A stretch of 64,000 nucleotides of DNA, from the NCBI GenBank assembly GCA_001786575.1, contig MFRW01000002.1:1717-65716 (forward strand), written 5' to 3'. Under the pieces are notes generated by a model. That model did no database searches and was not told where the DNA came from. It worked only from the letters and a program-made list of their open reading frames with translations. The position numbers were made by a program, and so were the translations under genes. This document shows positions 1-64,000 of the stretch, piece after piece. Numbering within the stretch: position 1 is the stretch's first letter; each line of letters begins with the position of its first letter. This stretch comes from Candidatus Moranbacteria bacterium RIFCSPHIGHO2_01_FULL_55_24. GTDB taxonomy: Bacteria; Patescibacteriota; Minisyncoccia; Moranbacterales; UBA1568.

Positions 1-1
1 T

Positions 2-136
<135 letters not shown>

Positions 137-175
137 AAAAGTTTCTTTCAGGATCAAAACAAAAATACAATTTAT

Positions 176-526
176 ATGAAGCGTCTCTCAAGACAATCTG
201 TTCCTGTGCGGCGCGCGCCCAAAAAAGAAGAGCGCGTGATGCTTTCGGGTTCCGTGCAGACGCTGTTTCTCCTGGTCTTGATGGCGCTTTTCATCTCTGG
301 CGGCCTCTATCTTTTCTCGGTCAACCGGAACGCTGTCCAGGGGTATCACCTGCGCAATCTGGAAAACGAAATCGATACGCTGAAGGAAGAGAATGCCGAG
401 CTGCGGATCGCGGAAGCCGATCTGCGTTCGCTCTATCGGATCGAAGCATCGCATGAGGAGCTCCAGATGGAAAAGACGGAATCGCTTAAATATCTCGAGA
501 AGCATGATTCAGTGGCGCTCCGCTAG
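176..526 (+). CDS. ftsL: Cell division protein FtsL-like (septum formation initiator)
   Basis: 116 aa with a basic N-terminus, a single TM helix (LFLLVLMALFISGGLYLF) and a coiled-coil/leucine-zipper-like C-terminus. It lies between rsmH and ftsI. An alternative start at 239 is possible. Confidence 0.55.
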   Translation: MKRLSRQSVPVRRAPKKEERVMLSGSVQTLFLLVLMALFISGGLYLFSVNRNAVQGYHLRNLENEIDTLKEENAELRIAEADLRSLYRIEASHEELQMEKTESLKYLEKHDSVALR

Positions 527-557
527 CGAGAGACAGTACCCGTAATCGAAGCTGCTT

Positions 558-2345
558 ATGCGAAAGTGCCGGAACGGCAAAGAAGCCGCAAACCTGAAAA
601 CCAAATCCGGAAAGAGAAGGGACGGACTGCCACGGGTGACTGTGCTCGGTCTCATCTTCTTCGTAGGAGGGACGCTTATCTTCATGCGTCTTTTTTTTCT
701 GCAGGTCGCATCGCATGACAAGTGGGTCGCGCTTGCCGAAGACCAGCACAATGCGTTCATGGAGCTTTCTGCCGAGCGCGGCGAAGTGTTCATGAAGGAC
801 AGTGACCATGAGTATCCGCTTGCGGTGAACCGGGAATACATGACGCTCTACGTCGTGCCGAAAGATACGGAGGAGAAAGATCGGACGGCTCTCGAGCTGG
901 CGCCGATCGTCGGCGTCGATCCCCAGATCATCCGCGAAAAACTCAATCGTCCTGACGATCCTTTCGAGATCATCAAGAAGCGGCTTTCGGAAGAAGAGGT
1001 AACGAAGATCAAGGCACTCAATCTGAAGGGCGTGAAGTTTCTGCCAGAAAAGTATCGCTACTATCCGGCAGGAGAGCTCGCTTCGCATGTGATCGGATTC
1101 GCTTCTCTCGGCGAGAACGGAGGTACCGGCGGCTATGGTCTCGAGGCATCGCAAGACAAGATCCTGCGGGGAGAGGCGGGGGAGCTCCGCCAGGAGCGCG
1201 ATGCGGCCGGCCGTTGGATCCCGCTTTCGGATCGGGATATCATCACCGCAAAGCATGGCGCCAATATCCATCTGACCCTCGATCGCGTGATCCAGTTCGA
1301 GACAGAGAAGATCATGCACAATGCAGTGGAGAAGTACGCAGCTGATCGGGCGAGCGCGATCGTGATGGACCCGAAAACCGGAAAGATCCTCGCGATGGCG
1401 TCCTCGCCGCAGTTCGATCCGAACAATTACAGCAAAGTCGAGGACTACTCCGTTTTCCTGAATCCGGTTTTGAGTCTCGCGTATGAGCCGGGATCGATCA
1501 TGAAGCCGATCACGATGGCGATCGGTCTGGAAGAGGGGAAAGTATCGCCCAATAGCGAGTACGTAGATACCGGCGTCGTGTCTATCTCCGGGTATAATAT
1601 CCACAATGCGGATGAGAAAGTCTATGGCAGGAGCACGATGACGAAAGTCCTTGATGAGTCGATAAATACCGGCGTCATCCATGTGGAGAAGCTCGTCGGG
1701 AACGCGACCTACCGCGACTACATGAAGCGTTTCGGGTTCGGCGAGAAGACAGGATTGGAATTGCCAGCCGAGCTTCCGGGAAACACGAAGAATCTCGACA
1801 AGACGCGCTCGGATATCCAATTCTATACCGCTTCCTTCGGGCAGGGTGTCACGACGACGCCGCTCCAGATGATTTCCGCCTATGCTGCCATGGCCAATGG
1901 CGGGTCTCTCATGCGGCCCCAGATCATCGAGCGTATCGAATATGCGGATGGCAAAGTGGAGGAGCGAAAGCCGGAGAAGATCCGACAGGTGCTTTCCGAA
2001 CAGACGAGCAAGGATATCGGGCAGATGCTCCGGAGTGTGGTCGTGAACGGGCACGGAAAGCGGGCTGATGTCCCGGGCTATCTCGTCGGCGGCAAGACCG
2101 GCACGGCGCAGGTGGCGAAAGGAAACGCGAAGGGTTATGAGGAGGGCATTTCGATCGGTTCGTTCGTCGGATATGCGCCTATCAATGACCCGCAATTCGT
2201 CGTCCTGGTGAAACTCGACAATCCGAAAAACGTGGAATGGGCGGAATCGAGCGCCGCGCCTGCTTTCGGTGAAATTATGCGTTTTCTTCTGGAATATGCG
2301 AAGATTAAGCCGACAGAAACTCAAGAAAAGGCAACAACGCCGTAA
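558..2345 (+). CDS. ftsI: Peptidoglycan D,D-transpeptidase FtsI / class B penicillin-binding protein
   Basis: 595 aa with an N-terminal TM anchor and a PBP dimerisation region. Transpeptidase motifs SIMK (SxxK), SGYN (SxN) and KTGTA (KTG) are present. Confidence 0.85.
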   Translation: MRKCRNGKEAANLKTKSGKRRDGLPRVTVLGLIFFVGGTLIFMRLFFLQVASHDKWVALAEDQHNAFMELSAERGEVFMKDSDHEYPLAVNREYMTLYVVPKDTEEKDRTALELAPIVGVDPQIIREKLNRPDDPFEIIKKRLSEEEVTKIKALNLKGVKFLPEKYRYYPAGELASHVIGFASLGENGGTGGYGLEASQDKILRGEAGELRQERDAAGRWIPLSDRDIITAKHGANIHLTLDRVIQFETEKIMHNAVEKYAADRASAIVMDPKTGKILAMASSPQFDPNNYSKVEDYSVFLNPVLSLAYEPGSIMKPITMAIGLEEGKVSPNSEYVDTGVVSISGYNIHNADEKVYGRSTMTKVLDESINTGVIHVEKLVGNATYRDYMKRFGFGEKTGLELPAELPGNTKNLDKTRSDIQFYTASFGQGVTTTPLQMISAYAAMANGGSLMRPQIIERIEYADGKVEERKPEKIRQVLSEQTSKDIGQMLRSVVVNGHGKRADVPGYLVGGKTGTAQVAKGNAKGYEEGISIGSFVGYAPINDPQFVVLVKLDNPKNVEWAESSAAPAFGEIMRFLLEYAKIKPTETQEKATTP

Positions 2346-2357
2346 AGACCCTCTTTT

Positions 2358-3683
2358 ATGCATTTTTCCAAACGCACTTTCCTCGAAGTCCTGCTCCGCC
2401 TGATGGCGCGTGCGGTGCTTGCGAAATATCATCCGATCATCGTCGGCGTCACGGGCTCTGTGGGCAAGAGCTCTGCCAAAGAGGCGATCGCGCTTGTTCT
2501 GGCTCATTCGTACCGCGTACGCAAAAGCGAAGGGAATTACAATAATGAGATCGGCATCCCGCTCACGATTCTCGGAGAGAAGAGCGGCGGCCGTTCGCTC
2601 ATCCGCTGGGCGCTCATCCTCTTCCGTTTTATCGGGACATTGGTCCTGCCGCGGCGCTACCCGGAAGTCCTGGTCCTCGAGATGGGCATCGACCATCCGG
2701 GAGATATGGATTACCTCCTTTCTTTCGTCCCGGTGAACATCGGGGTGGCCACGCATATATCGGGAAGCCACATGGCGTACTTCGGATCCATCGCGAATAT
2801 CGCGCGGGAGAAGGGCCGGCTGATCGCCAAGCTTCCCGAAGACGGGTTCGCGATCCTGAATGCCGATGACAAGCGCATCCTGAAGATGGCGGAGCGCACG
2901 CGCGCGAAAATCATCACGTACGGGTTCAGCGAGGGAGCGGATCTGCGAGCCGATAACCTTCTCTTTTACGGAGATGCGCGCCGCGCCGACGGATACAGCC
3001 TGAAACTGAACCATTCGGGGAAGACGATCCCGCTGCGTCTGCCTTCCATCATCGCGCGCCATCATATCCCGGCTGCACTGGCTGGCGCGGCAGTCGGCAT
3101 CGCGCTCAAGATGAATCTCGTCGAGATCGCTTCCGCGCTCGAGAACTTCGAACCGCTTCCGGGACGCCTCTCGCTCTTCCCGGGTCGGAACGACACGGTC
3201 CTGCTCGACGATACGTATAATGCTTCTCCGGCTTCGACGCGCGCCGCTCTCCAGGTACTCCAAGAGATGAGCGCCCCGCGCAAGCTGGCGGTGCTCGGCG
3301 ATATGCTTGAACTGGGGCCGGATTCCGATAACGAACATGCTGCTCTCGCTCCGGATATCATGCATGCCGGAGTACATATGCTCGTGCTTGTCGGGAAGCA
3401 TATGCGCGCTCTTCATGATGCGCTTCTCGAAGAAGGTTTCGCGAGGAAGCAGCTTCTGTGGCTCCCTGATCCGTATGCCGCGATAGAAGCGATGCAGCAG
3501 ATCATCCGGCCCGGCGATCTCATCCTCATCAAGGGATCCCAAGGCCTTCGCATGGAATTCATCGTGGAGCAGCTTCTCCGCGAGCCCGGCATAGCGCCGG
3601 AACGGCTCTGCCGCCAGTCCGCGGCCTGGAAGAACAAGCGCTTCGCGCCGCCGGAGGAGTGGACGGAGGAACTGAAGATCTAA
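2358..3683 (+). CDS. murF: Mur ligase family protein, MurF-like, lacking the usual N-terminal domain
   Basis: 441 aa. The P-loop GVTGSVGKSSAKE sits at residue ~30, whereas MurF normally has it near residue 110. Mur ligase middle and C-terminal domain features are present. The gene lies directly downstream of ftsI. Confidence 0.65.
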   Translation: MHFSKRTFLEVLLRLMARAVLAKYHPIIVGVTGSVGKSSAKEAIALVLAHSYRVRKSEGNYNNEIGIPLTILGEKSGGRSLIRWALILFRFIGTLVLPRRYPEVLVLEMGIDHPGDMDYLLSFVPVNIGVATHISGSHMAYFGSIANIAREKGRLIAKLPEDGFAILNADDKRILKMAERTRAKIITYGFSEGADLRADNLLFYGDARRADGYSLKLNHSGKTIPLRLPSIIARHHIPAALAGAAVGIALKMNLVEIASALENFEPLPGRLSLFPGRNDTVLLDDTYNASPASTRAALQVLQEMSAPRKLAVLGDMLELGPDSDNEHAALAPDIMHAGVHMLVLVGKHMRALHDALLEEGFARKQLLWLPDPYAAIEAMQQIIRPGDLILIKGSQGLRMEFIVEQLLREPGIAPERLCRQSAAWKNKRFAPPEEWTEELKI

Positions 3684-3729
3684 CCGGGAAAGATTCCTCT
3701 TGAAAGTTTTTTTGAGCGAGCAGAATATC

Positions 3730-3758
3730 TTGCACGCCTCCTAGAATCAGAGTATTAT
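3730..3758 (+). promoter_or_regulatory. Sigma70-like promoter (TTGCAC-N17-TATTAT) upstream of the KH-domain gene
   Basis: -35 TTGCAC at 3730-3735, a 17-nt spacer and -10 TATTAT at 3753-3758, about 65 nt upstream of the ATG at 3823. Confidence 0.35.
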
Positions 3759-3822
3759 GGAAGCGTGAAGAGAGCGCCCGAGGCCCTTTTCCGTAAATCA
3801 GATAATCCGTACTACAAGTCGT

Positions 3823-4191
3823 ATGACTGACAGCGTAAACAGCGTAAAGGACAGGGAGTTTATCGAGTACGTTGTGAAGATGCTCGTAGACAACCCCGAA
3901 GATGTGAAGGTGGAACGCAAGATCGATGAGATGGGAGTACTTATTACTCTGGACGTAAATCCGAAAGACATGGGCATGGTCATCGGCCGTGAAGGCATGA
4001 CCGCCAAGGCGCTCCGCACGCTTCTCCGCGTGATCGGCGCCCGAAACAACGCCCGCGTCAACCTGAAAATCAATGAACCGGAAGGCAGCGAGCGCCCGCC
4101 GCGAGAGCCGCGTGAAACGCATACGCAGACGGAATCCCAGCCGGCAGAAAAGCGCAGTCTCGATGATGTCATGAACGATATTCAGATCTGA
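3823..4191 (+). CDS. KH-domain RNA-binding protein (UPF0109/KhpA-like)
   Basis: 122 aa. The GxxG-type KH motif VIGREGMTAKALRTLL is typical of the YlqC/KhpA family. The C-terminal tail is acidic/basic. Confidence 0.7.
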   Translation: MTDSVNSVKDREFIEYVVKMLVDNPEDVKVERKIDEMGVLITLDVNPKDMGMVIGREGMTAKALRTLLRVIGARNNARVNLKINEPEGSERPPREPRETHTQTESQPAEKRSLDDVMNDIQI

Positions 4192-4210
4192 AGCCTTCGC
4201 TTCCGATAAG

Positions 4211-4233
4211 CCGCTTCTCCGGAGGCGGTTTTT
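4211..4233 (+). terminator. Rho-independent terminator after the KH-domain gene
   Basis: A CCGCTTC/GGAGGCGG stem-loop followed by TTTTT. Confidence 0.35.
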
Positions 4234-4288
4234 GCTTCCGTACAGGCGAGAATGTATATATACTGTGAGAGTAAAGAACATCTGCGAT

Positions 4289-4843
4289 ATGCAAGTGAAA
4301 AAGACGGACATAGATGGATTGCTCATCATCGAGCCGGATGTCTTCGAGGATGACCGCGGCTTTTTCTTGGAGAGCTACAATGCTTCGCGGTATCGGGAAG
4401 CCGGTATCGGAGCGGTCTTCGTCCAAGATAATCTTTCCCAGTCCAAAAAAGGCGTGCTGCGAGGACTGCATTACCAGGCCCCGCCTTTCAGCCAGGGGAA
4501 GCTTATCCAGGTGCTCCGGGGAAGCGTCCTGGATGTGGCGGTCGATATCCGTTTCGGCGCGCCGACTTTCGGCAAGCATGTAGCCGTGGAGCTTTCGGCG
4601 GAGAACAAGAAACAGCTCTGGATTCCGGAAGGCTTCGCGCACGGCTTCCTGACGCTCGAGGACGATACGCTTTTCTCTTACAAGTGTACGAATACCTATT
4701 CCAAGGAGCATGACCGCGGCGTACGCTGGAACGACCCGAGTCTGGCTATCGAGTGGGGAGTCGAGAATCCGTCAGTGTCGGAGAAGGATGCGGTGCAGCC
4801 GCTCTTCTCGGATATCCCGGAAGAATTTACGTATAACGCATAA
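4289..4843 (+). CDS. rmlC: dTDP-4-dehydrorhamnose 3,5-epimerase
   Basis: MQVKKTDIDGLLIIEPDVFEDDRGFFLESYN... has the canonical RmlC N-terminus and cupin core. The ORF-track start at 4232 is probably an upstream in-frame extension. Confidence 0.85.
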   Translation: MQVKKTDIDGLLIIEPDVFEDDRGFFLESYNASRYREAGIGAVFVQDNLSQSKKGVLRGLHYQAPPFSQGKLIQVLRGSVLDVAVDIRFGAPTFGKHVAVELSAENKKQLWIPEGFAHGFLTLEDDTLFSYKCTNTYSKEHDRGVRWNDPSLAIEWGVENPSVSEKDAVQPLFSDIPEEFTYNA

Positions 4844-4846
4844 GCT

Positions 4847-5851
4847 ATGAAACTCTTAGTCACCGGAGGCGCAGGTTTTATCGGTTCGAATTTCATCCTC
4901 CATATCCTGAAGACCTATCCGGAATATCAGGTAACCAATCTGGATCTCCTGACCTACGCGGGGAACCTGGAAAATCTCGCGTCTCTGGAAAACGACAGCC
5001 GGTATCGGTTCGTCAAAGGCGACATCGCCGACCGCGACCTGGTAGACGGACTGGTCGCTTCGTGCGATGCGGTCGTCCACTTCGCAGCGGAATCGCATGT
5101 GGACCGCTCGATCATGAACCCGAATATTTTCGTAGAAACCAATGTCTTGGGCACCCAGGTTCTTCTGGACGCGGCCAAGAAGCACGGGAAGCGCTTCCAT
5201 CATATCTCGACTGACGAAGTATTCGGCTCGCTCGGTCCGGACGACCGGGCTTTCTCGGAGAGTACGCCGTATGATCCGCGCAGCCCCTATAGCGCTTCGA
5301 AGGCCGGAGCAGATCATCTGGTAAGAGCGTATTTCCATACGTACGGTCTTCCGGTAACGATTTCCAACTGTTCCAACAACTACGGACCATACCATTTTCC
5401 CGAGAAACTCATCCCGCTCGTCATCACCAACCTCCTGGAAGGAAAGACCGCGCCGGTCTACGGAGATGGCCGACAGGTGCGCGATTGGCTCCATGTCGAG
5501 GATCATTGCCGGGCGATCGACCGCATCCTCCATGATGGCCGCCTGGGCGAAACATACTGCATCGGCGGCGACGGCGAACGCGAGAATATCTGGATCGTGA
5601 AAAAGATCATCGAGATCCTCGGGGAGGGAGAGGACGTCATAGAGTATGTGGAGGATCGTCCGGGACATGACCGCCGCTACGCGATCGACCACAAGAAAAT
5701 CACCGAAGAGCTCGGCTGGCAGCCGCAAGTCAGACTGGAATCCGGCCTGGAAGCCACGGTCCGCTGGTACCAGGAAAACCAAGACTGGTGGAAACGGGTC
5801 AAGAGCGGAGCGTACCAGGAGTACTACGAAAAACAGTATCAGAAGCGCTAA
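4847..5851 (+). CDS. rmlB: dTDP-glucose 4,6-dehydratase
   Basis: The N-terminus [16 protein letters not shown] carries the TGGAGFIG Rossmann motif. YxxxK of the SDR family is present (YSASK). Length is 334 aa. Confidence 0.9.
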   Translation: MKLLVTGGAGFIGSNFILHILKTYPEYQVTNLDLLTYAGNLENLASLENDSRYRFVKGDIADRDLVDGLVASCDAVVHFAAESHVDRSIMNPNIFVETNVLGTQVLLDAAKKHGKRFHHISTDEVFGSLGPDDRAFSESTPYDPRSPYSASKAGADHLVRAYFHTYGLPVTISNCSNNYGPYHFPEKLIPLVITNLLEGKTAPVYGDGRQVRDWLHVEDHCRAIDRILHDGRLGETYCIGGDGERENIWIVKKIIEILGEGEDVIEYVEDRPGHDRRYAIDHKKITEELGWQPQVRLESGLEATVRWYQENQDWWKRVKSGAYQEYYEKQYQKR

Positions 5852-5886
5852 AATCCCTTTTTTGAAGGGTTTTCGGATATGCTATA

Positions 5887-5920
5887 CTACAGGAAACAGT
5901 AATCGTTTCCTGTAGTTTTT
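5887..5920 (+). terminator. Strong hairpin plus U-tract (rmlB terminator or attenuator) abutting the rmlD start
   Basis: An 11-bp stem CTACAGGAAAC/GTTTCCTGTAG with a 7-nt loop, followed by TTTTT. The rmlD ATG lies 3 nt downstream and no SD can be seen. Confidence 0.5.
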
Positions 5921-5922
5921 GT

Positions 5923-6849
5923 ATGGCAAAAAAAGTCGTCATTCTCGGAAATCTGGGCATGCTTGGACAGGAATTGCAACGTATTTTTTCAGCTGATGCC
6001 GGATATGCCGTTTCCGCTTGGGACAAGGGCGATGTCGATATCACGGATTTCGAGGCGCTCGGCAGGAGATTGGGAGAGGAGCACCCGGATATCGTCATAA
6101 ACGCCGCCGCGTACAATGCCGTCGATAAATGCGAAGAGAGCGAGGAAGCATTCCAGACCGCGCTCCGGCTGAACCGCGATGTCCCGCAGTTCCTGGCGAA
6201 AAAAAGCAGCGAGCAAGGATTCGTCCTGGTCCATTATTCGACCGACTACGTTTTTGACGGGACCCTGGAGAAACCGGAGAAGATGGGCGGCGGATGCCAA
6301 GGCGCCTGCTGCGGAGGCAATTGCCATGGGACTCCGGAGGGCTACGACGAGGATTCGATGCCGAATCCGCTCTCGCGCTATGCGGAAAGCAAGCTTGCCG
6401 GGGAACAGGAAGTCGAAGAGCATGCGAAGGAATATTATCTGATCCGCCTCTCGAAACTTTTCGGGAAGCCGGCCGCCTCCCCGGAAGCCAAGCGGAGTTT
6501 TTTCGATACCATGCTCGAAGCCGGCCGGACGAAATCGGAAGTCCAAGCGGTGGATGGGGAGAAGAGCTGCTTCACCTATGCGCCGGATCTTGCGGCCGCA
6601 ACCAAAGAGGTCATCGAATCCGGAAGCCCGTATGGAATCTATCATCTCCCGAATGAGGGAGCAGTTACTTGGTACGAAGCGATACTGGAGCTCTATCGGC
6701 AGGCGGGACTGGGAACGAAAGTGATCCCGGTCGCACCGGACGCTTTTCCGCGTCCTGCCAGACGCCCGGCCTTTTCGGTTCTTCTCAATACCAAGCGTCC
6801 GCCGCTCCGGCGTTATGAAGCGGCGCTTGCCGAGTATCTTTCCGAATAA
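5923..6849 (+). CDS. rmlD: dTDP-4-dehydrorhamnose reductase carrying a Cys-rich insertion
   Basis: RmlD family (MAKKVVILGNLGMLGQEL..., YSTDYVFDG, YxxxK). A roughly 22-aa insert (GGGCQGACCGGNCHG) not present in canonical RmlD sits after the YVFDG motif. Confidence 0.85.
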   Translation: MAKKVVILGNLGMLGQELQRIFSADAGYAVSAWDKGDVDITDFEALGRRLGEEHPDIVINAAAYNAVDKCEESEEAFQTALRLNRDVPQFLAKKSSEQGFVLVHYSTDYVFDGTLEKPEKMGGGCQGACCGGNCHGTPEGYDEDSMPNPLSRYAESKLAGEQEVEEHAKEYYLIRLSKLFGKPAASPEAKRSFFDTMLEAGRTKSEVQAVDGEKSCFTYAPDLAAATKEVIESGSPYGIYHLPNEGAVTWYEAILELYRQAGLGTKVIPVAPDAFPRPARRPAFSVLLNTKRPPLRRYEAALAEYLSE

Positions 6850-6862
6850 GAGAAATAAACCT

Positions 6863-8104
6863 ATGCCATCGAATCGGCTCAAGAAACAGGATAAGGCGGT
6901 ATACGCGGCGCTCCAAGGCGAAGAAAAGCGCCAGCGGATCGGCTTGGAAATGATCGCTTCGGAGAATTACGTGTCCCAAGCGGTGCTTGAAGCTCTCGGC
7001 ACGGTCTTCACGAACAAGTATTCCGAAGGCTATCCGGGCAAGCGGTATTACGGTGGGCAGGAATATACGGATGTTATCGAAACGCTCTCGATCGAACGAG
7101 CCAAGAAGCTTTTCGGCGCAGAGCATGCCAATGTCCAGCCGCTCTCCGGAGCCATGGCGAATATCGCGGCGTATGCCGCGCTGCTCGAGCCCGGAGATAC
7201 GATCCTCGGCATGGATCTCTCGCATGGAGGACATCTGACTCATGGCCACCCGGTGACATTCATGTCGAAAGTCTTCCGCTTCGTCCGCTACAAGACCGAA
7301 GCCGACGGCACGATCGACTACCGGAAACTGGAAGCGCTCGCCATGAAGGAAAAACCGAAGCTCCTTTTGGCCGGGTTCTCTTCCTATACCCGCCAGCTGG
7401 ATTACGAGAAGTTTGCGAAAATCGGCAAGAAAGTCGGCGCGATCACGATGATGGACATGGCGCATATCGCCGGCCTCGTCGCAGCGAAAGCGCTTCCTTC
7501 GCCTGTACCGCATTTCGACGTCGTGACGCTCACGACGCACAAGTCGCTCCGCGGCCCGCGCGGCGGCATGATCCTCTGTCGCAAGCCCTTCGCGGCTGCG
7601 ATCGACAAAGCGGTTTTTCCCGGTATCCAGGGCGGCCCGCATATGAACATCATCGCAGCGAAAGCGGTGGCTTTCGGCGAAGCGCTCCGGCCGGAATTCA
7701 GGCGCTACGGGAAGCAAGTCCTGAAGAATGCCAAGGCTCTGGAGAAATTTTTCCGAGCGAAGAAGGCTCTCGTCCTCTTCGGCGGCACGGAGAACCATAT
7801 GCTCATGCTCGATACGGTCGCAAGCTACGGCCTGTCCGGAAAGGAAGCGGAAGCGCGTCTCGATGCCGTCGGCATCACCGTGAACAAGAACATGATCCCG
7901 GATGACCCGCGCGGCCCTATGGATCCTTCGGGAATCCGAGTGGGTGTCCCGGCGCTCACGACCCGCGGCATGAAAGAAGCCGAGGTGAAGAAAATCGCCG
8001 AGATCATGCAAGCGGCGCTTGCAGGAGCCGGATCAAAGCAGGAGCTTCTGAAGCTTCAGAAGGAAGTGGCCAGGCTCTGTAAAAAATTTCCTATCAATCA
8101 TTAA
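6863..8104 (+). CDS. glyA: Serine hydroxymethyltransferase
   Basis: MPSNRLKKQDKAVYAALQGEEKRQRIGLEMIASENYVSQAVLEA... matches the SHMT N-terminus, and the PLP-lysine region TTHKSLRGPRGG is present. The start is trimmed from the ORF-track 6815 to the ATG at 6863. Confidence 0.9.
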   Translation: MPSNRLKKQDKAVYAALQGEEKRQRIGLEMIASENYVSQAVLEALGTVFTNKYSEGYPGKRYYGGQEYTDVIETLSIERAKKLFGAEHANVQPLSGAMANIAAYAALLEPGDTILGMDLSHGGHLTHGHPVTFMSKVFRFVRYKTEADGTIDYRKLEALAMKEKPKLLLAGFSSYTRQLDYEKFAKIGKKVGAITMMDMAHIAGLVAAKALPSPVPHFDVVTLTTHKSLRGPRGGMILCRKPFAAAIDKAVFPGIQGGPHMNIIAAKAVAFGEALRPEFRRYGKQVLKNAKALEKFFRAKKALVLFGGTENHMLMLDTVASYGLSGKEAEARLDAVGITVNKNMIPDDPRGPMDPSGIRVGVPALTTRGMKEAEVKKIAEIMQAALAGAGSKQELLKLQKEVARLCKKFPINH

Positions 8105-8113
8105 CGCTACCGT

Positions 8114-8905
8114 ATGAAAGGCATCATCCTCGCCGGAGGAACAGGCACCCGGCTCTTGCCGCTCACAGCGATCACCTCGAAACAGCTTCTGCCCGTCTAT
8201 GACCGCCCGATGATCTTCTATCCTCTGAATACGCTCATCAGCGCCGGCATCAAGGATATCCTCATCATCGTCGCCCCGAACCATTCCGGGAATTATCTCA
8301 ACCTGCTCGGTTCCATGTTCCGGAAGTTCGGCGTGAATATCTCTTTCATCGTCCAGAAAGAGCCGCGCGGCCTGGCCGAAGCGTACCTTCTCGCGGAAGA
8401 TTTTCTCGATGACCAGCCGAGCACTCTCGTCTTGGGGGACAACGTTTTCGAAGACGATTTTACGGAAGCGATCCAAAGCTTCCAGGGAGGGGGGCGCGTC
8501 TTCGCCAAAGAAGTCCCCGACCCGGAACGTTTCGGAGTAGTGGAATTCGATGCGGACCAGAAGGTGCTTTCCATAGAGGAGAAGCCGGTTGCACCGAAAA
8601 GCCATTTCGCCATACCGGGCATCTACATTTTCGACGCCGAAGCGGTCGCAGTGGCGAAGAAGCTCGCACCTTCGGAACGAGGCGAACTGGAAATCACCGA
8701 TCTCCAGCGGCATTATCTGAAACAGGGAAACTTGGATGTACGTATGGTTTCGGGAGCGTGGTTCGATACCGGAACGCATGAAGCGCTCTTCGAAGCGGGG
8801 GCGTATGCAAAAGAGAAGAAATTGGGCGAACGTTTCCATCCGATGATCAATGAAGCCATCGCCATCTTCAACCAGGAGTTCAAGAAATCAGTCTCGCTTA
8901 AATAA
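8114..8905 (+). CDS. rmlA: Glucose-1-phosphate thymidylyltransferase
   Basis: MKGIILAGGTGTRLLPLT...ERGELEITD is the classic RmlA signature. Confidence 0.9.
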   Translation: MKGIILAGGTGTRLLPLTAITSKQLLPVYDRPMIFYPLNTLISAGIKDILIIVAPNHSGNYLNLLGSMFRKFGVNISFIVQKEPRGLAEAYLLAEDFLDDQPSTLVLGDNVFEDDFTEAIQSFQGGGRVFAKEVPDPERFGVVEFDADQKVLSIEEKPVAPKSHFAIPGIYIFDAEAVAVAKKLAPSERGELEITDLQRHYLKQGNLDVRMVSGAWFDTGTHEALFEAGAYAKEKKLGERFHPMINEAIAIFNQEFKKSVSLK

Positions 8906-8923
8906 AAGATAATCGCCAAAGAT

Positions 8924-9805
8924 ATGCAAGGAGCACGCAAGATCAAGAAAGCCATCCTTCCGGTCGCCGGGTTCGGAACCCGCTTCCTGCCGGCCACCAA
9001 GGCCCAACCGAAAGAGATGCTGCCGGTCGTCGATAAGCCGGTGGTGCAATACCTCGTGGAAGAGGCTGTCGCTTCGGGAATCGAGGAAATCATTTTCGTG
9101 ACCGGACGCGGCAAGCGGGCGATCGAAGATCACTTCGATGTCTCCTACGAACTCGAGGACACGCTGGTCGAGAAGAACAGGCATGACCTCTTGGAAACGG
9201 TGCAGAAGATTTCCGGCCTGGCCAAGTTTTCCTATGTGCGCCAGCCGATTCCGATGGGCGACGGCCATGCACTCCTTCAGGCGGCCCACTTGGTGGATGA
9301 TGACGAATCCGTCCTGGTAATCTTCGGCGACTGTATCTACGATAGCGAAGTGCCTGCAGCCAAGCAGCTGATCGACGCCTACGAGCAGTTCCGAACCCCG
9401 ATCATAGGCCTTACCGAAGTAGAGCGGCAGGAAGTATCCAAATTCGGCGTCATCGCAGGAGAGAAAGCAGACGATCTCCATTGGAAGATATCCGGCTTTG
9501 TCGAGAAACCGAAACCCGAAGATGCTCCGAGCACGATCGTCGCTCCGGGCAAATACATCATCACCCGCGAAGTCTTCGAGACGCTCGCTACCATGAGTCA
9601 CGGGAAGTCAGGAGAGATCCGTTTGGCGGACGCTTTCGAAATCATGCTCAAGCAAGGGAAGCCGCTCTACGGGCGCATGCTCACGGGAGAATGGCTCGAT
9701 ACCGGGGACAAGTTCAACTTCCTGCGCGCGACTATCCACTACGGTCTCAAGCATCCGGAAGTGGGAGCGAAACTCAAGGAATATCTGAAGAACCTTCCCT
9801 TGTAG
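8924..9805 (+). CDS. galU: UTP--glucose-1-phosphate uridylyltransferase
   Basis: KAILPVAGFGTRFLPATKAQPKEMLPVVDKPVVQY is the GalU signature. Length is 293 aa. Confidence 0.85.
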   Translation: MQGARKIKKAILPVAGFGTRFLPATKAQPKEMLPVVDKPVVQYLVEEAVASGIEEIIFVTGRGKRAIEDHFDVSYELEDTLVEKNRHDLLETVQKISGLAKFSYVRQPIPMGDGHALLQAAHLVDDDESVLVIFGDCIYDSEVPAAKQLIDAYEQFRTPIIGLTEVERQEVSKFGVIAGEKADDLHWKISGFVEKPKPEDAPSTIVAPGKYIITREVFETLATMSHGKSGEIRLADAFEIMLKQGKPLYGRMLTGEWLDTGDKFNFLRATIHYGLKHPEVGAKLKEYLKNLPL

Positions 9806-9833
9806 CGTGATCCTTCCCTCATAACCAAGAACT

Positions 9834-10520
9834 ATGTACTGGATATACCTCACGCTCTTCGTCCTAGTCATCCTCACTCCGAAGCTCATCGGGACGAGTT
9901 TCTGGCTTTTCCAGGAAGACGATCTCGAAGCTCTTCTCATCTTTCTCTTGGGCGCGCTCGGTTTCTTCATCTACATCGCCAAGGAGAAAGCGCTTCTCCG
10001 GCTTTTCAAAGAGAAACTCCTTCTCCAGAAACAGACCAACATCATCTCGCGCGACCTTTCGGATTCGTATTCCTATATCGGCGAAATGAACCGCAAGTTC
10101 GATATCGTGAAGGACTTGGCTTTCCGTCTCCCCAAAGAAGTGCTCGAAGTGCTCGGAGAAGGGAAGAAACACACGTACCAGTCGATCCTCGATGCGGCGA
10201 GCATGCTCTCGAAAACAGACGAGGTGTCGCTTCGCTTCGTGAATGTCAAAGAAAAGAAGATGCTGAAGGTAGTGGAGACCGAAGCGAAGATGTTTCAGGG
10301 GTTCGATGCCGAAGCGCTTCTTCGCGAAAAGAAGCATTTCTGGGTTACCGATATGGTCACGTGCGTCTGTTCCCCGCGCGAGGCTGGCGGAGTCCTCGCG
10401 TTCCTTCTCTTTGCGAAGCGGGGGAATCACGATGAAGACATCGAGCTTTTCCAGATCCTCGCTTCCGAAGCGCTGCTCCTCTACGGATTGGATCAGAAAG
10501 CAAGAAAGGAAGGGAAATAA
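9834..10520 (+). CDS. Hypothetical membrane protein
   Basis: Two N-terminal TM helices and no recognisable motif. It sits between galU and the GT4 gene. Confidence 0.4.
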   Translation: MYWIYLTLFVLVILTPKLIGTSFWLFQEDDLEALLIFLLGALGFFIYIAKEKALLRLFKEKLLLQKQTNIISRDLSDSYSYIGEMNRKFDIVKDLAFRLPKEVLEVLGEGKKHTYQSILDAASMLSKTDEVSLRFVNVKEKKMLKVVETEAKMFQGFDAEALLREKKHFWVTDMVTCVCSPREAGGVLAFLLFAKRGNHDEDIELFQILASEALLLYGLDQKARKEGK

Positions 10521-10536
10521 TCAGGGGACCGAACAT

Positions 10537-11736
10537 ATGCGCATAGGAATCGATGCCCGCTTCTATGGGACCGTGGGAAAGGGTCTCGGGCGCTATACGG
10601 AAAAACTGATCCAGGAACTCGAACGGATCGATTGCGAGAACGATTACGTCGTTTTCCTCTGTCCGGAAAATTACGAGGCTTATGTCCCGAAAAATCCGCG
10701 CTTCTCGAAAGTCCTCTCGCGTTCCAAGTGGTATGGGTTTTCCGAACAGTTCTTCTTCCCGTTCCTGCTCTACCGCTTCCGGCTCGACCTCGTGCACTTC
10801 CCGCATTTCAACGTGCCGCTCCTCTATCGGAAGCCGCTTGTCTTCACGCTCCACGATCTGATCCTTTTCCATTATCCGACGAAGAAAGCGACCACTCGCA
10901 GCCCCTTCCTGTATCGGATGAAATTTCTCTCCTACCGGCTGGTTTTGAGCGCAGCGCTCCGGCGAGCCAAAGCAGTCATCACCGTATCTCATTTTACCGA
11001 AGCCGATATCAAAGAGAACTATCCTTCTGCTGCTTCGAAGATATGCGTCACCTACGAAGCGGCGGAAGATCGCTGTTTCGTACTCCCGGAAGAAGAGGAA
11101 AACACGCTCTTCCGGAAGATCGGTCTTCCTGTATCATCCGCACCTCTGCAAGGGGGCAAGCGTGATATACTGGAGCCATATGTTCTCTATGTCGGGAACG
11201 CCTATCCGCACAAGAACCTCGGGATGATTCTCGAGATGGCAGAGAAATTCCCTGGCGAGCGCTTCGTCCTGGTCGGAAAGGAAGACTATTTCTATGCCCG
11301 TCTCAAGAAAGAGGCTCTGGCGCGCGGCGTAGGGAATGTGGTGTTTGCCGGTTCTGTTTCTGATGAGGAGCTGGGGACTCTCTATCGGCACGCGCGGCTC
11401 TATCTCTTTCCTTCGCTCTACGAAGGTTTCGGACTCCCTCCGTTAGAGGCCATGAATTACGGAGTGCCGGTGATGAGCGCCCGGCGCGGATCGTTGCCTG
11501 AAGTGCTCGGCGATGCGGCGCACTACTTCGATCCGGAAGACAAGGAAGCGGCGGAAAAGATTTTCACGAAAATGCTTACTGATGAATCTCTCCGAGAGCG
11601 TCTCCGGGCGCGCGGCTATGCCCAGAGCGCCAAATACAGCTGGAAGCGGATGGCCGAAGAGACACTCCGGCTCTACACTCGAAAAAACACACACGAAACA
11701 TGTACTCGTATTCGTATCGGCCGCCGAAACGCGTAG
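10537..11736 (+). CDS. Glycosyltransferase family 1 (GT4-type)
   Basis: MRIGIDARFYG... with a C-terminal EX7E-type motif (EGFGLPPLEAMNYGVPV). The start is set at the ATG at 10537; the ORF-track 10306 is an upstream extension. Confidence 0.8.
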   Translation: MRIGIDARFYGTVGKGLGRYTEKLIQELERIDCENDYVVFLCPENYEAYVPKNPRFSKVLSRSKWYGFSEQFFFPFLLYRFRLDLVHFPHFNVPLLYRKPLVFTLHDLILFHYPTKKATTRSPFLYRMKFLSYRLVLSAALRRAKAVITVSHFTEADIKENYPSAASKICVTYEAAEDRCFVLPEEEENTLFRKIGLPVSSAPLQGGKRDILEPYVLYVGNAYPHKNLGMILEMAEKFPGERFVLVGKEDYFYARLKKEALARGVGNVVFAGSVSDEELGTLYRHARLYLFPSLYEGFGLPPLEAMNYGVPVMSARRGSLPEVLGDAAHYFDPEDKEAAEKIFTKMLTDESLRERLRARGYAQSAKYSWKRMAEETLRLYTRKNTHETCTRIRIGRRNA

Positions 11737-13868
11737 CTGACATTACGTCGAAAAAGGCCGAGCCAGAAAAAACCGAACCTTTCACCTATGAGCCGCTCCA
11801 GCCGCCAGGAGCTTCTTTTTCCTGGCAAGAGGAGCGCCGCTCCGAGGCTGTTCCTGCTTCTTTGCATATTCCTCGTGAGCGCGCGCCAAGAGAGTATCGC
11901 GTGAGCGGCAGCCGGAAGCGTATAGCCTTCCTCTCGCTTTCGATACTTCTCCTCGCTTTCGGCGCTTTCTTCTGGTACGAGGCGAAACACGTCAAGAACG
12001 CGATCCAGCAGGAAGGCGAGACCGGCTATGCCAAGCTGTCCGGGGCGGTAGAGAGTCTTTCTGCCGAAGAATACGCGCTTTCGCTCCGCCAGTTCGGCGA
12101 AGCGGAGCGGGCGTTTACGGATGCCCAGAAGCGCCTCGATCTTTTCGGCGGCGAGCTTCTGGAGATTACCCGCTTCGTTCCCGGGCTGTCGCGCGCGGCC
12201 AGCGGCAAGAATATGCTGGAGGCTGGCGAACATATCGCGAAAGCCGGGCCGTACCTGGCAGAAATCGTCGAGCGTTTCCACTCGTCCAAGGACGCTTACG
12301 GCCAGGGGAAGAAGATTTCGCTCCTTCAGTTCCTTAAGCAGATGAAAGCGCCCCTGGGAGAAGCCAGGAAAGAATTGGAAGCAGCAGACGCGGCGCTCCA
12401 GCATGTCGCTCTCGACGATATCCCCGAAGAGAAGCGCGAGCAGTTCTTATCTGCGCGCGAACATCTGCCGGCTATTCTCGGGCTCCTTACGAGCTTCGAC
12501 CAGAACGAAGCGGTTTTCGAAGAGCTCTTGGGTGGGAACGGCCCGCGGAAGTATCTCTTCCTGCTCCAGAACAATCACGAGCTGCGGGCGACCGGAGGCT
12601 TTATCGGGACGTACGCGCTCCTCGATATGAACGATGGCGTGGTACGCCAGTTCTTCGTCGACGGCATCTTCAATCCGGACGGACAGCTCAAGGAAAACAT
12701 CGTACCGCCGAAACCGCTTCAGAAAGTGAGCGCCGGCTGGAGCCTGCATGACAGCAATTGGTTCCCGGATTTCCCGACTTCCGCCGAGAAAGCCATTTTT
12801 TTCTATGAGAAAACCGGGGGACCGACGGTGGACGGAGTGATCACGCTTACGCCGGAGGTCATGCAGAAACTGCTGGTGATTACCGGTCCGATCACTCTCG
12901 AGAAGTACGGATTGACGGTGGACAGCGAGAATTTCATTCCCGTCATCCAGGAGCAGGTAGAGGAGAGGTATGACCGCGAAGAGAACAAGCCGAAACAGGT
13001 GCTGGCTGATCTTTCGATGAAGCTTTTCGAAAGAGTCTTCGCGCTCCAGGACGAGAAAACTCTCTATCGCATGGCGGACGCTCTCATCCAGGGATTGAAC
13101 GAAAAACATGTTCTTCTCTATGCCCGCGATCACGAAGCGCAGGCGCTTATCGACGCTTCCGGCTGGTCGGGAAGGATGCTCGATACCAAGAAGGACTACT
13201 TGAGCGTCGTGCACTCGAATATCAACGGGTACAAGACCGACGGCGTGATCGACGAGACGATCCGGCACCGCTCCGAGATCGCGGCTGACGGCTCGGTGAT
13301 CGATACGGTGACGATCACCCGGGTGCATAACGGCGGCCATACGCCGTATGAATGGTGGAATCGCGTGAATGCCGACTACCTGCGCGTCTATGTGCCGGAG
13401 GGCTCGGAACTCCTCTCGGCCAAGGGGATGACATGGGAGTTTCCGGAAGCGCCGCTTGACTACGACGCCTTGGGCTTCCGCCGAGATCAGGATGTCACTC
13501 ATATCGAATCCTCGGAGAAGATCCATGAGCCTTCCGGTACCCGCATCGGCGTAGAGTCCGGAAAAACGGTTTTCGGGAACTGGGTCTATGTCAGCCCCCA
13601 GGAATCCGTGACGGTGGAATACCGCTACCGCTTGCCGTATCGGCTCTCTGCCGGGGAAGATGGCAGAGAAACGGTTTCGCAGTCGGTGCTTTACCAGAAG
13701 CAGGCCGGTACCGAGGGAAGCCGGCTCGAGTCCGCGATCGTCTATCCGGAAAAGTGGCAGGCTGTTTGGCAGACCGGAGGGAATCTGATACCGTATGAGC
13801 ATACCCTTAAGCTTGAAGAAAGCCTCAAAGCCGACCGATTCGTAGGTGCGGCTTTTCGCGTCAAATAA
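11700..13868 (+). CDS. DUF4012-like extracytoplasmic protein with an N-terminal TM anchor
   Basis: 722 aa. A single TM segment is followed by the conserved LLQNNHELRATGGFIGTYALLD motif. It overlaps the GT4 3' end by 37 nt. Confidence 0.55.
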   Translation: MYSYSYRPPKRVADITSKKAEPEKTEPFTYEPLQPPGASFSWQEERRSEAVPASLHIPRERAPREYRVSGSRKRIAFLSLSILLLAFGAFFWYEAKHVKNAIQQEGETGYAKLSGAVESLSAEEYALSLRQFGEAERAFTDAQKRLDLFGGELLEITRFVPGLSRAASGKNMLEAGEHIAKAGPYLAEIVERFHSSKDAYGQGKKISLLQFLKQMKAPLGEARKELEAADAALQHVALDDIPEEKREQFLSAREHLPAILGLLTSFDQNEAVFEELLGGNGPRKYLFLLQNNHELRATGGFIGTYALLDMNDGVVRQFFVDGIFNPDGQLKENIVPPKPLQKVSAGWSLHDSNWFPDFPTSAEKAIFFYEKTGGPTVDGVITLTPEVMQKLLVITGPITLEKYGLTVDSENFIPVIQEQVEERYDREENKPKQVLADLSMKLFERVFALQDEKTLYRMADALIQGLNEKHVLLYARDHEAQALIDASGWSGRMLDTKKDYLSVVHSNINGYKTDGVIDETIRHRSEIAADGSVIDTVTITRVHNGGHTPYEWWNRVNADYLRVYVPEGSELLSAKGMTWEFPEAPLDYDALGFRRDQDVTHIESSEKIHEPSGTRIGVESGKTVFGNWVYVSPQESVTVEYRYRLPYRLSAGEDGRETVSQSVLYQKQAGTEGSRLESAIVYPEKWQAVWQTGGNLIPYEHTLKLEESLKADRFVGAAFRVK

Positions 13869-13871
13869 GCC

Positions 13872-15527
13872 ATGGTTGCGAAAATCGTCACAAAACTCTC
13901 CCAATGGAATAACGCTCCGAGCCATACGATCGGCGGAGCGGCTTTGCTGATCGCGCTTTCGGGAGTCGCGAGCCGCATCTTAGGCTTCTTCCGTGACCGT
14001 ATCCTGGCGAGCCAGTTCGGCGCGGGTGACGTGCTCGATGCGTATTACGCTGCCTTCCGTATCCCGGATTTTCTCTACAGCCTTCTCGTGGCTGGCGCGC
14101 TTTCCGCCGCTTTCGTCCCGGTCTTCACCGAGCTTCTGGCAGGCAAGAAAAACGAAGAGGCTTGGCGCCTGGCTTCAGGCGTGCTCATTCTTCTCATGTG
14201 GACGCTCGGCCTCTTGGGGCTCCTGGGAATCCTCTTCGCTCCGAGCCTCATGCACCTCTTAGCTCCCGGCTTCGGTCCGGAGAAGGCTTCGCTTACGGTC
14301 ACGTTCTCGCGCATCATGTTGCTCTCGCCGCTCTTCCTCGGCATGAGCGCCGTGTTCGGCGGCGTCCTCGTCTCCTTCAAGCGCTTCGCGGCGTATTCGC
14401 TCGCGCCTATCTTCTACAACCTCGGCATCATCTTCGGCGCCTGGTTCCTCGCGCCTTCCTTCGGTCCGATCGGGCTGGCGTGGGGAGTGGTCTTGGGAGC
14501 ATTCCTCCATATGCTCATCCAGTACCCGGCCCTGAAGAGCGCCGGCTTCCGAGCCACTCTCGCGAGTCTCCGTATCTGGAAGGATGCTTCGGTGCGCCGG
14601 GTGATCACCCTCATGATCCCGCGATCGTTGAGCATGGGAGTGAGCCAGATAAGCCTGCTTGCGATGACGGCCTTCGCCTCGACGCTGGCATCCGGAAGCC
14701 TTGCGGCTTTCATCTTCGCCAACAACATCCAGAGCGTGCCGCTCGGCCTTTTCGGCATCGCTTTTTCTCTGGCGGTCTTCCCTTCCTTGAGCCTCTTCGC
14801 AGCCGAAAAGAAGGGGAAGGATTTCTTCGTCGTCCTCTCGGAGACCGCACGCCGCATCCTTTTCTTCGTCGTCCCGCTCTCGCTCGCGCTTATCATCTTC
14901 CGCGCCCAGTTCGTCCGCGTGATCCTGGGGACCGGAAACTTCGACTGGGAAGACACCATCCTCACCTTCGAAATCCTGAAGTTCCTCTCGTTCTCGCTTT
15001 TCGCCCAGAGTCTCATCCCGCTCTTCGCCCGCGCCTTCTTCGCGCTCCAGAATACCCGCACGCCGCTCTATGTGGCACTCGCGAGCGAGGCGCTCCATAT
15101 CATGCTGATTCCTCTCCTCCTCCCGTACTTCCAGGTGGAAGCGCTTGCGCTCTCCTTCTCGGTCGCGAGCGTGGTGAACGTAGCGCTGCTCTATGTCTTT
15201 CTCCGCCGCCATGCGAGCTTCTGGCATGACCGAGCGTTCCTTCTGCCGGTCGCGAAGATCATCTTCGCTTCGCTCCTCGCCGGGGCCGTGGCGCAGCTGT
15301 CCAAGTCCGTCTTCGCCCTCACCACGAACGAGCTCGATACCTTCATCGAAGTCTTCCTCCAGCTCTTCATCGGCGTTACCATCGGCGGCACCGCCTACCT
15401 GCTCTTCGCTTACTGGCTCCGGATCGATGAGCTCCGCCTGGTGAAGCGTTTCGTCGTTTACAAGATCTTCCGCCAGCCGGAAACCGCGACCCTCGCCGGA
15501 GACCATCCCGAGCGCGGCGAATGGTAA
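13872..15527 (+). CDS. murJ: Lipid II flippase MurJ (MviN)
   Basis: 551 aa and polytopic. The N-terminus ...GGAALLIALSGVASRILGFFRDRILASQFGAGDVLDAYYAAFRIPD is diagnostic of MurJ. Confidence 0.85.
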   Translation: MVAKIVTKLSQWNNAPSHTIGGAALLIALSGVASRILGFFRDRILASQFGAGDVLDAYYAAFRIPDFLYSLLVAGALSAAFVPVFTELLAGKKNEEAWRLASGVLILLMWTLGLLGLLGILFAPSLMHLLAPGFGPEKASLTVTFSRIMLLSPLFLGMSAVFGGVLVSFKRFAAYSLAPIFYNLGIIFGAWFLAPSFGPIGLAWGVVLGAFLHMLIQYPALKSAGFRATLASLRIWKDASVRRVITLMIPRSLSMGVSQISLLAMTAFASTLASGSLAAFIFANNIQSVPLGLFGIAFSLAVFPSLSLFAAEKKGKDFFVVLSETARRILFFVVPLSLALIIFRAQFVRVILGTGNFDWEDTILTFEILKFLSFSLFAQSLIPLFARAFFALQNTRTPLYVALASEALHIMLIPLLLPYFQVEALALSFSVASVVNVALLYVFLRRHASFWHDRAFLLPVAKIIFASLLAGAVAQLSKSVFALTTNELDTFIEVFLQLFIGVTIGGTAYLLFAYWLRIDELRLVKRFVVYKIFRQPETATLAGDHPERGEW

Positions 15528-15584
15528 GGAACCCTTGCCACTCGCGACTCTATCCATTACCGTAGAGAGAATACTCTTTTTCCT

Positions 15585-17393
15585 ATGCGCCAATCCCATA
15601 TACGCAACTTCTGCATCATCGCCCATATCGATCACGGCAAATCCACGCTGGCTGATCGCCTGTTAGAGCTGACCAAAACGGTCGAGCAGCGCAAGATGAA
15701 AGAGCAGCTCCTCGATCAGATGGATCTCGAGCGGGAACGCGGCATCACGATCAAGCTCCAGCCGGTCCAGATGCACTATGCGTACCAGGGCGAGGAGTAC
15801 CTGCTGAACCTGATCGATACCCCGGGCCATGTGGATTTCCACTACGAAGTGTCGCGTTCCTTGGCGGCCGTCGAAGGCGCGATCCTCCTGGTAGATGCCA
15901 CGAAAGGCGTGCAGGCCCAGACGCTCGCCAATCTCTACCTGGCCATCGAGCAGGGACTCGAAGTCGTCCCGGTAGTGAACAAAGTCGACCTGCCGAATGC
16001 CGAAGTAGAGAAGACCAAGAAGGAGATCATGCATATCTTAGGCTGTACCGAAGACGCTATCCTCGAGGCTTCCGGCAAGACCGGTCTCGGCGTCGAGGCG
16101 GTGCTAAAGCGTGTCATCGAACGCGTACCCGCCCCCGAAGGCGATGAGGCAGCGCCGCTCCGCGCTCTTATTTTCGATTCTGTTTACGATACCTACAAAG
16201 GCGTAGTGGCCTATGTGAAGGTGGTGGACGGTAGCGTGAAGCGGGACGACGTCCTCTATATGCTCGCTACCGACAAGGAAAGCGTGACCGTAGAGGTCGG
16301 CTGCTTCAAACCGAAAATGCTTGCGACGCCCAAGCTTCTGGCGGGGGATATCGGATACATCGCCACCGGCCTCAAGGACGTGTCGCACTGCCGGGTGGGG
16401 GATACTATCACCTGGAAGACGACCGACCGCGAGAAGGATATGAGCACGATCGCTCTTCCCGGTTACCGCGAGATCAAACCGGCCGTCTACGCGAGCTTCT
16501 ACCCGCTGGACGGAGACGAGTATACGATGATGCGGGATGCTCTGGATAAGCTGAAGCTCAATGATGCCGCTTTCGTGTTCGAGCCGGAGTCGAACCAAGC
16601 CTTGGGACGAGGCTTCCGCTGCGGCTTCCTGGGACTCCTCCACCTCGAGATCATCCAGGCCCGCTTGGAGCGCGAGTTCGGCATCATGCCGACCATCACT
16701 ACTCCCTCGGTGGTCTACGAGCTCCAGATGAGGGGCGTTCCCGGACGCACCCCGCTCTATTCGCCTTCCGATATGCCCGACCTGGCCGGAATCGAGAAGA
16801 TTTACGAGCCGTACGTAGCGCTTTCCCTGGTAGTCCCGAGCGAATATCTGGGGAACGTCATGAGTCTGATGCAGACAATACGGGCCGAATACAAGAATAC
16901 CGAGTACATCGATGCGGGCCGCGTCTACCTCTCTTTCGAGGCGCCGCTCATGGACGTGATCGTCAATTTCCACGACGACCTGAAAAGCGTCTCTTCCGGC
17001 TATGCCTCCATGAACTACGAGCCGATCGGCTACCGCGAAAGCGACGTCGTGAAGCTCGACATCATGGTAGCGGGAGACAAGATAGATGCTTTCGCCCGCA
17101 TGATTCCCAGAGGGAACGCCCATACGGAAGGCAAGCGAGTCGTGGAAAAATTGAAAGAAGTCATCCCGCGCCAGAACTTCGCCATCGCGATCCAGGCGGT
17201 TATCGGCGGAAAAATAATCGCCCGCGAGACGATCTCGGCCTTCCGCAAGGACGTGACGTCGAAACTGTACGGGGGAGACTTCTCCCGCAAGAAGAAGCTT
17301 CTGGAAAAACAGAAGAAGGGCAAGAAGAAGATGCGTGACATCGGCAAGGTGTCTATCCCATCCCAGGCATTCCTCGCGGTGCTCCGCAAGTAG
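15585..17393 (+). CDS. lepA: Elongation factor 4 (LepA)
   Basis: NFCIIAHIDHGKSTLADRLL, DTPGHVDF and NKVDL GTPase motifs are present. The conserved LepA C-terminal domain is present. Length is 602 aa. Confidence 0.95.
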   Translation: MRQSHIRNFCIIAHIDHGKSTLADRLLELTKTVEQRKMKEQLLDQMDLERERGITIKLQPVQMHYAYQGEEYLLNLIDTPGHVDFHYEVSRSLAAVEGAILLVDATKGVQAQTLANLYLAIEQGLEVVPVVNKVDLPNAEVEKTKKEIMHILGCTEDAILEASGKTGLGVEAVLKRVIERVPAPEGDEAAPLRALIFDSVYDTYKGVVAYVKVVDGSVKRDDVLYMLATDKESVTVEVGCFKPKMLATPKLLAGDIGYIATGLKDVSHCRVGDTITWKTTDREKDMSTIALPGYREIKPAVYASFYPLDGDEYTMMRDALDKLKLNDAAFVFEPESNQALGRGFRCGFLGLLHLEIIQARLEREFGIMPTITTPSVVYELQMRGVPGRTPLYSPSDMPDLAGIEKIYEPYVALSLVVPSEYLGNVMSLMQTIRAEYKNTEYIDAGRVYLSFEAPLMDVIVNFHDDLKSVSSGYASMNYEPIGYRESDVVKLDIMVAGDKIDAFARMIPRGNAHTEGKRVVEKLKEVIPRQNFAIAIQAVIGGKIIARETISAFRKDVTSKLYGGDFSRKKKLLEKQKKGKKKMRDIGKVSIPSQAFLAVLRK

Positions 17394-17422
17394 CTTGGCC
17401 TATATAACGCAGGAAAGAAAAA

Positions 17423-17453
17423 AGCCCCGTACACGGTTGTGTAGGGGGCTTTA
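17423..17453 (+). terminator. Putative Rho-independent terminator after lepA
   Basis: An AGCCCC/GGGGCT stem with a 16-nt loop, followed by a weak T-rich tail. Confidence 0.4.
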
Positions 17454-17473
17454 TGTGGTGTGGCGCTTTATGC

Positions 17474-17611
17474 TTACCGCGGTTCGCTGTAGTCGGAGCA
17501 GTCCTCGGACGGGTCAGACTGTTTCGCGGCCTGCCGGAGCGCGGCGGCGAGGGCGGTAACGGCGGCTGTCGAAATGACCAGCAGCAAGGCCTTTTTATGA
17601 GCGAGTGACAT
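17474..17611 (-). CDS. Small (about 45 aa) predicted secreted/membrane peptide
   Basis: The minus-strand reading gives MSLAHKKALLLVISTAAVTALAAALRQAAKQSDPSEDCSDYSEPR, a signal-peptide-like N-terminus. A GGGAGAAAG Shine-Dalgarno sits 5-8 nt upstream. This frame differs from the Pro/Arg-rich 108-aa ORF on the track. Coordinates are +/-1. Confidence 0.3.
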   Translation of the reverse strand: MSLAHKKALLLVISTAAVTALAAALRQAAKQSDPSEDCSDYSEPR

Positions 17612-17766
17612 CTTCTTTCTCCCTGGGCAAGAACTGGATTTCTATCTATCATTATACACCTAATAGGTGCATTTGTCAATAGGTGAGAGGTCGCTTTGTT
17701 TTCGGCTTTTTCTTCTTTATTTTTCTTTGCTATACTGAATCCATAATACTAAAAGATACAGAGGTT

Positions 17767-18078
17767 ATGGCCATGCAATTTACCGACGCAAATTTCGAGC
17801 AGGAAGTGCTCAAGAGCGATAAGCCTGTTTTTGTGGATTTCTGGGCGCCGTGGTGCGGTCCGTGCCTGATCTTGGGTCCGATCGTCGAGGAATTGGCGCA
17901 GGAAGTGACGAATGTGAAGATCGGGAAGCTGAACGTCGATGAGAACGCGGCGACGGCTTCTGCGTACGGCATCATGTCTATCCCGACCATGAAAGTCTTC
18001 AAGGGCGGGCAGGTAGTGAAGGAATTCGTCGGCGTGCAGTCCAAGGAGACGCTCAAAAACGAACTCGCATCCCTCTAA
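17767..18078 (+). CDS. trxA: Thioredoxin
   Basis: The WCGPC active site is present and the product is 104 aa from the ATG at 17767. The ORF-track start at 17683 is an upstream extension. Confidence 0.85.
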   Translation: MAMQFTDANFEQEVLKSDKPVFVDFWAPWCGPCLILGPIVEELAQEVTNVKIGKLNVDENAATASAYGIMSIPTMKVFKGGQVVKEFVGVQSKETLKNELASL

Positions 18079-18107
18079 GGGAGAAACTTAAATATTGAGG
18101 AGGCAAT

Positions 18108-18548
18108 ATGAAAATCTATAAAGAGCGCATCGATCTGGAGTCGAAGACCCAGATCGAATTCCTGGACATCACCGCGCAGGTTCAGGAAATCATCGACCGC
18201 GCCGGCGTGCGCGAGGGCCAGGTGCTCGTCTATGTGCCCCATACCACTATGGGCGTGGCGATCAACCACAATGAATCCATGCTGCTCCAGGATTTCATGC
18301 GCATCCTCTACAAGATCGTTCCGGTGGACGACCAGTATTCTCACGATCTTTTCGAACTGCGCCGCGAGTCCGGCTCTGACGGCCGGAGCAACGGCCACTC
18401 GCACTGCAAAGCGATCCTTCTCGGAAACAGCGAGACCATCCCGATCGAGCGCGGCAAGCTGGTCCTGACCGAGCGCCAGAATATCTTCGCGGTAGAGTTC
18501 GACGGCGCCCGGAAGCGCGACGTCGTCATCCAGGTAATCGGCCTGTAA
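18108..18548 (+). CDS. YjbQ/UPF0047 family protein (secondary thiamine-phosphate synthase-like)
   Basis: 146 aa with the conserved pattern VPHTTMGVAINHNE...D...H.H.KAIL. Confidence 0.7.
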   Translation: MKIYKERIDLESKTQIEFLDITAQVQEIIDRAGVREGQVLVYVPHTTMGVAINHNESMLLQDFMRILYKIVPVDDQYSHDLFELRRESGSDGRSNGHSHCKAILLGNSETIPIERGKLVLTERQNIFAVEFDGARKRDVVIQVIGL

Positions 18549-18562
18549 CAGTTCTCCGGTCT

Positions 18563-19189
18563 ATGGGAAAGAACTTGGCAGATTCCCTCGCTCGTGACGG
18601 CTACCTGAAAAGCGAGCGTCTCGCGGAAGCGTTCCGTCACATTGCGCGGGACCGATTCGTTTCGGAGGAGTTCGGGCGGCAGGCAGCCGCGGATATGCCG
18701 CTTCCCATCGGCCACGGCCAGACCATCAGCCAGCCGGCAACGGTGGCGATGATGCTCGAGCTTCTGGATGTCCGCGAGGGACAGCATGTCCTGGACGTCG
18801 GAAGCGGATCCGGCTGGACGAGTGCGCTTCTGGGGCACTTGGTCGGCCCGCATGGCCGCGTCGTGGCGATCGAGCGCCTGCCGGAGCTCTTCGAGGCAGG
18901 CCGGAAGAACATCGAGAAATTCCAGCTCTTGAGTTCCGGCATCGTGGACTGTATCTTAGGAGATGGAGCCCGGGGCTATCCCGAAGCGGCGCCGTATGAC
19001 CGGATCCTCGTCTCGGCAGCAGCCGAGGAAGTGCCCGAGGCTCTCAAGGCAGAACTCAAAACAGGCGGGAAAATGGTCATCCCGATACGGAATAGCTTGA
19101 CGCTTATCGAGAAAAGGGGAGAGAATGAATTCTTCCAGGAAGAACACTCCGGATTTTCCTTCGTCCCGCTGATAGAAAAAACATCTTAA
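18563..19189 (+). CDS. pcm: Protein-L-isoaspartate O-methyltransferase
   Basis: HGQTISQPATVAMMLELL and the VLDVGSGSGW SAM motif are present. Length is 208 aa. Confidence 0.85.
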   Translation: MGKNLADSLARDGYLKSERLAEAFRHIARDRFVSEEFGRQAAADMPLPIGHGQTISQPATVAMMLELLDVREGQHVLDVGSGSGWTSALLGHLVGPHGRVVAIERLPELFEAGRKNIEKFQLLSSGIVDCILGDGARGYPEAAPYDRILVSAAAEEVPEALKAELKTGGKMVIPIRNSLTLIEKRGENEFFQEEHSGFSFVPLIEKTS

Positions 19190-19200
19190 ACTCAAAGCTT

Positions 19201-20214
19201 GTGCGCATTTTTCTCTTCATCAGTCTTTTCATCACCTTGGCCGCTTGCGGCATCGTCGGCCTGGTATCGTATCAGGCAGCATATAGCCATGGTTCCGTCC
19301 GCGAGGAGCGCTCTTTCTCGGTGCTTCCGGGCGAGCGCGTGCTTGCGCTCGGGGAGCGACTGGAGACCGAAGGCCTGATCGTCTCGCGCTATGCCTTCGC
19401 TTGGGAAATCGTCAAAGAGAAGAAGACGGCCTCGCTCATCGCCGGCGAATACCTCTTGAGCGGAACGGAAACGATCCAGGAAATCGTCCACAAACTGACG
19501 TCCGGAGAGACGGTGTCGCGCGATATCAAGGTGACGTTCCCGGAAGGCTGGACGATCGACATGATGGCGGAACGCCTGACCAAGAACGGCCTTCCCGGAG
19601 ATGCTTTCAGGACGATGGCGAGGAAGCCGGATCCGAACCTGCGCCAGGAATACGCATTCCTTTCCGGTCTTCCGGCAGGCGCGACGCTCGAGGGATATCT
19701 CTTCCCCGATACGTACCGTTTCGCTCCCGATGCGACCGCCGATACCATCATCCAGGCGATGCTCGGAAACTTCGGCAAGCGCGTGAATACCGAACTGCGG
19801 GAAGCGGCGCGTGCCAAAGGGAAATCGCTCTTCGAGATCGTGACGCTCGCGAGCATCGTGGAGGAAGAGGGTCGGAGCGACCGCGACCGGGGGATGATCA
19901 GCGATATCTTCTGGAAACGTCTGGCTATCGGCCAGCCGCTCCAGAGCGATGCTACGGTCAACTACGTGCTCGGCACCTATAAGGACCAGCCGACGCTTGC
20001 GGATCTCGAGAGCGACTCGCCCTACAACACCTACAAGCATGCCGGCCTGCCGCCGGGACCGATCAGCAATCCGGGTCTCGTTTCTCTCCGCGCTGCGATT
20101 TTCCCGATCGATAATCCTTACTACTACTTCTTAAATAATATCGAGACGCGCGAAACGGTGTTTTCGAAGACCTTCGAAGAACACGTCGCCAACCGCGCCG
20201 CCCACGGACTCTAA
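19201..20214 (+). CDS. mltG: Endolytic murein transglycosylase MltG (YceG family)
   Basis: An N-terminal TM segment is followed by the conserved YceG C-terminus (NYVLGTYKDQPTLADLESDSPYNTYKHAGLPPGPISNPG). It has a GTG start. Confidence 0.85.
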   Translation: MRIFLFISLFITLAACGIVGLVSYQAAYSHGSVREERSFSVLPGERVLALGERLETEGLIVSRYAFAWEIVKEKKTASLIAGEYLLSGTETIQEIVHKLTSGETVSRDIKVTFPEGWTIDMMAERLTKNGLPGDAFRTMARKPDPNLRQEYAFLSGLPAGATLEGYLFPDTYRFAPDATADTIIQAMLGNFGKRVNTELREAARAKGKSLFEIVTLASIVEEEGRSDRDRGMISDIFWKRLAIGQPLQSDATVNYVLGTYKDQPTLADLESDSPYNTYKHAGLPPGPISNPGLVSLRAAIFPIDNPYYYFLNNIETRETVFSKTFEEHVANRAAHGL

Positions 20215-20232
20215 GATTCTCTGCTTCTCCCT

Positions 20233-21312
20233 ATGCAGAATATCCTCACAGAACGCATCGGCATCGCCTCGCTCTTCTTGCTGGCCGTCTTCTCATTTTT
20301 CGGCTGGTATGCTTTTTTCAACGACACGATCACTTCGTATGTGGGCGGGACGATCTCGATGCTCCTCGGCTTCTCGTTTGCGGGGATCTTCTTCTTCATC
20401 GGAGCGATCCTCTGGCAGAACCGCCTGGAGATGCTTCTGGGAGGCCTCTTGCCTTTCGTGCCGCTCCTTCTCTTCACGCAAGTCTGGTACGTCGCTTTGG
20501 CGGTATGCATCGCGTTTCTGGTGACGCTCGTTTCTATCCACTTCATCCACGCGGAAAAGCACGAGCGCATCCGCTTCCAGTTCTTCAAGGTGACCGAGGC
20601 CGGCCAATTCTTCTTCATCATGAGTCTCTCCTTAGTGATCGCGACTGCATACTTCTCGCGCATCGAGCACGCCTCTTGGGAGGAACTGGTTCCGCGCTTC
20701 CGCTTGGGGGAAAGCACCGCCAATATCATCCTGAAGACAGCCTCCTATTGGCAGCCGGAGCTCGGGCAGCTCCAGACCAGCCAGACGAGCGTCGATGAGT
20801 ATCTCATCCGTTTGAGCGAAGAGAAAACTCTGCCGGCAGAGCCGCTCCCAGGGGAGCAGCCCGGGGGAGCTTCAGAGACATTCGGGGTCGAGTTTTCACT
20901 AGTGCCGGGAATCGAAGAACGCTTGCGCCAGGCCGGAATCAGCTTCGAGGACATAGCGGCATCGCCTGCCATACGCGACTACTATCTCCAGGCCGGCCGT
21001 CTCCAGCTAAGCGAGCTTGCCGGCCGCGAAGTGCGGGGGAGCGACCCGATCACGCTCGTTTTTTCCGAAGTCATCCAGAGCCGGCTCATCGAGACCTTCA
21101 ACGGGACCGACCGCATCAACCGGCTGCCGGTGCGGGCCATACCGTTCGCGCTCGCCGTCATCCTCTTCCTCACGCTTCTGCCGCTCGGTTCCTTCCTCGG
21201 CTACTTCTGGCGGGCTTTCGGGTACATCGTTTTCCTTTTCCTCTTGAAGACCGAACAGCTGGAAATCGTGGAGCACTTAGACGAAGTGGAGGAGCTGGAG
21301 GTCACTGATTAG
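20233..21312 (+). CDS. Hypothetical polytopic membrane protein
   Basis: 359 aa with multiple TM helices at both ends and a central soluble segment. No recognisable family. Confidence 0.45.
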   Translation: MQNILTERIGIASLFLLAVFSFFGWYAFFNDTITSYVGGTISMLLGFSFAGIFFFIGAILWQNRLEMLLGGLLPFVPLLLFTQVWYVALAVCIAFLVTLVSIHFIHAEKHERIRFQFFKVTEAGQFFFIMSLSLVIATAYFSRIEHASWEELVPRFRLGESTANIILKTASYWQPELGQLQTSQTSVDEYLIRLSEEKTLPAEPLPGEQPGGASETFGVEFSLVPGIEERLRQAGISFEDIAASPAIRDYYLQAGRLQLSELAGREVRGSDPITLVFSEVIQSRLIETFNGTDRINRLPVRAIPFALAVILFLTLLPLGSFLGYFWRAFGYIVFLFLLKTEQLEIVEHLDEVEELEVTD

Positions 21313-21335
21313 CACTCAAATAGAGAGATTGCTAA
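21309..21335 (+). promoter_or_regulatory. CIRCE-like inverted repeat (HrcA operator) upstream of dnaJ
   Basis: TTAGCACTC-N9-GATTGCTAA compared with the consensus TTAGCACTC-N9-GAGTGCTAA (one mismatch). It overlaps the -35 of the dnaJ promoter. Confidence 0.6.
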
Positions 21336-21357
21336 TCCTTTTCTATTCCGTTATACT
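21329..21357 (+). promoter_or_regulatory. Sigma70-like promoter TTGCTA-N17-TATACT for dnaJ
   Basis: -35 at 21329-21334 and -10 at 21352-21357, about 25 nt upstream of the dnaJ ATG. Confidence 0.5.
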
Positions 21358-21381
21358 GGAGTCAATTAGACTCTTTTTTCT

Positions 21382-22458
21382 ATGGCAAAGGATTATTATG
21401 CCGTTTTAGGGGTTTCCAAGGGTGCGAGCCAGGACGAAATCAAGAAGGCGTTCCGCAAATTGGCGCATCAGTACCACCCGGACAAAGGGAACGGCAACGA
21501 GGAAAAATTCAAAGAGATAAACGAGGCGTACCAGGTGCTCTCGAACCCGGAGAAACGGCACCAGTATGACCAGTTCGGTCAGAGCTGGAACGGCCAGGGC
21601 CAGGGTCCGGGCGGTTTCGACGGGAGCGGATTCTCCGGCCAAGGCTTCGATTTCGGAGGGGCCGGCTTCGAAGATATCTTTGCCGATATTTTCGGAGGCG
21701 GGGGAAGAACCAGGCGGGGAGGACGTGCGCGCGGTTCGGATATCCAGGTAGACGTGGAGATACATTTCACCGAAATGGTAACGGGGGTGAAAAAGCAGGT
21801 GCGTCTTCGCAAGCAGGCGAGCTGTGAGATCTGTCATGGTACCGGCGGCGAGTCGGGGAGCAAGGAGGAGACTTGTCCGACCTGCCAGGGGGCCGGAGAG
21901 ATCCGCCGCACCGCCCAGACCATCCTCGGAGCATTCTCGCAGGTATCCGAATGCGAGCGCTGCCATGGCCGCGGGAAAGTGTATGCGAAGAGCTGCCACG
22001 CCTGCCATGGAGCGGGCCGAGTGCAGAAGGAAGAAACGATCGAAGTAGCGATCCCTGCCGGCATCCAGGATGGGCAAGCGCTCTCGCTTGCCGGCCGCGG
22101 CGCCGCAGGTGAATTTGGAGCTCCTGCCGGAGACCTTTTCGTGGTGGTGCATGTGCGTCCGGATGTCCGTTTCCGCCGGCGCGGTGACGACGTGGTCACA
22201 GAAGCCGCGCTCCCGTATACGGATCTGGCACTCGGTGCGAGCATCCCCGTCGAGACGGTCGACGGATCGGTGAATATGAAAGTCCCGGCCGGCACCCAGC
22301 CTGGCGAGGTGTTCCGTATCCGCGGCAAGGGCGTGCCGCATCTCGGACGCTCGGGACGCGGGGATCACTTGGTCACGATCACGGTCCGCGTACCGAAGAA
22401 AGTCTCCAAGGAGATGAAGAAGACCCTCGAGCATCTGCGGACGCAGGAAGAATCCTGA
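21382..22458 (+). CDS. dnaJ: Chaperone DnaJ
   Basis: J-domain (DYYAVLGV...HPDK), a G/F-rich linker, four CxxCxGxG zinc-finger repeats and the C-terminal domain are present. Confidence 0.9.
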
Positions 22459-22464
22459 TCGATA

Positions 22465-22494
22465 CCGGAGCTTTGCATGGCTCCGGGCTTTTCC
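22465..22494 (+). terminator. Rho-independent terminator after dnaJ
   Basis: CCGGAGC-loop-GCTCCGG followed by GCTTTTCC. Confidence 0.5.
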
Positions 22495-22542
22495 GTACAA
22501 TAGAATGACATTCTTGATTCCCTCTTCCGGAGGGGCACCGCC

Positions 22543-24246
22543 ATGGCGCTTTGGAAATACAAACAGAAACATCCGCCGCTCGCTTCACAGGAAGGAACGC
22601 TCCACCCTGTGACGGAAGTGCTTTTGGAATTGCGCGGCCACATGGATGACGAGGCGCGCGAACGGTTCCTCCGGCCGGACTACGATCGCGACGTGCACGA
22701 CCCGTATCTCTTTTCCCAGATGGAGGAAGTGGTCGCTCGCTTGGCGGAAGCCAAGACACAAGGCGAGAAGGTAGGCATCTTCGGCGACTTCGATGCGGAC
22801 GGCGTGACGTCGTCGGTAATTATGCGGGAAGCGCTCATAGCCTGCGGTATCGAAACGGCCGTCTATATCCCGGAAAAAGTGACGGAAGGCCATGGCTTGA
22901 ACTCGAAGGCTCTGGATCACTTCGCGCGGGAGGGTGCGACGCTCGTGATGACGCTCGACTGCGGCATGATGAACCACGCGGAAATCGAAGAAGCGAACGG
23001 GCGCGGCATGCAGGTGATCGTCGTCGATCATCATCATGTACCGGAGGTGCTTCCGGAAGCCTTCGCCATTATCAATCCGAAACTTCCCGATGAAACCTAT
23101 CCGTTCCGCGACCTCTGCGGTGCCGGAACGAGCTTCAAGGTGGCCCAGGCGCTCTACCGCCGCCTGCTTCCGGAACAGGAAGAGCAGCTCAAATGGATCC
23201 TGGATGTGGTAGCGACCGGGACGGTAGCGGACGTGATGCCTCTTCATGGCGAGAACCGGGCGCTCGTGAAGTACGGACTCATGGTCTTGGGCAAAACCAG
23301 ACGCCCCGGTTTCCAGGCGATGATCGAGGCGGGCCGTCTCCTGATCGGAGAAGAGAAGATGCCGGTGGCGCGGGATATCGGCTTCCAGATCGCTCCCCGT
23401 TTGAACGCCGCTTCGCGTATGGCCCATGCCATGCTCGCCCATGAGCTCTTGATGGAAAAAGACTTGGAAAGAGCACGGAAATTGGCAGGGGACCTGGAGA
23501 TGCATAACGAGGCCCGGCGCAAGATAAGCACCTCTACTGCTGATGAAGTCCGCAAGCTCGTAGAAGAGCGCTATATGGACAAGAAATTCATCTTTGCCGC
23601 CGATGAGAAGTATCCGTACGGCATCGTGGGTCTGATCGCCGGCCGTATCGCTAACGAATATCGGAAGCCTACCTGCATCCTCACGAAACAGGGCGAGGAA
23701 AGCCGAGGCTCCTTCCGGAGCGTACCGGAATTCAACGTCATCGAGGCGCTGGAGAAGTGCAGCGACATGCTGGTGAAGTACGGCGGACATGCCCAAGCGG
23801 CAGGAATGACTATCCGGAATGAGAACACCGAAGCCTTCTATGAGCGCTTCAATGCTTTGGCGGAAGAAGCTTTGCGGGATGTGGTGACAGAGCCGACGCT
23901 CGAGATCGATACGGTGCTCTTGCCCGAGCACATCACGCCCCAGTTCTTCCGCGATCTTTCGCTCTTCGCGCCTTTCGGCGAGGGGAATCCGGAGCCGACA
24001 TTCGCACTCCACGATGTGCGGATCGAAGACATCCGCTTCGTAGGGAATGGCGAGAAGCATGTGAAGCTCCGCGTCTCGACCGATGCGAGCAGCAAGATCT
24101 TCGACGTCATCGCGTTCTCGCTCGGCGAAGCCTGCCGGGAAATGCAGCCTGGCGACCGGGCAGATATCGTGTTTCAGATAAGCGAGAACAAGTGGAATGG
24201 CTCGACATCGCTTCAGTTGAAAGCGCTCGATATCCGCAAGAAATAG
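22543..24246 (+). CDS. recJ: Single-stranded-DNA-specific exonuclease RecJ
   Basis: DHH motifs (GIFGDFDADGVTS, VVDHHH), a DHHA1 region and a C-terminal OB-like domain are present. Length is 567 aa. Confidence 0.85.
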   Translation: MALWKYKQKHPPLASQEGTLHPVTEVLLELRGHMDDEARERFLRPDYDRDVHDPYLFSQMEEVVARLAEAKTQGEKVGIFGDFDADGVTSSVIMREALIACGIETAVYIPEKVTEGHGLNSKALDHFAREGATLVMTLDCGMMNHAEIEEANGRGMQVIVVDHHHVPEVLPEAFAIINPKLPDETYPFRDLCGAGTSFKVAQALYRRLLPEQEEQLKWILDVVATGTVADVMPLHGENRALVKYGLMVLGKTRRPGFQAMIEAGRLLIGEEKMPVARDIGFQIAPRLNAASRMAHAMLAHELLMEKDLERARKLAGDLEMHNEARRKISTSTADEVRKLVEERYMDKKFIFAADEKYPYGIVGLIAGRIANEYRKPTCILTKQGEESRGSFRSVPEFNVIEALEKCSDMLVKYGGHAQAAGMTIRNENTEAFYERFNALAEEALRDVVTEPTLEIDTVLLPEHITPQFFRDLSLFAPFGEGNPEPTFALHDVRIEDIRFVGNGEKHVKLRVSTDASSKIFDVIAFSLGEACREMQPGDRADIVFQISENKWNGSTSLQLKALDIRKK

Positions 24247-24305
24247 GGGTAGGGCCTCATGGGAAAAAGGGCCCGGATATGCTATCGTAGAGAGGTCTTA
24301 CTGTT

Positions 24306-24743
24306 ATGATTCCTATGCAAGAAATAGTCATGTACAGCGACGGCGGTTCGCGGGGCAACCCTGGGCCGGCGGCGCTCGGAGTATATATCGAGACCCTCGG
24401 CAAGCAGTACGGGGAATACCTCGGGACCAAGACCAACAACGAAGCCGAATACATGGCGATCATCTCCGGATTGAAGAAGATCAAAGCATTGATCGGGAAA
24501 GAACAGGCGAAGATGACAGCAGTAGAGTGCCGCATGGACAGCGAACTGGCTGTCCGGCAGCTGACCCACCGCTACAAAGTGGAGAAGGAGCATATCCAGA
24601 AGCTCTGCTTCCAGGTGTGGAATCTGGCGCTCGATTTCGGACAGGTCTCTTTCGTCCATGTGCGGCGCGAACAGAATGTCGTAGCGGACCGGATGGCGAA
24701 CGAAGCTATGGATCGGGGAATGCAACAAACCACTCTTCTCTAA
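24306..24743 (+). CDS. rnhA: Ribonuclease H (RNase HI-like)
   Basis: MYSDGGSRGNPGPAALGVYIE...NNEAEYMAII...VRREQNVVADRMAN follows the RNase H DEDD pattern. Confidence 0.7.
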   Translation: MIPMQEIVMYSDGGSRGNPGPAALGVYIETLGKQYGEYLGTKTNNEAEYMAIISGLKKIKALIGKEQAKMTAVECRMDSELAVRQLTHRYKVEKEHIQKLCFQVWNLALDFGQVSFVHVRREQNVVADRMANEAMDRGMQQTTLL

Positions 24744-24750
24744 AACACGT

Positions 24751-25749
24751 ATGCGGAATACCAAGAAAATTCTTATTTGGAGCGCAATCATCGTTATCGC
24801 GGCCGGAACGCTCTACTACTTCTTCCGTCCCCAAGAGGAAGTGCTGGAGACCGAAACAGTTATCCGAGGAAGTCTCGCGGAGACGGTTTCGGTGACGGGC
24901 GAATTGGTCCCGCTACGCTATGCGGACCTGTCTTTCGCGACCGTCGGGCGCGTGAGAAGCGTATTGGCAGAAGAGGGCGCCCAGGTGAAAGCGGGCCAGC
25001 TCTTGGCGACGCTCGATACGGCGGTTCTGGACTCGCAGCTCAAAGAGTCGCGTATCAAGCTGACCATTGCCGAAGAGAACGAGAAGCTGGCGCGCCGGGG
25101 CTGGGATGCTTTGAGTCCCGAGGAACGCAAGGCGAAGAAGCTCGCGACTGAACAGGCACGCGAGAACGTGCAGACTGCTCTCGCCCAGAAGGTGAACAGC
25201 CGGATACATGTGCCGTTCGCAGGATTCCTCTCCCAGATGGATATCCGTGTCGGAGAAACCGTGACGGCCGGTACTGTGATTGCGCGTGTCGCCGAGAGCG
25301 ACCAGTTCATCATCGAATCCCGGGTGCCGGAATCCGACATCGCGAAAATCAAAGAAGGTATGACAGCGGTCGTCACTTTCGATGCCTTGCGCCAGGACGA
25401 GGAATTCGCGGCCAAGGTTTCGGAGATCAGCCAGTCTTCCAATGTGGTGGACAATGTCGTGTCGTACACGGTGAAATTCCAGCTCGAGAGCGTCGATCCG
25501 CGTATCAAGGACGGTATGACGGCGAACCTGGATATCGAGACGGAGAAGCGCGAGAATGTGCTCATCCTGCCGTACCGAGCGCTTATCAAGGAAGGCGACC
25601 AGATGTTCGCGGAGGTAGTCGGGGCTGACGGGGGGACGGAGAAGCGGGAGGTCGTGATCGGGCTCGAAGGGGATGAAGGCTTGGTAGAGATCAAATCCGG
25701 GCTTTCCGAGGGCGAAAAAGCGACCATCGGGGCCAGACAGACGAGATAG
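24751..25749 (+). CDS. HlyD/MFP-family efflux adaptor subunit (periplasmic)
   Basis: An N-terminal TM anchor is followed by lipoyl/barrel-sandwich motifs, a coiled-coil segment and a beta-barrel C-terminus. No cognate transporter gene is adjacent. Confidence 0.7.
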   Translation: MRNTKKILIWSAIIVIAAGTLYYFFRPQEEVLETETVIRGSLAETVSVTGELVPLRYADLSFATVGRVRSVLAEEGAQVKAGQLLATLDTAVLDSQLKESRIKLTIAEENEKLARRGWDALSPEERKAKKLATEQARENVQTALAQKVNSRIHVPFAGFLSQMDIRVGETVTAGTVIARVAESDQFIIESRVPESDIAKIKEGMTAVVTFDALRQDEEFAAKVSEISQSSNVVDNVVSYTVKFQLESVDPRIKDGMTANLDIETEKRENVLILPYRALIKEGDQMFAEVVGADGGTEKREVVIGLEGDEGLVEIKSGLSEGEKATIGARQTR

Positions 25750-25769
25750 CGGGGATGGGCGATGTCTCA

Positions 25770-25798
25770 TTGACACCTCCCCATTTTTATGCTAAAAT
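25770..25798 (+). promoter_or_regulatory. Consensus-like promoter TTGACA-N17-TAAAAT driving rnpB
   Basis: -35 at 25770-25775 and -10 at 25793-25798, about 20 nt upstream of the mature 5' end. Confidence 0.55.
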
Positions 25799-25817
25799 TT
25801 TCCGTTGTCGTACTTTT

Positions 25818-26183
25818 CCAAAACAGATCGGATTGTCGCGCTCTGGCGAAAGCCAGAGTGAGGAAAGTCCGGACACTCGCCTCCTTTCGGAGGCAGCAGG
25901 GTAGCGGGTAATCCCCGTCTAAGGTGACTTACGAGGTGCGAACAGAGACGCCTTCTCCCGAAAGGGAGGGGCACCCGGTTTCGATCGGGTGAGCTCCTAG
26001 AGCGATCTAGGAGGTGAAACGGCTAAATCCTTACCCGAGTGCAAGGCCGTGCCTGTCTCTTCTTGGAGCTCAAGAAGGGACGGGAGTTGCCGCAAAGACC
26101 CGCACTTGGCAACAAGCGGGCAAGAGAGATGACGATCTCCGCCGATAAGGCGGAACAGAATCCGGCTTATAGATCTGTTTTGG
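25818..26183 (+). ncRNA. rnpB: RNase P RNA (bacterial type A)
   Basis: The P4 strands GAGGAAAGTCCGG (5') and ACAGAATCCGGCTTAT (3') are present, as is a GGTGAAACGG element. The P1 helix is a perfect 12-bp pair (CCAAAACAGATC/GATCTGTTTTGG). Length is about 366 nt. The overlapping minus-strand ORFs 25792-25974 and 26070-26255 are spurious. Confidence 0.85.
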
Positions 26184-26199
26184 AAAAGTACTGCAAAAT

Positions 26200-27624
26200 A
26201 TGAAACGATCCGAAGTCTTTTTCAGCACCATCCAGGTGCCGATCGATCTCATCATGATTCTTCTGGCCGCTGCGACGGCTTATTTTCTGCGCGGCCTTCC
26301 GATTTTCGAGGGCTATGTCTCGCGCGTCTTCAACCTAGGCTTCGAGGAGTACATCCGTTCGGTCGCATACCTCTTACCGTTTTTCATCATCGTTTTCGCC
26401 GTCGAAGGCCTCTACACCATGCGGGTGACGCGCCGCTTCTGGGCGGAATTCTACAGCGTGGGCAAGGCGACCGGACTTTCCCTCGTCATCCTCATCATCG
26501 CTATCTTCCTGAACCGCGAGTGGTTCTCTTCGCGCTTCGTGATCCTCTTCGGCTGGGGCTTCAGCGTCCTGTATATCGCTCTGGCCCGGTTGGCGATCCA
26601 GCAGATCCAGAAGTGGCTCCTGAAGCACAAAGGCATCGGCACCCATCGCGTGCTCCTCATCGGTTCGAGCGAAAAGATGTACACCATCAAGAAGGAACTC
26701 AAGCGCGACCGGGGCCTGGGCTACAAGGTGGTGGACCAGATCGATGACGCGAGCATCACGCATATCAAGGAGATCCGCGAAGCCAAAGGCATAGACGAGA
26801 TCATCATCGGCGATGCCAGCCTGACCGATGACGAGCTGGAAAAGCTTCTCGACTACTGCCAGATCAACAACATCACTTACAAATACATTCCGACGACGCT
26901 CCAGACGTCCCGCTTCACGATGCGGATCTTCCGCGGCGAGCCCATCATCGAATACCAGCACACGCCGCTCGATGGCTGGGGACGGGTATTGAAGCGCGCG
27001 TTCGATATCGTCGCCGGCTTCGGGCTGACGCTCCTCTTCTCGCCCTTGATGCTCCTGATCGCTCTTCTCATCAAGCTCGAGGACCCGGACGGCCCGATCA
27101 TCTACAAGAACGAGCGCATCGGCGAGAACGGCAAGAAGTTTTTCGTCTACAAATTCCGCTATATGCAGTGGCGCTACTGCATCACCAAGGAGAATCCGCA
27201 GCTGAAGGAAGCGATCGCCTTCGAGAAGAAGCTGATCGAAGAGCGCAACGTGCGCAAGGGCGGCATCCTCTACAAGATCAAGGACGACCCGCGCCGCATG
27301 CGTATCGGAGCTTTTATCGAGCGCTCCTCTCTGGATGAGCTGCCGCAATTCTTTAATGTCTTGCGCGGCGATATGAGTCTGGTCGGTCCGCGTCCGCACC
27401 AGGAACGCGAAGTGGACCGCTATGCGGAGTATCACCGGCGTCTGCTCACCATCAAGCCGGGAGTTACCGGCATGGCCCAGGTATCCGGCCGCTCGGACCT
27501 CGCCTTCGAGGATGAGTACCGCCTGGATGTCTTCTATATCGAGAATTGGTCGCTCTGGCTGGATATCCAGATCTGTCTCAAGACCGCAGGCGCGCTCCTG
27601 CGCCGCCGCCGCAACGCGAAGTAA
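26200..27624 (+). CDS. Polyprenyl-phosphate sugar phosphotransferase (WbaP/CpsE-like initiating sugar transferase)
   Basis: 474 aa with N-terminal TM helices and a central CoA/Rossmann-like region. The C-terminal bacterial sugar-transferase domain carries ...SLDELPQFFNVLRGDMSLVGPRP. Confidence 0.85.
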   Translation: MKRSEVFFSTIQVPIDLIMILLAAATAYFLRGLPIFEGYVSRVFNLGFEEYIRSVAYLLPFFIIVFAVEGLYTMRVTRRFWAEFYSVGKATGLSLVILIIAIFLNREWFSSRFVILFGWGFSVLYIALARLAIQQIQKWLLKHKGIGTHRVLLIGSSEKMYTIKKELKRDRGLGYKVVDQIDDASITHIKEIREAKGIDEIIIGDASLTDDELEKLLDYCQINNITYKYIPTTLQTSRFTMRIFRGEPIIEYQHTPLDGWGRVLKRAFDIVAGFGLTLLFSPLMLLIALLIKLEDPDGPIIYKNERIGENGKKFFVYKFRYMQWRYCITKENPQLKEAIAFEKKLIEERNVRKGGILYKIKDDPRRMRIGAFIERSSLDELPQFFNVLRGDMSLVGPRPHQEREVDRYAEYHRRLLTIKPGVTGMAQVSGRSDLAFEDEYRLDVFYIENWSLWLDIQICLKTAGALLRRRRNAK

Positions 27625-27679
27625 GGAATCTCCCGGAAGCGGGAGATTTTTTATGGTATACTGAAAGCACTTAACACTT

Positions 27680-28036
27680 ATGCCTATGCTGCTTCTCAAG
27701 TGGGTTATCAGCGCGTTAGCGTTCCTGGCTCTGCCGTATATCGTGCCGGGAATCTCGGTCGCTTCGTTCGTGACGGCGCTCGTTCTGGCGCTCCTCTGGG
27801 GGCTGATCGGCATCACCGTGAAGCCGATTCTCATCATCCTCACGCTGCCGATAAACATCCTGACGCTCGGCATCTTCACCTTCATCATAAACGGCTTCCT
27901 GCTCTGGCTTCTGGGAGGCATCGTGAAGGGATTCGAGGTTCAGGGATTCTGGATCGCGGTCCTGGGAGCGCTGGTGCTCTCGGCCGTGAGCATTCTAGCC
28001 AATTGGGCTTTGGAGAAGGCCGGACGGCCGCTCTAA
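27680..28036 (+). CDS. Phage-holin-family/DUF360-like four-TM membrane protein
   Basis: 118 aa with four hydrophobic helices and a GxxxG-rich sequence. It resembles the Gram-positive holin-4 family. Confidence 0.5.
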   Translation: MPMLLLKWVISALAFLALPYIVPGISVASFVTALVLALLWGLIGITVKPILIILTLPINILTLGIFTFIINGFLLWLLGGIVKGFEVQGFWIAVLGALVLSAVSILANWALEKAGRPL

Positions 28037-28063
28037 GTCTATCAGCCGGAAAAAAATCTTTGA

Positions 28064-28088
28064 AAACCGCTATAATAAGCGGTTTTTT
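28064..28088 (+). terminator. Rho-independent terminator
   Basis: AAAACCGCT-ataata-AGCGGTTTT followed by TT. Confidence 0.6.
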
Positions 28089-28100
28089 CATCCATTGTTA

Positions 28101-28129
28101 TTGACAAAATGACCTGAAAGGCGTATAAT
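28101..28129 (+). promoter_or_regulatory. Perfect-consensus sigma70 promoter TTGACA-N17-TATAAT
   Basis: -35 at 28101-28106, a 17-nt spacer and -10 at 28124-28129. It lies upstream of the DUF218 gene (ATG 28175, SD AAAGGGAAG). Confidence 0.6.
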
Positions 28130-28174
28130 GGTCTTTAGTTCGTTTCTCAATCGGAAGTGGAAAGGGAAGTAGCA

Positions 28175-28768
28175 ATGCAGCCTATCAAGATGTTCCAGCT
28201 GAATCGTCCGGAACCGAAGAGAATCCTCGCGGTGCTCGGACACCAGTTGGAGAAGCACGACGAGATGTCCAGTATCATGCACCAGCGCCTGCTTCGGGCT
28301 TTGGATGTCTATAGATATCATGAGGGATATCTGCCATTCGACCATGTGATTCTCTCCGGCGGCATCACGGAGCTGGGGCAGCAGCTTTCCGAGGCGCAGG
28401 TGATGTTCAATTTTCTTGCGCCGAAAATATCGCTCGACAAGATCATCTGCGACCATGACTCGCTCGATACGCGCGAGAATGTGGCAGCGATGGTGCGGAT
28501 CGTGAAGGAACTCTACCCGGACCAGCCGGTGGAACTGGCGATCGTGACGCATGTCTGGCATGTGTCACGGGTGTCGAGGCTTCTTTTGGCCAAGCTGAAA
28601 GGACGGCGGGATATCCATTATTTCTTCCAGCCGGTATTCAGGTCGCTGCCGTTCTGGGAGCGCCAGAAGGAACGCCTGCGGGCATTCCTGACTTGGCTGG
28701 ATCCGGATTTCCGGATACTACCCAAACCTATCGCCCCGGACAAGAGCTATCAGCTCATGGAGCTGTGA
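28175..28768 (+). CDS. DUF218 / YdcF-SanA-ElyC family protein
   Basis: The conserved S-x-DTxEN motif (HDSLDTRENV) and a Rossmann-like fold pattern are present. The ORF-track 28157 is an in-frame extension with no SD. Confidence 0.7.
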   Translation: MQPIKMFQLNRPEPKRILAVLGHQLEKHDEMSSIMHQRLLRALDVYRYHEGYLPFDHVILSGGITELGQQLSEAQVMFNFLAPKISLDKIICDHDSLDTRENVAAMVRIVKELYPDQPVELAIVTHVWHVSRVSRLLLAKLKGRRDIHYFFQPVFRSLPFWERQKERLRAFLTWLDPDFRILPKPIAPDKSYQLMEL

Positions 28769-28806
28769 AAGCTTCTGATTGCTTCCCGGAAGGGGATTGT
28801 GCCTCG

Positions 28807-28845
28807 AAGAGGTTCTGTGAAATTCACAGGACCTCTTTTTCTTTG
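28807..28845 (+). terminator. Rho-independent terminator
   Basis: GAGGTTCTGTG-aaatt-CACAGGACCTC (11-bp stem with one G-U pair) followed by TTTTTCTTT. Confidence 0.6.
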
Positions 28846-28891
28846 GAAAAATCGTCTGTGATACAATAAATAGGCTTATCCGAAGAAAATC

Positions 28892-30214
28892 TTGAAGCGG
28901 CGGAATACCAAAAAAATGAGGCAAATTTTCATACGTCTGGCGAAAAACTCCTTTATTCGGAACAGCTTCGTGCTCTTTGCGGGCACGATGATCGTGAACG
29001 TCTTGAACTACGTGTTTCACCTGGTGGTGGGTCGCATGGTAGAGCCGGCGGCGTACGGGGAAATCGAGTCGCTTATCTCGCTTCTGGCGATTATTTCCGT
29101 GCCGGCTGCTACGCTGACGCTCATCGCCACCAAATACGCGGCCAATATGAAGGCAGGCCAGGATACGCGCGGGGTGCGCATCCTCTCGCGTTACCTCAAC
29201 CGCAAGCTTTTCTTTTACGGATTGCCCCTGCTCGTGCTCGCGTTCTGCCTGACTCCTCTGGTGAAGCGCTTTCTCAATATCGGGAGCAATCTCCCGATCC
29301 TCTACCTGTGGGGAGTGATGGCGCTTTCTTTCCTAAGCGCGGTGACGGCCGGGATCCTCACGGGATGGCAGAAATTTTTCCATACCAATATCTCCGGAGT
29401 GCTTTCTACGATCCTGAAGCTCGGAGCTGCTTTCTTGTTCATCCGCTGGGGGTTCGGGGTGAGCGGAGTGATCGGAAGCTATGCTCTGGCGATACTTTTC
29501 GGATATCTCATCTCCCTCTTTTTTCTCCGGCGCTTCTTTTATCAAGACGCTTCTCCGGAGGATAAGTCCGTGGAACCGCACTTCCCTTCGCTCAAGGGGT
29601 ACGTACTCCCGGCTTTCTACGGGACGCTCGCTGTTGCGATTCTCGGAAATGCGGATATGATCTTCGCCAAGCATCACCTGGGGGCAGAGGCATCCGGAGA
29701 GTACGGAGCGCTCTTCATAGTAGCGAAAACGATCTTCTTCGTCACCGGCGTGCTGACCACGGTGCTTTTCGCGATGTCGGCGGAAGAGAGCGCGAGCGAA
29801 AAAAGAGCGACGTACACCTTCCGGATCGCGGCAGGACTCACCTGTCTTACGGCTCTCGTCTCGGTATTCTTTTTCTCGCTTTTTCCGGGCTTGGTGATGG
29901 GGGTATTCTTCGGAGAGAAGTATCTGGCTGTAAGCCATCTTCTGGGATGGTTCGCGCTCGCGGCCGGGACATACTCGATTGCCAACCTGTTTCTCCAGTA
30001 TCTCCTCTCGCTCCATAAGACTCGCATAGCCTCGCTCTTTTTGGCTCTTTCCGGCCTAGAAATAGCCGCTTTGTTTTTCTTCGGAGAGGGCTTGTATGCT
30101 ATAATCGGGATAACAATCGGGACACAGATGCTTGCCGCTCTCCTGGGCCTCTTTTTCGTGCTGAAGGAAAACCATCATGCCAAAGCTGATTTCTATCGTC
30201 ATCCCAGTCTATAA
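28892..30214 (+). CDS. wzx: Oligosaccharide flippase (Wzx/MOP superfamily polysaccharide biosynthesis protein)
   Basis: 440 aa with about 12 predicted TM helices. The N-terminal pattern is typical of RfbX/Wzx. It overlaps the downstream GT2 by 38 nt. Confidence 0.75.
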   Translation: MKRRNTKKMRQIFIRLAKNSFIRNSFVLFAGTMIVNVLNYVFHLVVGRMVEPAAYGEIESLISLLAIISVPAATLTLIATKYAANMKAGQDTRGVRILSRYLNRKLFFYGLPLLVLAFCLTPLVKRFLNIGSNLPILYLWGVMALSFLSAVTAGILTGWQKFFHTNISGVLSTILKLGAAFLFIRWGFGVSGVIGSYALAILFGYLISLFFLRRFFYQDASPEDKSVEPHFPSLKGYVLPAFYGTLAVAILGNADMIFAKHHLGAEASGEYGALFIVAKTIFFVTGVLTTVLFAMSAEESASEKRATYTFRIAAGLTCLTALVSVFFFSLFPGLVMGVFFGEKYLAVSHLLGWFALAAGTYSIANLFLQYLLSLHKTRIASLFLALSGLEIAALFFFGEGLYAIIGITIGTQMLAALLGLFFVLKENHHAKADFYRHPSL

Positions 30215-31130
30215 CGAGGAGAAGAATGTCCCTGCGGTAGCAGGGGCGCTTCGCGATGTCTTGGCCGGTTTGTCGTACGACTATGAGATCATTTTCGTAA
30301 ACGACGGCAGCCGCGATAACAGTCTGCCGGAAATCTGCCGCTTGTCGCAGAATGACGCGCGGATCAAAGGCATCGACTTTTCCCGGAATTTCGGCAAGGA
30401 AGCGGCCACATCGGCCGGCTGCCATGCGGCGGCAGGGGATGCGGTCATCACCATGGATGCCGATCTCCAGCACCCGCCGGCCTTGATCCCGGAGCTCATC
30501 AGGCACTGGGAGGACGGCGCGGAAGTCGTCTATACCGTCCGCAAGAAGACGAAAGGCATCAACATAATGAAAAAGATTACTTCCAGCCTGTATTACTGGA
30601 TGTTCAAGAAGATGTCCTCGGTGGCGACGGAACCGCGTTCGACGGACTTCCGCCTCATGGACAAGAAAGTGATCGAGATGTTCCGGCGCCTGCCGGAGCG
30701 CGGGCGCATGTTCCGCGGCCTGATCGATTGGATGGGATTCAAGCGCCAGCGGGTAGAGTTCGATGCGAATGAGAGGCTCCACGGGAAAGCCGGATACTCG
30801 TACCAGAAGCTCTTCCGCCTGGCTATGAACAGCTTCACGTCCTTTTCCCTTCTGCCCCTGAAGCTGGCCGGTTATCTGGGGCTACTTATTACCTTTTTCA
30901 GCGGATTGCTCCTCTTGATAATGTTAGCGGCACGCTGGGGATTTAATCCTCATCTTTTTACTCCGCTTTCAGTACTAGCGACAATAAATATTTTCTTGGT
31001 AGGCATCGTTCTCATCTCTCTCGGTTTCATCGCGCTCTATATCGCCCGTATCCACGACGAAGTGATCGACCGCCCGCTCTATATCGTAAGAGAAAAGATC
31101 AATCTGGATAACGGGATGAAAGGGGAATAA
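30177..31130 (+). CDS. GT2 polyprenyl-phosphate sugar transferase (GtrB/ArnC-like)
   Basis: [10 protein letters not shown]...FVNDGSRD...DADLQHPP (DxD) is followed by two C-terminal TM helices, as in DPM1/ArnC/GtrB. Confidence 0.8.
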
Positions 31131-31147
31131 TAATCTTTAGATACTTT

Positions 31148-32104
31148 ATGATGGAAAAGAAGAAAATTCTTGTAACTGGCGGCGCTGGTTTTATCGGGTC
31201 GCATCTCTGCCGCAGGCTTTTGGACGAAGGGCACGAAGTGCTCTGCGTGGACAACTTCTTCACCGGGAACAAGGACAATATCCTGGACCTCCTCTCGAAC
31301 CCTCGCTTCGAATTTCTCCGGCATGACGTCACCTTCCCGCTCTATGTCGAAGTAGACCAGATCTACAACCTGGCTTGCCCGGCCTCGCCGATCCATTATC
31401 AGTTCGACCCGGTGCAGACTACCAAAACTTCGGTGCACGGCGCCATCAATATGCTGGGTCTGGCCAAGCGCACCAAGGCCAAGATTCTCCAGGCTTCGAC
31501 GAGCGAGGTCTACGGCGATCCGGAAATGCACCCGCAGAGAGAGGACTACTGGGGCCACGTTAATCCGATCGGCTTCCGTTCCTGCTACGATGAGGGCAAA
31601 CGCTGCGCGGAGACGCTCTTCTTCGACTACTACCGCCAGCACAAGCTCGATATCCGCGTCATCCGTATCTTCAATACCTACGGGCCGAACATGCATCCTG
31701 CTGACGGGCGGGTGGTATCGAACTTTATCGTCCAAGCGCTTAGGAATAAAGATATCACCATCTATGGGGATGGCTCGCAGACGCGAAGCTTCCAGTATGT
31801 GGACGATCTGATCGATGGCATGATCCTCATGATGAACAACAAGGATGGCTTCATCGGGCCGGTGAATATGGGAAATCCGGGGGAATTCACCATCAAAGAA
31901 TTAGCCGAAAAGGTGCTCCACATGCTTCCTGACAGCACGAGCAAGATCGTGTACAAGGATCTGCCGCATGATGACCCCAAGCAGCGTCAGCCGGACATCT
32001 CTCTTGCCAAGGAGAAGCTCGTGGGATGGGAGCCGAAAGTCGGGCTCGATGAGGGGCTTGAGAAGACAATCGATTACTTCAAACACAGCCTCTCGCTCAT
32101 GTAA
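31148..32104 (+). CDS. uxs: UDP-glucuronate decarboxylase (UDP-xylose synthase, UXS/ArnA-C-domain-like)
   Basis: [35 protein letters not shown] and the C-terminal pattern are highly characteristic of UXS. Confidence 0.9.
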
Positions 32105-32141
32105 GAAGGGTGGCCGAAGCTAAACCGTTCCTCGTTCTATT

Positions 32142-32828
32142 ATGAAAGCCATTATTCTCGCGGCCGGGATAGGAAATCGAATGATGCCGCTTACTGAAAA
32201 AATTCCTAAGCCGATGCTGCGGTTATCCGGCAAGCCTTTGCTCGAACATATTCTTGAGTATCTTCCCCAGGAGATAGACGAAATTATCATGGTAGTGGGG
32301 TACAAGAAAGAAGTGATACAAGATTACTTCAAGGAGTCTTTTCAAGGAAGAAAGATAACCTATCTTGTGCAAGAGAATCCCGCAGGGACTTTTGATGCGC
32401 TAAGTCTCTCTCGTCCGTACCTGGAAGATGGCGAGCGTTTTCTGCTTACTTTCGGGGATGATATCTATGATAGAGAAAGTGTGGCGCGGTGCCTGCGTCA
32501 CTCGTACGCTTTCCTCATCGGCGAGGTAGCTGATCCTCGGCGCTACGGTGTGGTTGTGTTCAATGAGGACGGGGAGACGATTCAAGAAATAGAGGAGAAG
32601 CCGGCGCATCCAAAGTCAAACTTTGTTGCGCCCGGGGTGTACATAGTAGATACGAGTATCTTTGATTATGCTCCTGATGCCCAGCTCTCCCAGGAGCATT
32701 ACCTGACGAATATGTTCAATCAGTTCGTAAAAGAGAACAGAGTTTTTGTAGAAAAAGTGGGTTTTTGGCTCACATTTGCTTATCCGGAGGATCTCGAGAA
32801 AGCTGAAGAATTACTGAAGCGACGCTAG
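32142..32828 (+). CDS. Sugar-1-phosphate nucleotidyltransferase (NTP_transferase family)
   Basis: MKAIILAAGIGNRMMPLTEKIPKPMLRLSGKPLL is the GxGxR pyrophosphorylase signature. This is the first gene of the low-GC island. Confidence 0.7.
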   Translation: MKAIILAAGIGNRMMPLTEKIPKPMLRLSGKPLLEHILEYLPQEIDEIIMVVGYKKEVIQDYFKESFQGRKITYLVQENPAGTFDALSLSRPYLEDGERFLLTFGDDIYDRESVARCLRHSYAFLIGEVADPRRYGVVVFNEDGETIQEIEEKPAHPKSNFVAPGVYIVDTSIFDYAPDAQLSQEHYLTNMFNQFVKENRVFVEKVGFWLTFAYPEDLEKAEELLKRR

Positions 32829-32869
32829 AATCAGCGTTGTTTGGCCGGTGTTGATGCTGATATTCTTTC

Positions 32870-32898
32870 TTGACATAAATGAAATTATATAGTATAAT
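32870..32898 (+). promoter_or_regulatory. Perfect-consensus promoter TTGACA-N17-TATAAT, with GCTAGC-type palindromes downstream
   Basis: -35 at 32870-32875 and -10 at 32893-32898. The sequence TAGCGCTAGAAAGCTAGCGAATGCTAG lies between the -10 and the AAGGAG SD. Confidence 0.6.
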
Positions 32899-32978
32899 TT
32901 TTTTTCTAGTAATAGCGCTAGAAAGCTAGCGAATGCTAGTGTTTAGTTCTTAAAAACATCCGAATCAAGGAGAAATCT

Positions 32979-33521
32979 ATGAGCGAACTGCTAGACGTAT
33001 TGGACGAGCAAGGAATACAGACTGGTGTCAGCGTCCAAAGGTCAGAAGTGCACAAGAACGGTCTCTGGCACGGGACGGTTCACATATATGTTTGCAGGAT
33101 GATCGGTCAGAAGGTCGAAATCCTCGTCCACTTGAGGTCGGCTAGCAAGGATCTCTACCCGAATACGTGGGATCCGGTCTTAGGCGGCCATATCCAAGCT
33201 GGGAACACCCCAATTCAGACCGTCGAGGAAGAACTTAGTCAAGAAGTCGGGCTTTCTATATCTCCAGAGGACTTGATTGTCGGGCCGATAGTGAAAGCCG
33301 ACAAGGGTTCAGATAAAGAGTTCAACCACATCTTTGTGTACCTGTTTCCTTCTGATGCATCTGTGTATTTCAAGGACAATGAAGTACAAGAGGTTCGGTG
33401 GATGGAACTCGATGAAGTATTGCGAGCTATCGAGACCGCTCCTACCGAATGGCGGCCGACATGCGATGAGTTCTTGGCCGCTTATCCGGCAGTGACTTCC
33501 TTGCTCAAAGCACATAGCTAG
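32979..33521 (+). CDS. NUDIX hydrolase
   Basis: A Nudix-box-like GGHIQAGNTPIQTVEEELSQEVGL and the typical fold pattern. Length is 180 aa. Confidence 0.65.
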   Translation: MSELLDVLDEQGIQTGVSVQRSEVHKNGLWHGTVHIYVCRMIGQKVEILVHLRSASKDLYPNTWDPVLGGHIQAGNTPIQTVEEELSQEVGLSISPEDLIVGPIVKADKGSDKEFNHIFVYLFPSDASVYFKDNEVQEVRWMELDEVLRAIETAPTEWRPTCDEFLAAYPAVTSLLKAHS

Positions 33522-33602
33522 GCCGACGGCGGCAAGATTACAGAGTACTATAAAGACCACTGGCGAACTCGCTAGCGGTCTTTCTTTTTTATCGTACTAA
33601 TA

Positions 33603-34121
33603 TTACTGCTCGAGGAAAAAAGTCTCTAGTTTAGTCCATTGCTTCGTTTCTCCTTCTGTACGCCAGAGCTCGATTGTTTTTGCAAAGAAAACCGATTCTA
33701 TTGATTCCAAAGCGGCCTGGAGTGACTGGATATCGTTTAATGCGAACTCTCCGTAGGCGATACTCAAGTGGGGGAAGTGCTCTTTTTCTGGCAATCCGAA
33801 ATGTTGACGGCTCTCTTCGTAGATTTGCATAATTTCAGGAGTCTTTTTTACTTTCAGAAAGAGTGCCTGGAAATAGGTTTCGTAGGAATCAATGCCGCAC
33901 GTCTGTATTTCTAGAGGTTTGAGGGTTTTTGAAAGTGTCTGTGTCTTCTCTCGGACATTTTTTTCAAGGTCTTGAATTCCGCCAAGCAAGGTAACATGAG
34001 GCTCAAATAGCGGTGTCTGGTATTTGAGTGCAATATCCTTTATTCGCTCGGAAAGAGCGAGGTATGCTTGGGAATCTGTATCTGGCACGAGCCAAAGCGA
34101 GTATCCTATTGCTTTTGACAT
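33603..34121 (-). CDS. 2H phosphoesterase (LigT/ThpR 2'-5' RNA ligase / cyclic phosphodiesterase family)
   Basis: Two H-x-T/S-x motifs (PHVTLLG and PHLSIAYG) are present. Length is 172 aa. It is the only sizeable minus-strand gene in the window. Confidence 0.75.
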   Translation of the reverse strand: MSKAIGYSLWLVPDTDSQAYLALSERIKDIALKYQTPLFEPHVTLLGGIQDLEKNVREKTQTLSKTLKPLEIQTCGIDSYETYFQALFLKVKKTPEIMQIYEESRQHFGLPEKEHFPHLSIAYGEFALNDIQSLQAALESIESVFFAKTIELWRTEGETKQWTKLETFFLEQ

Positions 34122-34174
34122 ACACTTTCTCTCTTAATAAAGCCTTAAATACAGTATATCACCGACTACTTTGC

Positions 34175-34203
34175 TTGACATAATATACAATATGTGCTAG
34201 AAT
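34175..34203 (+). promoter_or_regulatory. Promoter TTGACA-N17-TAGAAT with an extended -10 (TGcTAGAAT)
   Basis: -35 at 34175-34180 and -10 at 34198-34203. An approximately 85-nt leader runs to the ATG at 34291. Confidence 0.55.
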
Positions 34204-34290
34204 GTTATGTCGTTGTGTAATACATAGCGATAGAGTTCCTTTCAGCGATGAGAGGCACCGAAAGTACAGCACCTTAGCACGGAGGGTCTC

Positions 34291-34749
34291 ATGCCCAAAC
34301 TTAGCGTGGAAGAAATGACGCAATATGGCGTCGTGGTCGATGGCGAAGTGATGGACAACGGCGAGCAGCGCTTCCGCCTTATGTTGAATGGCAATGGGTA
34401 CGTCTGGACACAGCCGTCGGCAGATCAGCCGCCAGCTTGGCAGAATGCCCACCTGCACAAGGGTGTGCTCGAGACGTACATCGTCCAGACTGGCAAGATA
34501 GCTGTCGCTTCCCTCTACGAGGGAGAGCGTATGGTGAAGATCTACCATGCCGGCGATGTCGTCACGACGGAACTGAACGTTCCGCACAACGTGTACCTCT
34601 TTGCCGGCGCCGGCATCCATACGGTCAAGCACGGAACGCCGATCGGTAACCCCGAGAAGAGCGGTGCTGACTGGTACCCGGCAGATCCGGACTTCGATGT
34701 CTGGTCGAAATCTCTCAACGAGGCGACGATTAACGAACTTGCTTCGTGA
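34291..34749 (+). CDS. Cupin-like small protein (hypothetical)
   Basis: 152 aa. HLHKGVLETYIV...G...H suggests a cupin fold. No specific family was recognised. Confidence 0.4.
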   Translation: MPKLSVEEMTQYGVVVDGEVMDNGEQRFRLMLNGNGYVWTQPSADQPPAWQNAHLHKGVLETYIVQTGKIAVASLYEGERMVKIYHAGDVVTTELNVPHNVYLFAGAGIHTVKHGTPIGNPEKSGADWYPADPDFDVWSKSLNEATINELAS

Positions 34750-34800
34750 TCAGAACCGGATTCGAAACTTCCCAGGTTTTGTTACAAACCTGGACCTTGA

Positions 34801-34830
34801 GCGCTGTGAAGAAATTCACGGCGCTTTTTT
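34801..34830 (+). terminator. Rho-independent terminator
   Basis: GCGCTGTGAA-gaaa-TTCACGGCGC followed by TTTTTTCTT. It is preceded by a second hairpin, CCAGGTTT-tgttac-AAACCTGG. Confidence 0.65.
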
Positions 34831-35005
34831 CTTAAAAAAATCTCTCCTGACCTTAAGGATGGACCTACGATGTAGAACCAGTGTCTTTTCAGAAGACTAT
34901 AATGAGCTTGACAAATCTGATAAAAAATGTTTTTATGTAGTGTCTGGGTATAAGATTCAGACCCCGATATTTCGTCGGATGTTCTTTACAAGAGAGGAAT
35001 TCATC

Positions 35006-35752
35006 ATGTGCTTCAATGTGCTGAAAACCCTGATTTTTTCGATGGATCGTCTCCTCTATTATCCGCCGATCGAAGAGGAGATCGAATGGAACATGGAGCG
35101 GCTCTACCGCTTTCAGCAGCCGGAGACTATCACCGAAGAAGACGTCGTCAACAAGGTACTCCGTGGCTGGGCCAGGCCGGTCATGATCAAGAACTGCGGC
35201 CGTTTGATTTCTGTGTCTAGCGAACAGGGGGAGGGCAGCCGGATGATATTCAAAGACGGCAAGTTGCTCCGGGAATCAAGTCCCGAAGAACTCCGCAAGC
35301 AGGTTGAGGCCTTCGAGCAGCGGATGACCAGAGATACCCCGAAGCTTCGCCAAGAGTTCGAACACGCCGTAATCGACGGCAAACGCGTCGTCGAAGTCGG
35401 TGATATGGTTTGGTGGCAAAACACTGACCACACTCAACTTCTCGCCGCGTGTCGGCTGGAAGATGGTTCGTTCTTGGTACTTGGCTATGACGATGGTACG
35501 TTCGTCATTCCCAAGCCCAGCAGGCACTCATGGGTGCTTAGTGGACTCGAGGTATTGCCGAAGCTTGAACTTGATGATGGGAAAATCAACATCCATTTCG
35601 GGGAAGAACATTACCTCATGGCTGCGTACAGCTATGACGAAAACGATGGTCGACACAAGTGGATGTATGTCGGCACCGGTTATAGCGGGGATGCTGCTCT
35701 CGAGGCATTTGCCAAGCATGGCATGAGTTTTCATGCCGAAAGTGACGAGTAG
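35006..35752 (+). CDS. Hypothetical protein (248 aa) with no recognisable family
   Basis: The ATG at 35006 has the SD AGAGGAA. The product is an acidic, soluble protein. The upstream 400 nt of the ORF-track ORF (34601-) overlaps the cupin gene and terminator, so it is rejected as coding. Confidence 0.5.
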   Translation: MCFNVLKTLIFSMDRLLYYPPIEEEIEWNMERLYRFQQPETITEEDVVNKVLRGWARPVMIKNCGRLISVSSEQGEGSRMIFKDGKLLRESSPEELRKQVEAFEQRMTRDTPKLRQEFEHAVIDGKRVVEVGDMVWWQNTDHTQLLAACRLEDGSFLVLGYDDGTFVIPKPSRHSWVLSGLEVLPKLELDDGKINIHFGEEHYLMAAYSYDENDGRHKWMYVGTGYSGDAALEAFAKHGMSFHAESDE

Positions 35753-35780
35753 AGGCAGTTTATCGGAGTTGAATTGACAA

Positions 35781-35815
35781 GGCGTTTCCCTACAGGGGAG
35801 ACGCCTTTTTCTTTT
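35781..35815 (+). terminator. Rho-independent terminator
   Basis: GGCGTTTCCC-taca-GGGGAGACGCC followed by TTTTTCTTTT. Confidence 0.6.
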
Positions 35816-35882
35816 ACCGGCGCCTTTTCCGGGCAGGGAGGATTTGCTATACTGCGGGCAATGGAGTTCCCATACTATTTTT

Positions 35883-36860
35883 ATGATCAAATTTAGCTTC
35901 ATTGTTCCGGTCAAGGAGATCAATGCTTATATCCGCGAGGCGACTCCTATTATTCTCCAGATTCCGCGGGATGATTACGAAATCCTCATCTATCCGGATG
36001 AAGCGACGGATGAAACCTGGCCCAAGACCAGACAGATTCCGACCGGCCATTGCGGACCGGCAGAGAAGCGGAGCCGAGCTATCCAAGACGCACAGGGAGA
36101 AATATTGGTATTCATCGACGATGACGCTTATCCGGCACCGGATTTTCTGGACAAGCTGGAAGAAGATTTCCGGGATGCAGCCATAACGGCGGTGGGCGGT
36201 CCGGCTATTACGCCGCCGCATGACAGTTTCTGGCAGAAGGTATCCGGAGCGGTTTTCTTGAGTTCGCTTTCGGGCGGCGCTCCGGAGCGCTATGTACCGG
36301 TAGGGGAGAAGCACTTCGTTGATGATTGGCCGAGCGTCAATCTTTCGATCAGGAAAGAGGCTTTTGCCCGTTTGGGAGGATTCGACTGCGCGTATTGGCC
36401 GGGAGAGGATACCAAACTCTGCCTGGATCTCACTACGAAGCTGCAAGGGAAGATCCTTTATGATCCAGCGCTTCTCGTCTATCATCATCGGCGCGAGGGA
36501 CTGCTCCGCCATATGAAGCAGGTGAGCGGTTATGGATTGCATCGGGGGTTTTTCGCGAAAACCTACCCGGCGACCTCTTTCCGCTTCAAGTATTTCTTGC
36601 CGGCAGCTTTCCTCTTGTTTGCAGTTGTCGGGGCTTTGTTGGTGATGTTCCAGCCGGCATTCCTCCCATGGTATCTCTTGGGTTGGGCACTGTATGCCTT
36701 GGCGCTCGGGAAGGCAGCTTGGGATATCTACCGCTACGAGCGGAGCCTGGCTCTGACGCTTCATGCGCTCTATTATATCTTTTTCACCCATCTCGCGTAT
36801 GGGTGGAGCTTTCTTAAGGGTTTTTTGTGGGTACGGAAGCTCAAAAGCAAGCTTCGCTGA
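35883..36860 (+). CDS. Glycosyltransferase family 2 with a C-terminal membrane domain
   Basis: A GT2 A-fold (ILIYPDEATDE, VFIDDDAYP DxD). The C-terminal third contains 3-4 TM helices. Confidence 0.75.
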   Translation: MIKFSFIVPVKEINAYIREATPIILQIPRDDYEILIYPDEATDETWPKTRQIPTGHCGPAEKRSRAIQDAQGEILVFIDDDAYPAPDFLDKLEEDFRDAAITAVGGPAITPPHDSFWQKVSGAVFLSSLSGGAPERYVPVGEKHFVDDWPSVNLSIRKEAFARLGGFDCAYWPGEDTKLCLDLTTKLQGKILYDPALLVYHHRREGLLRHMKQVSGYGLHRGFFAKTYPATSFRFKYFLPAAFLLFAVVGALLVMFQPAFLPWYLLGWALYALALGKAAWDIYRYERSLALTLHALYYIFFTHLAYGWSFLKGFLWVRKLKSKLR

Positions 36861-36945
36861 ACGATCCGTAAGGACATAGCTTAGACCAGTACGCTCTTTT
36901 ATGGTATGATATCCGAGTAAATCAACTGACGAACTCGGCTTTCGG

Positions 36946-37233
36946 ATGAGTTTCTGGAGGCCGAAAAGAACAAAAAATATGGAAGAATCGCAGAATGCAC
37001 GCACCGTGAAACATGATGATATCGAGATCCGCATCCTTCGTGAAAAATGCATCGGCGCGGCGACCTGCGTGGTGTATAGCCCATCCACTTTCGATTTGGA
37101 TGAGAGCAATATCGCTGTAGTGAAAGAAGGCCAATGGGATGAGCTGGAAAAGATCGTAGCTGGTGCCCAATCATGCCCGGTATTGGCAATCGAGGTATAC
37201 CAAGCTGGAAAAAAACTCTATCCAACTTCTTAA
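36946..37233 (+). CDS. Small [4Fe-4S]/[3Fe-4S] single-cluster ferredoxin
   Basis: CIGAATCV...SCPVLAIE fits the CxxAxxC...CP pattern of Pyrococcus-type ferredoxins. The start may be at the internal Met (36979). Confidence 0.6.
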   Translation: MSFWRPKRTKNMEESQNARTVKHDDIEIRILREKCIGAATCVVYSPSTFDLDESNIAVVKEGQWDELEKIVAGAQSCPVLAIEVYQAGKKLYPTS

Positions 37234-37244
37234 AATCTCACTCT

Positions 37245-38951
37245 ATGTCTACTATCCTTGATATACAAAAAAGGAACGAAAGCCCTTCCCGGGAGAAGAT
37301 CGATGTGACAGTCGTTGTCGGCTATCCTCCGATCAAGTCTGACAAAGGCGTGCCGCTTTTGAGCCAGAACCGCCAGTTCCAGTACTTCAACGCGCCGACG
37401 TACATCTATCCGATGGTGCCGGCGTATGCCGCATCGAATCTCCAGGACCAGGGATATCAGGTCTACTGGATGGACGGTATTTCAGAACACAAGGAATACG
37501 ACGAGTGGGTAGATGAACTGCGTGCGACGGGCGCCCAGTACCTCATGGTGGAGTCCAAATCTCCGATCATCAAGACACACTGGAAGCAGATCAATGACCT
37601 GAAGGAGAAACTTCCGAATCTGAAGCTGATCTGGGTGGGCGACCATCTTACATTCATGCCCCTGGAAACTTTGGAAAACAGCAATGTAGACTATGTCCTC
37701 GTGGGCGGTGATTATGACTTCTTGGTAGCCAATCTCTTGAACCATATCCATCGCGGCGAAGAGCTGGAAGGCGGGGTGTACTGGCGCGAAGGGGACGTCT
37801 CTATCAAAGCTGCTCCCAAAGAAGTCATCACTTTAGGAAACGGGAAAAAAGTAGCTACTTCCGGTCCGGATTGGGTGCGCCATAATCTCGATACTTTGCC
37901 TTTCGTTGATCGTGACCTGACCCGTTGGGAGCTCTATGCCTATGAGAATGGGAACTACAAGTATCTCCCGGGCACCTATATGTACAGCGGCCGCGACTGC
38001 TGGTGGAACCGCTGCACCTTCTGCGTGTGGGACCACACGATCAATCCGATCGGTACGTACCGCAGTTTCTCTCCGGAACGTCTCTTCGCCGAAGTGAAGC
38101 ACGTGGTGGATAAGTATGGCATCAAGGAAATCTTTGACGATGCCGGAACGCTCTTCATCGGCCCCAAGCTGAAGAAATTCTGCGAATTATTGATCGAGAG
38201 CGGCTATAACAAGAAAGTGAAGTATGGCTGCAACATGCGCTTCAATGCCCTGAACCAGGAATACTACAACCTGATGGGCAAGGCCGGCTTCCGCTTCATC
38301 CTCTACGGCATGGAGTCCGGCAACCAGAAGACGCTCGATAAGCTGGACAAGGGGACCAAGGAAGAGGATACGATCAATGGCGCCCGTATGGCATCGCAAG
38401 CCGGGCTCGAACCGCATGCGACAATCATGCTCGGGTATCCATGGGAAGATTATGAGGATTCCAAGCGCACGATAGCGGTCGCGAAATACTGCTTCAAGAA
38501 GGGCTACTTTGCTACGATGCAAGCGACGATTGTCGTGCCATACCCAGGGACGCCGCTCTGGAAAGAGTGCAAGGAGAAGGGATTGCTCCTGACCGAGGAT
38601 TACGATGATTACGACATGCGCGGATCAGTCATGAAGATTCCTCTCACCCAGGAACAGCTTATGAGCCTGACCCAGGATCTCTATTCCGCCTTCTTCTCAC
38701 CCCAGTTTATCTTCCGGAAGATCTTGAGCATCCGCAGCTTCGATGATATCAAATTCTTCACGTCTGCCGCCTATCGTCTGTTCGGACACCTACTGGACTT
38801 TGATCCGAACCAGACCAAAGTAAGTTTTACCTCGAAGGCTTTCTGGAAGACAGTCTTCAGCAAGATGTTCGGACACTTCTTCCGCCCGAAGACTTCGGTG
38901 GACGCCGAGAAGGATGCTGTACGTCTTCAGGATAGTGCTGTGAACCGCTAA
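37245..38951 (+). CDS. B12-binding-domain radical SAM enzyme (class B rSAM, methyltransferase-like)
   Basis: An N-terminal cobalamin-binding-like Rossmann domain (VTVVVGYPP...) is followed by a radical SAM core with the cysteine triad in DCWWNRCTFCVWD and a GYPWED-type C-terminal region. Length is 568 aa from the ATG at 37245. Confidence 0.8.
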   Translation: MSTILDIQKRNESPSREKIDVTVVVGYPPIKSDKGVPLLSQNRQFQYFNAPTYIYPMVPAYAASNLQDQGYQVYWMDGISEHKEYDEWVDELRATGAQYLMVESKSPIIKTHWKQINDLKEKLPNLKLIWVGDHLTFMPLETLENSNVDYVLVGGDYDFLVANLLNHIHRGEELEGGVYWREGDVSIKAAPKEVITLGNGKKVATSGPDWVRHNLDTLPFVDRDLTRWELYAYENGNYKYLPGTYMYSGRDCWWNRCTFCVWDHTINPIGTYRSFSPERLFAEVKHVVDKYGIKEIFDDAGTLFIGPKLKKFCELLIESGYNKKVKYGCNMRFNALNQEYYNLMGKAGFRFILYGMESGNQKTLDKLDKGTKEEDTINGARMASQAGLEPHATIMLGYPWEDYEDSKRTIAVAKYCFKKGYFATMQATIVVPYPGTPLWKECKEKGLLLTEDYDDYDMRGSVMKIPLTQEQLMSLTQDLYSAFFSPQFIFRKILSIRSFDDIKFFTSAAYRLFGHLLDFDPNQTKVSFTSKAFWKTVFSKMFGHFFRPKTSVDAEKDAVRLQDSAVNR

Positions 38952-39066
38952 GCTTAGCGAAATCTATAGGGTTCTGGAGGATAAATGAGAATCCCTCAAG
39001 CTTTCCGCTTCTGGGATTCTTTGTCTGATAGGTCCCAGTATTTATGCAAAATAGCCGACTGAATAT

Positions 39067-39591
39067 ATGAGTTTGCTTTTTCATTTATCCCTTCATGTTT
39101 TCCTCGCTTTGCTTGCCGGATTCTTCGTCTGGCTCCTCTGGCGCCGCCCGGTTGTTTCTTTTGCCGCGGCTTTCCTCGGGGGAGTACTGATCGACCTTGA
39201 TCACCTCATCGATTACTTTTTGGCTTTCGGGTTGCATTTCAGGCTGGATTATTTCCTCCAGGGATACCAGTTTCTGAAGAGCGACAAGCTGTATGTCTTA
39301 TTCCATGGCTGGGAATATGTGGTGCTCCTGGCGGTGCTTGCCTTCGCTATGAAGAGTAAATTATGGCTTAAATCAGCCATTTTATCATTATCCCTCGGAA
39401 TGTTTTTTCATTTGCTAATAGATGTTAATATAAATGATGGGATGACCCTCAAAGGGTATTCTGTTTTTTATAGGACAGCGCAGGGTTTCGAGATTCAGGA
39501 AATCATGACCCCAGAACATTATAAGGACCACCAGCTCCGGAAGCAGGGGGCAACTTTCTTGGACGAGCCTGCTCTCTCGGATAAATTATAG
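39067..39591 (+). CDS. Hypothetical polytopic membrane protein (possibly a DUF457/YdjM-like metal-dependent hydrolase)
   Basis: 174 aa with 4-5 TM helices and conserved His/Asp residues (DLDHLIDY, HGWEY, HLLIDVN). Confidence 0.4.
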   Translation: MSLLFHLSLHVFLALLAGFFVWLLWRRPVVSFAAAFLGGVLIDLDHLIDYFLAFGLHFRLDYFLQGYQFLKSDKLYVLFHGWEYVVLLAVLAFAMKSKLWLKSAILSLSLGMFFHLLIDVNINDGMTLKGYSVFYRTAQGFEIQEIMTPEHYKDHQLRKQGATFLDEPALSDKL

Positions 39592-39597
39592 AAAATT

Positions 39598-40623
39598 ATG
39601 AAGAAAGCTCTCATTACAGGAATTACGGGACAGGACGGTTCTTATCTTGCCGAACTTCTACTCGAGAAAGGATATGAGGTGCATGGATTGCGCCGCGCAA
39701 CATCCGTATTCAATACTGAACGGATCGAGCATCTTATAGAGAATCCGGACCTCAATTTCCATCTTCATTATGGAGATATGACTGATTCAAGTAACTTGAA
39801 CCGGCTCTTAGAGCAGATCAAGCCGGATGAGATATACAATCTGGGAGCTCAATCGCATGTCCATCTCTCTTTTCAGGTGCCGGAATATACTGCAGAAGTC
39901 GACGGTATCGGGACACTCCGTCTGCTTGATGCGATCAAAGAAACTGGTATAAAGACAAAATTCTACCAAGCCTCAACCTCTGAACTTTTTGGGAAAGTCC
40001 AGGAGACGCCGCAAAAAGAGACAACTCCTTTCTATCCGCGTTCGCCATATGGCGCTGCCAAGCTGTATGCATACTGGATTGTCGTGAATTATCGAGAGGC
40101 CTATAATCTGTTCGCTTGTAATGGGATTCTTTTCAATCATGAGTCACCGCGGCGCGGAAAGACTTTTGTGACAAGGAAGATCACTTGGGGGATTGCCAAT
40201 ATCAAGAAGGGAAAACAGGAGAAGATCGCTATCGGCAATCTCGACGCCAAGCGTGACTGGGGACATGCCAAGGATTATGTCGAGGCTATGTGGCTCATGC
40301 TCCAGCAGGAAAAGCCGGAAGATTTCGTAATCTCTACGGGTGAGATGCACACGGTCCGGGAATTCTGTGAGCACGCTTTCCGAGAAGCGGGCTATGAGCT
40401 CATTTGGGAAGGGGAAGGGATTGATGAGAAGGGCATCGATAAGGCTACCGGCAAAGTATTGATTGAAGTTGATCCGAAATACTTCCGCCCAGCGGAAGTG
40501 GACCTTTTGATAGGGGACAACTCGAAGGCCAAGAAATTGCTTGGCTGGGAGCCGAAAGTGAAATTCGAAGAGCTGGTAAAGATCATGACGAGTGCCGACC
40601 TGGAGGGGAAGACTGATTATTAG
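39598..40623 (+). CDS. gmd: GDP-mannose 4,6-dehydratase
   Basis: [30 protein letters not shown]...GDMTDSSNL...[10 protein letters not shown] is the classic GMD sequence. Confidence 0.9.
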
Positions 40624-40650
40624 GTCCCTAACTTATTTTTTTAAAAAAGT

Positions 40651-41901
40651 ATGCTGTACGAAGAAATAAAACACTGCCGGATATGCGGTAACAAAAACTT
40701 GGTTTCGGTAGTTGATCTGGGAAGCCAGGCTTTGACCGGCGTTTTCCCGGCAGCAGGAGAAACGGTTGAGGAAGGTCCGCTTGAGATGGTGAAATGCTTC
40801 AGCGAAAGCGGAGAGGATGTCTGCGGCCTCGTACAGCTCAAGCATGATTATGAGATGGAAAAACTGTATGGAGACAACTATGGCTATCGTTCAGCACTCA
40901 ATAGGTCCATGGTGGAGCACCTTCAGGGGATAGTTGCGAAAATTGAGAGGAGAGTCTCTCTTACTTCCGGAGACTTGGTAGTGGATATCGCGAGCAACGA
41001 CGGAACGCTCCTCGCTGCGTACAAGAATCACGAACTTGATTTCTTAGGCGTAGATCCGACCTCGGAAAAGTTCAAGGAATATTACCCGGATTACATCAAG
41101 CATATCCCGAAATTCTTCTCGGCCGAAGCCGTAAGAAGCCAGGCGGGAGAGAAGAAAGCAAAAGTCGTGACCTCTATTGCGATGTTCTACGATCTTCCAG
41201 AACCGCTCCGCATCATGCAGGAAATTGAAAGCATCCTGGCTGACGACGGGATCTGGGTAGTAGAACAGAGCTATATGCCGGCTATGATCGATAATGTCTC
41301 TTACGATACGATTTGCCACGAGCATCTGGAGTACTACGCGCTGAAACAGTTCGTATGGATGGCTGAACGCTCCAACCTGAAGGTCATCGATGTGGAGTTC
41401 AATGATACCAATGGTGCGAGCTTCGCTATCACTTTCGCGAAGAAGGATGCACCTTATGAAGAGGCTGCAGAGAAAGTCAGAGAAATTCTCGGGAAAGAGG
41501 TCGAGCGCGGATTTGATGCTCTCGCAATATACGAGGAATTCCGGAAGAATACCGAGAAGCATAAAGAAGATCTGGTTGAATTCTTCAAGAATGCCGCTCG
41601 AGAAGGAAAGAAAATCTTCGGATACGGGGCATCGACCAAGGGGAACGTGATACTCCAGTATTGCGGGCTTACTCCGGAAGATATGCCGTATATCGCGGAA
41701 GTGAATGAATATAAATTCGGCAGATTCGTTCCAGGCACGATGATTCCGATTATCTCGGAAAAGGAGGCTCGAGAAATGCATCCTGATTACTTCATGGTGC
41801 TCCCGTGGCACTTCAAGAAGGGGATTGTGGAAAGGGAGCAGGAATACCTGAATTCCGGAGGCCACCTCTTGTTCCCTTTGCCGAAAATCGAGGTTGTATG
41901 A
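40651..41901 (+). CDS. NDP-hexose C-methyltransferase (TylCIII/CoeE-like) with an N-terminal Cys4 zinc-binding motif
   Basis: CRICGN...C...C at the N-terminus, then a class I SAM-methyltransferase core (VVDIASNDG) and the C-methyltransferase C-terminal domain. Length is 416 aa. Confidence 0.65.
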   Translation: MLYEEIKHCRICGNKNLVSVVDLGSQALTGVFPAAGETVEEGPLEMVKCFSESGEDVCGLVQLKHDYEMEKLYGDNYGYRSALNRSMVEHLQGIVAKIERRVSLTSGDLVVDIASNDGTLLAAYKNHELDFLGVDPTSEKFKEYYPDYIKHIPKFFSAEAVRSQAGEKKAKVVTSIAMFYDLPEPLRIMQEIESILADDGIWVVEQSYMPAMIDNVSYDTICHEHLEYYALKQFVWMAERSNLKVIDVEFNDTNGASFAITFAKKDAPYEEAAEKVREILGKEVERGFDALAIYEEFRKNTEKHKEDLVEFFKNAAREGKKIFGYGASTKGNVILQYCGLTPEDMPYIAEVNEYKFGRFVPGTMIPIISEKEAREMHPDYFMVLPWHFKKGIVEREQEYLNSGGHLLFPLPKIEVV

Positions 41902-42839
41902 CAAAGACCGCTGTCATCGTGGGAGCGGGAGGGCAAGACGGGAGGATTGCAACCGAGTATCTTTTGGGGAAAGGATATCGGATTCTTGGAATTGACCAGG
42001 GGATGGTAGAGGCGAAAGGTTTGGGATGGGAAAGACCTGTCGATATCAAAGACCATGAAGCGGTAACAGAACTTCTGGAAAAGTTGCGGCCTGATGAAGT
42101 GTATTATTTAGCCGCTTTCCATCATTCTTCCGAAGACGAGTCGATCAGCGACATCGAGCTTTTCCAATCCAGTTATCAAGTGCATGTGCTATCGCTTCTT
42201 TCTTTCTTGGAAGCGATCAAGTCTGTTTCGCCAGAAACCAAACTCTTCTACGCTGCCTCGTCGCTTATCTTCGGAGATGCGGACACGGAAGTTCAGGACG
42301 AAACGATACCGTTCAGCCCCGACAGCATCTATGGGATCACCAAGCTGGATGGGCTCACGCTCTGCCGATACTACCGGAAAAAGTACGATGTGTTCGCTTC
42401 TGTGGGAATACTCTATAACCATGAATCGGAATACCGGAGCGAAAAATTCATATCGATGAAGATCGTCCAGGCAGCTATAGATATCAAGGAAGGGAAGAGA
42501 AGCGAACTCGTCGTGGGAGATTTGGAGGCAGAAGTCGATTGGGGGTATGCACGCGACTATATAGATGCTATGCATCGGATTTTGAGTGCTGACAACGCCG
42601 ATGATTTCGTCATCGCTTCCGGGCAGAAGCATTCAGTTAAGGATCTTGCTGCGGAAGCATTCAGCTCTTTGGGGTTGGATTGGCAGGAATATGTGAAAGA
42701 AGATAAGCAGATTTTGACTCGGAAGAGGAAGGCTCTCGTAGGGGATTTTGGAAAGCTCAAGAGGGTTACAGGATGGGAGCCCGCGACAGGATTCGCCGAG
42801 ATGGTCCGATTGATGATCGATTATAAGAGCCGAAAGTGA
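41898..42839 (+). CDS. GDP-4-keto-6-deoxyhexose reductase (Rmd/GMD-family SDR)
   Basis: TAVIVGAGGQDGRIATEYLL has the GxxGxxG of the GMD/Rmd family, and YGITK is the YxxxK motif. It overlaps the preceding gene by ATGA. Confidence 0.7.
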   Translation: MTKTAVIVGAGGQDGRIATEYLLGKGYRILGIDQGMVEAKGLGWERPVDIKDHEAVTELLEKLRPDEVYYLAAFHHSSEDESISDIELFQSSYQVHVLSLLSFLEAIKSVSPETKLFYAASSLIFGDADTEVQDETIPFSPDSIYGITKLDGLTLCRYYRKKYDVFASVGILYNHESEYRSEKFISMKIVQAAIDIKEGKRSELVVGDLEAEVDWGYARDYIDAMHRILSADNADDFVIASGQKHSVKDLAAEAFSSLGLDWQEYVKEDKQILTRKRKALVGDFGKLKRVTGWEPATGFAEMVRLMIDYKSRK

Positions 42840-43993
42840 AGCATATGAAAATCGTCTTTATTTCCGGGATGCTGCCGTCAGGGCACTATTCCCAATACAT
42901 TACGAACGGTCTTTACCAGCATGCGAATGTTGATCTTTTGGTGTATGCAGATAAGAATCCGAAGAATCTGGAGATAAAAGGCTCTGGAACTGTCAAAACG
43001 GTCTGGTCGAAGTCGCTTCGCTATATCCCGGAAATATTAAGGGAGCTCCGCAAGGACAAGCCAGACGTGGTCCATCTGCAGCATGAACTCAATATGTATG
43101 GCGGCATGCTGACAGCGGCTCTGTTTCCGTTTCTTGTCGCATGTATCCGGCTATCGGGCTATCGAGTGGTGACTACGATCCATGCGGCGGTCTACAAGCA
43201 GCAAGTCGACAATGCTTTTATGAAGCTTTTCCATCAGGACTCTCCTCTTATCCGTCCGTTCATGCTGAAGCTTTTTTTCCATTACGTTTATAAGTCCCTT
43301 TCTCTTTTTTCCCATGAGATTATCGTGCATACGCACCTGACAAAACAGATACTCACGAGCGATTACGGAGTGGATGCGGAGAAAATATCTGTTATCCCCA
43401 TCGCGATTCCACAGAAGGAGATTGATAATTCCCGGAAGGAGAAATATTTCTTCTATTTCGGTTATATGGTGAGAAGGAAGGGATTGGGCTATGCTTTGGA
43501 TGGCTTCCGGCGCTTCATCGAAAAGAATCCAGGAAGCGAATACAAGCTGATGCTTGCCGGGGGGGTCATCAGGGGGCAGGAAAAGGCTTTCGAAGAGATA
43601 AAAGACATGATCAAGGAGAATAATCTCCAGGACAAGGTCATTATCAAGGGATTTATCGAGGAGAGCGAGCAGGATGATCTCTATCGGAAAGCCTATGCCG
43701 TAGTGATTCCGGCAGAAGTCTCGATGGGTTCCAGCGGCCCCTTGTTCCATTCAGTGAGCTATGGGAAGGCGGTCATCTGTTCTAAGATAGGGCATTTCCT
43801 GGAAGACATAGATGATGGGAATACTGGTATACTGACCGATAATGATAAGTGGCATGAAGCATTCTGGGATGCGGCCGATCACCCGGAAAAAATAGCGGCA
43901 ATCGAAAAGAATGTAGAGACAAAAGCGCGCTCGCGCAATCCATATTCGACTACTGGGAAATATATGGCGTTGTATAAAAAATCTGCGTTTTAA
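42836..43993 (+). CDS. Glycosyltransferase family 1 (GT4-type)
   Basis: A GT-B fold pattern with the E...E C-terminal motif region (EVSMGSSGPLFHSVSYGKAV). An alternative ATG start lies at 42845. Confidence 0.7.
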   Translation: MKHMKIVFISGMLPSGHYSQYITNGLYQHANVDLLVYADKNPKNLEIKGSGTVKTVWSKSLRYIPEILRELRKDKPDVVHLQHELNMYGGMLTAALFPFLVACIRLSGYRVVTTIHAAVYKQQVDNAFMKLFHQDSPLIRPFMLKLFFHYVYKSLSLFSHEIIVHTHLTKQILTSDYGVDAEKISVIPIAIPQKEIDNSRKEKYFFYFGYMVRRKGLGYALDGFRRFIEKNPGSEYKLMLAGGVIRGQEKAFEEIKDMIKENNLQDKVIIKGFIEESEQDDLYRKAYAVVIPAEVSMGSSGPLFHSVSYGKAVICSKIGHFLEDIDDGNTGILTDNDKWHEAFWDAADHPEKIAAIEKNVETKARSRNPYSTTGKYMALYKKSAF

Positions 43994-44002
43994 TCTCATA
44001 CT

Positions 44003-45070
44003 ATGGAAAAATACAAAGTATCTGCTGTCATCGTGAACTATGACGGGAAAGAATATGCTGATAAGTGCGTCAATTCTATTTTTGAGGGTGGCTTTGATGA
44101 TTTGGAAGTGATAGTGGTAGACAACGGATCGGTCGATGGGAGTGTTGAGTATTTGAAAGAAAAGTATCGCGCCTATTCAGAACGATTGAAAGTGGTGGCT
44201 TTGGATAAGAATTATGGCCCATCGTATGCCCGTAATGAGGGGGTAAGGGTAGCAGAAGGCAAATATATCGGTTTTTTGGACAATGATACAGAAGTTGAAA
44301 AGAACTGGGCGGAAGCGGCTGTGGCAGAATTTGAAAAGGATGCGAAAGTCGGTATTATTCAGTGCAAGCTTATCTTGTCGAAAGAGCGGGAAAAACTGGA
44401 TTATGTAGGAGAGTACATCGGACAAAACGGATTTCTTGTACAGCGAGCCCAAACAGCCGAGGTAGATTACGGTCAATACGATCAAAAGGTAGAAATTTTA
44501 GCTGCCAAGTCAGCAGGGATGTTTATTCGAAAAGATGCTTTTGAGAAAATTAGTGGATTTGATCCGGATTATTTCATCTATGTCGAAGAGACGGATCTTG
44601 GATGGCGATGCTGGCTGGCTGGCTACAAAGCGATCTTCATACCGGAATCGGTTGTGTATCATGAGTTTGGTACCAGCACGATTATTCTTGGCAAGAACAA
44701 GAATAACTACAATGCTAAATTCCATGGATGCAAGAATTATATCCTGACGCTGTCCAAGAATTTAGAACTGAAAAATATACTCACTATTTTGCCGGTACAT
44801 GTCTTTCTTTGGGCAGGACTGGGCTGGTTTGCGCTCTTTACGAAGTGGGATTACCGTGCATTTTGGTGGATTCATAAGGCAATAGGCTGGAACATTCTCA
44901 ATATCGGCAGAAACCTCCGAAAGAGGAAACATATCCAGTCTACGAGAGTTATCAGTGATGATGATTTGTTCAAAATCGTGATGCGGAAAAAACCTTTTTT
45001 CTACTACATTCAGAAAGTTACTGGGGTGCACAAAGTGGGGAATGCCGAAGGGTTTGTTAAGTCCAAATAG
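44003..45070 (+). CDS. Glycosyltransferase family 2 (rhamnosyltransferase/WbbL-like)
   Basis: SAVIVNYDG...VVDNGSVDGS...FLDNDTEV (DxD), and a C-terminal TM segment. Confidence 0.8.
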   Translation: MEKYKVSAVIVNYDGKEYADKCVNSIFEGGFDDLEVIVVDNGSVDGSVEYLKEKYRAYSERLKVVALDKNYGPSYARNEGVRVAEGKYIGFLDNDTEVEKNWAEAAVAEFEKDAKVGIIQCKLILSKEREKLDYVGEYIGQNGFLVQRAQTAEVDYGQYDQKVEILAAKSAGMFIRKDAFEKISGFDPDYFIYVEETDLGWRCWLAGYKAIFIPESVVYHEFGTSTIILGKNKNNYNAKFHGCKNYILTLSKNLELKNILTILPVHVFLWAGLGWFALFTKWDYRAFWWIHKAIGWNILNIGRNLRKRKHIQSTRVISDDDLFKIVMRKKPFFYYIQKVTGVHKVGNAEGFVKSK

Positions 45071-45078
45071 CTAAGAAT

Positions 45079-46071
45079 ATGAAGGCTGATATTTTCGTCC
45101 CGACTTCTAATAGAATCGATGCGCTCGGGCAGTGTTTGGAGAGCTTAGCTAAGCAGACCGATATGAGTTTCCGGATTATTCTCGTAGGCCTCCGAGAAGA
45201 CGCAGGGGTGAGGGCTCTTATCGCGAAGTATCCGCATCTGGAAATAGAGTATTTCCTGCAAAAAAAGAAGGGCTTGATCGGAGCGGCCAACGAGGCTCTG
45301 GAGAAGGCAGAAAATGAGATATTTATACGTATCGATGACGACACAATCCTAGGCGAACAGTGGTACGAGAATATCATCAAGACTTTCGAGAGCGACGCCA
45401 TGATTGGGGGAGTCACGGGCCCTACGGTTATGAGTGAAGAAGGCTTGAAATCTCGCGACCTCACTGCTTTCTTGCAGAGGTTCAAGAAGAGCCGGGTTTT
45501 TCTTTTAAGATGGCTGTATGCGCTCTATAATGACTATCTATATGAAGGAAAAATCGGAGAAGTGAGTCAGTTTCTCAAAAGCGGAGTCTTCACTCTAGGA
45601 TCAAATTTTCCGAGTGCCTTGGCTTTGGAAAAGGCCGTGGAGGTGAATAATCTCGAGGCATGCAACTGGAGTGCCCGGACTGAAATTTTAAAGCACATCG
45701 GCGGTTTCGATGAAATCTATCTCAAGGGACTGGGCGATTATCATGAGGCTGATGCCGCTCTCAAAATCCAAAAAACCGGAAAGAAACTGGTTTTTAACCC
45801 CCAGGTGAGATTGCGGCATAACGTGGAGGTGGGGAAGGTGGAGGCTGCTCGGCCGGCTCCTTATTGGCGAATCCAGAATTTTATCATCTTCTACTTCCGA
45901 TTTTTCCGGCTGCAGAGTCTCGACCAGTTTTTGAGACTGATGACGAATATCCTGCTCCAAAATGCCTATTATCTATTCCGGTTTCTGACGACGGGTAAGA
46001 GAAGTCAATTAGGTGCAATTCCGGGCACTTTTGTCGGATTCGCTAAAGTGATATGTAAGTACAAGAATTAA
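45079..46071 (+). CDS. GT2-like glycosyltransferase (divergent)
   Basis: The N-terminal Rossmann-like region VPTSNRIDALGQCLESLAKQT and IRIDDDTIL suggest a GT-A fold. Confidence 0.5.
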   Translation: MKADIFVPTSNRIDALGQCLESLAKQTDMSFRIILVGLREDAGVRALIAKYPHLEIEYFLQKKKGLIGAANEALEKAENEIFIRIDDDTILGEQWYENIIKTFESDAMIGGVTGPTVMSEEGLKSRDLTAFLQRFKKSRVFLLRWLYALYNDYLYEGKIGEVSQFLKSGVFTLGSNFPSALALEKAVEVNNLEACNWSARTEILKHIGGFDEIYLKGLGDYHEADAALKIQKTGKKLVFNPQVRLRHNVEVGKVEAARPAPYWRIQNFIIFYFRFFRLQSLDQFLRLMTNILLQNAYYLFRFLTTGKRSQLGAIPGTFVGFAKVICKYKN

Positions 46072-46081
46072 CAAAGAATAT

Positions 46082-46873
46082 ATGAAATCGAAAAAGACCA
46101 CACTTGATCAATTTACGAGCATATACTCTCATCCTTCAGCCATCCTCTTTCGGGCGATCGAGATGAAAACGATCCATCAAAATCTCGAAGGCATCGAATT
46201 CTCGCACCCTTCCCTGGATCTTGGCTGTGGCGATGGAAGGATTGCCGAGCTTATTTTCGATCAACCCTTCACTTATGGAGTCGACAACGGTGAAGCAAAA
46301 GATGTGGGTGATGCGGTGGAAAGCGGGCGTTATGAGAAAATCTTTTTGGAAAGCGCAGAGAAGATGTCTCTACCTGACGATTCAGTCAACTTTGTCTTCA
46401 GTAATTGCGTGATTGAGCATATTCCGGATAATGAAGCAGTATTGAGCGAAACCAGCAGGATCCTGAAGAGGGGCGGCGCGTTCGTTTTTACAGTACCAAG
46501 CCATAACTTTCCTAACTATCTCTATCTGACGAATAAGTTCGCCTCCTGGGGACTAGGCTTCCTTTCCCGTTTTTACAAATACCGGAGAAATAAGATGCTA
46601 AACCAGTTCCACTGCTACAGCGCGGAAGATTGGCAGCAGAAGCTTGCGAAGCATGGGTTCAGGATAGTGAAACATGAATATTACATGACCCAAGAAGCTC
46701 TCATGCTCTGGGACAGGATAGCCTTAGAGCTTTTCTTCAAAAAGATCCTCTGGCCGCATTATGAGAAAAAGGCTCTTAGGAAGTACTTGGAATTGATCCG
46801 CAAGATAGCGGAAAGCGATAAATCACCTGAGGGTAAGGGGGCTGGCCTCTTCGTTTACTGTGTTAAAGATTAA
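46082..46873 (+). CDS. Class I SAM-dependent methyltransferase (Methyltransf_11-like)
   Basis: Motif I LDLGCGDGR and the post-I acidic residue are present, as is ILKRGGAFVFTVP. Confidence 0.75.
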   Translation: MKSKKTTLDQFTSIYSHPSAILFRAIEMKTIHQNLEGIEFSHPSLDLGCGDGRIAELIFDQPFTYGVDNGEAKDVGDAVESGRYEKIFLESAEKMSLPDDSVNFVFSNCVIEHIPDNEAVLSETSRILKRGGAFVFTVPSHNFPNYLYLTNKFASWGLGFLSRFYKYRRNKMLNQFHCYSAEDWQQKLAKHGFRIVKHEYYMTQEALMLWDRIALELFFKKILWPHYEKKALRKYLELIRKIAESDKSPEGKGAGLFVYCVKD

Positions 46874-46884
46874 TATAAATAAAC

Positions 46885-47610
46885 TTGAAACCAATATTTA
46901 TGATTAAAAAGTACCTGAAGCATCTTATTGAGACAGCAGAAGAAAATTATCTGAACAATCTTTATGATGGGATACGTGGATTGAATGTTGAAAGTATGTT
47001 AGATATAGGCTGTTATACTGGAGAAAATACCATCCAAATAGCCTCACTCTGTGATGCAAAGAAAGTTTATGGTATTGAATTGAATGAGGATGCAATCAAA
47101 ATAGCAAAGGGGAGGGGCGTAGAGGTCTATAAGCAAGATATAAATGAAGCGCATTGGAATATAGAAGACAACTCCATTGATTTTATTTATAGTAACCAGG
47201 TTATTGAACATCTTTACTCGGTGGATAACTTCATTAAGAATATAAAAAGAATTTTAAAAAAAGATGGGTATTTACTTATTTCTACAGAAAATCTTGCAGG
47301 ATGGCACAATTGCTTCTCATTGATTTTAGGGTATCAACCATTTAGCACAACAAATATATGCACGAAACAGTGGAGTATTGGGAATCCTCTAAGCATGGTG
47401 TTAGACGGTCATCATGATCCACTCATGGTGCATCGAGCAGTATTTACTTACTATGCGTTGAAAAAATTCTTAGAACTTTATGATTTTAAAATAGAAAAAC
47501 CTATCACTTCAGGGTATTATCCTTTACCTAATAAGTTAGGAAATATTTTTGCCAAGATTGACAGAAGACATTCGGTTTATATTGCATTTCTAGTGAAGAA
47601 TATTAAATAA
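46885..47610 (+). CDS. Class I SAM-dependent methyltransferase (second copy, very AT-rich)
   Basis: MLDIGCYTGEN (motif I) and NQVIEHLYSV...ILKKDGYLLIST are present. GC is about 33%. Confidence 0.7.
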   Translation: MKPIFMIKKYLKHLIETAEENYLNNLYDGIRGLNVESMLDIGCYTGENTIQIASLCDAKKVYGIELNEDAIKIAKGRGVEVYKQDINEAHWNIEDNSIDFIYSNQVIEHLYSVDNFIKNIKRILKKDGYLLISTENLAGWHNCFSLILGYQPFSTTNICTKQWSIGNPLSMVLDGHHDPLMVHRAVFTYYALKKFLELYDFKIEKPITSGYYPLPNKLGNIFAKIDRRHSVYIAFLVKNIK

Positions 47611-47617
47611 GAAGAAG

Positions 47618-50116
47618 ATGTTAAAAAAGCTTCGAATAAGTAAAGTTTTGAAATACTTCCAGGGGTCTAGAGGGATTCTCTTCGCAATTCTTCTTTTGGC
47701 ATTGGCGTTGCGGGTCTGGGGTATCGATTCGAGAGACATCTGGTATGATGAGCTTCTGACAATACAGCAATCAGAGAAAAGTATTTCGGAAATCAATGTT
47801 GATGTTCCGACGCCAATACACTATTACTTCGTCCATCTTTTCCTCTTTTTCGGTAAGAGTACCTCGGTGCTTGGGCTACCCTCGGTTATTTTCGGTCTTC
47901 TGACCGTCCTCCTTGTTTTTTTGACGGCAAAGAGGATTGCGGATGAAAGAGTCGGATTGGTCGCCGCGTTTCTCTTGGCGATTTCTCCGATGCACATCGA
48001 ATTCTCCCAGCAAATTCTTTTTTTCTCATACTTCACATTCTTTTCTTCGCTTATCCTCTATCTTGTTACCGACTTCATATTTCATTTTGAAGAAGGCAGG
48101 TTCAAATGGGGCCATCTTCTGCTTCTCGTCTTCGCGAACTGGGTGAATGTCCTGACCCAGATGCTCGCTCTTGTTCTCATCCCTGTCCAGCTGCTCTTTT
48201 TCTGCTATTTGCTCGCGAAGAACCCGAAAGTAATGCTGGTCTTCAAGAAGTACCTGGCATTAATATTGATACTGATTGCCGCGCTCTTCTCGATACTTCT
48301 GTCCATAGGGAGCGGGGGATATGCGAGTTTTCTCGAGACGCTCCACATCGGTTTCGAAAGACCGATTACGGTCGGATACTCGCTTTCTAGCCAGTTGGGG
48401 TCGACGATAGTCAGTTCCCCAATGAAACTCTTCCAGGCGATGTTTTCGTGGTTCGGAATCGGAGGAGGTATCGGGCTTCCTGTCTATGTTTGTTTCTTCT
48501 TCATAGGCTTGATTGCTTTGTTTTGGAAGAAAGTTTCCCGATCCGCTGCTTTCTTCTTTGTTCTCTGGCTTGCGGCACCGTTCGTTGTCCTTTTTTCAGT
48601 GAGGATTGAGCACTGGTTCGAGGAAAAGTATTTCATCTTCATGATTCCGGTCTATCTGATCTTTATCGCCTTAGGAATCGTCTTCTTTTCCGAATATACA
48701 GGAAGGTTGGTGAGAGAAAAAATCAGCATTTTGAAAATCAAAGGTTTTGCAGTTTTCTTTCTGGCGCTGATCTTAGTCGGCATCGCTTTCTTAGCGGTCG
48801 AACCGATCAAGAGCCGGACGGCTTTCGGATTCCCATTCGAGGGTTATGCGAAATACAACTGGAGAAAGGTCTATGATTATTTGAAGAAAAACGTGAATGA
48901 GAACGATAGAGTATTCCTCGTGAAAGGAGGATCCGATTTTTTGGACTATTACTATGCTGCCGATAAGAACGAAAGCTTATTGTTGGACGAAGAATCCATA
49001 ATGAAGCTTTCTTCGAAGGAGTACTCTCATCTTGTCGAAAACCAAGAGCAGAATTATTTCATTTCTATCCCGGATTACAACTATCTCTTTTTGAGCGATA
49101 TCACGACTTATGAAAAGATCAAGATGGTAGGGAATTTCGGGATATATAAAATACGATTCAAAAAAGAGAGTCCGGTAGAGATAAAAAGGGACGCAGCTGG
49201 CGAATGGGAATATTATGAAGACTTCCGGACGTCGCGGTATATAGGGCAGGCGCATGACTGGAAAAATAGCGCTACGACGTATTCGGATGTGCCGGGTATT
49301 CCTGAAACCGAAGGCTTCAATGAACTCGTGCCGCTCAACTCCGGAGAATCTTTCATAGATTACAAGCTCGTTCTTCCTGAAGGAACAAAGAGTTTTTACC
49401 TGAAATCAGGATTCTCGCTTGATCAGGGATCTTCATTCCAGATACTCATTGGCGAAAGCCAGGATGCGCTGCGTGTTATTTATGACCAGTCAGCCGGAGA
49501 ACTCTCTTACTTCCTCCCCGAGATGAAGATTGACTATGATACAAAGAAGTCGAAAGATCTGTTTCTGCGGATGCGTTTTAACCAGGCTCCCGGCGCTTCA
49601 GGAGAATTGAACAAGTCAGGGCTCAAATTTTTTAGCTTGAGCAGCCGCTTGTACGACGGTGTCAGATTTCCCGAAGACTATACGCCGCAAAAATCCGTTA
49701 AGGGCTCCTCCCAGGAATACCTCTATAATGCCTTTCTTGAGATAGAAAAGAGCTCAAAATGGACCCATGCTACTATTATGAGTGATGGCTGGATCCAAAC
49801 GAATGACGGATTCTTGGTAAGGATTTACGGTACCAAGGAGGCTAACCCTTTGGTATTCAAATTCGCTACGGGGGAAGAGGAACGCGATTGTGATCTCGAG
49901 ATAAAATCTTTCGCGAACCATGATAATCCATTCGAGGTGTATACAAGCCAGGATGGAAAGACTTGGGAACTTCTCAAGAAAATGAATGATAATGTATTTA
50001 AAATTGATACGTTCAGCATCAAGGATATCGCTTCAGGAGATCTCTTCCTGAAATTTACTTCCGAAAAAGAAGGAGTTTCAAGTCAGATCAGGAACATAAA
50101 GGCAATATGTAAGTGA
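47618..50116 (+). CDS. GT-C membrane glycosyltransferase (PMT/ArnT GT39/GT83-like) with a large C-terminal extracytoplasmic domain
   Basis: 832 aa. A DE motif sits in the first extracytoplasmic loop (DIWYDELLT). About 11 TM helices are followed by a roughly 450-aa beta-rich soluble domain. Confidence 0.6.
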   Translation: MLKKLRISKVLKYFQGSRGILFAILLLALALRVWGIDSRDIWYDELLTIQQSEKSISEINVDVPTPIHYYFVHLFLFFGKSTSVLGLPSVIFGLLTVLLVFLTAKRIADERVGLVAAFLLAISPMHIEFSQQILFFSYFTFFSSLILYLVTDFIFHFEEGRFKWGHLLLLVFANWVNVLTQMLALVLIPVQLLFFCYLLAKNPKVMLVFKKYLALILILIAALFSILLSIGSGGYASFLETLHIGFERPITVGYSLSSQLGSTIVSSPMKLFQAMFSWFGIGGGIGLPVYVCFFFIGLIALFWKKVSRSAAFFFVLWLAAPFVVLFSVRIEHWFEEKYFIFMIPVYLIFIALGIVFFSEYTGRLVREKISILKIKGFAVFFLALILVGIAFLAVEPIKSRTAFGFPFEGYAKYNWRKVYDYLKKNVNENDRVFLVKGGSDFLDYYYAADKNESLLLDEESIMKLSSKEYSHLVENQEQNYFISIPDYNYLFLSDITTYEKIKMVGNFGIYKIRFKKESPVEIKRDAAGEWEYYEDFRTSRYIGQAHDWKNSATTYSDVPGIPETEGFNELVPLNSGESFIDYKLVLPEGTKSFYLKSGFSLDQGSSFQILIGESQDALRVIYDQSAGELSYFLPEMKIDYDTKKSKDLFLRMRFNQAPGASGELNKSGLKFFSLSSRLYDGVRFPEDYTPQKSVKGSSQEYLYNAFLEIEKSSKWTHATIMSDGWIQTNDGFLVRIYGTKEANPLVFKFATGEEERDCDLEIKSFANHDNPFEVYTSQDGKTWELLKKMNDNVFKIDTFSIKDIASGDLFLKFTSEKEGVSSQIRNIKAICK

Positions 50117-50138
50117 GAATAATGTAACGGTTACAGCT

Positions 50139-50927
50139 ATGAAAACGGTAATACTATGTGGAGGAAAGGGTACACGGTTACGGGAAGAGACTGAATTTAA
50201 ACCGAAACCGATGGTAGAGATCGGCGACCTTCCTATACTGGTACATATCATGCGGTTTTATGCCGAACAGGGGTTTAACGAATTCGTTTTGTGTCTTGGG
50301 TACAAAGGGGATGTCATCAAGGATTATTTCCTTAATCTGTCGAAATTCGTAAATGATTTCCATCTTGATCTGAAGACGAACAGTATCGAATATCTCAATA
50401 ATGGGCACAACTTTGATTTCAAGATCACTTTTGTTGAAACGGGCGAGGATACGCAGAGCGGAGAACGTGTCAAAATGGCATCGAAGTATATTCCGGAAGA
50501 AGAATTCATGGTGACGTATGGGGACGGTGTGAGTGATATCGATATACGGAAACTGATACAGTTCCACAAGAAGCAGAAGCAGAAGCACGGGACAGTCACT
50601 ACGCTTTCAGCTGTGCATCCATCTTCGAAATACGGAAAGATCTATGCTGACAAAAACAATGTGCTAGAGAAATTTGACGAAAAGCCGGTGCTTGCTGACT
50701 ATATCAATGGCGGTTTCATGGTCATGGAAAAAGCGGCGCTCAAGTATATCAAGGATGGGGATATGCTGGAGGATGGTCTGCAGAAAATGACGAAGAAGCA
50801 TAAGCTTTCACAGTACTGCCATAGCGGTTTCTGGCACAGTATGGATACGATGAAAGATGTCATGGACCTCAATAAGATGTGGGAAAGCGGAAAGCGCCCT
50901 TGGGCTCTTTGGGAAACTAAGCGGTAA
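50139..50927 (+). CDS. rfbF: Glucose-1-phosphate cytidylyltransferase
   Basis: MKTVILCGGKGTRLREETEFKPKPMVEIGDLPIL...GGFMVMEK is the canonical RfbF/DdhA sequence. Confidence 0.9.
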   Translation: MKTVILCGGKGTRLREETEFKPKPMVEIGDLPILVHIMRFYAEQGFNEFVLCLGYKGDVIKDYFLNLSKFVNDFHLDLKTNSIEYLNNGHNFDFKITFVETGEDTQSGERVKMASKYIPEEEFMVTYGDGVSDIDIRKLIQFHKKQKQKHGTVTTLSAVHPSSKYGKIYADKNNVLEKFDEKPVLADYINGGFMVMEKAALKYIKDGDMLEDGLQKMTKKHKLSQYCHSGFWHSMDTMKDVMDLNKMWESGKRPWALWETKR

Positions 50928-50958
50928 TCCATTTATTTTTTCTTCATTCTTGTCTTTT

Positions 50959-52038
50959 ATGCAGCGCTTCTTCAAAGGAAAAAAAATTCTTATCACGGGA
51001 AATACCGGTTTCAAGGGTTCTTGGCTTACGGAGATATTATTACAGTGGGGTGCTGACATTGTCGGCGTTTCGCTTCCGCCAAAAACAGAACCAAACCTTT
51101 TCGCTATCCTGAATTTGGAGCAGCGGATAAAAAACTATTTTCTCGATATAAGGGATTTCGATGCCTTGAAGAAGGTGATTGCCGACGAGCGTCCGGAAAT
51201 AGTCTTTCATCTTGCGGCGCAGCCGATCGTGCGGATAAGCTATGATGATCCTCTAACGACCTATTCAACCAATGCTCTCGGTACTGCAAATGTTTTGCAG
51301 GCGATCCATGAGGTTGGGTCCGTGAGGGCAGCGGTAATCATCACTACGGACAAGGTTTATAAGAATGTCGAGTGGATATACCCGTACCGTGAAAACGACC
51401 CCTTAGGGGGGTATGATCCTTACAGCGCCAGCAAGGCGGCTGCCGATATCATTGCGCAATCGTACATACAATCTTTTTTCAATCCGAAGGACTTTGGGAA
51501 AAAGCATCAGACGCTCGTAGCTATTGCGCGCGCCGGGAACGTGATCGGAGGAGGGGATTGGGGGGAGTATAGGCTGGTTCCTGACATTGTGAGGTCGATA
51601 TATGAAAAGAATGAGAAAGTAATTATCAGGAGTCCGCGAGCTATCCGTCCCTGGGAGCATGTTCTTGAGCCGCTTGCGGGATATCTCGAGCTCGCTTCCG
51701 GTCTGTATGCCGGGAAAATCGAATATTCGGATGCCTGGAATTTCGGGCCGGACCATGAAAGTTTCATGAATGTCGAAGAGCTCGTCAAGCGGGCCACGGC
51801 GCTTTTAGCGAAAGGCACATATGAGATCCGGGAAGATAATACGAAACATGAGGCCGGAATCCTGATGCTTGATACCACCAAGGCAAAATCTTTTTTGGAT
51901 TGGTCGCCAAGATTGAGGTTTCAAGAGAATATCGACTTCACATTCAGCTGGTATAGGAACTATTACGAAAAAGCAGCGGACCCTATCGAGTTCACAGACG
52001 CACAGATCAAGTCCTTCTTCAATGATGCAAGTTCCTAA
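50959..52038 (+). CDS. rfbG: CDP-glucose 4,6-dehydratase
   Basis: KKILITGNTGFKGSWL...YSASKAAAD...RAGNVIGGGDW is the canonical RfbG/DdhB sequence. The start is set at the ATG at 50959; the ORF-track 50857 is an extension. Confidence 0.9.
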   Translation: MQRFFKGKKILITGNTGFKGSWLTEILLQWGADIVGVSLPPKTEPNLFAILNLEQRIKNYFLDIRDFDALKKVIADERPEIVFHLAAQPIVRISYDDPLTTYSTNALGTANVLQAIHEVGSVRAAVIITTDKVYKNVEWIYPYRENDPLGGYDPYSASKAAADIIAQSYIQSFFNPKDFGKKHQTLVAIARAGNVIGGGDWGEYRLVPDIVRSIYEKNEKVIIRSPRAIRPWEHVLEPLAGYLELASGLYAGKIEYSDAWNFGPDHESFMNVEELVKRATALLAKGTYEIREDNTKHEAGILMLDTTKAKSFLDWSPRLRFQENIDFTFSWYRNYYEKAADPIEFTDAQIKSFFNDASS

Positions 52039-52136
52039 GATCGGTCGAAATCGCCTCGGCCAGCTGCTGATAAAATCCAGATTAGAGCAGCCGGAACTTC
52101 CAGGTCGGACCAGAGTAAGCAACTGAAAAAGAGATT

Positions 52137-53438
52137 ATGAAAAAAGAGCTAGAAGATATCATTCGGAAAGAATACCAAGAGAGATTTCCTAAAAAAGAAT
52201 TCATTCCAGGAGAGTCTGCTGTGCCTGTTTCTGGAAAAGTTTTTGATGAACAGGAAATGATTCTCATGACCGAGGCGGTACTGGAAGGCTGGTGGACCGA
52301 GGGGCATATGACGAATGAATTTGAGCAGAAGCTTGCCGAGTATATAGGGGTGAAATTCTGCTCGACTGTCAATTCCGGCTCTTCAGCGAATCTGACGGCT
52401 TTTACCGCGTTGACCTCGCATCTCTTGGGTGAGAGGCGTATCAAGCCAGGAGATGAGGTTATTACGGTAGCAGCCGGTTTTCCTACGACTATCAACCCTA
52501 TTATCCAGAACGGCTGTGTGCCGGTGTTTTTGGATGTGGAGCTCGAGACCCTCTCGATAGATGTGAGCCAGCTTGAACAGGCATTGAGCGAGAAAACAAA
52601 GGCGGTGATGATAGCGCACACGCTCGGTAACCCGTTCGACTTGGGAGCTATCAAAGATTTTTGTGAGAAGCATAAGCTTTGGTTTGTTGAGGATAATTGC
52701 GATGGATTGGGGAGTAGATACGACGGTAAGCGCACTGGCTCTTTCGGGCATATCTCTACGGTCAGCTTTTATCCAGCGCATCATATTACGACTGCTGAAG
52801 GTGGGGCGGTATTCACTGATAATGTCGTGTTGAATAAGATTATCCGATCGGTACGCGACTGGGGACGCGATTGCTGGTGTCCAACTGGCAAAGATAACAC
52901 CTGCGGCGTCAGATTTAACTGGCAACTTGGAAAATTGCCCAAAGGCTATGATCACAAATATACGTATTCGCACCTGGGATATAACCTCAAAATGACTGAA
53001 ATTCAGGCAGCTTGCGGTTTAGCACAGCTTGAGAAGCTGGAGGGATTTGTAGAGAAGCGGAAGAAGAACTACACTTTACTGCGCGAGAAGCTTGGAAAGT
53101 TTGAGAAGTTTCTTCTCTTTACAGATCCTATCGCTAAGGCTGACCCGAGCTGGTTCGGATTCCTCATTACCGTGAAGGATGGCGCTCCGTTTACTCGTGG
53201 GGAATTGCTTGAGTACTTGAATGGTCGAAAAATCGCTACTCGGCTCCTTTTTGCTGGTAATATTACTCGGCAGCCATATTTTACGAATTCTGGTATCCGA
53301 TATCGTCAGATAGGGGAATTGAAGAATTCTGACAAGGTGATGATGGATACCTTTTGGATAGGTCTGCACCCGGGTATTACGGGAGAGATGATCGACTGGG
53401 TAGCAGACTCTTTCGAAGATTACTTTGGGAAATTATGA
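52137..53438 (+). CDS. rfbH: CDP-6-deoxy-D-xylo-4-hexulose 3-dehydrase (E1, RfbH/DdhC)
   Basis: A DegT-family fold with His replacing the PLP lysine (SFYPAHHITTAEGG), which is the hallmark of PMP-dependent E1. Length is 433 aa. Confidence 0.85.
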   Translation: MKKELEDIIRKEYQERFPKKEFIPGESAVPVSGKVFDEQEMILMTEAVLEGWWTEGHMTNEFEQKLAEYIGVKFCSTVNSGSSANLTAFTALTSHLLGERRIKPGDEVITVAAGFPTTINPIIQNGCVPVFLDVELETLSIDVSQLEQALSEKTKAVMIAHTLGNPFDLGAIKDFCEKHKLWFVEDNCDGLGSRYDGKRTGSFGHISTVSFYPAHHITTAEGGAVFTDNVVLNKIIRSVRDWGRDCWCPTGKDNTCGVRFNWQLGKLPKGYDHKYTYSHLGYNLKMTEIQAACGLAQLEKLEGFVEKRKKNYTLLREKLGKFEKFLLFTDPIAKADPSWFGFLITVKDGAPFTRGELLEYLNGRKIATRLLFAGNITRQPYFTNSGIRYRQIGELKNSDKVMMDTFWIGLHPGITGEMIDWVADSFEDYFGKL

Positions 53439-54373
53439 TTAAGACTGTCCTCATAACCGGTATTGCTGGTTTCCTCGGCAGCCATTTGGCTGAAAGATTG
53501 ATTCATGACGGATATGCTGTGGTAGGACTGAAACTTGCGGATTCTGACCTCTGGAGGCTTGAACCTTTCGCAGAGAAGTTGAAACTCTATGATGCTGATT
53601 CCAGAGATTTTGAACGTATCTTTACCGAGAATAAGATAGATTGCATCATTCATCTGGCAACATACTACACAAAAGACCACCCTTCTCCTGACGAGATGAC
53701 GCAGATGATTGATGCGAACATCAAGTCTCCTACGGAGCTCTGCGAGCTTGCGGACAATTATAACGTCAGATATTTCATCAATACTGGTACATTTTTCGAA
53801 TATAAACTCGGAAGTCCTGATCTGATACAGGAAAATGATGAGAGAAGCGCATATAACTTCTACGCTGCCACGAAAATAGCCTTTTCGGAATTGCTTAGGT
53901 TTTTTACAGAGAAGAAAGATTTAACCGCTATCGATTTCAAGCTTTTTGCGCCGTTCGGAGAGAAGGATAATGAGAAGCTCATAGTATTCTTGGTAAAGTC
54001 ATTGCTTGACGGGTCTCATGTTGAATTTTCTGGAGGGGAGCAGGCTTGGAATTTCACGTATGTAGACGACATTATCGAGGCTTATGCATGCGCGCTTAAG
54101 AGAATGGATGGCCTTGCTGAAAAGTATACCGTGCTGAACGTCGGTTCCGGATCTACTGTGACTATTCGAGAGATTGTAGAAAAGTTGGAAAAGATATCCG
54201 GGAAAAAGCTTGATATCGAGTGGGGAGCCAAGACGTACAGAGAGAATGAAATTTTCCATGTGAATTGTGACAATTCCCGATTGAAAAAAGTCCTCGGGTG
54301 GGAACAGAAATTTGATGTAGACAGCGGATTGGAGAAAACATATCGTTATTATGCGACGGCAGCTAATCTATAG
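53435..54373 (+). CDS. NAD(P)-dependent CDP-3,6-dideoxyhexose synthase/4-reductase (RfbS/RfbJ/AscF-like SDR)
   Basis: VLITGIAGFLGSHLAERL (GxxGxxG) and YAATKIA (YxxxK). It overlaps rfbH by ATGA. Length is 312 aa. Confidence 0.7.
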   Translation: MIKTVLITGIAGFLGSHLAERLIHDGYAVVGLKLADSDLWRLEPFAEKLKLYDADSRDFERIFTENKIDCIIHLATYYTKDHPSPDEMTQMIDANIKSPTELCELADNYNVRYFINTGTFFEYKLGSPDLIQENDERSAYNFYAATKIAFSELLRFFTEKKDLTAIDFKLFAPFGEKDNEKLIVFLVKSLLDGSHVEFSGGEQAWNFTYVDDIIEAYACALKRMDGLAEKYTVLNVGSGSTVTIREIVEKLEKISGKKLDIEWGAKTYRENEIFHVNCDNSRLKKVLGWEQKFDVDSGLEKTYRYYATAANL

Positions 54374-54389
54374 GAATCAATAACATATT

Positions 54390-54878
54390 TTGAGTATGGA
54401 AGAAAAAATACCAGGAGTAACGGGTAAGATGATCGAAGGGGTAGTGATAAAGAGACTTGCGAAAATTCCAGATGAGCGTGGATGCGTTTCCCATATGCTG
54501 AAGAAAGAGGATGCACATTTCAATGGCTTTGGAGAGATCTATTTTTCTAGCGTCTATCCTGGAGCGATCAAGGCTTGGCATGTTCATAAGGAAATGGAGC
54601 TGAATTACGCTGTCATATCAGGAGACATCAAATTCGCGCTCTACGATGATCGCGAGGGATCTCCGACTCGTGGTAATCTTATGGAAATTTTCATGGGAGA
54701 AAAGAATTATATCTTAGTAAAGGTTCCGGTCATGGTGTGGAACGGCTTCAAAGGTATCGGCAGTAAAGAGGCTATCGTTGCCAATTGTACGACGTTATCC
54801 CATCGTCCCGATGAGATAGAGCGTTTAGATCCATTTTCGGATAAGATTCCGTACGACTGGGAATTAAAAAACGGGTAA
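54390..54878 (+). CDS. RmlC-like cupin sugar epimerase/isomerase (possibly CDP-3,6-dideoxyhexulose 5-epimerase AscE-like)
   Basis: 162 aa. DERG and KAWHVHK correspond to the catalytic His/Lys region of the RmlC/FdtA cupin families. Confidence 0.6.
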   Translation: MSMEEKIPGVTGKMIEGVVIKRLAKIPDERGCVSHMLKKEDAHFNGFGEIYFSSVYPGAIKAWHVHKEMELNYAVISGDIKFALYDDREGSPTRGNLMEIFMGEKNYILVKVPVMVWNGFKGIGSKEAIVANCTTLSHRPDEIERLDPFSDKIPYDWELKNG

Positions 54879-54890
54879 ACGAGGAATGCT

Positions 54891-57800
54891 ATGCGGATAA
54901 GTTTGGTTATTCCGGCGTATAATCGGGAAGCGCTCATTCGGGAGGCTATCGAGAGCGCTCTGGAGCAAACTGAAAAGATAGACGAAATCATTATCATAGA
55001 TAATGATTCGCTCGATGCTACCTTTCGGATTGCAGAGGAGTATGTGGCGAAATATGATCATATCAAGGCCTTTAGGAATGAGAAGAACATTGGAATGATC
55101 AACAACTGGAACCGAGGGATCCAGAAGGCCACTGGAGACTACGTGAGCGTGCTGCATTCTGACGACATCATTCCCAAGAACTGGTGCGAGACCGTGAAGT
55201 CAGCCATTCGGAGGAATGAGGGGAAAGATGTTGCTCTCTTTTTTGGTATTTATGCTTGTTTCCAGCGGAAGCAAGGGAAGATAGAAGTTGTCTCAAGGAT
55301 TGAAAATTTTTCTAAAGATACTTTTTTCCCAGCCGAAGAATCAGTAAAGAGGCTCTGGGAGAATTTTTATGGGAATCCGAATTGTTCCGCGGCCATAGTT
55401 TATAAGAAGTCTCTTTTTGATGAAATTGGATATTTTAACCCGGACAAAGGCGTGGAGGCGGATCAGGATTTCCACATACGGGTTCTCAATAGGTATAATT
55501 CCTATTTCATCGACCAGGAACTTTTGTATTACAGGCGCCACGAATTTCAGGGATACGATTTCAAGCAAGAGACTGAATCGGCCGAGACGAGCCTAAAGCG
55601 TCTCCTGAATGCTGTCAGCATCCAGAAGGAGAATCTGAAAGATCCAGAGCTAGTCAAATATACCTATTGTGGCGTCCTGCTCTACGCTCTCAAATTCTTG
55701 TTAACGCTCCATTTCAGCCAGGCGCTCCGCTTGTTCAAAATACCAGGTATTTTCAATCGGAAGACGCTTACGAATTTCCCGAGATTTTTTTGGATGCTCG
55801 TTTCTCGAAAATATTTCAATAAATCTTTCATACTTAAATTTAGGAAAACCAGGATTTCTCTCCTTTTCTTTCTGTTTTCCTGTCTGGTTCTGCGATCTTT
55901 GATTTTTTCAAGCTACGAGGGTATTGGACATAATTGGGATTGGGGATTCCCAGCTATGCAGCCGATGTTTGAGAGGATTAACGAGCTTTCGGAGTACTCT
56001 TGGAATGGCTTTGGCTTAGGAAAAGAGCTCAATTTACAGGCTCATTTTGCGGTTAATGAGATCATCTCTTGGTCTGGGGCGATCTTAGGTACCAAATGGG
56101 CCGTAGTATTGCTTATTTTCAGTACGTTGACTATCTCCTTTTTTTCATTCAAGCCGTTACTTGATTTCCTAAGCGGACGGAAGTCCGATCTTCACTATTT
56201 ACCGAGCGTCCTCTACGCTTTCTCGCCGTTTCTTTTCAATGAGATTATCGGTGGGTCTTGGTATATGTGGGTTTCATATGCTTTTGCCCCGGTTCTTTTC
56301 TTGAATCTGATCCGATATGTGCATTTTAGAAGATTGAAACATCTCACGGGATATTTATTGGCCACGGTTTTCGTGTTGATATCTCTGCAGAACTTCGTAG
56401 TCATCGAATCGATTGCGGCGGTATTTCTTCTTTTTAATATGATCCTTAACAGGGATCATTTGGAGAATGTCAAGGGTTTGGTCGCAGGCTATCTTTGGGC
56501 GCATCTCATTTTGTTTCTCGCTAGTCTTTATTGGATAGTCCCTTTCATCTACTCTCTCAAGACATTCTATCTGATGGTTACAAGCGTTTCCTTTACGGGC
56601 GGCTTCGAAGGCATCCGTGATATTACCCAGGGCGTGCTCGAGATATTTTCTTTGGCAGGATATTTGGATAGGAATATGTATTATCATGCTATCCCTGATG
56701 GAGCCCTTCTCCTTTTCAACATTTCTGTGGCAGCGTTTTGGGTAATGCTTTCTGCGACTTTTTTTCTCAAGCGACAGGAGGAGAAACAAAAAAAGAACGT
56801 GTTGCTCTGGTTTTCCATACTGATACTCCTGATTCTCGTTATCAAAGGAGGAAATGCTCCCTTCGGAAGCCTCACAATGTTCATCTTCCAGCATTTCCCA
56901 TTGATGTCGCTATACAGAAGTCCGCAGCATCTGATGTTTGCGGCAGCCTTTCTTGTCCCGATACTCATGGCCTTGACAATCCATTCTTTTATCCGGAGCG
57001 GATTTTCAAAAAAAACGGTAATAGTTCTTTTTCTTCTGATTATCGGCTTTTGGACAAGCGCCTGGTGGCTGAATGGTGACCTGGGCCGTGAGATATTAAG
57101 TGCCAAGAAGAAGGACCATATAGATCTCTACACCATCGCTCCGACTCTGCGAAAGATTTATGAATACAATGAGAACAGTTTTTTGGCGCATCGTATCCTC
57201 TTCCTTCCTACAGCTTTCAGTCCTGATTACTTGCCGAATGAGTATCAAAGAAAAGCCCAAGGCGGCCAGCCGGAATATTCATATCTTAAGAACCCGACTT
57301 TTAGCGCAGAGTTCAATGCTCTCGCAGGCCTTATCGATGATAAGCTCTGCTATAACGAAGAATTCGACCTCCTGAAATACCTTTCGATTACCAACACCCG
57401 ATATGTTTCGCTCCGGGAAGATATCTATCCGCACCATTCTAAATGTGGAATTTTTAAGGTTTGGGATGCGGATCATACTCGTAAGCTCATTGAAAATACA
57501 GCTGGTTTAGCGCCTGTCAACGGATTAGAGGGATTGTACTTAGTAGGGGATGAATACTTCTTGCAGCGTTTCTTCGTTCCGAAAAAAGTCGTTGTATCGG
57601 ACCGTGAGGTTGAAAATATTCCCGATATCGTTTCTACGGACGACTACGAGGTTGGTACAGCGCTCTTCCTGAAGAGTCAGAATAAAGAAAGGACTGACGT
57701 GCTGGACACAGCTAGTATCGCGCGGATATCTGGCAGAGATAAGGATCCGACGTTGGAATTTAAGAAAATAAGTCCCGTGAAATACAGGATGAGGATTCAT

Positions 57801-58385
57801 GGCGCGAAGGGCGTGTTCCCGCTCGTTTTTAATGAGAGTTTCCATGAAGGATGGAAGCTGTATCCCGGAGAATCTGATAGTGTGCTGTTTTCAGCTTCTG
57901 CAGCGGGTAGGATCGGAAATTATCATGTTATTGACGGCAATGTCGAAAATCAGGCGAGTCAAGATGAATTAGAGCGATATATCCGAAGAGGATGGGTTAC
58001 TGGTTTTGGAGAAACAAATAATATCAGTTTCGTCTCTAAGGATTTTCGAGGCGCTATCCAAAATAATAATTTACCCGATGGGGATTTCTGGGAAAACTGG
58101 TTTCGGAAAGGATCTTTGAATGGCGTCTCTGGGCATCTGGTGGTGAACGGATATGCGAATGCTTGGATTATCGATCCGGAAGAAGCATGCTCTGCGAGGG
58201 CTGCTTTCTGCAAGAAGAATCAGGATGGCACATATGATTTTGAGATTGTGGCCGAATTTTGGCCCCAGAGGCTTATGTCTCTTGGCCTAGGACTCTCGGT
58301 TGCGGGATTGGCAGTATTTCTGGTATTTTTCGGTATTGTACGGATGGTAAAAGCAGCTCGGACTGGCAAGGGGGAAGCATTGTGA
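54891..58385 (+). CDS. Giant fusion protein: N-terminal GT2 domain plus a polytopic membrane domain plus a C-terminal extracytoplasmic domain
   Basis: The first ~270 aa are GT2 (SLVIPAYNRE...IIIDNDSLD...HSDD). They are followed by about 14 TM helices and a roughly 400-aa soluble C-terminus ending in a TM anchor. Length is 1164 aa. Confidence 0.7.
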   Translation: MRISLVIPAYNREALIREAIESALEQTEKIDEIIIIDNDSLDATFRIAEEYVAKYDHIKAFRNEKNIGMINNWNRGIQKATGDYVSVLHSDDIIPKNWCETVKSAIRRNEGKDVALFFGIYACFQRKQGKIEVVSRIENFSKDTFFPAEESVKRLWENFYGNPNCSAAIVYKKSLFDEIGYFNPDKGVEADQDFHIRVLNRYNSYFIDQELLYYRRHEFQGYDFKQETESAETSLKRLLNAVSIQKENLKDPELVKYTYCGVLLYALKFLLTLHFSQALRLFKIPGIFNRKTLTNFPRFFWMLVSRKYFNKSFILKFRKTRISLLFFLFSCLVLRSLIFSSYEGIGHNWDWGFPAMQPMFERINELSEYSWNGFGLGKELNLQAHFAVNEIISWSGAILGTKWAVVLLIFSTLTISFFSFKPLLDFLSGRKSDLHYLPSVLYAFSPFLFNEIIGGSWYMWVSYAFAPVLFLNLIRYVHFRRLKHLTGYLLATVFVLISLQNFVVIESIAAVFLLFNMILNRDHLENVKGLVAGYLWAHLILFLASLYWIVPFIYSLKTFYLMVTSVSFTGGFEGIRDITQGVLEIFSLAGYLDRNMYYHAIPDGALLLFNISVAAFWVMLSATFFLKRQEEKQKKNVLLWFSILILLILVIKGGNAPFGSLTMFIFQHFPLMSLYRSPQHLMFAAAFLVPILMALTIHSFIRSGFSKKTVIVLFLLIIGFWTSAWWLNGDLGREILSAKKKDHIDLYTIAPTLRKIYEYNENSFLAHRILFLPTAFSPDYLPNEYQRKAQGGQPEYSYLKNPTFSAEFNALAGLIDDKLCYNEEFDLLKYLSITNTRYVSLREDIYPHHSKCGIFKVWDADHTRKLIENTAGLAPVNGLEGLYLVGDEYFLQRFFVPKKVVVSDREVENIPDIVSTDDYEVGTALFLKSQNKERTDVLDTASIARISGRDKDPTLEFKKISPVKYRMRIHGAKGVFPLVFNESFHEGWKLYPGESDSVLFSASAAGRIGNYHVIDGNVENQASQDELERYIRRGWVTGFGETNNISFVSKDFRGAIQNNNLPDGDFWENWFRKGSLNGVSGHLVVNGYANAWIIDPEEACSARAAFCKKNQDGTYDFEIVAEFWPQRLMSLGLGLSVAGLAVFLVFFGIVRMVKAARTGKGEAL

Positions 58386-58462
58386 CAAGCCCTGAAAACT
58401 TTGTTAAGATGGCATAGGAAAGGTGAAACTTCGTTCTAAGTGATTTTCGAAAGCGATGCATA

Positions 58463-59449
58463 ATGTATAATGCTTTTTTTAAAAAAAACTACCAGTACAT
58501 ATTTATTTTTTTTGTTTTTCTATTGGTACTTTTTAACCATTATTTTATTATTCCCAGCGAGACAGAGGAGGTAAAGAGTGAGAAGGGGATTCCTTCTGAA
58601 ATTCCATTTTTGGATAATAAGGATACAGAAAAGGCGTACAAAAATATCTTGCAGTCAAAACAAGGGGATGTTTTTAGGGTAGGGTTCTTCGTAAAAGCCG
58701 ATCATGATCAGGTTCTCGAGGTGTTCTTGGAGTCTGCTCTCAATGAAAAGTTGAAGGTGGGTGAAATCGCAGTCAGTGATTCTGGCGAGTGGGAATATAA
58801 AGAGCTGGTTTTTGTCACTCCTGATCGCTATGATTCTCTTGCGATAAGCCTGAAGCAAGGAGAGTTGATTTCTAGAAAATGGGACAACAAAGTCGTATAT
58901 CTTGAGTCTTTCCTCATAACTCGGATAGATATTGATAAGTCACGGATCGCGACCCTTTCTCCGACCATATCTGATGTATCAGGCATAGAGCGTGCGAGGC
59001 TTGAGGATATCGGAGGAGCTTATCTCTATACCTACTCATACCAGAATAAAGAGATCGATTATCAGAATTTGTTTGACTCAAGCGGGACGGTCCATTTCGA
59101 TGATGACGATAGAATCGTTGTCGGGGAGGGTAAGAGGAGTGAGTTTTTTACATATAAATTTGATACGTTTTATCCCTTTGAGAAGTTTGTGTTTCAGGCA
59201 GTTCAAGATGGGAAATCATCAAAAGAACTTCATCTGGAGTATTCTTTCGATAATTCCTTTTGGAGGGAGATAAGCTATGCTCAAGAAAAGGGCGATCATC
59301 AAGAATTCTTCTTAACTATCCACGGCAACCAGAAAGAGAAGACGGTCTATATTCGGACGACTTATGACGGTGATGAGAAGAAAAAGAAAACTTTTGGTCT
59401 AGCTGAATTTTCGGTAATGGCGACTATTCAGAAAGCGCCTAAAAATTAG
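58463..59449 (+). CDS. Hypothetical signal-anchored protein
   Basis: An N-terminal TM/signal anchor, then a soluble domain with a Lys-rich tail. No family recognised. Confidence 0.4.
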   Translation: MYNAFFKKNYQYIFIFFVFLLVLFNHYFIIPSETEEVKSEKGIPSEIPFLDNKDTEKAYKNILQSKQGDVFRVGFFVKADHDQVLEVFLESALNEKLKVGEIAVSDSGEWEYKELVFVTPDRYDSLAISLKQGELISRKWDNKVVYLESFLITRIDIDKSRIATLSPTISDVSGIERARLEDIGGAYLYTYSYQNKEIDYQNLFDSSGTVHFDDDDRIVVGEGKRSEFFTYKFDTFYPFEKFVFQAVQDGKSSKELHLEYSFDNSFWREISYAQEKGDHQEFFLTIHGNQKEKTVYIRTTYDGDEKKKKTFGLAEFSVMATIQKAPKN

Positions 59450-61641
59450 TGAGCTTACTATCTATGGGATTGAAGGGCTTTTTGCAAGCGTGTAGATGGG
59501 AAATAGGAGGGCTTCTCTTGCTCCTGTTCTGCGTATGCATAAACCTTTTTCCGTCAGGCTACATCATCCTTGGCGGGGATGTGCTTCAAGCTCTCAACCT
59601 CTCGGAAAATTTCAAGTATTTCTATTACGAAGACTGGTTCCGTCAGTCTTTTCTCTTTTATGGGATTTTCTATTTTCTGGATATGCTCGGTGTGAGCGAT
59701 ACGGGACAATTGTCATGGTATTTGGGAATATTTTTAGTCGGATCATATCTTTCCTTTTTGGCCTTTTGTTCGCTCTTGTTTCCAAAATCACCGAAAGTGG
59801 CCAGAGTTTTAGGGGCGTTATTCTATGCCACAAATATCTATACGCTCTATATTTTTACTGCTACTTGGGGATACATCTCCTATCAGACGCTTTATATCTT
59901 TATTCCAGCGCTGGTCGGTTTATATATAAAGGTTCTCGAAACGAAACAGCCTCTTTTCGTAGTACTTTTCTTTTTGGCGGCATTTCTCGCTTCCATAGGC
60001 TTCAGTAATCCGGCATTTGCACTGGGTCTGGGAATATTTTTCTTCATCCTCACGCTACTGCTTTTTTTCACAGGATTCATATCATTTGACTGGCGAGCAG
60101 TCAGCAGGATAACACTCCTTATTTTAGGATCAGTATTGCTCAATGCCTATTGGATACTGCCAGTTATTCCGCAATTGCGAGGCGGTATAGAAGGCGTGTA
60201 TGCATCCGAATTTGTGGATTTGAAGGAGAGGCTTGAAAAGACCTCGAATGCCATATTCGATACTATCCGGCTCATGCCGACAAGTGAGCAAAATCGTTAT
60301 TATCCCTCTAATTTCCCTTACCCCAACATCTCTTGGATGGAAGATGGTATTTTGCTTCTCGCTTTCGTGCCGTTTTTCGTTGTTTTATTCGGGTTTATCT
60401 TGAGAAAGGAAAAGAGGGAATGGGTACTCTATACAATATTCTTGGCGCTCTTTACGGTCTTTGTCGCGCTGGTAGCGCGAATACGTTTTCCATTCGATGC
60501 TATGAACAGTTTCCTTTTCCAGCTTCCCGGATTCAATACACTAAGGGGGTACGATAAGCTTGCGACTTTTACCCCGTTTCTCTTAAGCGCACTTCTCTTT
60601 CTAGCTCTTCTTTCTCTGCAGGGAAAGAGATACTATCGGACTGCGATGATCGGATTTTTCGTTGTGATAGTGGTCTTAGCTTTGCCGTTTTATGTTGGCG
60701 GAATACAGACTAAGTTGAGTTATATCCTTTCTGGCCAGAAAGAGAAAGATTTTCGGACGGCGAAGCAGAGTGCTCTTGTGAAGGTGCCGGAAGCGTACTA
60801 TGACGTTAAGCCTCTTCTGCAGGAAGCTCGGGATGACAGCAAGATTGCCATGTTGCCATTCTCGCCAGGATCCAGCGTAGGAAGAGTGAATTTCCCAGCC
60901 TGGAAGGTGAATGGGCCCAATATTGTGAAGGATCTCTACGGAAAGAGGTTTATCGAACTTTATGAGTACTCTATACCTGGTTGGATGTTCGCTCAAGATT
61001 TTGAGAACACTCGTTACGATCCGGAATGGATAGTCGACCTGTATGGGCTTCTTGGAACGAAATATATCTTCTACCACAAAGATGCTAAGAAGAAGGCTCT
61101 TGAGGAAATGGAGGATTCTCGTAGATATTTGGAAAACGTCGGCGCTTTGCGGCTGGTGCGTGATACCGAATCTTTTTACCTCTACACTCTGGAAGAGAAC
61201 CGAGTTGTTCCTTATGTCTATACATCCCCGAGCGCCCTCGTTCTTGATCCGACCCCTGAAGGGCTTTCTCGAGCAGTCAGTGATTTTCGGAATCGAATCT
61301 CGTCCCCGGAATATCACCGCAAGAATCCGAAAGAGCTACAAGTGGAGATTCCGGATACCCTTGGAATCGGTTCGGAAATCTTTTTGAATGAAAAGTACGA
61401 TCCTCTCTGGGTCGCAGAATATGTCTCTCTGCAAGGGGAACACATCAGGATAGAAAGAGATACCTCGGTAAAGTATGCGAATGCATGGAAGACGGATCGG
61501 GTTGTGGCTGGTGAGGATATAGAAATTTATTATCTGCCGTTCAAATTTTTCCGTATCGGTCTAGTCTTATCAGGATTGACATTATTGGTTGTCGTTTTTG
61601 GCATGGTTTGGGTGCTTCGGAAAAAGGGTGATAATGTATAA
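59449..61641 (+). CDS. Large polytopic membrane protein with a C-terminal extracytoplasmic domain (GT-C-like or polymerase-like)
   Basis: 730 aa with about 12 TM helices in the N-terminal 420 aa, then a soluble domain and a final TM helix. The start overlaps the upstream stop. Confidence 0.5.
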   Translation: MSLLSMGLKGFLQACRWEIGGLLLLLFCVCINLFPSGYIILGGDVLQALNLSENFKYFYYEDWFRQSFLFYGIFYFLDMLGVSDTGQLSWYLGIFLVGSYLSFLAFCSLLFPKSPKVARVLGALFYATNIYTLYIFTATWGYISYQTLYIFIPALVGLYIKVLETKQPLFVVLFFLAAFLASIGFSNPAFALGLGIFFFILTLLLFFTGFISFDWRAVSRITLLILGSVLLNAYWILPVIPQLRGGIEGVYASEFVDLKERLEKTSNAIFDTIRLMPTSEQNRYYPSNFPYPNISWMEDGILLLAFVPFFVVLFGFILRKEKREWVLYTIFLALFTVFVALVARIRFPFDAMNSFLFQLPGFNTLRGYDKLATFTPFLLSALLFLALLSLQGKRYYRTAMIGFFVVIVVLALPFYVGGIQTKLSYILSGQKEKDFRTAKQSALVKVPEAYYDVKPLLQEARDDSKIAMLPFSPGSSVGRVNFPAWKVNGPNIVKDLYGKRFIELYEYSIPGWMFAQDFENTRYDPEWIVDLYGLLGTKYIFYHKDAKKKALEEMEDSRRYLENVGALRLVRDTESFYLYTLEENRVVPYVYTSPSALVLDPTPEGLSRAVSDFRNRISSPEYHRKNPKELQVEIPDTLGIGSEIFLNEKYDPLWVAEYVSLQGEHIRIERDTSVKYANAWKTDRVVAGEDIEIYYLPFKFFRIGLVLSGLTLLVVVFGMVWVLRKKGDNV

Positions 61642-61646
61642 AATAT

Positions 61647-61985
61647 ATGGCTATGAATGACGAAAAAAAGCTAGACATGAAAAAGCTTGTTTTAGAAAGA
61701 AAAGCGGATGTCATCTGTCTGTTGCTTGGAGTCGCTTTAGGCATATACTTTGACTGGAGTATCGTTGAGATTATCATTTTTCTTGTCTTTATCTGGTCGA
61801 TCCTCTGGTCGATCCCGAGCCGTTTTCTCGTCGGTCCAGCGATATTCTTTCTTGCTCTTACCCCGCTACTTCTCATGCTTGATCGGAAGGAACGCGCGGA
61901 AGAATTCGCTATCTACACTTACTATTTCCTCGCTATGGCGGTAATCCGGGGAATCATAGAGGTTCGGAAGGAAAAAACGGACTAG
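61647..61985 (+). CDS. Small membrane protein (GtrA-like size/topology)
   Basis: 112 aa with 3-4 TM helices. It is the last gene of the low-GC island. Confidence 0.35.
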   Translation: MAMNDEKKLDMKKLVLERKADVICLLLGVALGIYFDWSIVEIIIFLVFIWSILWSIPSRFLVGPAIFFLALTPLLLMLDRKERAEEFAIYTYYFLAMAVIRGIIEVRKEKTD

Positions 61986-62048
61986 TAAGGTACGAATTCG
62001 AAGAAATTTGGCGAAATTGCCGATTTTCGGTATCATAGAGGCAAGAAT

Positions 62049-62990
62049 ATGGAAAATAACTTCCCGTACCTGTCGGTGGTCGTTCCCTTGTATAACGAAG
62101 AAGGGAACGTAGCAGAACTGCACCAGAGAATCCTCCAAGCTGTCCAGAAGATCGGACGGCCTTTTGAAATTATCTTCGTGGATGACGGCTCGCGGGACAA
62201 GTCAGTAGAGATCGCCCGGACGCTTTCGCCTCTCAAGCTTATCGAATTCCGCAAGAACTTCGGCCAGACCGCCGCCTTCGATGCCGGGTTCAAGGCGGCC
62301 CGAGGCGAGATCGTCGTCACCTTGGATGGTGACCTGCAGAACGATCCGGAAGATATCCCGCTTCTCCTCGAGAAGCTCGGCGAGGGCTATGATGTCGTGT
62401 CCGGCTGGCGGTACAAGCGACAAGACCCTTGGAGCAAGAAGATTCCATCGCGGATCGCCAATCTGCTCCGGACAATCCTTATCCGTGACAACATCCATGA
62501 TTCCGGCTGCAGCTTGAAAGCGTATAAGAAGGAATGCTTCGAGAATCTCGATCTCTTCGGCGAAATGCACCGGTTCATTCCGGCTCTCCTCATGTTGGAC
62601 GGTTTCCGGGTAGGTGAAGTGAAAGTTTCGCATCATCCGCGGGTAAACGGAAAGACCAAGTACAACTGGAAGCGGGGCGTGAAGGGCTTCGTGGATATGA
62701 TCGCTATCTGGTTCTGGCGCAAGTATTCCTACCGGCCGATTCATCTTTTCGGCGGTTTCGGGGTGTTGCTCTCATTTTTGGGGAGCGCGATCCTTTTCTG
62801 GATGCTCGTGGAGAAATTCGTCTTCAATCATGCGATTGGCGAGCGCCTGTGGCCGCTGATTGGCATTTTTCTCGTCCTTATGGGCGTCCAGCTCTTCGTG
62901 GCCGGACTCCTGGCAGACATGCTGGTCCGCAACTATTACCAGGTGCGGAACCGCATGAACTACTCGATTCGCGCAGTGCGCGATCAGTAG
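62049..62990 (+). CDS. GT2 polyprenyl-phosphate sugar transferase (GtrB/DPM1-like)
   Basis: LSVVVPLYNEE...FVDDGSRD...DGDLQNDP (DxD) plus two C-terminal TM helices. It is a paralogue of the gene at 30177-31130. Confidence 0.85.
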   Translation: MENNFPYLSVVVPLYNEEGNVAELHQRILQAVQKIGRPFEIIFVDDGSRDKSVEIARTLSPLKLIEFRKNFGQTAAFDAGFKAARGEIVVTLDGDLQNDPEDIPLLLEKLGEGYDVVSGWRYKRQDPWSKKIPSRIANLLRTILIRDNIHDSGCSLKAYKKECFENLDLFGEMHRFIPALLMLDGFRVGEVKVSHHPRVNGKTKYNWKRGVKGFVDMIAIWFWRKYSYRPIHLFGGFGVLLSFLGSAILFWMLVEKFVFNHAIGERLWPLIGIFLVLMGVQLFVAGLLADMLVRNYYQVRNRMNYSIRAVRDQ

Positions 62991-63017
62991 GGAAAAGTAA
63001 CAATCAAAGAGCAGAAT

Positions 63018-64000
63018 ATGAAACTGACGTTTATCGGGACAGGGTATGTTGGATTGGTGACTGGGGCATGCATGGCAGAGCTGGGACACACGGTTACCTG
63101 TGCAGATATCGATAAGAAGAAGATCGCGGGTCTGAAGCGCGGCGTCATGCCGATCTACGAGCTCGGTCTCGAGGAACTCGTTGCGAAGAACGTGGAGGAG
63201 GGGAGGCTTTCTTTTACCACCGCTATCGGCAAGGCGATCAGAGACGCAGAAGTCGTTTTCAATGCTGTGGGCACACCGGAGGACAAAAAGACCGGCAAGG
63301 CCGATCTTTCCTATGTCTTCTCTGTCGCCGAGGAATTCGGCAAGAATCTGAACGGCTACAAGGTCCTGGTCAACAAGTCCACCGTGCCGGTGGGGACAGC
63401 AGACAAGTGCCGGGAGATTATCCTCCATGCTTCCAAAGGCAAATGTGAATTCGACGTCGTCTCGAACCCGGAATTTCTGCGCGAGGGCGCAGCCATCAAG
63501 GACTTCCTGAATCCGGACCGCGTGGTGGTAGGCGTGGCGTCGGACAAGGCGCGCGAGATGATGGAGAAGATCTATCGCCCGCTGGCCCGTTCCGGCCGTC
63601 CGGTGATGCTGACCGACGTGCGGAGCGCCGAGCTCATCAAGTATGCTTCGAACGCTTTCCTCGCGACCAAGATCACGTTCATCAACGAGATCGCCAATTT
63701 CTGCGAGAAAATCGGCGCCAATGTGAAAGAAGTCTCCAAGGGCATGGGCTATGACAGCCGCATCGGCTCGCGCTTCCTCTACGCCGGTATCGGCTATGGT
63801 GGCTCCTGCTTCCCTAAGGACGTGCAGGCGCTTATCGAGACCGGCAAGGAATACGACCATGCGTTCCAGATCATTTCCGCGGCCAACAAAGTGAATGACC
63901 AGCAGAAAATGCGCCCGTTCCAGGCGCTCAAGAAGCATTTCAAGAATCTGAAGGGGAAGACGATCGCTGTCTGGGGACTGTCGTTCAAGCCGCGCACCGA
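63018..64000 (+). CDS. ugd: UDP-glucose 6-dehydrogenase (3'-truncated by the window end)
   Basis: MKLTFIGTGYVGLVTGACMAELGH (GxGxxG), the catalytic GGSCFPKD, and high identity to the UDPGDH family. Confidence 0.9.
   Translation, partial: MKLTFIGTGYVGLVTGACMAELGHTVTCADIDKKKIAGLKRGVMPIYELGLEELVAKNVEEGRLSFTTAIGKAIRDAEVVFNAVGTPEDKKTGKADLSYVFSVAEEFGKNLNGYKVLVNKSTVPVGTADKCREIILHASKGKCEFDVVSNPEFLREGAAIKDFLNPDRVVVGVASDKAREMMEKIYRPLARSGRPVMLTDVRSAELIKYASNAFLATKITFINEIANFCEKIGANVKEVSKGMGYDSRIGSRFLYAGIGYGGSCFPKDVQALIETGKEYDHAFQIISAANKVNDQQKMRPFQALKKHFKNLKGKTIAVWGLSFKPRT

Follow-up and report, generated by a model that had tools for sequence, protein, structure and literature searches.

The low-GC stretch of a Candidatus Moranbacteria genome as the probable variable interior of a cell-envelope glycan locus

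In this work, we analysed a window of 64,000 nucleotides from the genome of Candidatus Moranbacteria bacterium RIFCSPHIGHO2_01_FULL_55_24 and found that the composition drops sharply across positions 32105-62048. This low-GC stretch probably makes up the variable interior of a locus for assembling cell-envelope glycan, which spans roughly 50 kb or more, from 26.2 kb to beyond the window end. The word "probably" applies jointly to the variable interior, its division into three parts, the arrival of one part (the cassette) by homologous replacement and the mechanism proposed below. We class the stretch as a replacement-type glycan island, which is a known kind.

Composition and gene content

The GC content was 0.563 for positions 1-32104, 0.456 for 32105-62048 and 0.553 for 62049-64000; the flanks therefore have about 56% GC and not the 60% given in the first-pass annotation. 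Within the stretch, 1-kb windows spanned 0.376-0.531. GC3 was 0.721±0.045 in 28 flank genes versus 0.530±0.078 in 27 inside genes (Mann-Whitney p=1.8e-9), a codon-adaptation index with the 1-26 kb genes as training set was 0.71 versus 0.55 (p=3e-9), and GC1 and GC2 differed likewise. With 1-26 kb as reference, GC-normalised tetranucleotide usage had correlations of r=0.90-0.94 in left-flank tiles and 0.69-0.87 in inside tiles. The composition drop noted earlier is thus confirmed. GC3 switches at 32.1, ~39.0 and 62.0 kb, and both edges fall at gene boundaries where they had been placed, in a 37-bp spacer from 32105 after the UXS gene and a 63-bp spacer before the GT2 gene at 62049. UXS is the final gene of native composition ahead of the drop, and this GT2 gene is the first one past it. 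The mosaic composition previously described was also evident, with a methyltransferase gene of GC 0.33 (46900-47610) beside a radical-SAM gene and a cupin ORF (34291) of native-looking GC3 (0.69 and 0.71). The left junction is bridged by 5 independently assembled contigs and the right by 7, at 99.2-100% identity; these come from different samples and assemblers, and all contigs of the source population are identical.

Searches of Pfam, NCBIfam and PDB showed the earlier gene inventory to be essentially right. The features are as follows.

26200..27624, +, initiating polyprenyl-phosphate glycosylphosphotransferase (Pfam Bac_transf 202 bits; NCBIfam TIGR03025 366 bits, cut-off 295.6; GC3 0.82)
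28916..30214, +, Wzx-type flippase of the left flank (Pfam Polysacc_synt 45.5 bits, cut-off 28.2; syntenic in L179, L180)
30177..31130, +, ArnC/GtrB/PgfS-like polyprenyl-phosphate glycosyltransferase (GT2), left copy (full-length PgfS 224 bits, ArnC 154 bits)
31148..32104, +, UDP-glucuronate decarboxylase, UXS (human UXS1 structures E=2e-121; GC3 0.74)
32105..35850, segment A, 3.7-kb insert (Pfam, NCBIfam; absent in relatives)
32142-32828, sugar-1-phosphate nucleotidyltransferase
32979-33521, NUDIX hydrolase
33603-34121, minus, 2H/cyclic phosphodiesterase
34291-34749, cupin ORF
34859-35752, 297-aa protein (no family match in Pfam or NCBIfam)
35883..39591, +, segment B, conserved near-native block (Pfam, NCBIfam; synteny)
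35883-36860, +, membrane GT2
36946-37233, +, 4Fe-4S ferredoxin
37245-38951, +, B12-type radical-SAM enzyme
39067-39591, +, 174-aa membrane protein
39598-40623, +, GDP-mannose 4,6-dehydratase (Gmd equivalog 574 bits, cut-off 415)
40651-41901, +, sugar 3-C-methyltransferase (D-mycarose 3-C-methyltransferase 4rv9 E=6e-59; TcaB9; Pfam Methyltransf_13/14)
41898-42839, +, Gmd-like reductase (gmd model 197 bits, under cut-off)
42845-43993, +, cytoplasmic GT4 (Pfam, NCBIfam)
44003-45070, +, cytoplasmic GT2 (Pfam, NCBIfam)
45079-46071, +, cytoplasmic GT2 (Pfam, NCBIfam)
46082-46873, +, first class-I SAM methyltransferase (Pfam Methyltransf_11/23/31)
46900-47610, +, second class-I SAM methyltransferase (Pfam Methyltransf_11/23/31)
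47618..50116, +, PMT_2/ArnT-type GT-C glycosyltransferase, 832 aa (Pfam PMT_2 39.4 bits, cut-off 26.1)
50139-50927, +, glucose-1-phosphate cytidylyltransferase, RfbF (274 bits vs cut-off 300)
50935-52038, +, CDP-glucose 4,6-dehydratase, RfbG (464 bits vs cut-off 278)
52137-53438, +, RfbH/E1 3-dehydrase (692 bits vs cut-off 423)
53435-54373, +, SDR reductase/epimerase
54429-54878, +, RmlC-like cupin (dTDP sugar isomerase 3ejk E=1e-33)
54891..58385, +, 1164-aa fusion of a cytoplasmic GT2 and an AftD-like GT-C (Pfam Glycos_transf_2 108 bits; profile-profile)
58463..59449, +, 328-aa protein with N-terminal membrane anchor
59464..61641, +, AftD-like GT-C fold glycosyltransferase, 725 aa
61653..61985, +, 110-aa small membrane protein, last low-GC gene (translation)
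62049..62990, +, ArnC/GtrB-like polyprenyl-phosphate glycosyltransferase (GT2), right copy (ArnC model 181 bits, full length, under cut-off; GC3 0.72)
63018..64000, +, UDP-glucose 6-dehydrogenase (ugd), cut by the window end (translation)

The glycosylphosphotransferase gene lies in the high-GC left flank and is a member of the larger locus, and dTDP-rhamnose genes are found nearby at 4.2-9.8 kb of the window. ArnC/GtrB-like GT2s do occur on both sides of the stretch, as had been noted; the left copy scores under the equivalog cut-offs for both PgfS and ArnC and is 77% identical to its L179 counterpart (L numbers denote the loci compared). In L006, which is the downstream region of the same genome, ugd is complete (435 aa, with UDPG_MGDP_dh domains) and is followed, as in L173, by GT4, LPG_synthase_TM and two PMT genes.

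Near-perfect sigma-70 promoters (32870, 34175) and long-stem terminators (34799, 35779) were found in segment A, whose GC3 is patchy (0.45-0.71). The consensus promoters and terminators once attributed to the whole stretch hold for 32.1-35.8 kb only, promoter-like counts overall being at chance level (20 vs 19.0±4.1; 33 vs 26.3±4.6). Segment A may be an insert of small genes, each transcribed individually. The radical-SAM enzyme of segment B belongs to a family with >4,700 matches; among the 120 listed, identity was 68-91%, in several CPR phyla.

The remaining 39.6-62.0 kb form a 22.4-kb operon-like cassette. Its first three genes (39598..42839) constitute a predicted GDP-6-deoxy-3-C-methyl-hexose pathway, and those at 50139..54878 a predicted CDP-3,6-dideoxyhexose pathway, in which RfbH carries C188-X57-C246-X-C248-X7-C256. 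The E3 reductase normally needed by RfbH was found neither in the window nor in the retrieved parts of L175 and L178. Homologues of the PMT_2/ArnT-type GT-C reach 81% identity and are all about 800-845 aa long. The two "giant membrane proteins" of the first-pass annotation are paralogous AftD-like GT-C glycosyltransferases of a family outside Pfam coverage, and we regard these fold and family assignments as established. The 725-aa protein matched nothing in Pfam, not even the AftD family; the fusion consists of an N-terminal GT2 (about residues 1-220) and an AftD-like polytopic GT-C with a C-terminal domain (about residues 337-1164), and the latter part matches the 725-aa family over 654 columns in profile-profile comparison (probability 99.9%, E=1e-36). 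Together with two PMT-type GT-Cs just downstream of the window (L006), the three of the cassette make five GT-C enzymes. No significant family match was obtained in profile searches for the 328-aa protein, whose position is also occupied by homologues in L110, L173 and L175 (35-45% identity), or for the 110-aa membrane protein, GtrA included; where the latter lies here, L173, L175, L110 and L107 have a counterpart of 111-140 aa.

Gene order in relatives and origin of the cassette

In the Moranbacteria relatives L179 and L180, Wzx, GT2, UXS, GT2, ferredoxin, radical SAM and membrane protein form one contiguous run, in which GT2 directly follows UXS and segment A is missing. The segment B block also occurs in L057 and L013, and it would belong with the left flank. 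At the other end, L173, L175, L107 and L110 have GT-C, small membrane protein, GT2 and ugd in the same order as the window, and most related loci that extend far enough to include the adjoining gene have the right GT2 beside ugd. In this lineage, UXS and ugd thus lie at opposite ends of a conserved locus, which contradicts the earlier proposal of a single insertion splitting an adjacent pair. Nor is the stretch one foreign block, for it consists of segment A, near-native segment B and the cassette.

The stretch is also not peculiar to this genome. Lower-GC Moranbacteria share the cassette gene order, with 40-88% protein identity overall: 13 consecutive genes from radical SAM to RfbG are collinear in L177 (GC 0.43; 59-88% identity, with 76-88% for the GT4 and two GT2s at 42845..46071), and L175 and L178 (GC 0.42-0.43) are collinear over the right half (40-83%). 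Other content fills this frame in L180, where amino-sugar and ATP-grasp genes follow the membrane protein, and in L173, which has a different set of glycosyltransferases and methyltransferases. The nearest cassette-protein homologues with a source name are from Moranbacteria. The visible donor lineage is Moranbacteria, and no distant taxon; the suggested horizontal origin stands in some form for most of the stretch, but not as a single block from an unrelated donor.

Most likely, homologous replacement would have introduced the cassette from a Moranbacterium of lower GC into this genome, which is unusually rich in GC, and the cassette would since have drifted partly toward the host composition. 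Two lines of evidence lead us to favour such recombination, which they do not prove. First, relationships conflict: ugd is 85% and 83% identical to those of L110 and L106 versus 65-69% for L173, L175 and L107, and the downstream GT4 likewise has its nearest relative in L110 (55% vs 43-48%), while the 725-aa GT-C has the opposite pattern (60-61% to L173 and L175, only 42% to L110); this incongruence rests mainly on ugd and the one GT4, and the GT2 at 62049, which is 72-77% identical to all relatives, is uninformative. Second, GC3 exceeds that of low-GC orthologues by 0.17 in the left core and 0.21 in the right flank, but by 0.07 in the cassette, only about one third of the host shift. Per-gene GC correlates with L177 (r=0.76), indicating that the mosaic pattern travels with the cassette; the lowest-GC gene of the region, the second methyltransferase, has an orthologue that is also the lowest in L177. 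We infer the direction and timing of the transfer. No near-identical donor DNA was found, the best cassette homologues being 59-88% identical at the protein level, and no integrase, tRNA or flanking repeats were found. In a survey of groundwater Patescibacteria, most detected gene transfers are reported to lie within the phylum (PMC12455944).

Vertical inheritance from a Moranbacteria ancestor, with no transfer and an interior kept AT-rich in every lineage by selection on expression or codon use or by local mutation bias, is unlikely. The interior would then have lagged when the genome drifted to 56% GC. The gene order common to L175, L177 and L178 and the lack of mobility genes or repeats agree with this, and the similar divergence of cassette proteins (40-79%), flank GT2 (76%) and ugd (69-72%) from L175 is what vertical descent would also produce. 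Moreover, the cassette GC in L175 and L173 is about 0.40 against 0.48 in their flanks, so such loci may have a lasting GC difference that explains some of the contrast. However, at 20-40% protein divergence synonymous sites should be at host equilibrium, whereas cassette GC3 has moved far less than the ~+0.2 of the flanks. The abrupt switches in short spacers, the differing relationships of ugd and GT4 from the adjacent GT-C, and the different gene sets inside one frame likewise argue against it.

That an unrelated donor supplied one block of ~30 kb, which was inserted between formerly adjacent UXS and ugd and serves O-glycosylation of an S-layer or surface protein, is highly unlikely. Three points speak for it: the break lies exactly at UXS and the ugd-side genes, the system is rich in GT-Cs and has no Wzy match, and the two genes are adjacent, though only in a distant CPR genome (Niyogibacteria, L057) and in some unrelated bacteria (L015, L048, L082, within a few hundred bases). 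Yet its single-insertion and foreign-donor parts are already contradicted, since 35.9-39.6 kb is a conserved UXS partner of near-native composition, the right-hand GT-C module keeps its place beside GT2-ugd in relatives, and the nearest source-named homologues are Moranbacteria; furthermore, the window yielded no gene for an S-layer protein or another target, and no feature in it indicates the surface target once suggested. Least probable is that the stretch is mobile, as an integrative element or the remnant of a prophage, or that assembly or binning has joined two co-occurring Moranbacteria in a chimera: the composition change is sharp and several assemblies break inside the 1164-aa gene (contig starts at window 54965-56139), but neither integrase, tRNA nor flanking direct repeats accompany it, and an assembly chimera is contradicted by the contigs bridging both junctions.

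Predicted function and comparison with known systems

The locus most likely serves to assemble a decorated envelope glycan, with some of the steps outside the membrane. We infer the sugar products, the step order and the acceptor molecule. The flank phosphoglycosyl transferase would start a polyprenyl-diphosphate-linked unit, which the GT4 and GT2 enzymes of the cassette would extend with locally made rare sugars (GDP-6-deoxy-3-C-methylhexose and CDP-3,6-dideoxyhexose); the two methyltransferases would decorate the unit and Wzx would flip it across the membrane. In a separate branch, Ugd and UXS would make UDP-GlcA and UDP-Xyl, and the two ArnC/GtrB-like GT2s would load single sugars onto polyprenyl phosphate. 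With these lipid-linked sugars as donors, the three cassette GT-Cs and the two downstream PMT-type GT-Cs may complete the glycan or attach it, outside the membrane. The gene content supports the earlier view of a glycosylation function relying on GT-C enzymes. No Wzy or Wzz match was found in Pfam or NCBIfam scans, as had been reported. The flank phosphoglycosyl transferase and Wzx bring the system closer to classical lipid-linked polysaccharide loci than the earlier reading implied.

Wzx/Wzy-dependent O-antigen and capsule clusters, such as the Salmonella/Yersinia rfb region with rfbFGH, share with the locus an initiating phosphoglycosyl transferase, Wzx, nucleotide-sugar pathways including CDP-glucose dehydratase and RfbH, several glycosyltransferases and a lower-GC centre. 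Unlike them, it has no detected Wzy, Wzz or WaaL-type protein and no E3 (RfbI/AscD) reductase, and it has five GT-C enzymes and two polyprenyl-phosphate sugar synthases. In three-component extracytoplasmic glycosylation (GtrA/GtrB/GtrC, CsbB-YfhO, S. mutans Pgf, Ugd-ArnA-ArnC-ArnT), as here, GtrB/ArnC/PgfS-like GT2s adjoin GT-Cs, with a small membrane protein between GT-C and GT2 and sugar supplied by Ugd and a UDP-GlcA decarboxylase. Here, however, scores are under the equivalog cut-offs, the decarboxylase is of UXS rather than ArnA type, there is no ArnB aminotransferase and the small membrane protein lacks a GtrA match. The 725-aa AftD-like protein is 12% identical to mycobacterial AftD, which acts in arabinogalactan/LAM assembly with AftA, AftB and Emb, and is about half its size; in contrast to that system, decaprenyl-phospho-arabinose pathway genes are absent and one paralogue is fused to a GT2.

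The cwps loci of lactococci and streptococci combine a conserved part, for the rhamnan, with a variable one for side chains. The present locus resembles them in its monoderm context, nearby dTDP-rhamnose genes, conserved and variable regions, and GtrB-like and GT-C extracellular steps, but the window showed no rhamnan ABC exporter and its sugar pathways are different. In PMC12599335, the cwps loci are described as variable cell-wall polysaccharide loci.

For the glycotype or O-chain replacement flexible genomic islands of aquatic bacteria such as Alteromonas and Pelagibacterales, homologous recombination in the flanks has been proposed (PMC4033161, PMC11898729). Like these, the present island has a fixed position, conserved flanks, a surface-glycan function, gene sets that vary among relatives and no mobility genes. 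They were defined among strains of one species, whereas the relatives compared here lie beyond the same genus, with flank proteins 65-86% identical, and the host is a CPR bacterium. CPR bacteria are not known to have an outer membrane, in which case an LPS O-chain would not be the product. A swappable cassette of surface-sugar genes is a familiar pattern, which here would occur in Candidatus Moranbacteria, a little-studied, uncultured groundwater lineage.

Composition and integrity of the low-GC stretch

We conclude that the low-GC stretch at 32105-62048 is most likely a replacement-type variable cassette in a conserved envelope-glycan locus of Moranbacteria. A first-pass annotation had described an acquired glycosylation island of about 30 kb at which the GC content falls from about 60%. 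The break is real and far beyond chance in GC, third-position GC (GC3), codon and tetranucleotide usage, while the flank is nearer 56% than 60%: GC is 0.563 in 1-32104, 0.456 in 32105-62048 and 0.553 in 62049-64000. The first 26 kb are uniform in composition and carry housekeeping and cell-wall genes, including those for a Mur ligase, dTDP-rhamnose synthesis, SHMT, a GT4, a DUF4012 protein, MurJ, LepA, YceG, DnaJ and RecJ. With the plain GC effect removed, tetranucleotide usage inside the stretch was less host-like (r = 0.69-0.87 vs 0.90-0.94), and in both composition and codon usage the stretch is atypical for its host, as genomic islands are.

GC3 and codon-adaptation index (trained on the genes of 1-26 kb) of flank and inside genes
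GC3: flank genes (n = 28), 0.72 ± 0.045; inside genes (n = 27), 0.53 ± 0.078; p = 1.8e-9
Codon-adaptation index: flank genes (n = 28), 0.71; inside genes (n = 27), 0.55; p = 3e-9

The third-position profile, taken in 100-codon blocks, dropped abruptly at 32.1-32.25 kb, was patchy to 35.7 kb and then intermediate to native over 35.9-38.9 kb, with 0.71-0.79 over the 3′ half of the radical-SAM gene. It dropped again at about 39.0 kb; values of 0.31-0.68 persisted up to 61.9 kb and the profile climbed abruptly at 62.0 kb. Long minus-strand ORFs (486-3542, 35847-37109, 62772-63938 and others) overlap real plus-strand genes and are artefacts of high GC3, not genes. The idea that the island has promoters of its own was abandoned, as promoter-like sites were at chance level (20 vs 19.0 ± 4.1; 33 vs 26.3 ± 4.6).

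Both junctions are covered by independent assemblies at 99.2-100% identity, and an assembly chimera is therefore excluded. Identical DNA is present in several Rifle aquifer metagenome assemblies, and the contigs of the source population are all 99.2-100% identical. The proteins are identical to entries named "Candidatus Moranbacteria bacterium" (locus tags A2808_01000 to A2808_01125), and every protein of the region looked up bore the public label "hypothetical". Several independent assemblies break within the gene for a 1164-aa fusion protein at 54891-58385 (contig starts at 54965, 55516, 55568 and 56139), and one JGI contig ends near 56216 by arithmetic from contig coordinates; no repeat accounting for these breaks appeared in the repeat scan, and they may reflect strain-level variants or a change in population coverage.

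No tRNA was found in the window, no integrase or transposase Pfam domain among the ORFs scanned, and nothing beyond chance-level matches in a junction-repeat search and a repeat scan of 31-64 kb. The stretch thus lacks the mobility signatures of an island (integrase or transposase, tRNA target, flanking direct repeats), and a mobile-element reading is therefore rejected.

Conserved frames and variable content in relatives

The left and right frames of the locus were read from different relatives, each of which covers part of it. Scanning the genome collection with UXS, a conserved query, returned mostly unrelated phyla, and only L057 and L013 were informative. On the left, two relatives, L179 (GC 0.44) and L180 (GC 0.43), hold a contiguous run of Wzx, GT2, UXS, GT2, ferredoxin, radical-SAM enzyme and small membrane protein, with identities of 86% for UXS and 83-91% for the radical-SAM enzyme. 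This run identifies window 35.9-39.6 kb as the conserved continuation of the left flank and 32.1-35.8 kb as an extra insert.

Features at the left side of the stretch
32105-35850: 3.7-kb insert, absent from relatives; nucleotidyltransferase, NUDIX hydrolase, 2H/cyclic phosphodiesterase (minus strand), cupin ORF and 297-aa orphan protein
35883-39591: module of GT2, 4Fe-4S ferredoxin, B12-type radical-SAM enzyme and small membrane protein; also L179 2642-6258, L180 5544-9133, L057 12249-15266 and L013 7988-9977

The insert looks like a separate, possibly composite, insertion event. Its cupin ORF has native composition (GC3 0.71), and convincing individual expression signals were confined to it: sigma-70 matches of 12/12 and 11/12, including the flawless promoter TTGACA-17-TATAAT at 32870, together with two strong terminators whose stems measure 12-13 bp. 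The radical-SAM module is strikingly conserved and adjoins UXS, or lies within one gene of it, in most loci examined. Database searches returned more than 4,700 matches to the radical-SAM protein; among the 120 listed, identity is 68-91%, and WWE3, Roizmanbacteria, Peregrinibacteria and Parcubacteria are among the source names. Its best named match, the hopanoid ring-contraction enzyme HpnJ, scores far below the cut-off (145 vs 578 bits), a hint that the module may act by radical chemistry on a sugar carried by a lipid. Neither Pfam nor NCBIfam gave any match for the 174-aa membrane protein at 39067, and an early assignment as a YdjM-like hydrolase was given up.

On the right, the GT2 at 62049 and ugd stand as a pair in most of the related loci that extend far enough to include the neighbouring gene, and in every such locus whose GT2 is at least 63% identical. 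In L173, L175, L107 and L110, the pair is preceded by a small membrane protein and a homologue of the 725-aa protein encoded at 59464-61641. The stretch therefore occupies the same position between conserved core flanks in relatives, as seen on the left in L179 and L180 and on the right in L173, L175, L107 and L110.

Parts of the cassette recur elsewhere: 13 genes from radical SAM to RfbG stand in the same order in L177 (GC 0.43; 59-88% identity), those from the first methyltransferase (46082) through the 1164-aa fusion in L178 (60-83%), and those from PMT_2 through ugd in L175 (cassette genes, 40-79%). Different, functionally equivalent content is found in three others. L180 continues past the small membrane protein with unrelated sugar genes (amino-sugar, ATP-grasp, HAD); L173 has a different middle section with another set of glycosyltransferases and methyltransferases; and L110, whose flanks are GC-rich (GC3 0.76), has at this position a low-GC block of its own that is very different, with the right-hand module only 27-42% identical. 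Replacement flexible islands for surface glycans are an established concept in other bacteria (PMC4033161, PMC11898729).

UXS and ugd are adjacent only in the Niyogibacteria genome L057, and lie a few hundred bases apart in a few unrelated bacteria. In L121, a more distant relative (540-10312; GT2 66% identical), dnaJ and recJ are followed after a gap of about 1.7 kb by GT2 and ugd with no glycan locus between, and therefore the whole of window 24-62 kb, from recJ to GT2-ugd, may vary at a deeper level. L110 also carries a second low-GC insert (12428-15566; GC 0.29-0.48; ORFs of 96 and 952 aa) directly downstream of ugd, a position taken in the present genome by an Exo_endo_phos gene; the locus may vary at this spot as well. 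Our search of the literature on glycan loci of Moranbacteria or CPR yielded no account of this one.

Gene content, sugar pathways and GT-C proteins

Family and structure-database searches bore out the gene inventory of the first-pass annotation. The gene ending at 32104 encodes a UXS-type UDP-glucuronate decarboxylase (human UXS1, E = 2e-121; 409 bits, vs about 83 bits to ArnA). The GT2s at 30177 and 62049, described earlier as GtrB/ArnC paralogues on both sides of the island, are indeed full-length ArnC/PgfS/GtrB-like proteins, with scores under the equivalog cut-offs. The Arn pathway (L-Ara4N on lipid A) differs in having an ArnA-type decarboxylase/formyltransferase and the ArnB aminotransferase, both absent here; the only DegT-family protein is RfbH and the ArnC-like GT2s are below cut-off. 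The high-GC flank carries the initiating phosphoglycosyl transferase (TIGR03025, 366 bits vs cut-off 295.6) and Wzx-type flippase (Polysacc_synt, 45.5 vs 28.2) of a Wzx/Wzy cluster. The Wzy polymerase and Wzz/PCP chain-length regulator of such clusters were not detected, as had been noted from the DNA: no ORF in 26-64 kb gave a Wzy_C, Wzz or related match, no O-antigen-ligase-like protein was detected, and no unassigned membrane protein of about 400 aa with 10-12 helices is left. Divergent Wzy proteins may slip past HMMs.

Inside the stretch lie genes for Gmd (above the equivalog cut-off), a TylC3/TcaB9-type sugar 3-C-methyltransferase and a Gmd-like reductase; a GT4, two GT2s, two methyltransferases and a PMT_2 GT-C; and RfbF, RfbG and RfbH followed by an SDR and an RmlC-like cupin. 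RfbG (464 vs 278) and RfbH (692 vs 423) exceed their cut-offs, and RfbF is full-length (274 vs 300). RfbH (52137-53438) has the complete cysteine spacing C188-X57-C246-X-C248-X7-C256, which we take to be the iron-sulfur motif of the E1 3-dehydrase, and the cytidylyltransferase, 4,6-dehydratase and E1 enzyme of a CDP-3,6-dideoxyhexose pathway are thus all present. No FNR-type/2Fe-2S reductase corresponding to E3 (RfbI/AscD/DdhD) occurs among the window ORFs scanned or in the retrieved parts of L175 and L178; this leaves the 3-deoxygenation with no evident electron donor. A general cellular reductase would need to stand in, and the ferredoxin at 36946 is a speculative candidate.

Further sugar genes of native composition lie outside the stretch. 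Window 4232-9805 and 10306-15527 hold rmlC, rmlB, an rmlD-like gene, two nucleotidyltransferases, a GT4, a 722-aa DUF4012 protein and MurJ, and rhamnose may therefore feed the envelope glycan too. Beyond the window end, the same genome (L006, 12291-20942; native GC) encodes Exo_endo_phos, a GT4, LPG_synthase_TM, two PMT-family proteins (presumably GT-C; genes on opposite strands) and a protein exceeding 511 aa. The glycan locus thus continues for 9 kb or more on that side.

The 725-aa protein has no Pfam match, even at E ≤ 1, and a PDB sequence-profile search with its family found nothing, so that a fold comparison was needed. Its structure, predicted with confidence from an alignment with 35 homologues (pLDDT 85.9, pTM 0.88), has a polytopic N-terminal module with the GT-C helix arrangement and an extracytoplasmic domain. 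The resemblance to AftD is in fold only, with no sequence match to the family model (Pfam DUF3367/GT-C_AftD). D39, a candidate for the conserved acidic residue that GT-C enzymes have in their first extracytoplasmic loop, sits after the first helix and is invariant in 36 members; the aligned position is Asn in the 1164-aa paralogue. BLASTP between these two proteins was marginal (E = 2e-4), and profile-profile comparison settled the matter: residues 337-1164 of the larger protein are homologous to the 725-aa protein (hhalign probability 99.9%, E = 1e-36), and the larger protein is thus a GT2 fused to a GT-C. BLASTP found no similarity between the 725-aa protein and the 832-aa PMT_2 protein. An exhaustive profile search with the family returned 2,709 representatives of 50%-identity clusters (E ≤ 1e-3), and none of eight distant members scanned has a GT-C Pfam domain. 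The 110-aa membrane protein is a putative GtrA-type flippase; neither Pfam nor NCBIfam gave support for this role.

We infer that the phosphoglycosyl transferase primes polyprenyl phosphate, to which the GT4 and GT2s would add sugars including GDP-derived 6-deoxy-3-C-methylhexose and CDP-derived 3,6-dideoxyhexose; the methyltransferases would decorate the unit and Wzx would flip it across the membrane. Ugd and UXS would supply UDP-GlcA and UDP-Xyl, and the nucleotidyltransferase at 32142 may provide UDP-glucose. The two ArnC-like GT2s would make polyprenyl-phosphate monosaccharides, lipid-linked donors for use outside the membrane by the three cassette GT-C enzymes and probably by the two PMT-family proteins, presumably GT-C, encoded just past the window. 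As no Wzy, Wzz or O-antigen-ligase-like protein was found, it may be the AftD-like GT-Cs that polymerise or attach the glycan. The window shows no evident S-layer gene, and the acceptor may be a protein, a lipid or a wall polymer.

Origin and significance of the cassette

The cassette was probably replaced by recombination from a Moranbacterium of lower GC. Against this count the failure to find a near-identical donor, the about equal divergence of cassette and flank proteins from L175, the somewhat lower GC of the interior than of the flanks in low-GC relatives too, and the absence of mobility genes, tRNA and repeats. Purely vertical descent with a locus-specific composition we consider less likely. 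Three observations favour replacement. Relative to low-GC orthologues, the gain in GC3 here is 0.17 for genes of the left core and 0.21 for those of the right flank, while cassette genes have gained only 0.07. The mosaic is inherited: per-gene GC correlates with that of L177 (r = 0.76), and the methyltransferase gene at 46900-47610 (GC 0.33, GC3 0.31), far under the rest of the cassette, has an orthologue that is likewise the lowest-GC gene of L177 (0.37), so that the mosaic is a property of the cassette and did not arise in this genome. Finally, full-length identity matrices for a few genes point to conflicting relationships, which would also favour replacement, the 725-aa GT-C gene lying only a few hundred bases upstream of GT2-ugd. 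In a survey of groundwater Patescibacteria, most detected transfers were within the phylum (PMC12455944).

Protein identities of three genes to relatives
ugd: closest L110 (85%) and L106 (83%); more distant L173, L175 and L107 (65-69%)
Downstream GT4: closest L110 (55%); others 43-48%
725-aa GT-C: closest L173 and L175 (60-61%); farthest L110 (42%)

Replaceable glycan islands of low GC are familiar from other bacteria and no new principle is involved; what this case adds is the extension to the Moranbacteria lineage and the enzyme assignments. Of greatest use among the by-products are the assignment of the GT-C fold to a sizeable family without Pfam coverage and a radical-SAM module conserved over several CPR phyla. 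CPR/Patescibacteria are ultra-small and mostly uncultured, and a life attached to other cells is presumed for many of them; to our knowledge, almost nothing is known of their surface chemistry. Our analysis maps a large envelope-glycan locus in concrete, testable form: conserved frames are told apart from a swappable cassette, and two rare sugars, a 3-C-methyl-6-deoxyhexose and a 3,6-dideoxyhexose, are predicted. We tentatively raise the possibility that Moranbacteria, and perhaps many CPR, have a Wzy-independent surface-glycan line resembling mycobacterial arabinogalactan synthesis. Its core would be the AftD-like GT-C family, hitherto unannotated and without a Pfam model (at least 2,709 50%-identity clusters, including GT2-GT-C fusions), and rare-sugar cassettes would be swapped among lineages, changing surface identity towards phages or host cells.

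What the first reader, a model, noticed from the sequence alone, without database searches (positions are those of the whole stretch)
36946..38951. Ferredoxin + cobalamin-binding radical SAM enzyme embedded in a sugar-nucleotide cluster, with an apparently non-canonical Cys spacing
A small single-cluster ferredoxin sits directly upstream of a 568-aa B12-binding radical SAM protein, in the middle of the glycosyltransferase and sugar-modification genes. Class B rSAM enzymes in sugar pathways (GenK, Fom3 and MoeK5 are examples) perform radical C-methylation at unactivated carbons. The ferredoxin would be the dedicated electron donor for reductive SAM cleavage. The cysteine motif reads DCWWNRCTFC, that is Cx4Cx2C rather than the usual Cx3Cx2C. 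This suggests radical methylation, or another rearrangement, of a nucleotide sugar or of the assembled glycan, which is rare in bacterial surface glycans.
Basis: partly seen in the sequence, partly recalled or inferred. Interest (0 to 1): 0.7.

Follow-up and report, generated by a model that had tools for sequence, protein, structure and literature searches.

The report
Conserved CPR ferredoxin–radical SAM glycan module
A small ferredoxin and a B12-type radical SAM enzyme with an unusual but strictly conserved iron-sulfur motif belong to an uncharacterised gene cassette found in hundreds of ultra-small (CPR/Patescibacteria) bacteria. The cassette most likely makes a radical modification to a membrane-lipid-linked sugar, and the exact chemistry is unknown.

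Summary
Window 36946-37233 encodes a three-Cys single-cluster ferredoxin. Window 37245-38951 encodes a 568-aa two-domain radical SAM protein (Rossmann/B12-like domain plus rSAM domain) whose cluster motif is CWWNRCTFC (Cx4Cx2C). That motif is identical in 131 of 134 close homologues.

The organism is a Candidatus Moranbacteria (CPR) MAG. At least 561 species genomes carry the enzyme, nearly all of them Patescibacteria. Its identity to the window protein is about 66-75% across phyla, compared with 47% for LepA.

The enzyme sits in a conserved cassette: Wzx-like flippase, GtrB/DPM1-like GT2, membrane GT2, ferredoxin, rSAM. Sister-clade enzymes in other phyla (Cx7Cx2C) keep the GT2 and flippase partners but lack the ferredoxin. 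In one locus the three partners are fused into a single protein.

No curated family threshold is reached: HpnJ scores 145 bits against a 578 cut-off and BchE 101 against 481. The closest structure is AprD4, which binds no cobalamin, followed by TsrM, MgmA and OxsB.

Cobalamin use and C-methylation are therefore plausible but unproven. The link to the neighbouring GDP-sugar genes is not conserved. My best reading is a ferredoxin-driven radical modification, with methylation favoured, of a polyprenyl-phosphate-linked sugar. I class it as a new variant of a known kind, of moderately high interest.

The parts
28892..30214 (+). Wzx-like (MOP-family) flippase, first gene of the conserved cassette. 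In this genome it is separated from the rSAM by about 4.7 kb of inserted genes.
   Evidence: PF01943 scores 45.5 bits. It is homologous to the ~421-aa gene that heads the cassette in L001, L004 and L006. A homologue lies upstream on the same strand in 45 of 59 loci with at least 6.5 kb of upstream sequence.
30177..31130 (+). GT2a: a GtrB/PgfS/ArnC-like polyprenyl-phosphate glycosyltransferase.
   Evidence: PDB GtrB (5ekp) 248.7 bits and ArnC 137 bits. NCBIfam PgfS 224 bits and ArnC 154 bits, both below their cut-offs. A cassette homologue is present in 50 of 65 loci.
35779..35807 (+). Terminator-like hairpin (13 pairs followed by a T-run). It marks the start of the GT2b-fdx-rSAM transcription unit.
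   Evidence: This is a consensus scan only.
35883..36860 (+). GT2b: a membrane-anchored GT2 (325 aa, C-terminal helices) and the most constant neighbour of the rSAM.
   Evidence: PF00535 and PF13632. The deposited protein P0403 is 325 aa. The AF2 model has pLDDT 92 with four long C-terminal helices. Fold neighbours are BcsA, hyaluronan synthase and PcManGT. A homologue lies upstream on the same strand in 58 of 65 CPR loci and in 4 of 5 non-CPR sister loci.
36946..37233 (+). Single-cluster ferredoxin with three Cys (C35, C41, C77). The probable true start is 36979.
   Evidence: PF13370 and PF13459 pass their cut-offs. The best PDB match is 4id8. CxxAxxC...CP was found in 56 of the 57 ferredoxin ORFs detected in the related loci; the regex failed on one. 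Identity to CPR orthologues in L001, L004 and L005 is 65-71%.
37048..37068 (+). Ferredoxin cluster motif CIGAATC (Ala where a 4-Cys ferredoxin has its second Cys). The third ligand, C77-P78, is at 37174-37179.
37245..38951 (+). Class-B-type radical SAM protein, 568 aa.
37404..37706 (+). Rossmann / B12-binding-like N-terminal domain (PF02310 match, residues 54-154). The clade-specific invariant loop LSQNRQFQ (residues 39-46) lies just upstream at 37359-37382.
37998..38024 (+). [4Fe-4S] cluster motif C252-x4-C257-x2-C260 (CWWNRCTFC).
38133..38150 (+). GGE-like SAM-binding motif FDDAGT (F297-T302).
   Evidence: F297 to G301 are invariant and T302 is at least 90% conserved. It aligns with OxsB A361-D362-E363 and the MgmA GGT.
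39067..39591 (+). 174-aa membrane protein of unknown family. It is an occasional downstream companion of the rSAM.
   Evidence: No Pfam hit. A homologue lies downstream in 14 of 63 loci.
47618..50116 (+). PMT_2 (GT-C fold) glycosyltransferase, a possible extracytoplasmic user of the lipid-linked sugar. The assignment is weak in this genome because the gene is 8.7 kb away.
   Evidence: PF13231. PMT_2 or TMEM260-type GT-C genes flank the rSAM in 15 of 63 CPR loci and in L090 and L091.

Best explanation
The ferredoxin and the rSAM are the redox and radical half of a conserved membrane-glycan cassette. Its other members are a Wzx-like flippase, a GtrB/DPM1-like GT2a and a membrane GT2b.

Proposed mechanism:
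1. GT2a loads a hexose onto a polyprenyl phosphate at the cytoplasmic face of the membrane. GT2b may extend it.
2. The 3-Cys ferredoxin passes an electron to the rSAM [4Fe-4S] cluster, which is held by C252, C257 and C260.
3. SAM is cleaved to give a 5'-deoxyadenosyl radical, which abstracts a hydrogen from an unactivated sugar carbon.
4. The substrate radical is resolved. My favoured outcome is methyl transfer from a cobalamin held in the N-terminal Rossmann domain, that is, C-methylation.
5. The modified lipid-linked sugar is flipped and used outside the cell, probably by a GT-C (PMT_2) transferase.

Shown here: the gene models, the domains, the invariant Cx4Cx2C and GGE-like motifs, the two-domain fold, and the conserved synteny and gene fusion.

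Inferred: the lipid-linked substrate (I put this at about 0.6), the direction of electron flow, cobalamin binding, and the chemical outcome (methylation about 0.35).
For: Domains and motifs.

Synteny: of 65 CPR loci with at least 4.5 kb upstream, 58 have GT2b, 50 have GT2a and 48 have the ferredoxin. Of 59 loci with at least 6.5 kb upstream, 45 have the Wzx-like gene.

The same partners accompany the Cx7Cx2C sister clade in Omnitrophota, Elusimicrobiota and Deltaproteobacteria MAGs. In L089, GT2a, the Wzx-like domain and GT2b are fused into one 1103-aa protein directly upstream of the rSAM.

Partner identities: GT2a resembles the polyprenyl-phosphate glycosyltransferases GtrB, PgfS, ArnC, DPMS and PpgS. 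GT2b has a membrane GT2-synthase fold and weak AglG similarity.

Ferredoxin: it occurs only in the CPR loci and is highly conserved.

Constraint: the rSAM is more conserved than LepA (73% vs 47%) and far more than its GT neighbours (medians 66% vs 37%, 29% and 24%). This argues for tight functional constraint rather than recent transfer. The cassette genes have near-core GC, unlike the downstream glycan island.

Precedents for methylation: Cx4Cx2C occurs in the sugar C-methylase GenD1, and HpnJ co-clusters with Fom3 and MoeK5 in similarity networks.
Against: - No substrate, product or cofactor has been observed. Everything beyond the sequence is inference.
- PF02310 is below its gathering score here.
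- The top structural neighbour, AprD4, binds no cobalamin.
- From general knowledge, CPR bacteria are not known to synthesise cobalamin. No cobalamin gene is present among the window ORFs scanned.
- The highest-scoring profiles are non-methylases (HpnJ, BchE).
- A CxxAxxC..CP ferredoxin is expected to hold a [3Fe-4S] cluster. From general knowledge such clusters are often not reducing enough for rSAM activation, so it could instead be an electron acceptor.
- 17 of 65 CPR loci lack an adjacent ferredoxin.
- GT2a's ~258-aa form matches polyprenyl-phosphate GTs only weakly.
- The acceptor of GT2b is unknown.
Confidence: 0.4

Rival explanations
1. A cobalamin-dependent C-methyltransferase acts on a nucleotide sugar, or on the assembled glycan, made by the neighbouring GDP-mannose, NDP-sugar and GT genes of this particular cluster.
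For: The gene lies among the GMD, a TylC3-type C-MT, epimerases and GTs. The architecture is class-B. GenD1 offers a Cx4Cx2C precedent.
Against: The downstream sugar-nucleotide genes are not conserved next to the rSAM in other genomes. Their GC is 0.42-0.49, against 0.52-0.54 for the cassette and 0.555-0.606 for core genes. The cluster already encodes a conventional NDP-sugar C-methyltransferase at 40651-41901. Cobalamin binding is unproven.
Confidence: 0.1
2. An HpnJ/Cds/OxsB-like non-methylating rearrangement. The enzyme would contract the ring of a lipid-linked hexose to a five-membered carbocycle (cyclitol), giving an acid-stable glycolipid head group.
For: HpnJ is the top profile for this protein and for every relative tested. 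HpnJ and Cds are proposed to contract lipid-linked hexoses. OxsB, a ring contractase, shares the Cx4Cx2C motif. The rSAM is coupled to a membrane GT2, much as HpnI is coupled to HpnJ.
Against: The HpnJ score is 145 bits against a 578-bit cut-off. GT2b shows no HpnI match at E<=0.01. No hopanoid or deacetylase genes are conserved nearby. A C1-C5 contraction would destroy the glycosyl-phosphate donor function, which fits poorly with the recurrent flippase and GT-C partners.
Confidence: 0.17
3. An AprD4-like, cobalamin-independent radical dehydratase or deoxygenase (or epimerase/oxidase) acting on the lipid-linked sugar. In this reading the Rossmann domain is structural or binds substrate.
Against: The NCBIfam AprD4 model scores only 35 bits against a 500-bit cut-off. 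No AprD3-like reductase is conserved in the cassette. The N-domain, including the LSQNRQFQ loop, is as strictly conserved as the catalytic core, which suggests a cofactor or substrate role. Sister-clade members pass PF02310.
Confidence: 0.15
4. The substrate is not a glycan. It could be a scavenged membrane-lipid chain or a protein or peptide, and the GT neighbourhood only reflects shared envelope function.
For: Weak hits to lipid-modifying and RiPP rSAM families: ladderane-type 57 bits, ApyD 73 bits and RiPP C-MT 64 bits. From general knowledge, CPR cells depend on host lipids.
Against: Linkage to GT2b and GT2a holds across phyla, start and stop codons overlap, and a three-partner fusion lies next to the rSAM. 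No precursor peptide or lipid-synthesis gene is conserved nearby.
Confidence: 0.06

Closest known systems
HpnJ (TIGR03471), hopanoid-associated B12-type rSAM proposed to contract BHT-glucosamine to a cyclitol ether
   Same: It is the best-scoring curated profile (144.7 bits). The domain order is the same. Its substrate is a lipid-linked sugar made by an adjacent GT2 (HpnI), which parallels the GT2b-rSAM pairing.
   Different: The score is a quarter of the family cut-off (577.6). HpnJ-like relatives carry the canonical CP[YF]xCTFC motif and lack the LSQNRQFQ loop. There is no hopanoid context and no ferredoxin in that system. HpnJ itself is biochemically uncharacterised.
OxsB (PDB 5UL2-4), cobalamin-dependent rSAM ring contractase
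   Different: The sequence match is marginal (18.6 bits). OxsB has extra N-terminal and helix-bundle domains, is 744 aa, and works with the partner OxsA on a nucleotide.
AprD4 (PDB 6FD2), radical SAM 1,2-diol dehydratase of apramycin biosynthesis
   Different: It binds no cobalamin. Identity is 15%, and the NCBIfam model scores 35 against a 500 cut-off. It needs the reductase AprD3, which is absent here.
Sugar and lipid-sugar C-methylases GenD1/GenK and MoeK5 (class B rSAM)
   Same: They are class-B enzymes acting on carbohydrate carbons. GenD1 and Sis14 are reported to have Cx4Cx2C. MoeK5 and Fom3 co-cluster with HpnJ.
   Different: Related methylase profiles (PhpK, HpnR, RiPP C-MT, MgmA) score only 44-64 bits. 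Those enzymes belong to antibiotic pathways, not to a phylum-wide core cassette.
Three-component polyprenyl-phosphate glycosylation systems (GtrA/B/C, PgfS-PgfM, ArnC-ArnT, haloarchaeal AglJ/AglG/AglR)
   Same: GT2a matches GtrB, PgfS, ArnC and AglJ. GT2b weakly matches AglG. A MOP-type flippase and GT-C (PMT_2) enzymes accompany the cassette.
   Different: From general knowledge, none of those systems contains a radical SAM enzyme or a ferredoxin. In them, the lipid-linked sugar is modified, where at all, by hydrolases or conventional methyltransferases.

Membership tests
Radical SAM superfamily (PF04055) | Profile match above the curated threshold | tested here: met
   PF04055 scores 54.5 bits against a 29.5 cut-off, over residues 250-409.
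Radical SAM superfamily (PF04055) | Three-Cys motif for the SAM-binding [4Fe-4S] cluster (canonically Cx3Cx2C) | tested here: met
   C252-x4-C257-x2-C260 has the three Cys with a one-residue longer first spacer. The spacing is kept in 134 of 134 close homologues. The same spacing binds the cluster in OxsB.
Radical SAM superfamily (PF04055) | GGE-like SAM-binding motif and partial TIM-barrel fold | tested here: met
Class B (cobalamin-dependent) radical SAM enzymes | N-terminal Rossmann-type B12-binding domain | tested here: inconclusive
Class B (cobalamin-dependent) radical SAM enzymes | Actually binds and uses cobalamin | not testable with these tools
   No diagnostic sequence motif exists, since binding is base-off/His-off. 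The nearest structure, AprD4, and ArsL homologues sit in the same similarity network without binding cobalamin.
HpnJ (TIGR03471) | Score at or above the equivalog cut-off | tested here: not met
   144.7 bits against 577.6. None of 10 relatives tested reaches it either.
HpnJ (TIGR03471) | Hopanoid gene context (shc, hpnH/I/K) | tested here: not met
   No such genes appear among the window ORFs scanned or in the annotated loci L001-L006. GT2b has no HpnI hit at E<=0.01.
BchE (TIGR02026) | Score at or above the equivalog cut-off | tested here: not met
   101.4 bits against 481.35.
AprD4 family diol dehydratase (NF033070) | Score at or above the equivalog cut-off, and an AprD3-type partner reductase | tested here: not met
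   35.1 bits against 500. No conserved reductase is in the cassette. The structural similarity is nevertheless the highest found.
Class B sugar C-methyltransferases (GenK, GenD1, MoeK5, Fom3) | Direct sequence or phylogenetic grouping with characterised methylases | not tested
   Their sequences could not be retrieved with these tools. The proxy methylase profiles (PhpK 54.7, HpnR 49.7, RiPP C-MT 64.3, MgmA 44 bits) are all far below their cut-offs.
Single-cluster ferredoxins (Fer4_13 / Fer4_15) | Profile match above threshold and Cx2Xx2C...CP ligands | tested here: met
   PF13370 33.7 vs 24.5 and PF13459 33.5 vs 22.4. The motif is CIGAATC...CP, with Ala at the position of the fourth ligand in 56 of 57 orthologues scanned. 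The cluster type ([3Fe-4S]) is inferred, not measured.

The most novel reading that the evidence does not exclude
This rSAM is the signature enzyme of an undescribed, ancient and near-core envelope pathway of CPR/Patescibacteria. In this reading a B12-like rSAM, possibly working without cobalamin and powered by its own [3Fe-4S] ferredoxin, performs a non-methylating radical transformation on a polyprenyl-phosphate-linked sugar. Candidate reactions are ring rearrangement, deoxygenation and C-C chemistry. The product would be a surface glycoconjugate so constrained that the enzyme evolves more slowly than translation factor LepA.
Probability: 0.25. Interest if true: 0.85.

Novelty: new variant of a known kind. 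Interest (0 to 1): 0.62.

Why it matters
CPR bacteria make up a large share of bacterial diversity, have minimal genomes, and live attached to hosts through a poorly understood envelope. A radical enzyme and its private ferredoxin are retained in hundreds of these reduced genomes. The enzyme is conserved at about 66-75% identity across phyla, above LepA at 47%. That pattern implies an important and chemically demanding step in making a surface glycoconjugate.

Identifying the product would have three consequences:
- It would give a first biochemical handle on a CPR-wide envelope component and a possible biomarker.
- It would test whether organisms without cobalamin synthesis run a cobalamin-dependent enzyme on scavenged cofactor, or whether this clade has dispensed with cobalamin.
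- It would assign function to a large rSAM clade with variable cluster-loop lengths (Cx4, Cx7, Cx9-17) that current curated families do not cover.

It would also add radical chemistry to the polyprenyl-phosphate glycosylation systems, where I know of no precedent.

Tried and rejected
- Auxiliary Fe-S cluster or SPASM/twitch domain: rejected. Beyond the three cluster Cys, only isolated conserved cysteines (C313, C329, C442) exist, with no motif. C313 is common to class B generally.
- Recent horizontal spread as the reason for the roughly 70% identity: rejected. Neighbouring cassette genes in the same loci are only 24-37% identical, and the cassette GC is close to core.
- Profile search of PDB sequences with the family alignment: it did not extend into the N-domain and added nothing.
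- AlphaFold-database fold search: the library was unavailable.
- Seven literature searches for any description of this CPR family or of an rSAM in a flippase/GT2 cassette found nothing relevant (only gave motif precedents).
- Direct alignment to GenK, Fom3, MoeK5, HpnJ, BchE and Cds: not possible because the sequences were not retrievable. NCBIfam profiles were used as proxies.
- Pfam at relaxed thresholds for the downstream 174-aa membrane protein and for ORF 34601-35752 gave no credible family.
- Whether the complete WWE3 genome CP006914.1 has cobalamin uptake or salvage genes could not be checked, because only 15.6 kb around the gene was available.
Full report
OBSERVATION

Two co-directional ORFs lie 12 bp apart on the + strand. 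The first, 36946-37233, is 95 aa. The second, 37245-38951, is 568 aa.

The small protein passes the single-cluster ferredoxin models PF13370 (33.7 bits vs 24.5) and PF13459 (33.5 vs 22.4). It has exactly three cysteines, arranged CIGAATC...CP. Orthologues are 81-82 aa, so the real start may be the ATG at 36979.

The large protein passes PF04055 (54.5 bits vs 29.5). It matches PF02310 (B12-binding) only below threshold, at 23.8 bits against 32.1. The motif DCWWNRCTFCVW lies at 37995-38030, so the spacing is Cx4Cx2C. Against MgmA (CPGNCTFC) it aligns as a one-residue insertion. The deposited protein is OGI22330.1 from a Candidatus Moranbacteria MAG.

The surrounding genes are glycan genes:
- Upstream: a phosphoglycosyl transferase, a Wzx-like flippase, a GtrB-like GT2, an epimerase, a nucleotidyltransferase and the membrane GT2 at 35883-36860.
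- Downstream: GDP-mannose 4,6-dehydratase, a TylC3-type C-methyltransferase, further GTs, methyltransferases and PMT_2.

IS THE MOTIF MEANINGFUL?

CWWNRCTFCVW is identical in 131 of 134 close homologues, and the other three keep the spacing.

In a library clustered at 50% identity, the nearest clade reads CW[WY]G[KR]C[TS]FC (Cx4). Sister groups read CWWR[KH]DGGCTFC (Cx7) or carry 9-17 residues in the first spacer. A few relatives have lost all three cysteines. The more distant HpnJ/BchE-like relatives, about 30% identical and about 470 aa, carry the canonical CP[YF]xCTFC.

The lengthened first spacer is therefore a derived trait of this clade. It is not unprecedented. OxsB binds its cluster with Cx4Cx2C, GenD1 and Sis14 are reported to have it, and RadicalSAM.org lists megaclusters with Cx4 to Cx11 spacers.

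A GGE-like motif is present. FDDAGT (38133-38150) is invariant, with T302 at least 90% conserved, and aligns with the OxsB Ala-Asp-Glu motif.

WHAT FAMILY?

No curated family is reached. NCBIfam scores against their cut-offs are:
- HpnJ: 144.7 vs 577.6
- BchE: 101.4 vs 481
- ApyD: 72.7
- RiPP C-methyltransferase: 64.3
- PhpK: 54.7
- HpnR: 49.7
- MgmA: 44
- AprD4: 35.1

Ten more distant relatives also fail every cut-off, and HpnJ or BchE is always on top.

Cobalamin binding is not solid. AprD4 and ArsL homologues sit in the same similarity network yet bind no cobalamin.

The wider clade shares an invariant loop after strand 1 (LSQNRQFQ). It also has GGD[YF]DF where typical class-B enzymes have GEGE. 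In solved class-B enzymes the residue beneath the corrin is polar in the non-methylases and hydrophobic in the methylases. I could not map the LSQNRQFQ loop onto that position structurally.

DISTRIBUTION AND CONSERVATION

More than 4,700 database proteins match. The best 120 are 68-91% identical and come from Moranbacteria, WWE3, Roizmanbacteria, Parcubacteria and Peregrinibacteria.

Nearly all are Patescibacteria. Several third-party assembly records carry taxon labels such as 'uncultured Gammaproteobacteria' that look unreliable.

Between the window organism and the L001 organism, the rSAM is 73% identical while the universal GTPase LepA is 47%. Over the non-Moranbacteria loci, median identity to the window proteins is:
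- rSAM: 66%
- ferredoxin: 55%
- GT2b: 37.5%
- GT2a: 29%
- Wzx-like: 24%

In this genome the cassette genes have GC 0.52-0.54, close to core genes at 0.555-0.606. The downstream sugar-nucleotide and GT genes have GC 0.42-0.49. Strong purifying selection explains this pattern better than recent transfer of the cassette.

GENOMIC CONTEXT

In 80 related loci the recurrent order is Wzx-like, GT2a, GT2b, ferredoxin, rSAM.

Of 65 loci with at least 4.5 kb of upstream sequence:
- 58 have GT2b
- 50 have GT2a
- 48 have the ferredoxin within 1.5 kb
- 42 have all three

The Wzx-like gene is present in 45 of 59 loci with at least 6.5 kb upstream. PMT_2-type GT-C genes follow the rSAM in 15 of 63 loci, and a homologue of the 174-aa membrane protein follows in 14 of 63.

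In the window the cassette is split. The Wzx-like gene and GT2a lie at 28892-31130, and GT2b, fdx and rSAM at 35883-38951. About 4.7 kb of other genes separates them, and a strong terminator-like hairpin sits at 35779-35807.

The downstream GDP-sugar genes are not conserved neighbours elsewhere.

The Cx7 sister clade occurs in Omnitrophota, Elusimicrobiota and Deltaproteobacteria MAGs. It is again flanked by GT2b, often with overlapping stop and start codons, and by GT2a, Wzx-like and GT-C genes. In L089, GT2a (residues 27-266), the Wzx-like domain (325-737) and GT2b (758-1083) are fused into one 1103-aa protein immediately upstream of the rSAM. None of the five non-CPR loci has the ferredoxin.

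PARTNER IDENTITIES

- GT2a in the window matches GtrB (248.7 bits), ArnC (137 bits) and PgfS (224 bits). The shorter cassette form matches DPMS, GtrB, PpgS and AglJ weakly. These are polyprenyl-phosphate glycosyltransferases.
- GT2b has a high-confidence model (pLDDT 92) consisting of a GT-A domain plus four long C-terminal helices. Its fold neighbours are membrane GT2 synthases: BcsA, hyaluronan synthase and PcManGT. It also gives weak profile hits to MftF, EpsD and AglG.
- The ferredoxin's closest solved relatives are small single-cluster ferredoxins such as 4id8. Ala replaces the second Cys of the CxxCxxC motif in 56 of 57 orthologues scanned. From general knowledge of such ferredoxins, this implies a [3Fe-4S] cluster.

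MECHANISM

The shown facts are the genes, domains, motifs, fold, synteny and fusion. From these I infer that the enzyme acts at the cytoplasmic membrane face on a polyprenyl-phosphate-linked mono- or disaccharide made by GT2a and GT2b. That sugar would then be flipped by the Wzx-like protein and used by a GT-C transferase.

I also infer that CPR cells supply a dedicated ferredoxin to reduce the rSAM cluster, because they lack a suitable housekeeping reductant.

The chemical outcome is unresolved. C-methylation through cobalamin is my single favoured option, at about 0.35. Three points support it:
- Most characterised class-B enzymes are methylases.
- GenD1 shares the motif.
- A methylated sugar would keep its donor function.

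The rivals are AprD4-like dehydration without cobalamin and HpnJ/OxsB-like ring contraction. Ring contraction fits the profile ranking. It would, however, destroy the glycosyl-phosphate donor that the flippase and GT-C context implies.

The 3-Cys ferredoxin could equally be an electron acceptor in an oxidative reaction.

COMPARISON AND NOVELTY

The protein is a radical SAM enzyme of class-B architecture. It is not a member of HpnJ, BchE, AprD4 or any curated methylase family. Public annotations call it only 'radical SAM protein', 'B12-binding domain-containing radical SAM protein' or, wrongly, 'anaerobic Mg-protoporphyrin cyclase'.

I found no paper on the family or on an rSAM embedded in a polyprenyl-phosphate glycosylation cassette. 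I rate it a new variant of a known kind.

VERDICT

Interest is 0.62.

Noticed in passing
Homologues P0136-P0138, P0140, P0141, P0164, P0352, P0373 (665-972 aa); the insertion point corresponds to window ~38001, just after C252: Several relatives carry an intein with a LAGLIDADG homing endonuclease inserted inside the [4Fe-4S] cluster-binding loop, directly after 'RDC'. The insertion was inspected directly in P0137, P0138 and P0164. Pfam on P0138 gives LAGLIDADG_3 and Intein_splicing (the latter below its cut-off), and precomputed Pfam supports P0352 and P0373. P0136, P0140 and P0141 are inferred from their length and split matches. This fits the extreme conservation of the site.
   Followed up: partly
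Representatives P0154, P0157, P0159, P0160, P0166 (460-512 aa): A sister group of full-length relatives has lost all three cluster cysteines (for example 'SLYNSYNSVSS' in place of CWWNRCTFC) while keeping the two-domain layout. These may be catalytically dead pseudo-rSAM proteins.
   Followed up: no
L089:3630-6941 (Elusimicrobiota MAG): A fusion of GT2a, the Wzx-like membrane domain and GT2b in one 1103-aa protein lies directly upstream of the rSAM. The same 15-kb locus holds three B12-type rSAM paralogues (1869-3443, 7001-8512, 13431-14825), and L090 holds two.
   Followed up: partly
window 32000-62000 versus 1-32000: GC falls from 0.54-0.60 to 0.40-0.49 across the downstream glycan genes (GMD, C-MT, GTs, PMT_2). 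The cassette genes stay at 0.52-0.54. This suggests a variable, possibly acquired glycan island abutting a core-like cassette.
   Followed up: partly
L001:6597-7961, L003:244-1608; L004:7149-7970: Some genomes have an extra gene inserted between the ferredoxin and the rSAM. In L001-L003 it is a DIT1_PvcA (isocyanide-synthase-like) protein, and in L004 an FTR1 iron permease.
   Followed up: no
window 40651-41901: A TylC3-type NDP-hexose C-methyltransferase (Methyltransf_13/14) lies two genes downstream of the rSAM. A homologous gene appears in L004 (13821-15053). Conventional sugar C-methylation is therefore already encoded nearby.
   Followed up: no
window 34601-35752 (+) and 34159-34632 (-): These are a 383-aa TTG-start ORF with an Arg/Ser/Thr-rich N-terminus and an overlapping antisense 157-aa ORF. 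Neither matches any family, so the gene models here are uncertain. A strong terminator-like hairpin follows at 35779-35807.
   Followed up: partly
window 39067-39591: A 174-aa polytopic membrane protein with His/Asp-rich motifs (DLDHLIDY) and no Pfam family. A homologue lies downstream of the rSAM in 14 of 63 related loci.
   Followed up: partly
window 15585-17393; L001:1424-3184; L004:1-1068: LepA lies close to the cassette in several CPR genomes, directly upstream of the Wzx-like gene in L001 and within 2.7 kb in L004, and 11.5 kb upstream in the window. This hints at wider conserved synteny.
   Followed up: no
L005/L006:1178-2431: An S-adenosylhomocysteine hydrolase gene lies about 2.4 kb upstream of the Wzx-like gene, on the opposite strand, in one Parcubacteria genome. 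It could be relevant if the rSAM is a methylase that produces SAH, or it could be coincidence.
   Followed up: no

Follow-up and report, generated by a model that had tools for sequence, protein, structure and literature searches.

A cassette of three adjacent open reading frames in a groundwater Moranbacteria genome probably encodes a branch of GDP-sugar metabolism: a GDP-mannose 4,6-dehydratase (GMD; gene gmd) would supply a 4-keto sugar, a C-methyltransferase (MT) would methylate it, a GMD paralogue would reduce the 4-keto group, and a GT4 glycosyltransferase would transfer the sugar into a glycan. We put the probability of this reading at roughly 60%. The branch would most likely yield a GDP-6-deoxy-3-C-methylhexose, whose C3 regiochemistry and stereochemistry we infer. 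Found in hundreds of bacterial species, the cassette would represent a new, widespread variant of known pathway logic.

Results

Organisation of the locus

The three genes occupy positions 39598-42839 on the + strand of the window, by which we mean the whole 64,000-nucleotide stretch of DNA analysed. With their neighbours, they are laid out as follows:

37173..38951, + strand: B12-binding radical SAM enzyme (rSAM; PF04055 and PF02310)
39067..39591, + strand: hydrophobic protein of 174 aa without family match, syntenic
39598..40623, + strand: gene 1, GDP-mannose 4,6-dehydratase (gmd), 341 aa; TIGR01472; OGI22332
40651..41901, + strand: gene 2, TylCIII-type NDP-4-ketohexose C-methyltransferase (MT), 416 aa; PF08421, PF13489 and PF08484; OGI22333.1
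41898..42839, + strand: gene 3, GMD-derived extended SDR (GMD paralogue), 313 aa; PF16363; OGI22334.1
42836..43993, + strand: GT4 glycosyltransferase (PF00534, PF13692, PF13439)

All three frames were found where the preliminary description had placed them, with E-values far beyond chance. Gene 3 starts at the ATG at 41898 rather than at the upstream GTG at 41805 given in the open reading frame listing; OGI22334.1 (313 aa) matches the product of the ATG start with 100% identity and coverage. This ATG overlaps the stop codon of the MT (41899-41901) by 4 nt (ATGA; context gtATGAca), as previously described, and gene 3 in turn overlaps the GT4 gene in a GTGA (42836-42839). Translational coupling, which had been proposed for the whole cassette, is supported for MT and gene 3 as well as for gene 3 and GT4, but not for gmd and MT, which are separated by 27 nt. 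The 174-aa frame ends 6 nt 5' of gmd. In the deposited annotation, the MT is named 'methyltransferase' only and gene 3 'hypothetical protein'. Promoter and terminator scans stayed at background level and merely suggest the limits of an operon.

A canonical GMD and a TylCIII-type C-methyltransferase

Gene 1 is well supported as a GDP-mannose 4,6-dehydratase with GDP-4-keto-6-deoxy-D-mannose as its product, and its description as a canonical GMD stands: it scores 574 bits on the TIGR01472 gmd equivalog (cutoff 415), shares 62% identity with E. coli GMD (1DB3) and 51% with that of P. aeruginosa (1RPN), and contains both the TSE...YxxxK motif and the RR loop (GLRRATS). In the GMD signature, [ST]SE..Yx3K, the single Glu is the extra residue for dehydration (PMC8987622, Table 1).

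Judged by architecture, zinc site, CHEH motif and full-length similarity alike, the MT can be assigned to the TylCIII/EryBIII-type sugar C-methyltransferases. Its sequence matches PF08421 (Methyltransf_13, zinc-binding; 7e-13), PF13489 (Methyltransf_23; 8e-12) and PF08484 (Methyltransf_14; 1e-51), all above gathering cutoffs, so that both Methyltransf_13 and Methyltransf_14, the profiles proposed as a check, were found. Over ~412 residues, it is 48.3% identical to TylCIII, 50.8% to EryBIII and 51.5% to AviG1, and its identity to CBU_0691 of Coxiella is 49%. The zinc ligands C9, C12, C49 and C58 do not vary across 29 homologues and are shared by TylCIII, EryBIII and AviG1; C222-H223-E224-H225 (CHEH), invariant in the homologues compared, aligns with YHEH of MtmC, YDEH of KijD1 and CHEH of TylCIII, EryBIII, AviG1 and CBU_0691. 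Glu224/His225 (TcaB9 numbering) we take to be the catalytic pair, from mutagenesis work on TcaB9. The PDB matches of the MT are MtmC (the best, 6e-59), KijD1 and TcaB9. These data bear out the earlier view of a TylCIII-like enzyme with an N-terminal zinc motif; clustering with O- or N-methyltransferases, which would have spoken against it, was not seen, as the MT groups with validated sugar C-methyltransferases. A neighbour-joining tree of the MTs is star-like, with MtmC, KijD1 and TcaB9 as distant outgroups, and function can therefore not be read from its topology. We predict the MT to be a GDP-4-keto-6-deoxymannose 3-C-methyltransferase, with its specificity for C3 predicted by homology.

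A GMD paralogue without the dehydratase glutamate

The last gene of the cassette had been called a GMD/Rmd-family 4-keto reductase. What remains of this is a GMD-like SDR (PF16363, 2.7e-67) with GMD 1RPN as its best PDB match (2e-56, 195 bits); membership in the Rmd lineage was rejected, as the Rmd chains reach only 58 bits (2PK3, 1e-14) and 52 bits (6X3B). But is it a GMD, as homologues are commonly labelled in databases? We rejected this as well: its 197 bits on TIGR01472 fall below the equivalog cutoff of 415, Glu128 is replaced by Leu in the motif AASSLIFG (SSE to SSL), and GID (GIDQGMV) takes the place of the RR loop, while YGITK and NHES are kept. The third candidate to be discarded was a GDP-L-fucose synthase (GMER), an identity that had been named as speaking against the reductase assignment. 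Gene 3 was compared with Rmd and GDP-fucose synthase by bit scores against PDB chains and by BLAST against GMER sequences from a paper supplement; it scores 27 bits on NF047922 (cutoff 500), has no BLAST match to E. coli GMER 1E6U or CBU_0688, and carries Leu rather than Cys at the position two residues after the catalytic Ser, where Cys109 of the epimerisation pair Cys109/His179 would be expected.

Aligning 163 paralogue sequences with 32 GMDs places gene 3 in a cohesive family of GMD paralogues that have lost both the RR loop and the Glu of the dehydratase. The former Glu128 is Leu in 106 of the 163 and His in 48, and Glu in none; the RR loop is lost, Val or Ile stands in place of Arg218, and the RPxEV motif has been altered. 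Ser127, Tyr150, Lys154, NHES, Arg185 and the Rossmann motif are kept. Because the Ser/Tyr/Lys residues and the sugar-binding motif NHES persist, whereas the Glu for dehydration and the NADP-locking RR loop are gone, we predict an ordinary NAD(P)H-exchanging 4-ketoreductase, putatively acting on GDP-4-keto-6-deoxy-3-C-methylhexose. Its predicted activity is Rmd-like, in a lineage distinct from Rmd.

Genomic context across phyla

At least 598 matches to the MT are present in species-representative genomes, which span Patescibacteria, Bacteroidota, Planctomycetota, Verrucomicrobiota, Chloroflexota, Acidobacteriota, Cyanobacteria, Proteobacteria and Actinomycetes. With this, the earlier statement that C-branched GDP-sugars are unusual does not hold at the genomic level: the cassette is common. 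Context was counted within 5 kb of the MT at the best 80 species-level loci, where a true GMD was found in 26, RmlB in 1 and RmlA in 2; a GMER lies beside the MT in just 3 of the 80. About 44 of these loci contain the paralogue (41 detected plus 3 partial or split), with the fusion at L008 as a further case, and in 40 it is the next gene 3' of the MT (gaps of -6 to +28 nt). The order gmd-MT-paralogue is kept in genomes of Moranbacteria, Falkowbacteria, Parcubacteria, Nocardia, Bdellovibrionota, Omnitrophota and Polyangiaceae. At six loci (L052, L057, L066, L078, L082 and L087), a second kind of GMD-like partner, which keeps the Glu, replaces the paralogue.

True GMD and the MT occur as one fused protein in no fewer than 12 clusters (eight GMD-MT, four MT-GMD), all 12 with Glu motif and RR loop intact in their GMD half; in three clusters (P0243-P0245), the MT is fused to the paralogue. 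Six residues, T220, N251, N254, F258, H387 and F388, are common to the window MT, CBU_0691 and the Nocardia MT at L076, and recur in 14 of the 15 fusion MTs (the exception, P0250, has V at 258). All six positions differ in the three dTDP enzymes TylCIII, EryBIII and AviG1. A GDP-sugar as substrate of the MT, formerly proposed from gene adjacency only, is strongly supported by the GMD context, the GMD-MT fusions and these signature residues.

In Patescibacteria, the cassette is part of a conserved block of B12-rSAM, 174-aa membrane protein, gmd, MT, (paralogue) and GT4, with the rSAM syntenic with the cassette. The best NCBIfam matches of the rSAM are HpnJ (144 bits) and BchE, all below cutoff; its orthologues (49-84% identity) precede the MT at L001, L002, L004, L020 and L086. 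At the same five loci, GT4 orthologues (60-78% identical) directly follow the MT or the paralogue, and the GT4 is our candidate transferase for the branched GDP-sugar. The 174-aa protein has no Pfam or NCBIfam match, and its orthologues (45-59% identity) lie between rSAM and gmd at L001, L002 and L004. The orthologous clusters L086 and L020 consist of rSAM-MT-GT4 without the paralogue, which indicates that the latter is not universally required.

As for other sugar genes in the window, rmlB (4847-5851; 503 bits on TIGR01181), rmlD and rmlA (8105-8905) lie 31-35 kb upstream in a flank of higher GC; since they are encoded in the same genome, dTDP-4-keto-6-deoxyhexose would be available. Dedicated manC or manB genes were not found within the window, which holds solely an unspecific 228-aa nucleotidyltransferase (32142-32828). 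Nor was a GMER-type gene (≥30% identity to 1E6U or CBU_0688) found there: the matches are weak (21-26% identity) and fall on general SDRs at 4847, 31148 and 53354.

Discussion

In the proposed pathway, GMD would convert GDP-D-mannose to GDP-4-keto-6-deoxy-D-mannose. The Glu224/His225 pair of the MT would then deprotonate the carbon beside the 4-keto group, and the enolate would take up the methyl group of SAM to give GDP-4-keto-6-deoxy-3-C-methylhexose. This would be reduced by the paralogue, exchanging NAD(P)H, to GDP-6-deoxy-3-C-methylhexose, and the overlapping GT4 would add the sugar to the glycan made by the surrounding cluster. The literature searched held no characterised enzyme of the GDP-context clade, so we infer every step after the first. 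If the methyl group attacks from the same face as with TylC3 (axial, as in evalose), one may speculate that GDP-D-evalose or its 4-epimer is formed.

Which sugar does the MT see? A dTDP-sugar, made by the rmlA and rmlB products of the same genome, would render the adjacency of gmd coincidental. The rml genes are indeed in the window, the validated relatives all use dTDP-sugars, and the identity of the MT to TylCIII (48%) is about that to many GDP-context homologues. Still, we consider this highly improbable: GMD outnumbers RmlB 26 to 1 within 5 kb across the 80 species, GMD and MT are fused in twelve clusters and in two orientations, the signature residues follow the GDP context even in the actinomycete Nocardia, and the rml genes lie far off in the higher-GC flank. 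The same context, fusions and six residues indirectly disfavour dTDP-4-keto-2,6-dideoxyhexose in particular, judging from sequence. We give scarcely any credence to gene 1 being a GDP-manno-heptose 4,6-dehydratase (DmhA/WcbK type) in a pathway to a C-methyl 6-deoxyheptose. The 228-aa nucleotidyltransferase does have a match to HddC, but a sub-threshold one (121 bits, cutoff 300); GmhA, HddA and GmhB are unmatched among the window frames scanned, and gene 1 exceeds the gmd equivalog cutoff and shares 62% of its residues with the E. coli enzyme. GDP-4-keto-6-deoxy-D-mannose remains our preferred substrate of the MT.

The position of the methyl group and the role of gene 3 invite further alternatives. 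A 4-keto group activates C3-H and C5-H alike, and C5-methyltransferases of the NovU type are reportedly homologous to TylCIII. The MT could hence methylate C5, as NovU/CloU/CouU do in noviose, giving a GDP-6-deoxy-5-C-methylhexose with a gem-dimethyl C5, and the star-like tree offers no help in telling the two apart. We find this very unlikely, since full-length comparison of the MT with three C3-methyltransferases gives 48-51% identity, and the C-methyl 6-deoxyhexoses of bacterial glycans in the literature searched are all 3-C-methyl sugars (evalose, virenose, 3-C-methylmannose). That gene 3 is an epimerase or a parallel GDP-D-rhamnose reductase rather than the 4-ketoreductase of this pathway, while the MT itself or an enzyme encoded elsewhere reduces the sugar, is unlikely, yet has some points in its favour: L086 and L020 do without the paralogue, the Glu-keeping partner stands in its place at six loci, and the His at the former Glu in 48 of 163 paralogues is a possible acid/base. 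In addition, MtmC, the best PDB match of the MT, is described as bifunctional: listed as S. argillaceus 'TylCIII' (CAK50784.1), it has 4-ketoreductase activity itself (PMC3539893). Against this stand the position of the paralogue directly 3' of the MT in half of the best 80 loci, the ATGA overlap here, the three independent MT-paralogue fusion clusters, the intact Ser, Tyr, Lys and Rossmann motif, and the need for a reductase to act on the 4-keto product before ordinary glycosyl transfer. A doubly carbon-modified sugar, in which 3-C-methylation by the MT would be followed by a second alkylation, or a rearrangement, performed by the cobalamin rSAM at an unactivated carbon, would also explain why the paralogue is absent from L086 and L020, which keep rSAM-MT-GT4. 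Such a branched GDP-sugar or glycan residue would have no described counterpart; we consider this reading quite unlikely. We retain the order of dehydration, C3-methylation and 4-ketoreduction by the paralogue.

A biochemical test of the cassette was not found in the searchable literature. If our reading is correct, the cassette would encode the first GDP-dependent sugar C-methyltransferase pathway found, without biochemical precedent in the literature searched, and its predicted end use would be to make a methyl-branched 6-deoxy sugar from GDP-mannose for a surface glycan. It would offer a genetic explanation for the 3-C-methyl 6-deoxyhexoses found sporadically in O-antigens, namely the evalose of Burkholderia andropogonis and the virenose of Coxiella. 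Gene 3 would stand for a new lineage of reductases that arose from GMD through the loss of one catalytic residue; as the paralogues are mostly named 'GDP-mannose 4,6-dehydratase', a systematic error in database labels would thereby be put right. Natural fusions of the GMD-MT and MT-reductase type could serve directly as test constructs.

Comparison with known systems

Finally, we would like to place the cassette among known pathways. TylCIII (TylC3, Streptomyces fradiae), EryBIII (Saccharopolyspora erythraea) and AviG1 (S. viridochromogenes) are dTDP-4-keto-2,6-dideoxyhexose 3-C-methyltransferases of macrolide and orthosomycin pathways. The window MT shares with them the three-domain architecture, the four-Cys zinc site, the FYDL and CHEHLEYY motifs, and the chemical logic of SAM-dependent methylation beside a 4-keto group. 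However, they are encoded in antibiotic clusters for dTDP-deoxysugars and use 2-deoxy substrates, whereas the window MT belongs to a glycan cluster, flanked by gmd and a GMD paralogue, and departs from all three at six otherwise conserved positions. The solved 3-C-methyltransferases MtmC, KijD1 and TcaB9 (4RV9, 5T64, 3NDI) align with it from end to end (6e-59 to 4e-41) and keep Glu224/His225; Tyr222 and His181 of TcaB9 and KijD1 are replaced by Cys222 and Asp181 in the whole TylCIII-type clade, including the window MT.

With the GMD/RMD route to GDP-D-rhamnose (P. aeruginosa, Aneurinibacillus thermoaerophilus; 1RPN, 2PK3, 6X3B), the cassette has in common the conversion of GDP-mannose to GDP-4-keto-6-deoxymannose, stereospecific 4-ketoreduction by an extended SDR, and a GT4-type transferase downstream; it differs in the inserted C-methylation step and in a reductase from a separate lineage nearer GMD. 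Another relative is the GDP route to virenose in Coxiella burnetii, proposed in silico only, with CBU_0689 as gmd, CBU_0691 as TylCIII-like MT and CBU_0688 as GMER-like enzyme (PMC3539893). It likewise combines a GMD with a TylCIII-like MT, and CBU_0691 has all six signature residues, although, as printed in PMC3539893, it is without the N-terminal CxxC of the window MT. We rejected a virenose-type route of this kind for the window, as no GMER-type gene was found there. The last enzyme in Coxiella is an epimerase/reductase of the GDP-fucose synthase type, while here it is a GMD paralogue, and the configuration of the resulting sugar is therefore expected to differ from that in Coxiella.

Organization of the cassette and its surroundings

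The three open reading frames of the predicted GDP-sugar branch lie exactly where the preliminary description had placed them and are identical to proteins deposited from a 269-kb contig of Candidatus Moranbacteria bacterium RIFCSPHIGHO2_01_FULL_55_24:

39598–40623, + strand: gmd (gene 1), OGI22332.1, deposited as 'GDP-mannose 4,6-dehydratase'
40651–41901, + strand: methyltransferase gene MT (gene 2), OGI22333.1, deposited as 'methyltransferase'
41898–42839, + strand: GMD-like gene (gene 3), OGI22334.1, deposited as 'hypothetical protein'

A spacer of 27 nt separates gmd from MT. The true start of gene 3 is the ATG at 41898, within an ATGA that overlaps the MT stop, and its own TGA, ending at 42839, overlaps the GTG start of a GT4 glycosyltransferase gene. 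Every gene between about 34.6 and 62 kb of the window is on the + strand, and no strong terminator-like hairpin was found within 37.1–50 kb. Strong hairpins with T-rich tails occur at 35779–35807 (13 bp) and 36782–36808 (10 bp), the final such signals ahead of the + strand run containing the cassette.

The cassette is part of an extensive glycan cluster in a member of the candidate phyla radiation. Across this cluster (~32000–62000), G+C is 0.40–0.50 versus 0.53–0.60 in the flanks and the GC skew is consistently positive, as is typical of polysaccharide islands that undergo lateral exchange. Further sugar-related and neighbouring features of the window are:

4847–9805: rmlB, rmlD, glyA, rmlA and galU; the rml genes are interrupted by glyA (serine hydroxymethyltransferase)
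32979–33521: Nudix hydrolase, conserved near gmd (5830–6366 in the related locus L001)
37173–38951, + strand: B12-binding radical SAM enzyme, upstream of gmd; closest to HpnJ and BchE, with every match below threshold
39067–39591, + strand: 174-aa hydrophobic protein directly upstream of gmd, no family match
46082–46873 and 46885–47610, + strand: neighbouring pair of class I SAM methyltransferases (Methyltransf_11), downstream of glycosyltransferases
50139–54878, + strand: second branch of deoxysugar genes, within the cluster that contains the cassette

The radical SAM gene is conserved beside MT in five patescibacterial loci (L001, L002, L004, L020, L086), two of them without the gene 3 paralogue. 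In L001 and L002, a Nudix gene on the opposite strand lies immediately upstream of gmd, and in L087 an MT-GMD fusion is preceded by a faint Nudix match; the window Nudix hydrolase could not be recognised from its scores as a GDP-mannose mannosyl hydrolase. The Methyltransf_11 pair, syntenic in L001 and L004, provides candidates for O-methylation of the glycan. The second branch encodes matches to glucose-1-phosphate cytidylyltransferase (274 bits), CDP-glucose 4,6-dehydratase (464 bits) and an RfbH/E1-type 3-dehydrase (692 bits) as well as an SDR and an RmlC-like cupin, a set resembling a pathway to a CDP-3,6-dideoxyhexose. Beyond the sugar genes come several large proteins (47618–50116, 54891–58385, 58463–61641), including an 832-aa GT-C (PMT_2-like) membrane transferase and a 1164-aa protein with an N-terminal GT2 domain only; Pfam gave no match for ORFs of 328 and 730 aa in this region (47618–61641).

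Family assignment of the three enzymes

Gene 1 belongs, by its sequence, to the true GMDs: its profile score against TIGR01472, the equivalog model for gmd, is 574 bits (cutoff 415), it shares 62% identity with E. coli GMD, and it carries both the RR loop and [ST]SE...Yx3K, the diagnostic GMD signature, whose single Glu is the extra residue for dehydration (PMC8987622, a review of nucleotide-sugar dehydratases).

Gene 2 is assigned to the TylCIII-type sugar C-methyltransferases. Its domains are Methyltransf_13 (zinc-binding), class I SAM and, C-terminally, Methyltransf_14 (Pfam), and its best solved relatives are MtmC (6e-59), KijD1 and TcaB9. Over its full length it is 48% identical to TylCIII, 51% to EryBIII, 51% to AviG1 and 49% to Coxiella CBU_0691 (sequences as printed in the supplementary material of PMC3539893, on Coxiella virenose). 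Cys9, Cys12, Cys49 and Cys58, as well as Cys222-His223-Glu224-His225, are invariant among 29 homologues and common to TylCIII, EryBIII and AviG1. The expectation of a C-methyltransferase thus held, with 48–51% identity to this trio and no clustering with O- or N-methyltransferases. A neighbour-joining tree shows a star-like radiation made up mostly of genes in GDP context; the antibiotic enzymes are a small actinomycete subclade within it, and MtmC and KijD1 are distant outgroups.

Gene 3 had been described as a GMD/Rmd-family reductase, of which the GMD affinity stands (195 bits to P. aeruginosa GMD 1RPN) and the Rmd lineage does not (58 and 52 bits to chains 2PK3 and 6X3B). As had been anticipated, it does not belong to the GDP-fucose synthase type either: it scores 27 bits against NF047922 (cutoff 500), and BLAST gave no match to E. 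coli GMER 1E6U or Coxiella CBU_0688. Its sequence therefore places it as a GMD paralogue, neither Rmd nor GDP-fucose synthase, reaching 197 bits against TIGR01472 where the cutoff is 415. When 163 family members were aligned with 32 true GMDs, the paralogues retained the Rossmann GxxGQDG, Ser127, Tyr150, Lys154, NHES, Arg185 and DWG. Glu128 is replaced by Leu in 106/163, by His in 48/163 and by other non-acidic residues in the remainder; there is no RR loop (Ser37 to Val/Ile, Arg43 deleted), Arg218 is Val/Ile, RPxEV is rewritten, and Ser85 is His in 154/163. The motifs of the window protein are AASSLIFG, YGITK and NHES, and its strand 2 is followed by GID. Without the Glu, such a paralogue should be unable to dehydrate, and without the RR loop NADP would probably not be kept as a prosthetic group, with NAD(P)H exchanged at each turnover instead; gene 3 is thus best read as a predicted 4-ketoreductase. 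Homologues in Moranbacteria, Omnitrophota, Planctomycetota, Margulisbacteria and others are labelled 'GDP-mannose 4,6-dehydratase' by NCBI and JGI, a doubtful label because the GMD signature fails.

A third GMD-like kind, 43–48% identical to GMD, with the catalytic Glu but without the RR loop, adjoins MT in six loci where the no-Glu paralogue is absent (L052, L057, L066, L078, L082, L087); the L087 protein (6282–7292) has NSES in place of NHES.

A probable GDP- rather than dTDP-linked substrate

Identity alone cannot settle whether MT acts on a GDP- or a dTDP-sugar, because dTDP-sugars are the substrates of its validated relatives, and rmlB, rmlD and rmlA are present in the genome itself (4.8–8.9 kb of the window). 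A GDP-sugar substrate is, however, strongly supported by three independent lines of sequence evidence: context, fusions and signature residues.

Scanning one genome per species gave at least 598 MT matches from many phyla, cultured carriers such as Spirulina subsalsa FACHB-351 (L064), Nocardia sp. NPDC020380 (L076) and Methylobacterium oxalidis (L081) included. Among the best 80 of these loci, a true GMD (≥48% identical, Glu present) lies within 5 kb of MT in 26, compared with RmlB in 1, RmlA in 2 and GMER in 3. The no-Glu paralogue was detected in 41 of the 80, with 3 more partial or split, and stands directly downstream of MT in 40, at gaps of −6 to +28 nt. A further case lies inside a 733-aa MT-paralogue fusion of a Falkowbacteria genome (L008, 1423–3621). 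With this fusion as query, 15 fusion clusters were obtained (P0243–P0257): 8 GMD-MT, 4 MT-GMD and 3 MT-paralogue. The occurrence of both GMD orders points to independent fusion events. In all 12 GMD-containing fusions, the GMD half is 55–69% identical to the window GMD with Glu motif and RR loop present, and the 3 MT-paralogue clusters have the no-Glu motif. One GMD-MT fusion, P0247, is named merely 'GDP-mannose 4,6-dehydratase' by NCBI.

Seven positions are ≥90% conserved among 56 GDP-context MTs and different in all three dTDP enzymes. CBU_0691 is of the GDP type at six of them (T220, N251, N254, F258, H387, F388), as are the fusion MTs in 14/15 cases, P0250 having V at 258. The same six residues occur in a Nocardia protein (L076) that has gmd and paralogue context, yet falls beside TylCIII, EryBIII and AviG1 in the tree.

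Proposed pathway

Family membership supports a first step in which GMD would form GDP-4-keto-6-deoxy-D-mannose. MT would then deprotonate the carbon beside the 4-keto group via Glu224/His225 and methylate the enolate from SAM. From homology, we infer that this carbon is C3; methylation at C5 is an unlikely alternative. The paralogue would reduce C4, and the overlapping GT4 would transfer the sugar, as suggested by synteny in L001, L004, L020 and L086. L086 and L020 retain radical SAM gene, MT and GT4, and the paralogue is absent. Should the methyl group enter at C3 with the facial selectivity of TylC3 (axial), GDP-D-evalose or its 4-epimer would result; evalose in the B. andropogonis O-antigen carries an axial methyl (PMC7203242). 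No manB or manC was found in the window, where an unspecific nucleotidyltransferase (32142–32828) is the sole candidate in their place.

Comparison with known systems

In antibiotic pathways, dTDP-sugars classically follow the logic of dehydratase, C-methyltransferase and 4-ketoreductase. The only GDP counterpart proposed, for Coxiella virenose, is an in silico one and ends with a GMER-type enzyme (PMC3539893). Our full-text literature search found no biochemically characterised GDP-sugar C-methyltransferase, which does not prove that none exists; natural 3-C-methyl hexoses are documented in bacterial glycans of H. pylori, B. andropogonis and Coxiella. The earlier view that C-branched GDP-sugars are unusual therefore applies to characterised chemistry but not to genomes, given the breadth of MT matches. 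Unlike the classical dTDP cassettes, the window locus appears GDP-linked, with a predicted reductase recruited from GMD itself. The prediction of GDP-sugar C-methylation has a sound basis, applies to many genomes and is open to direct testing; it builds on established chemistry and does not overturn it.
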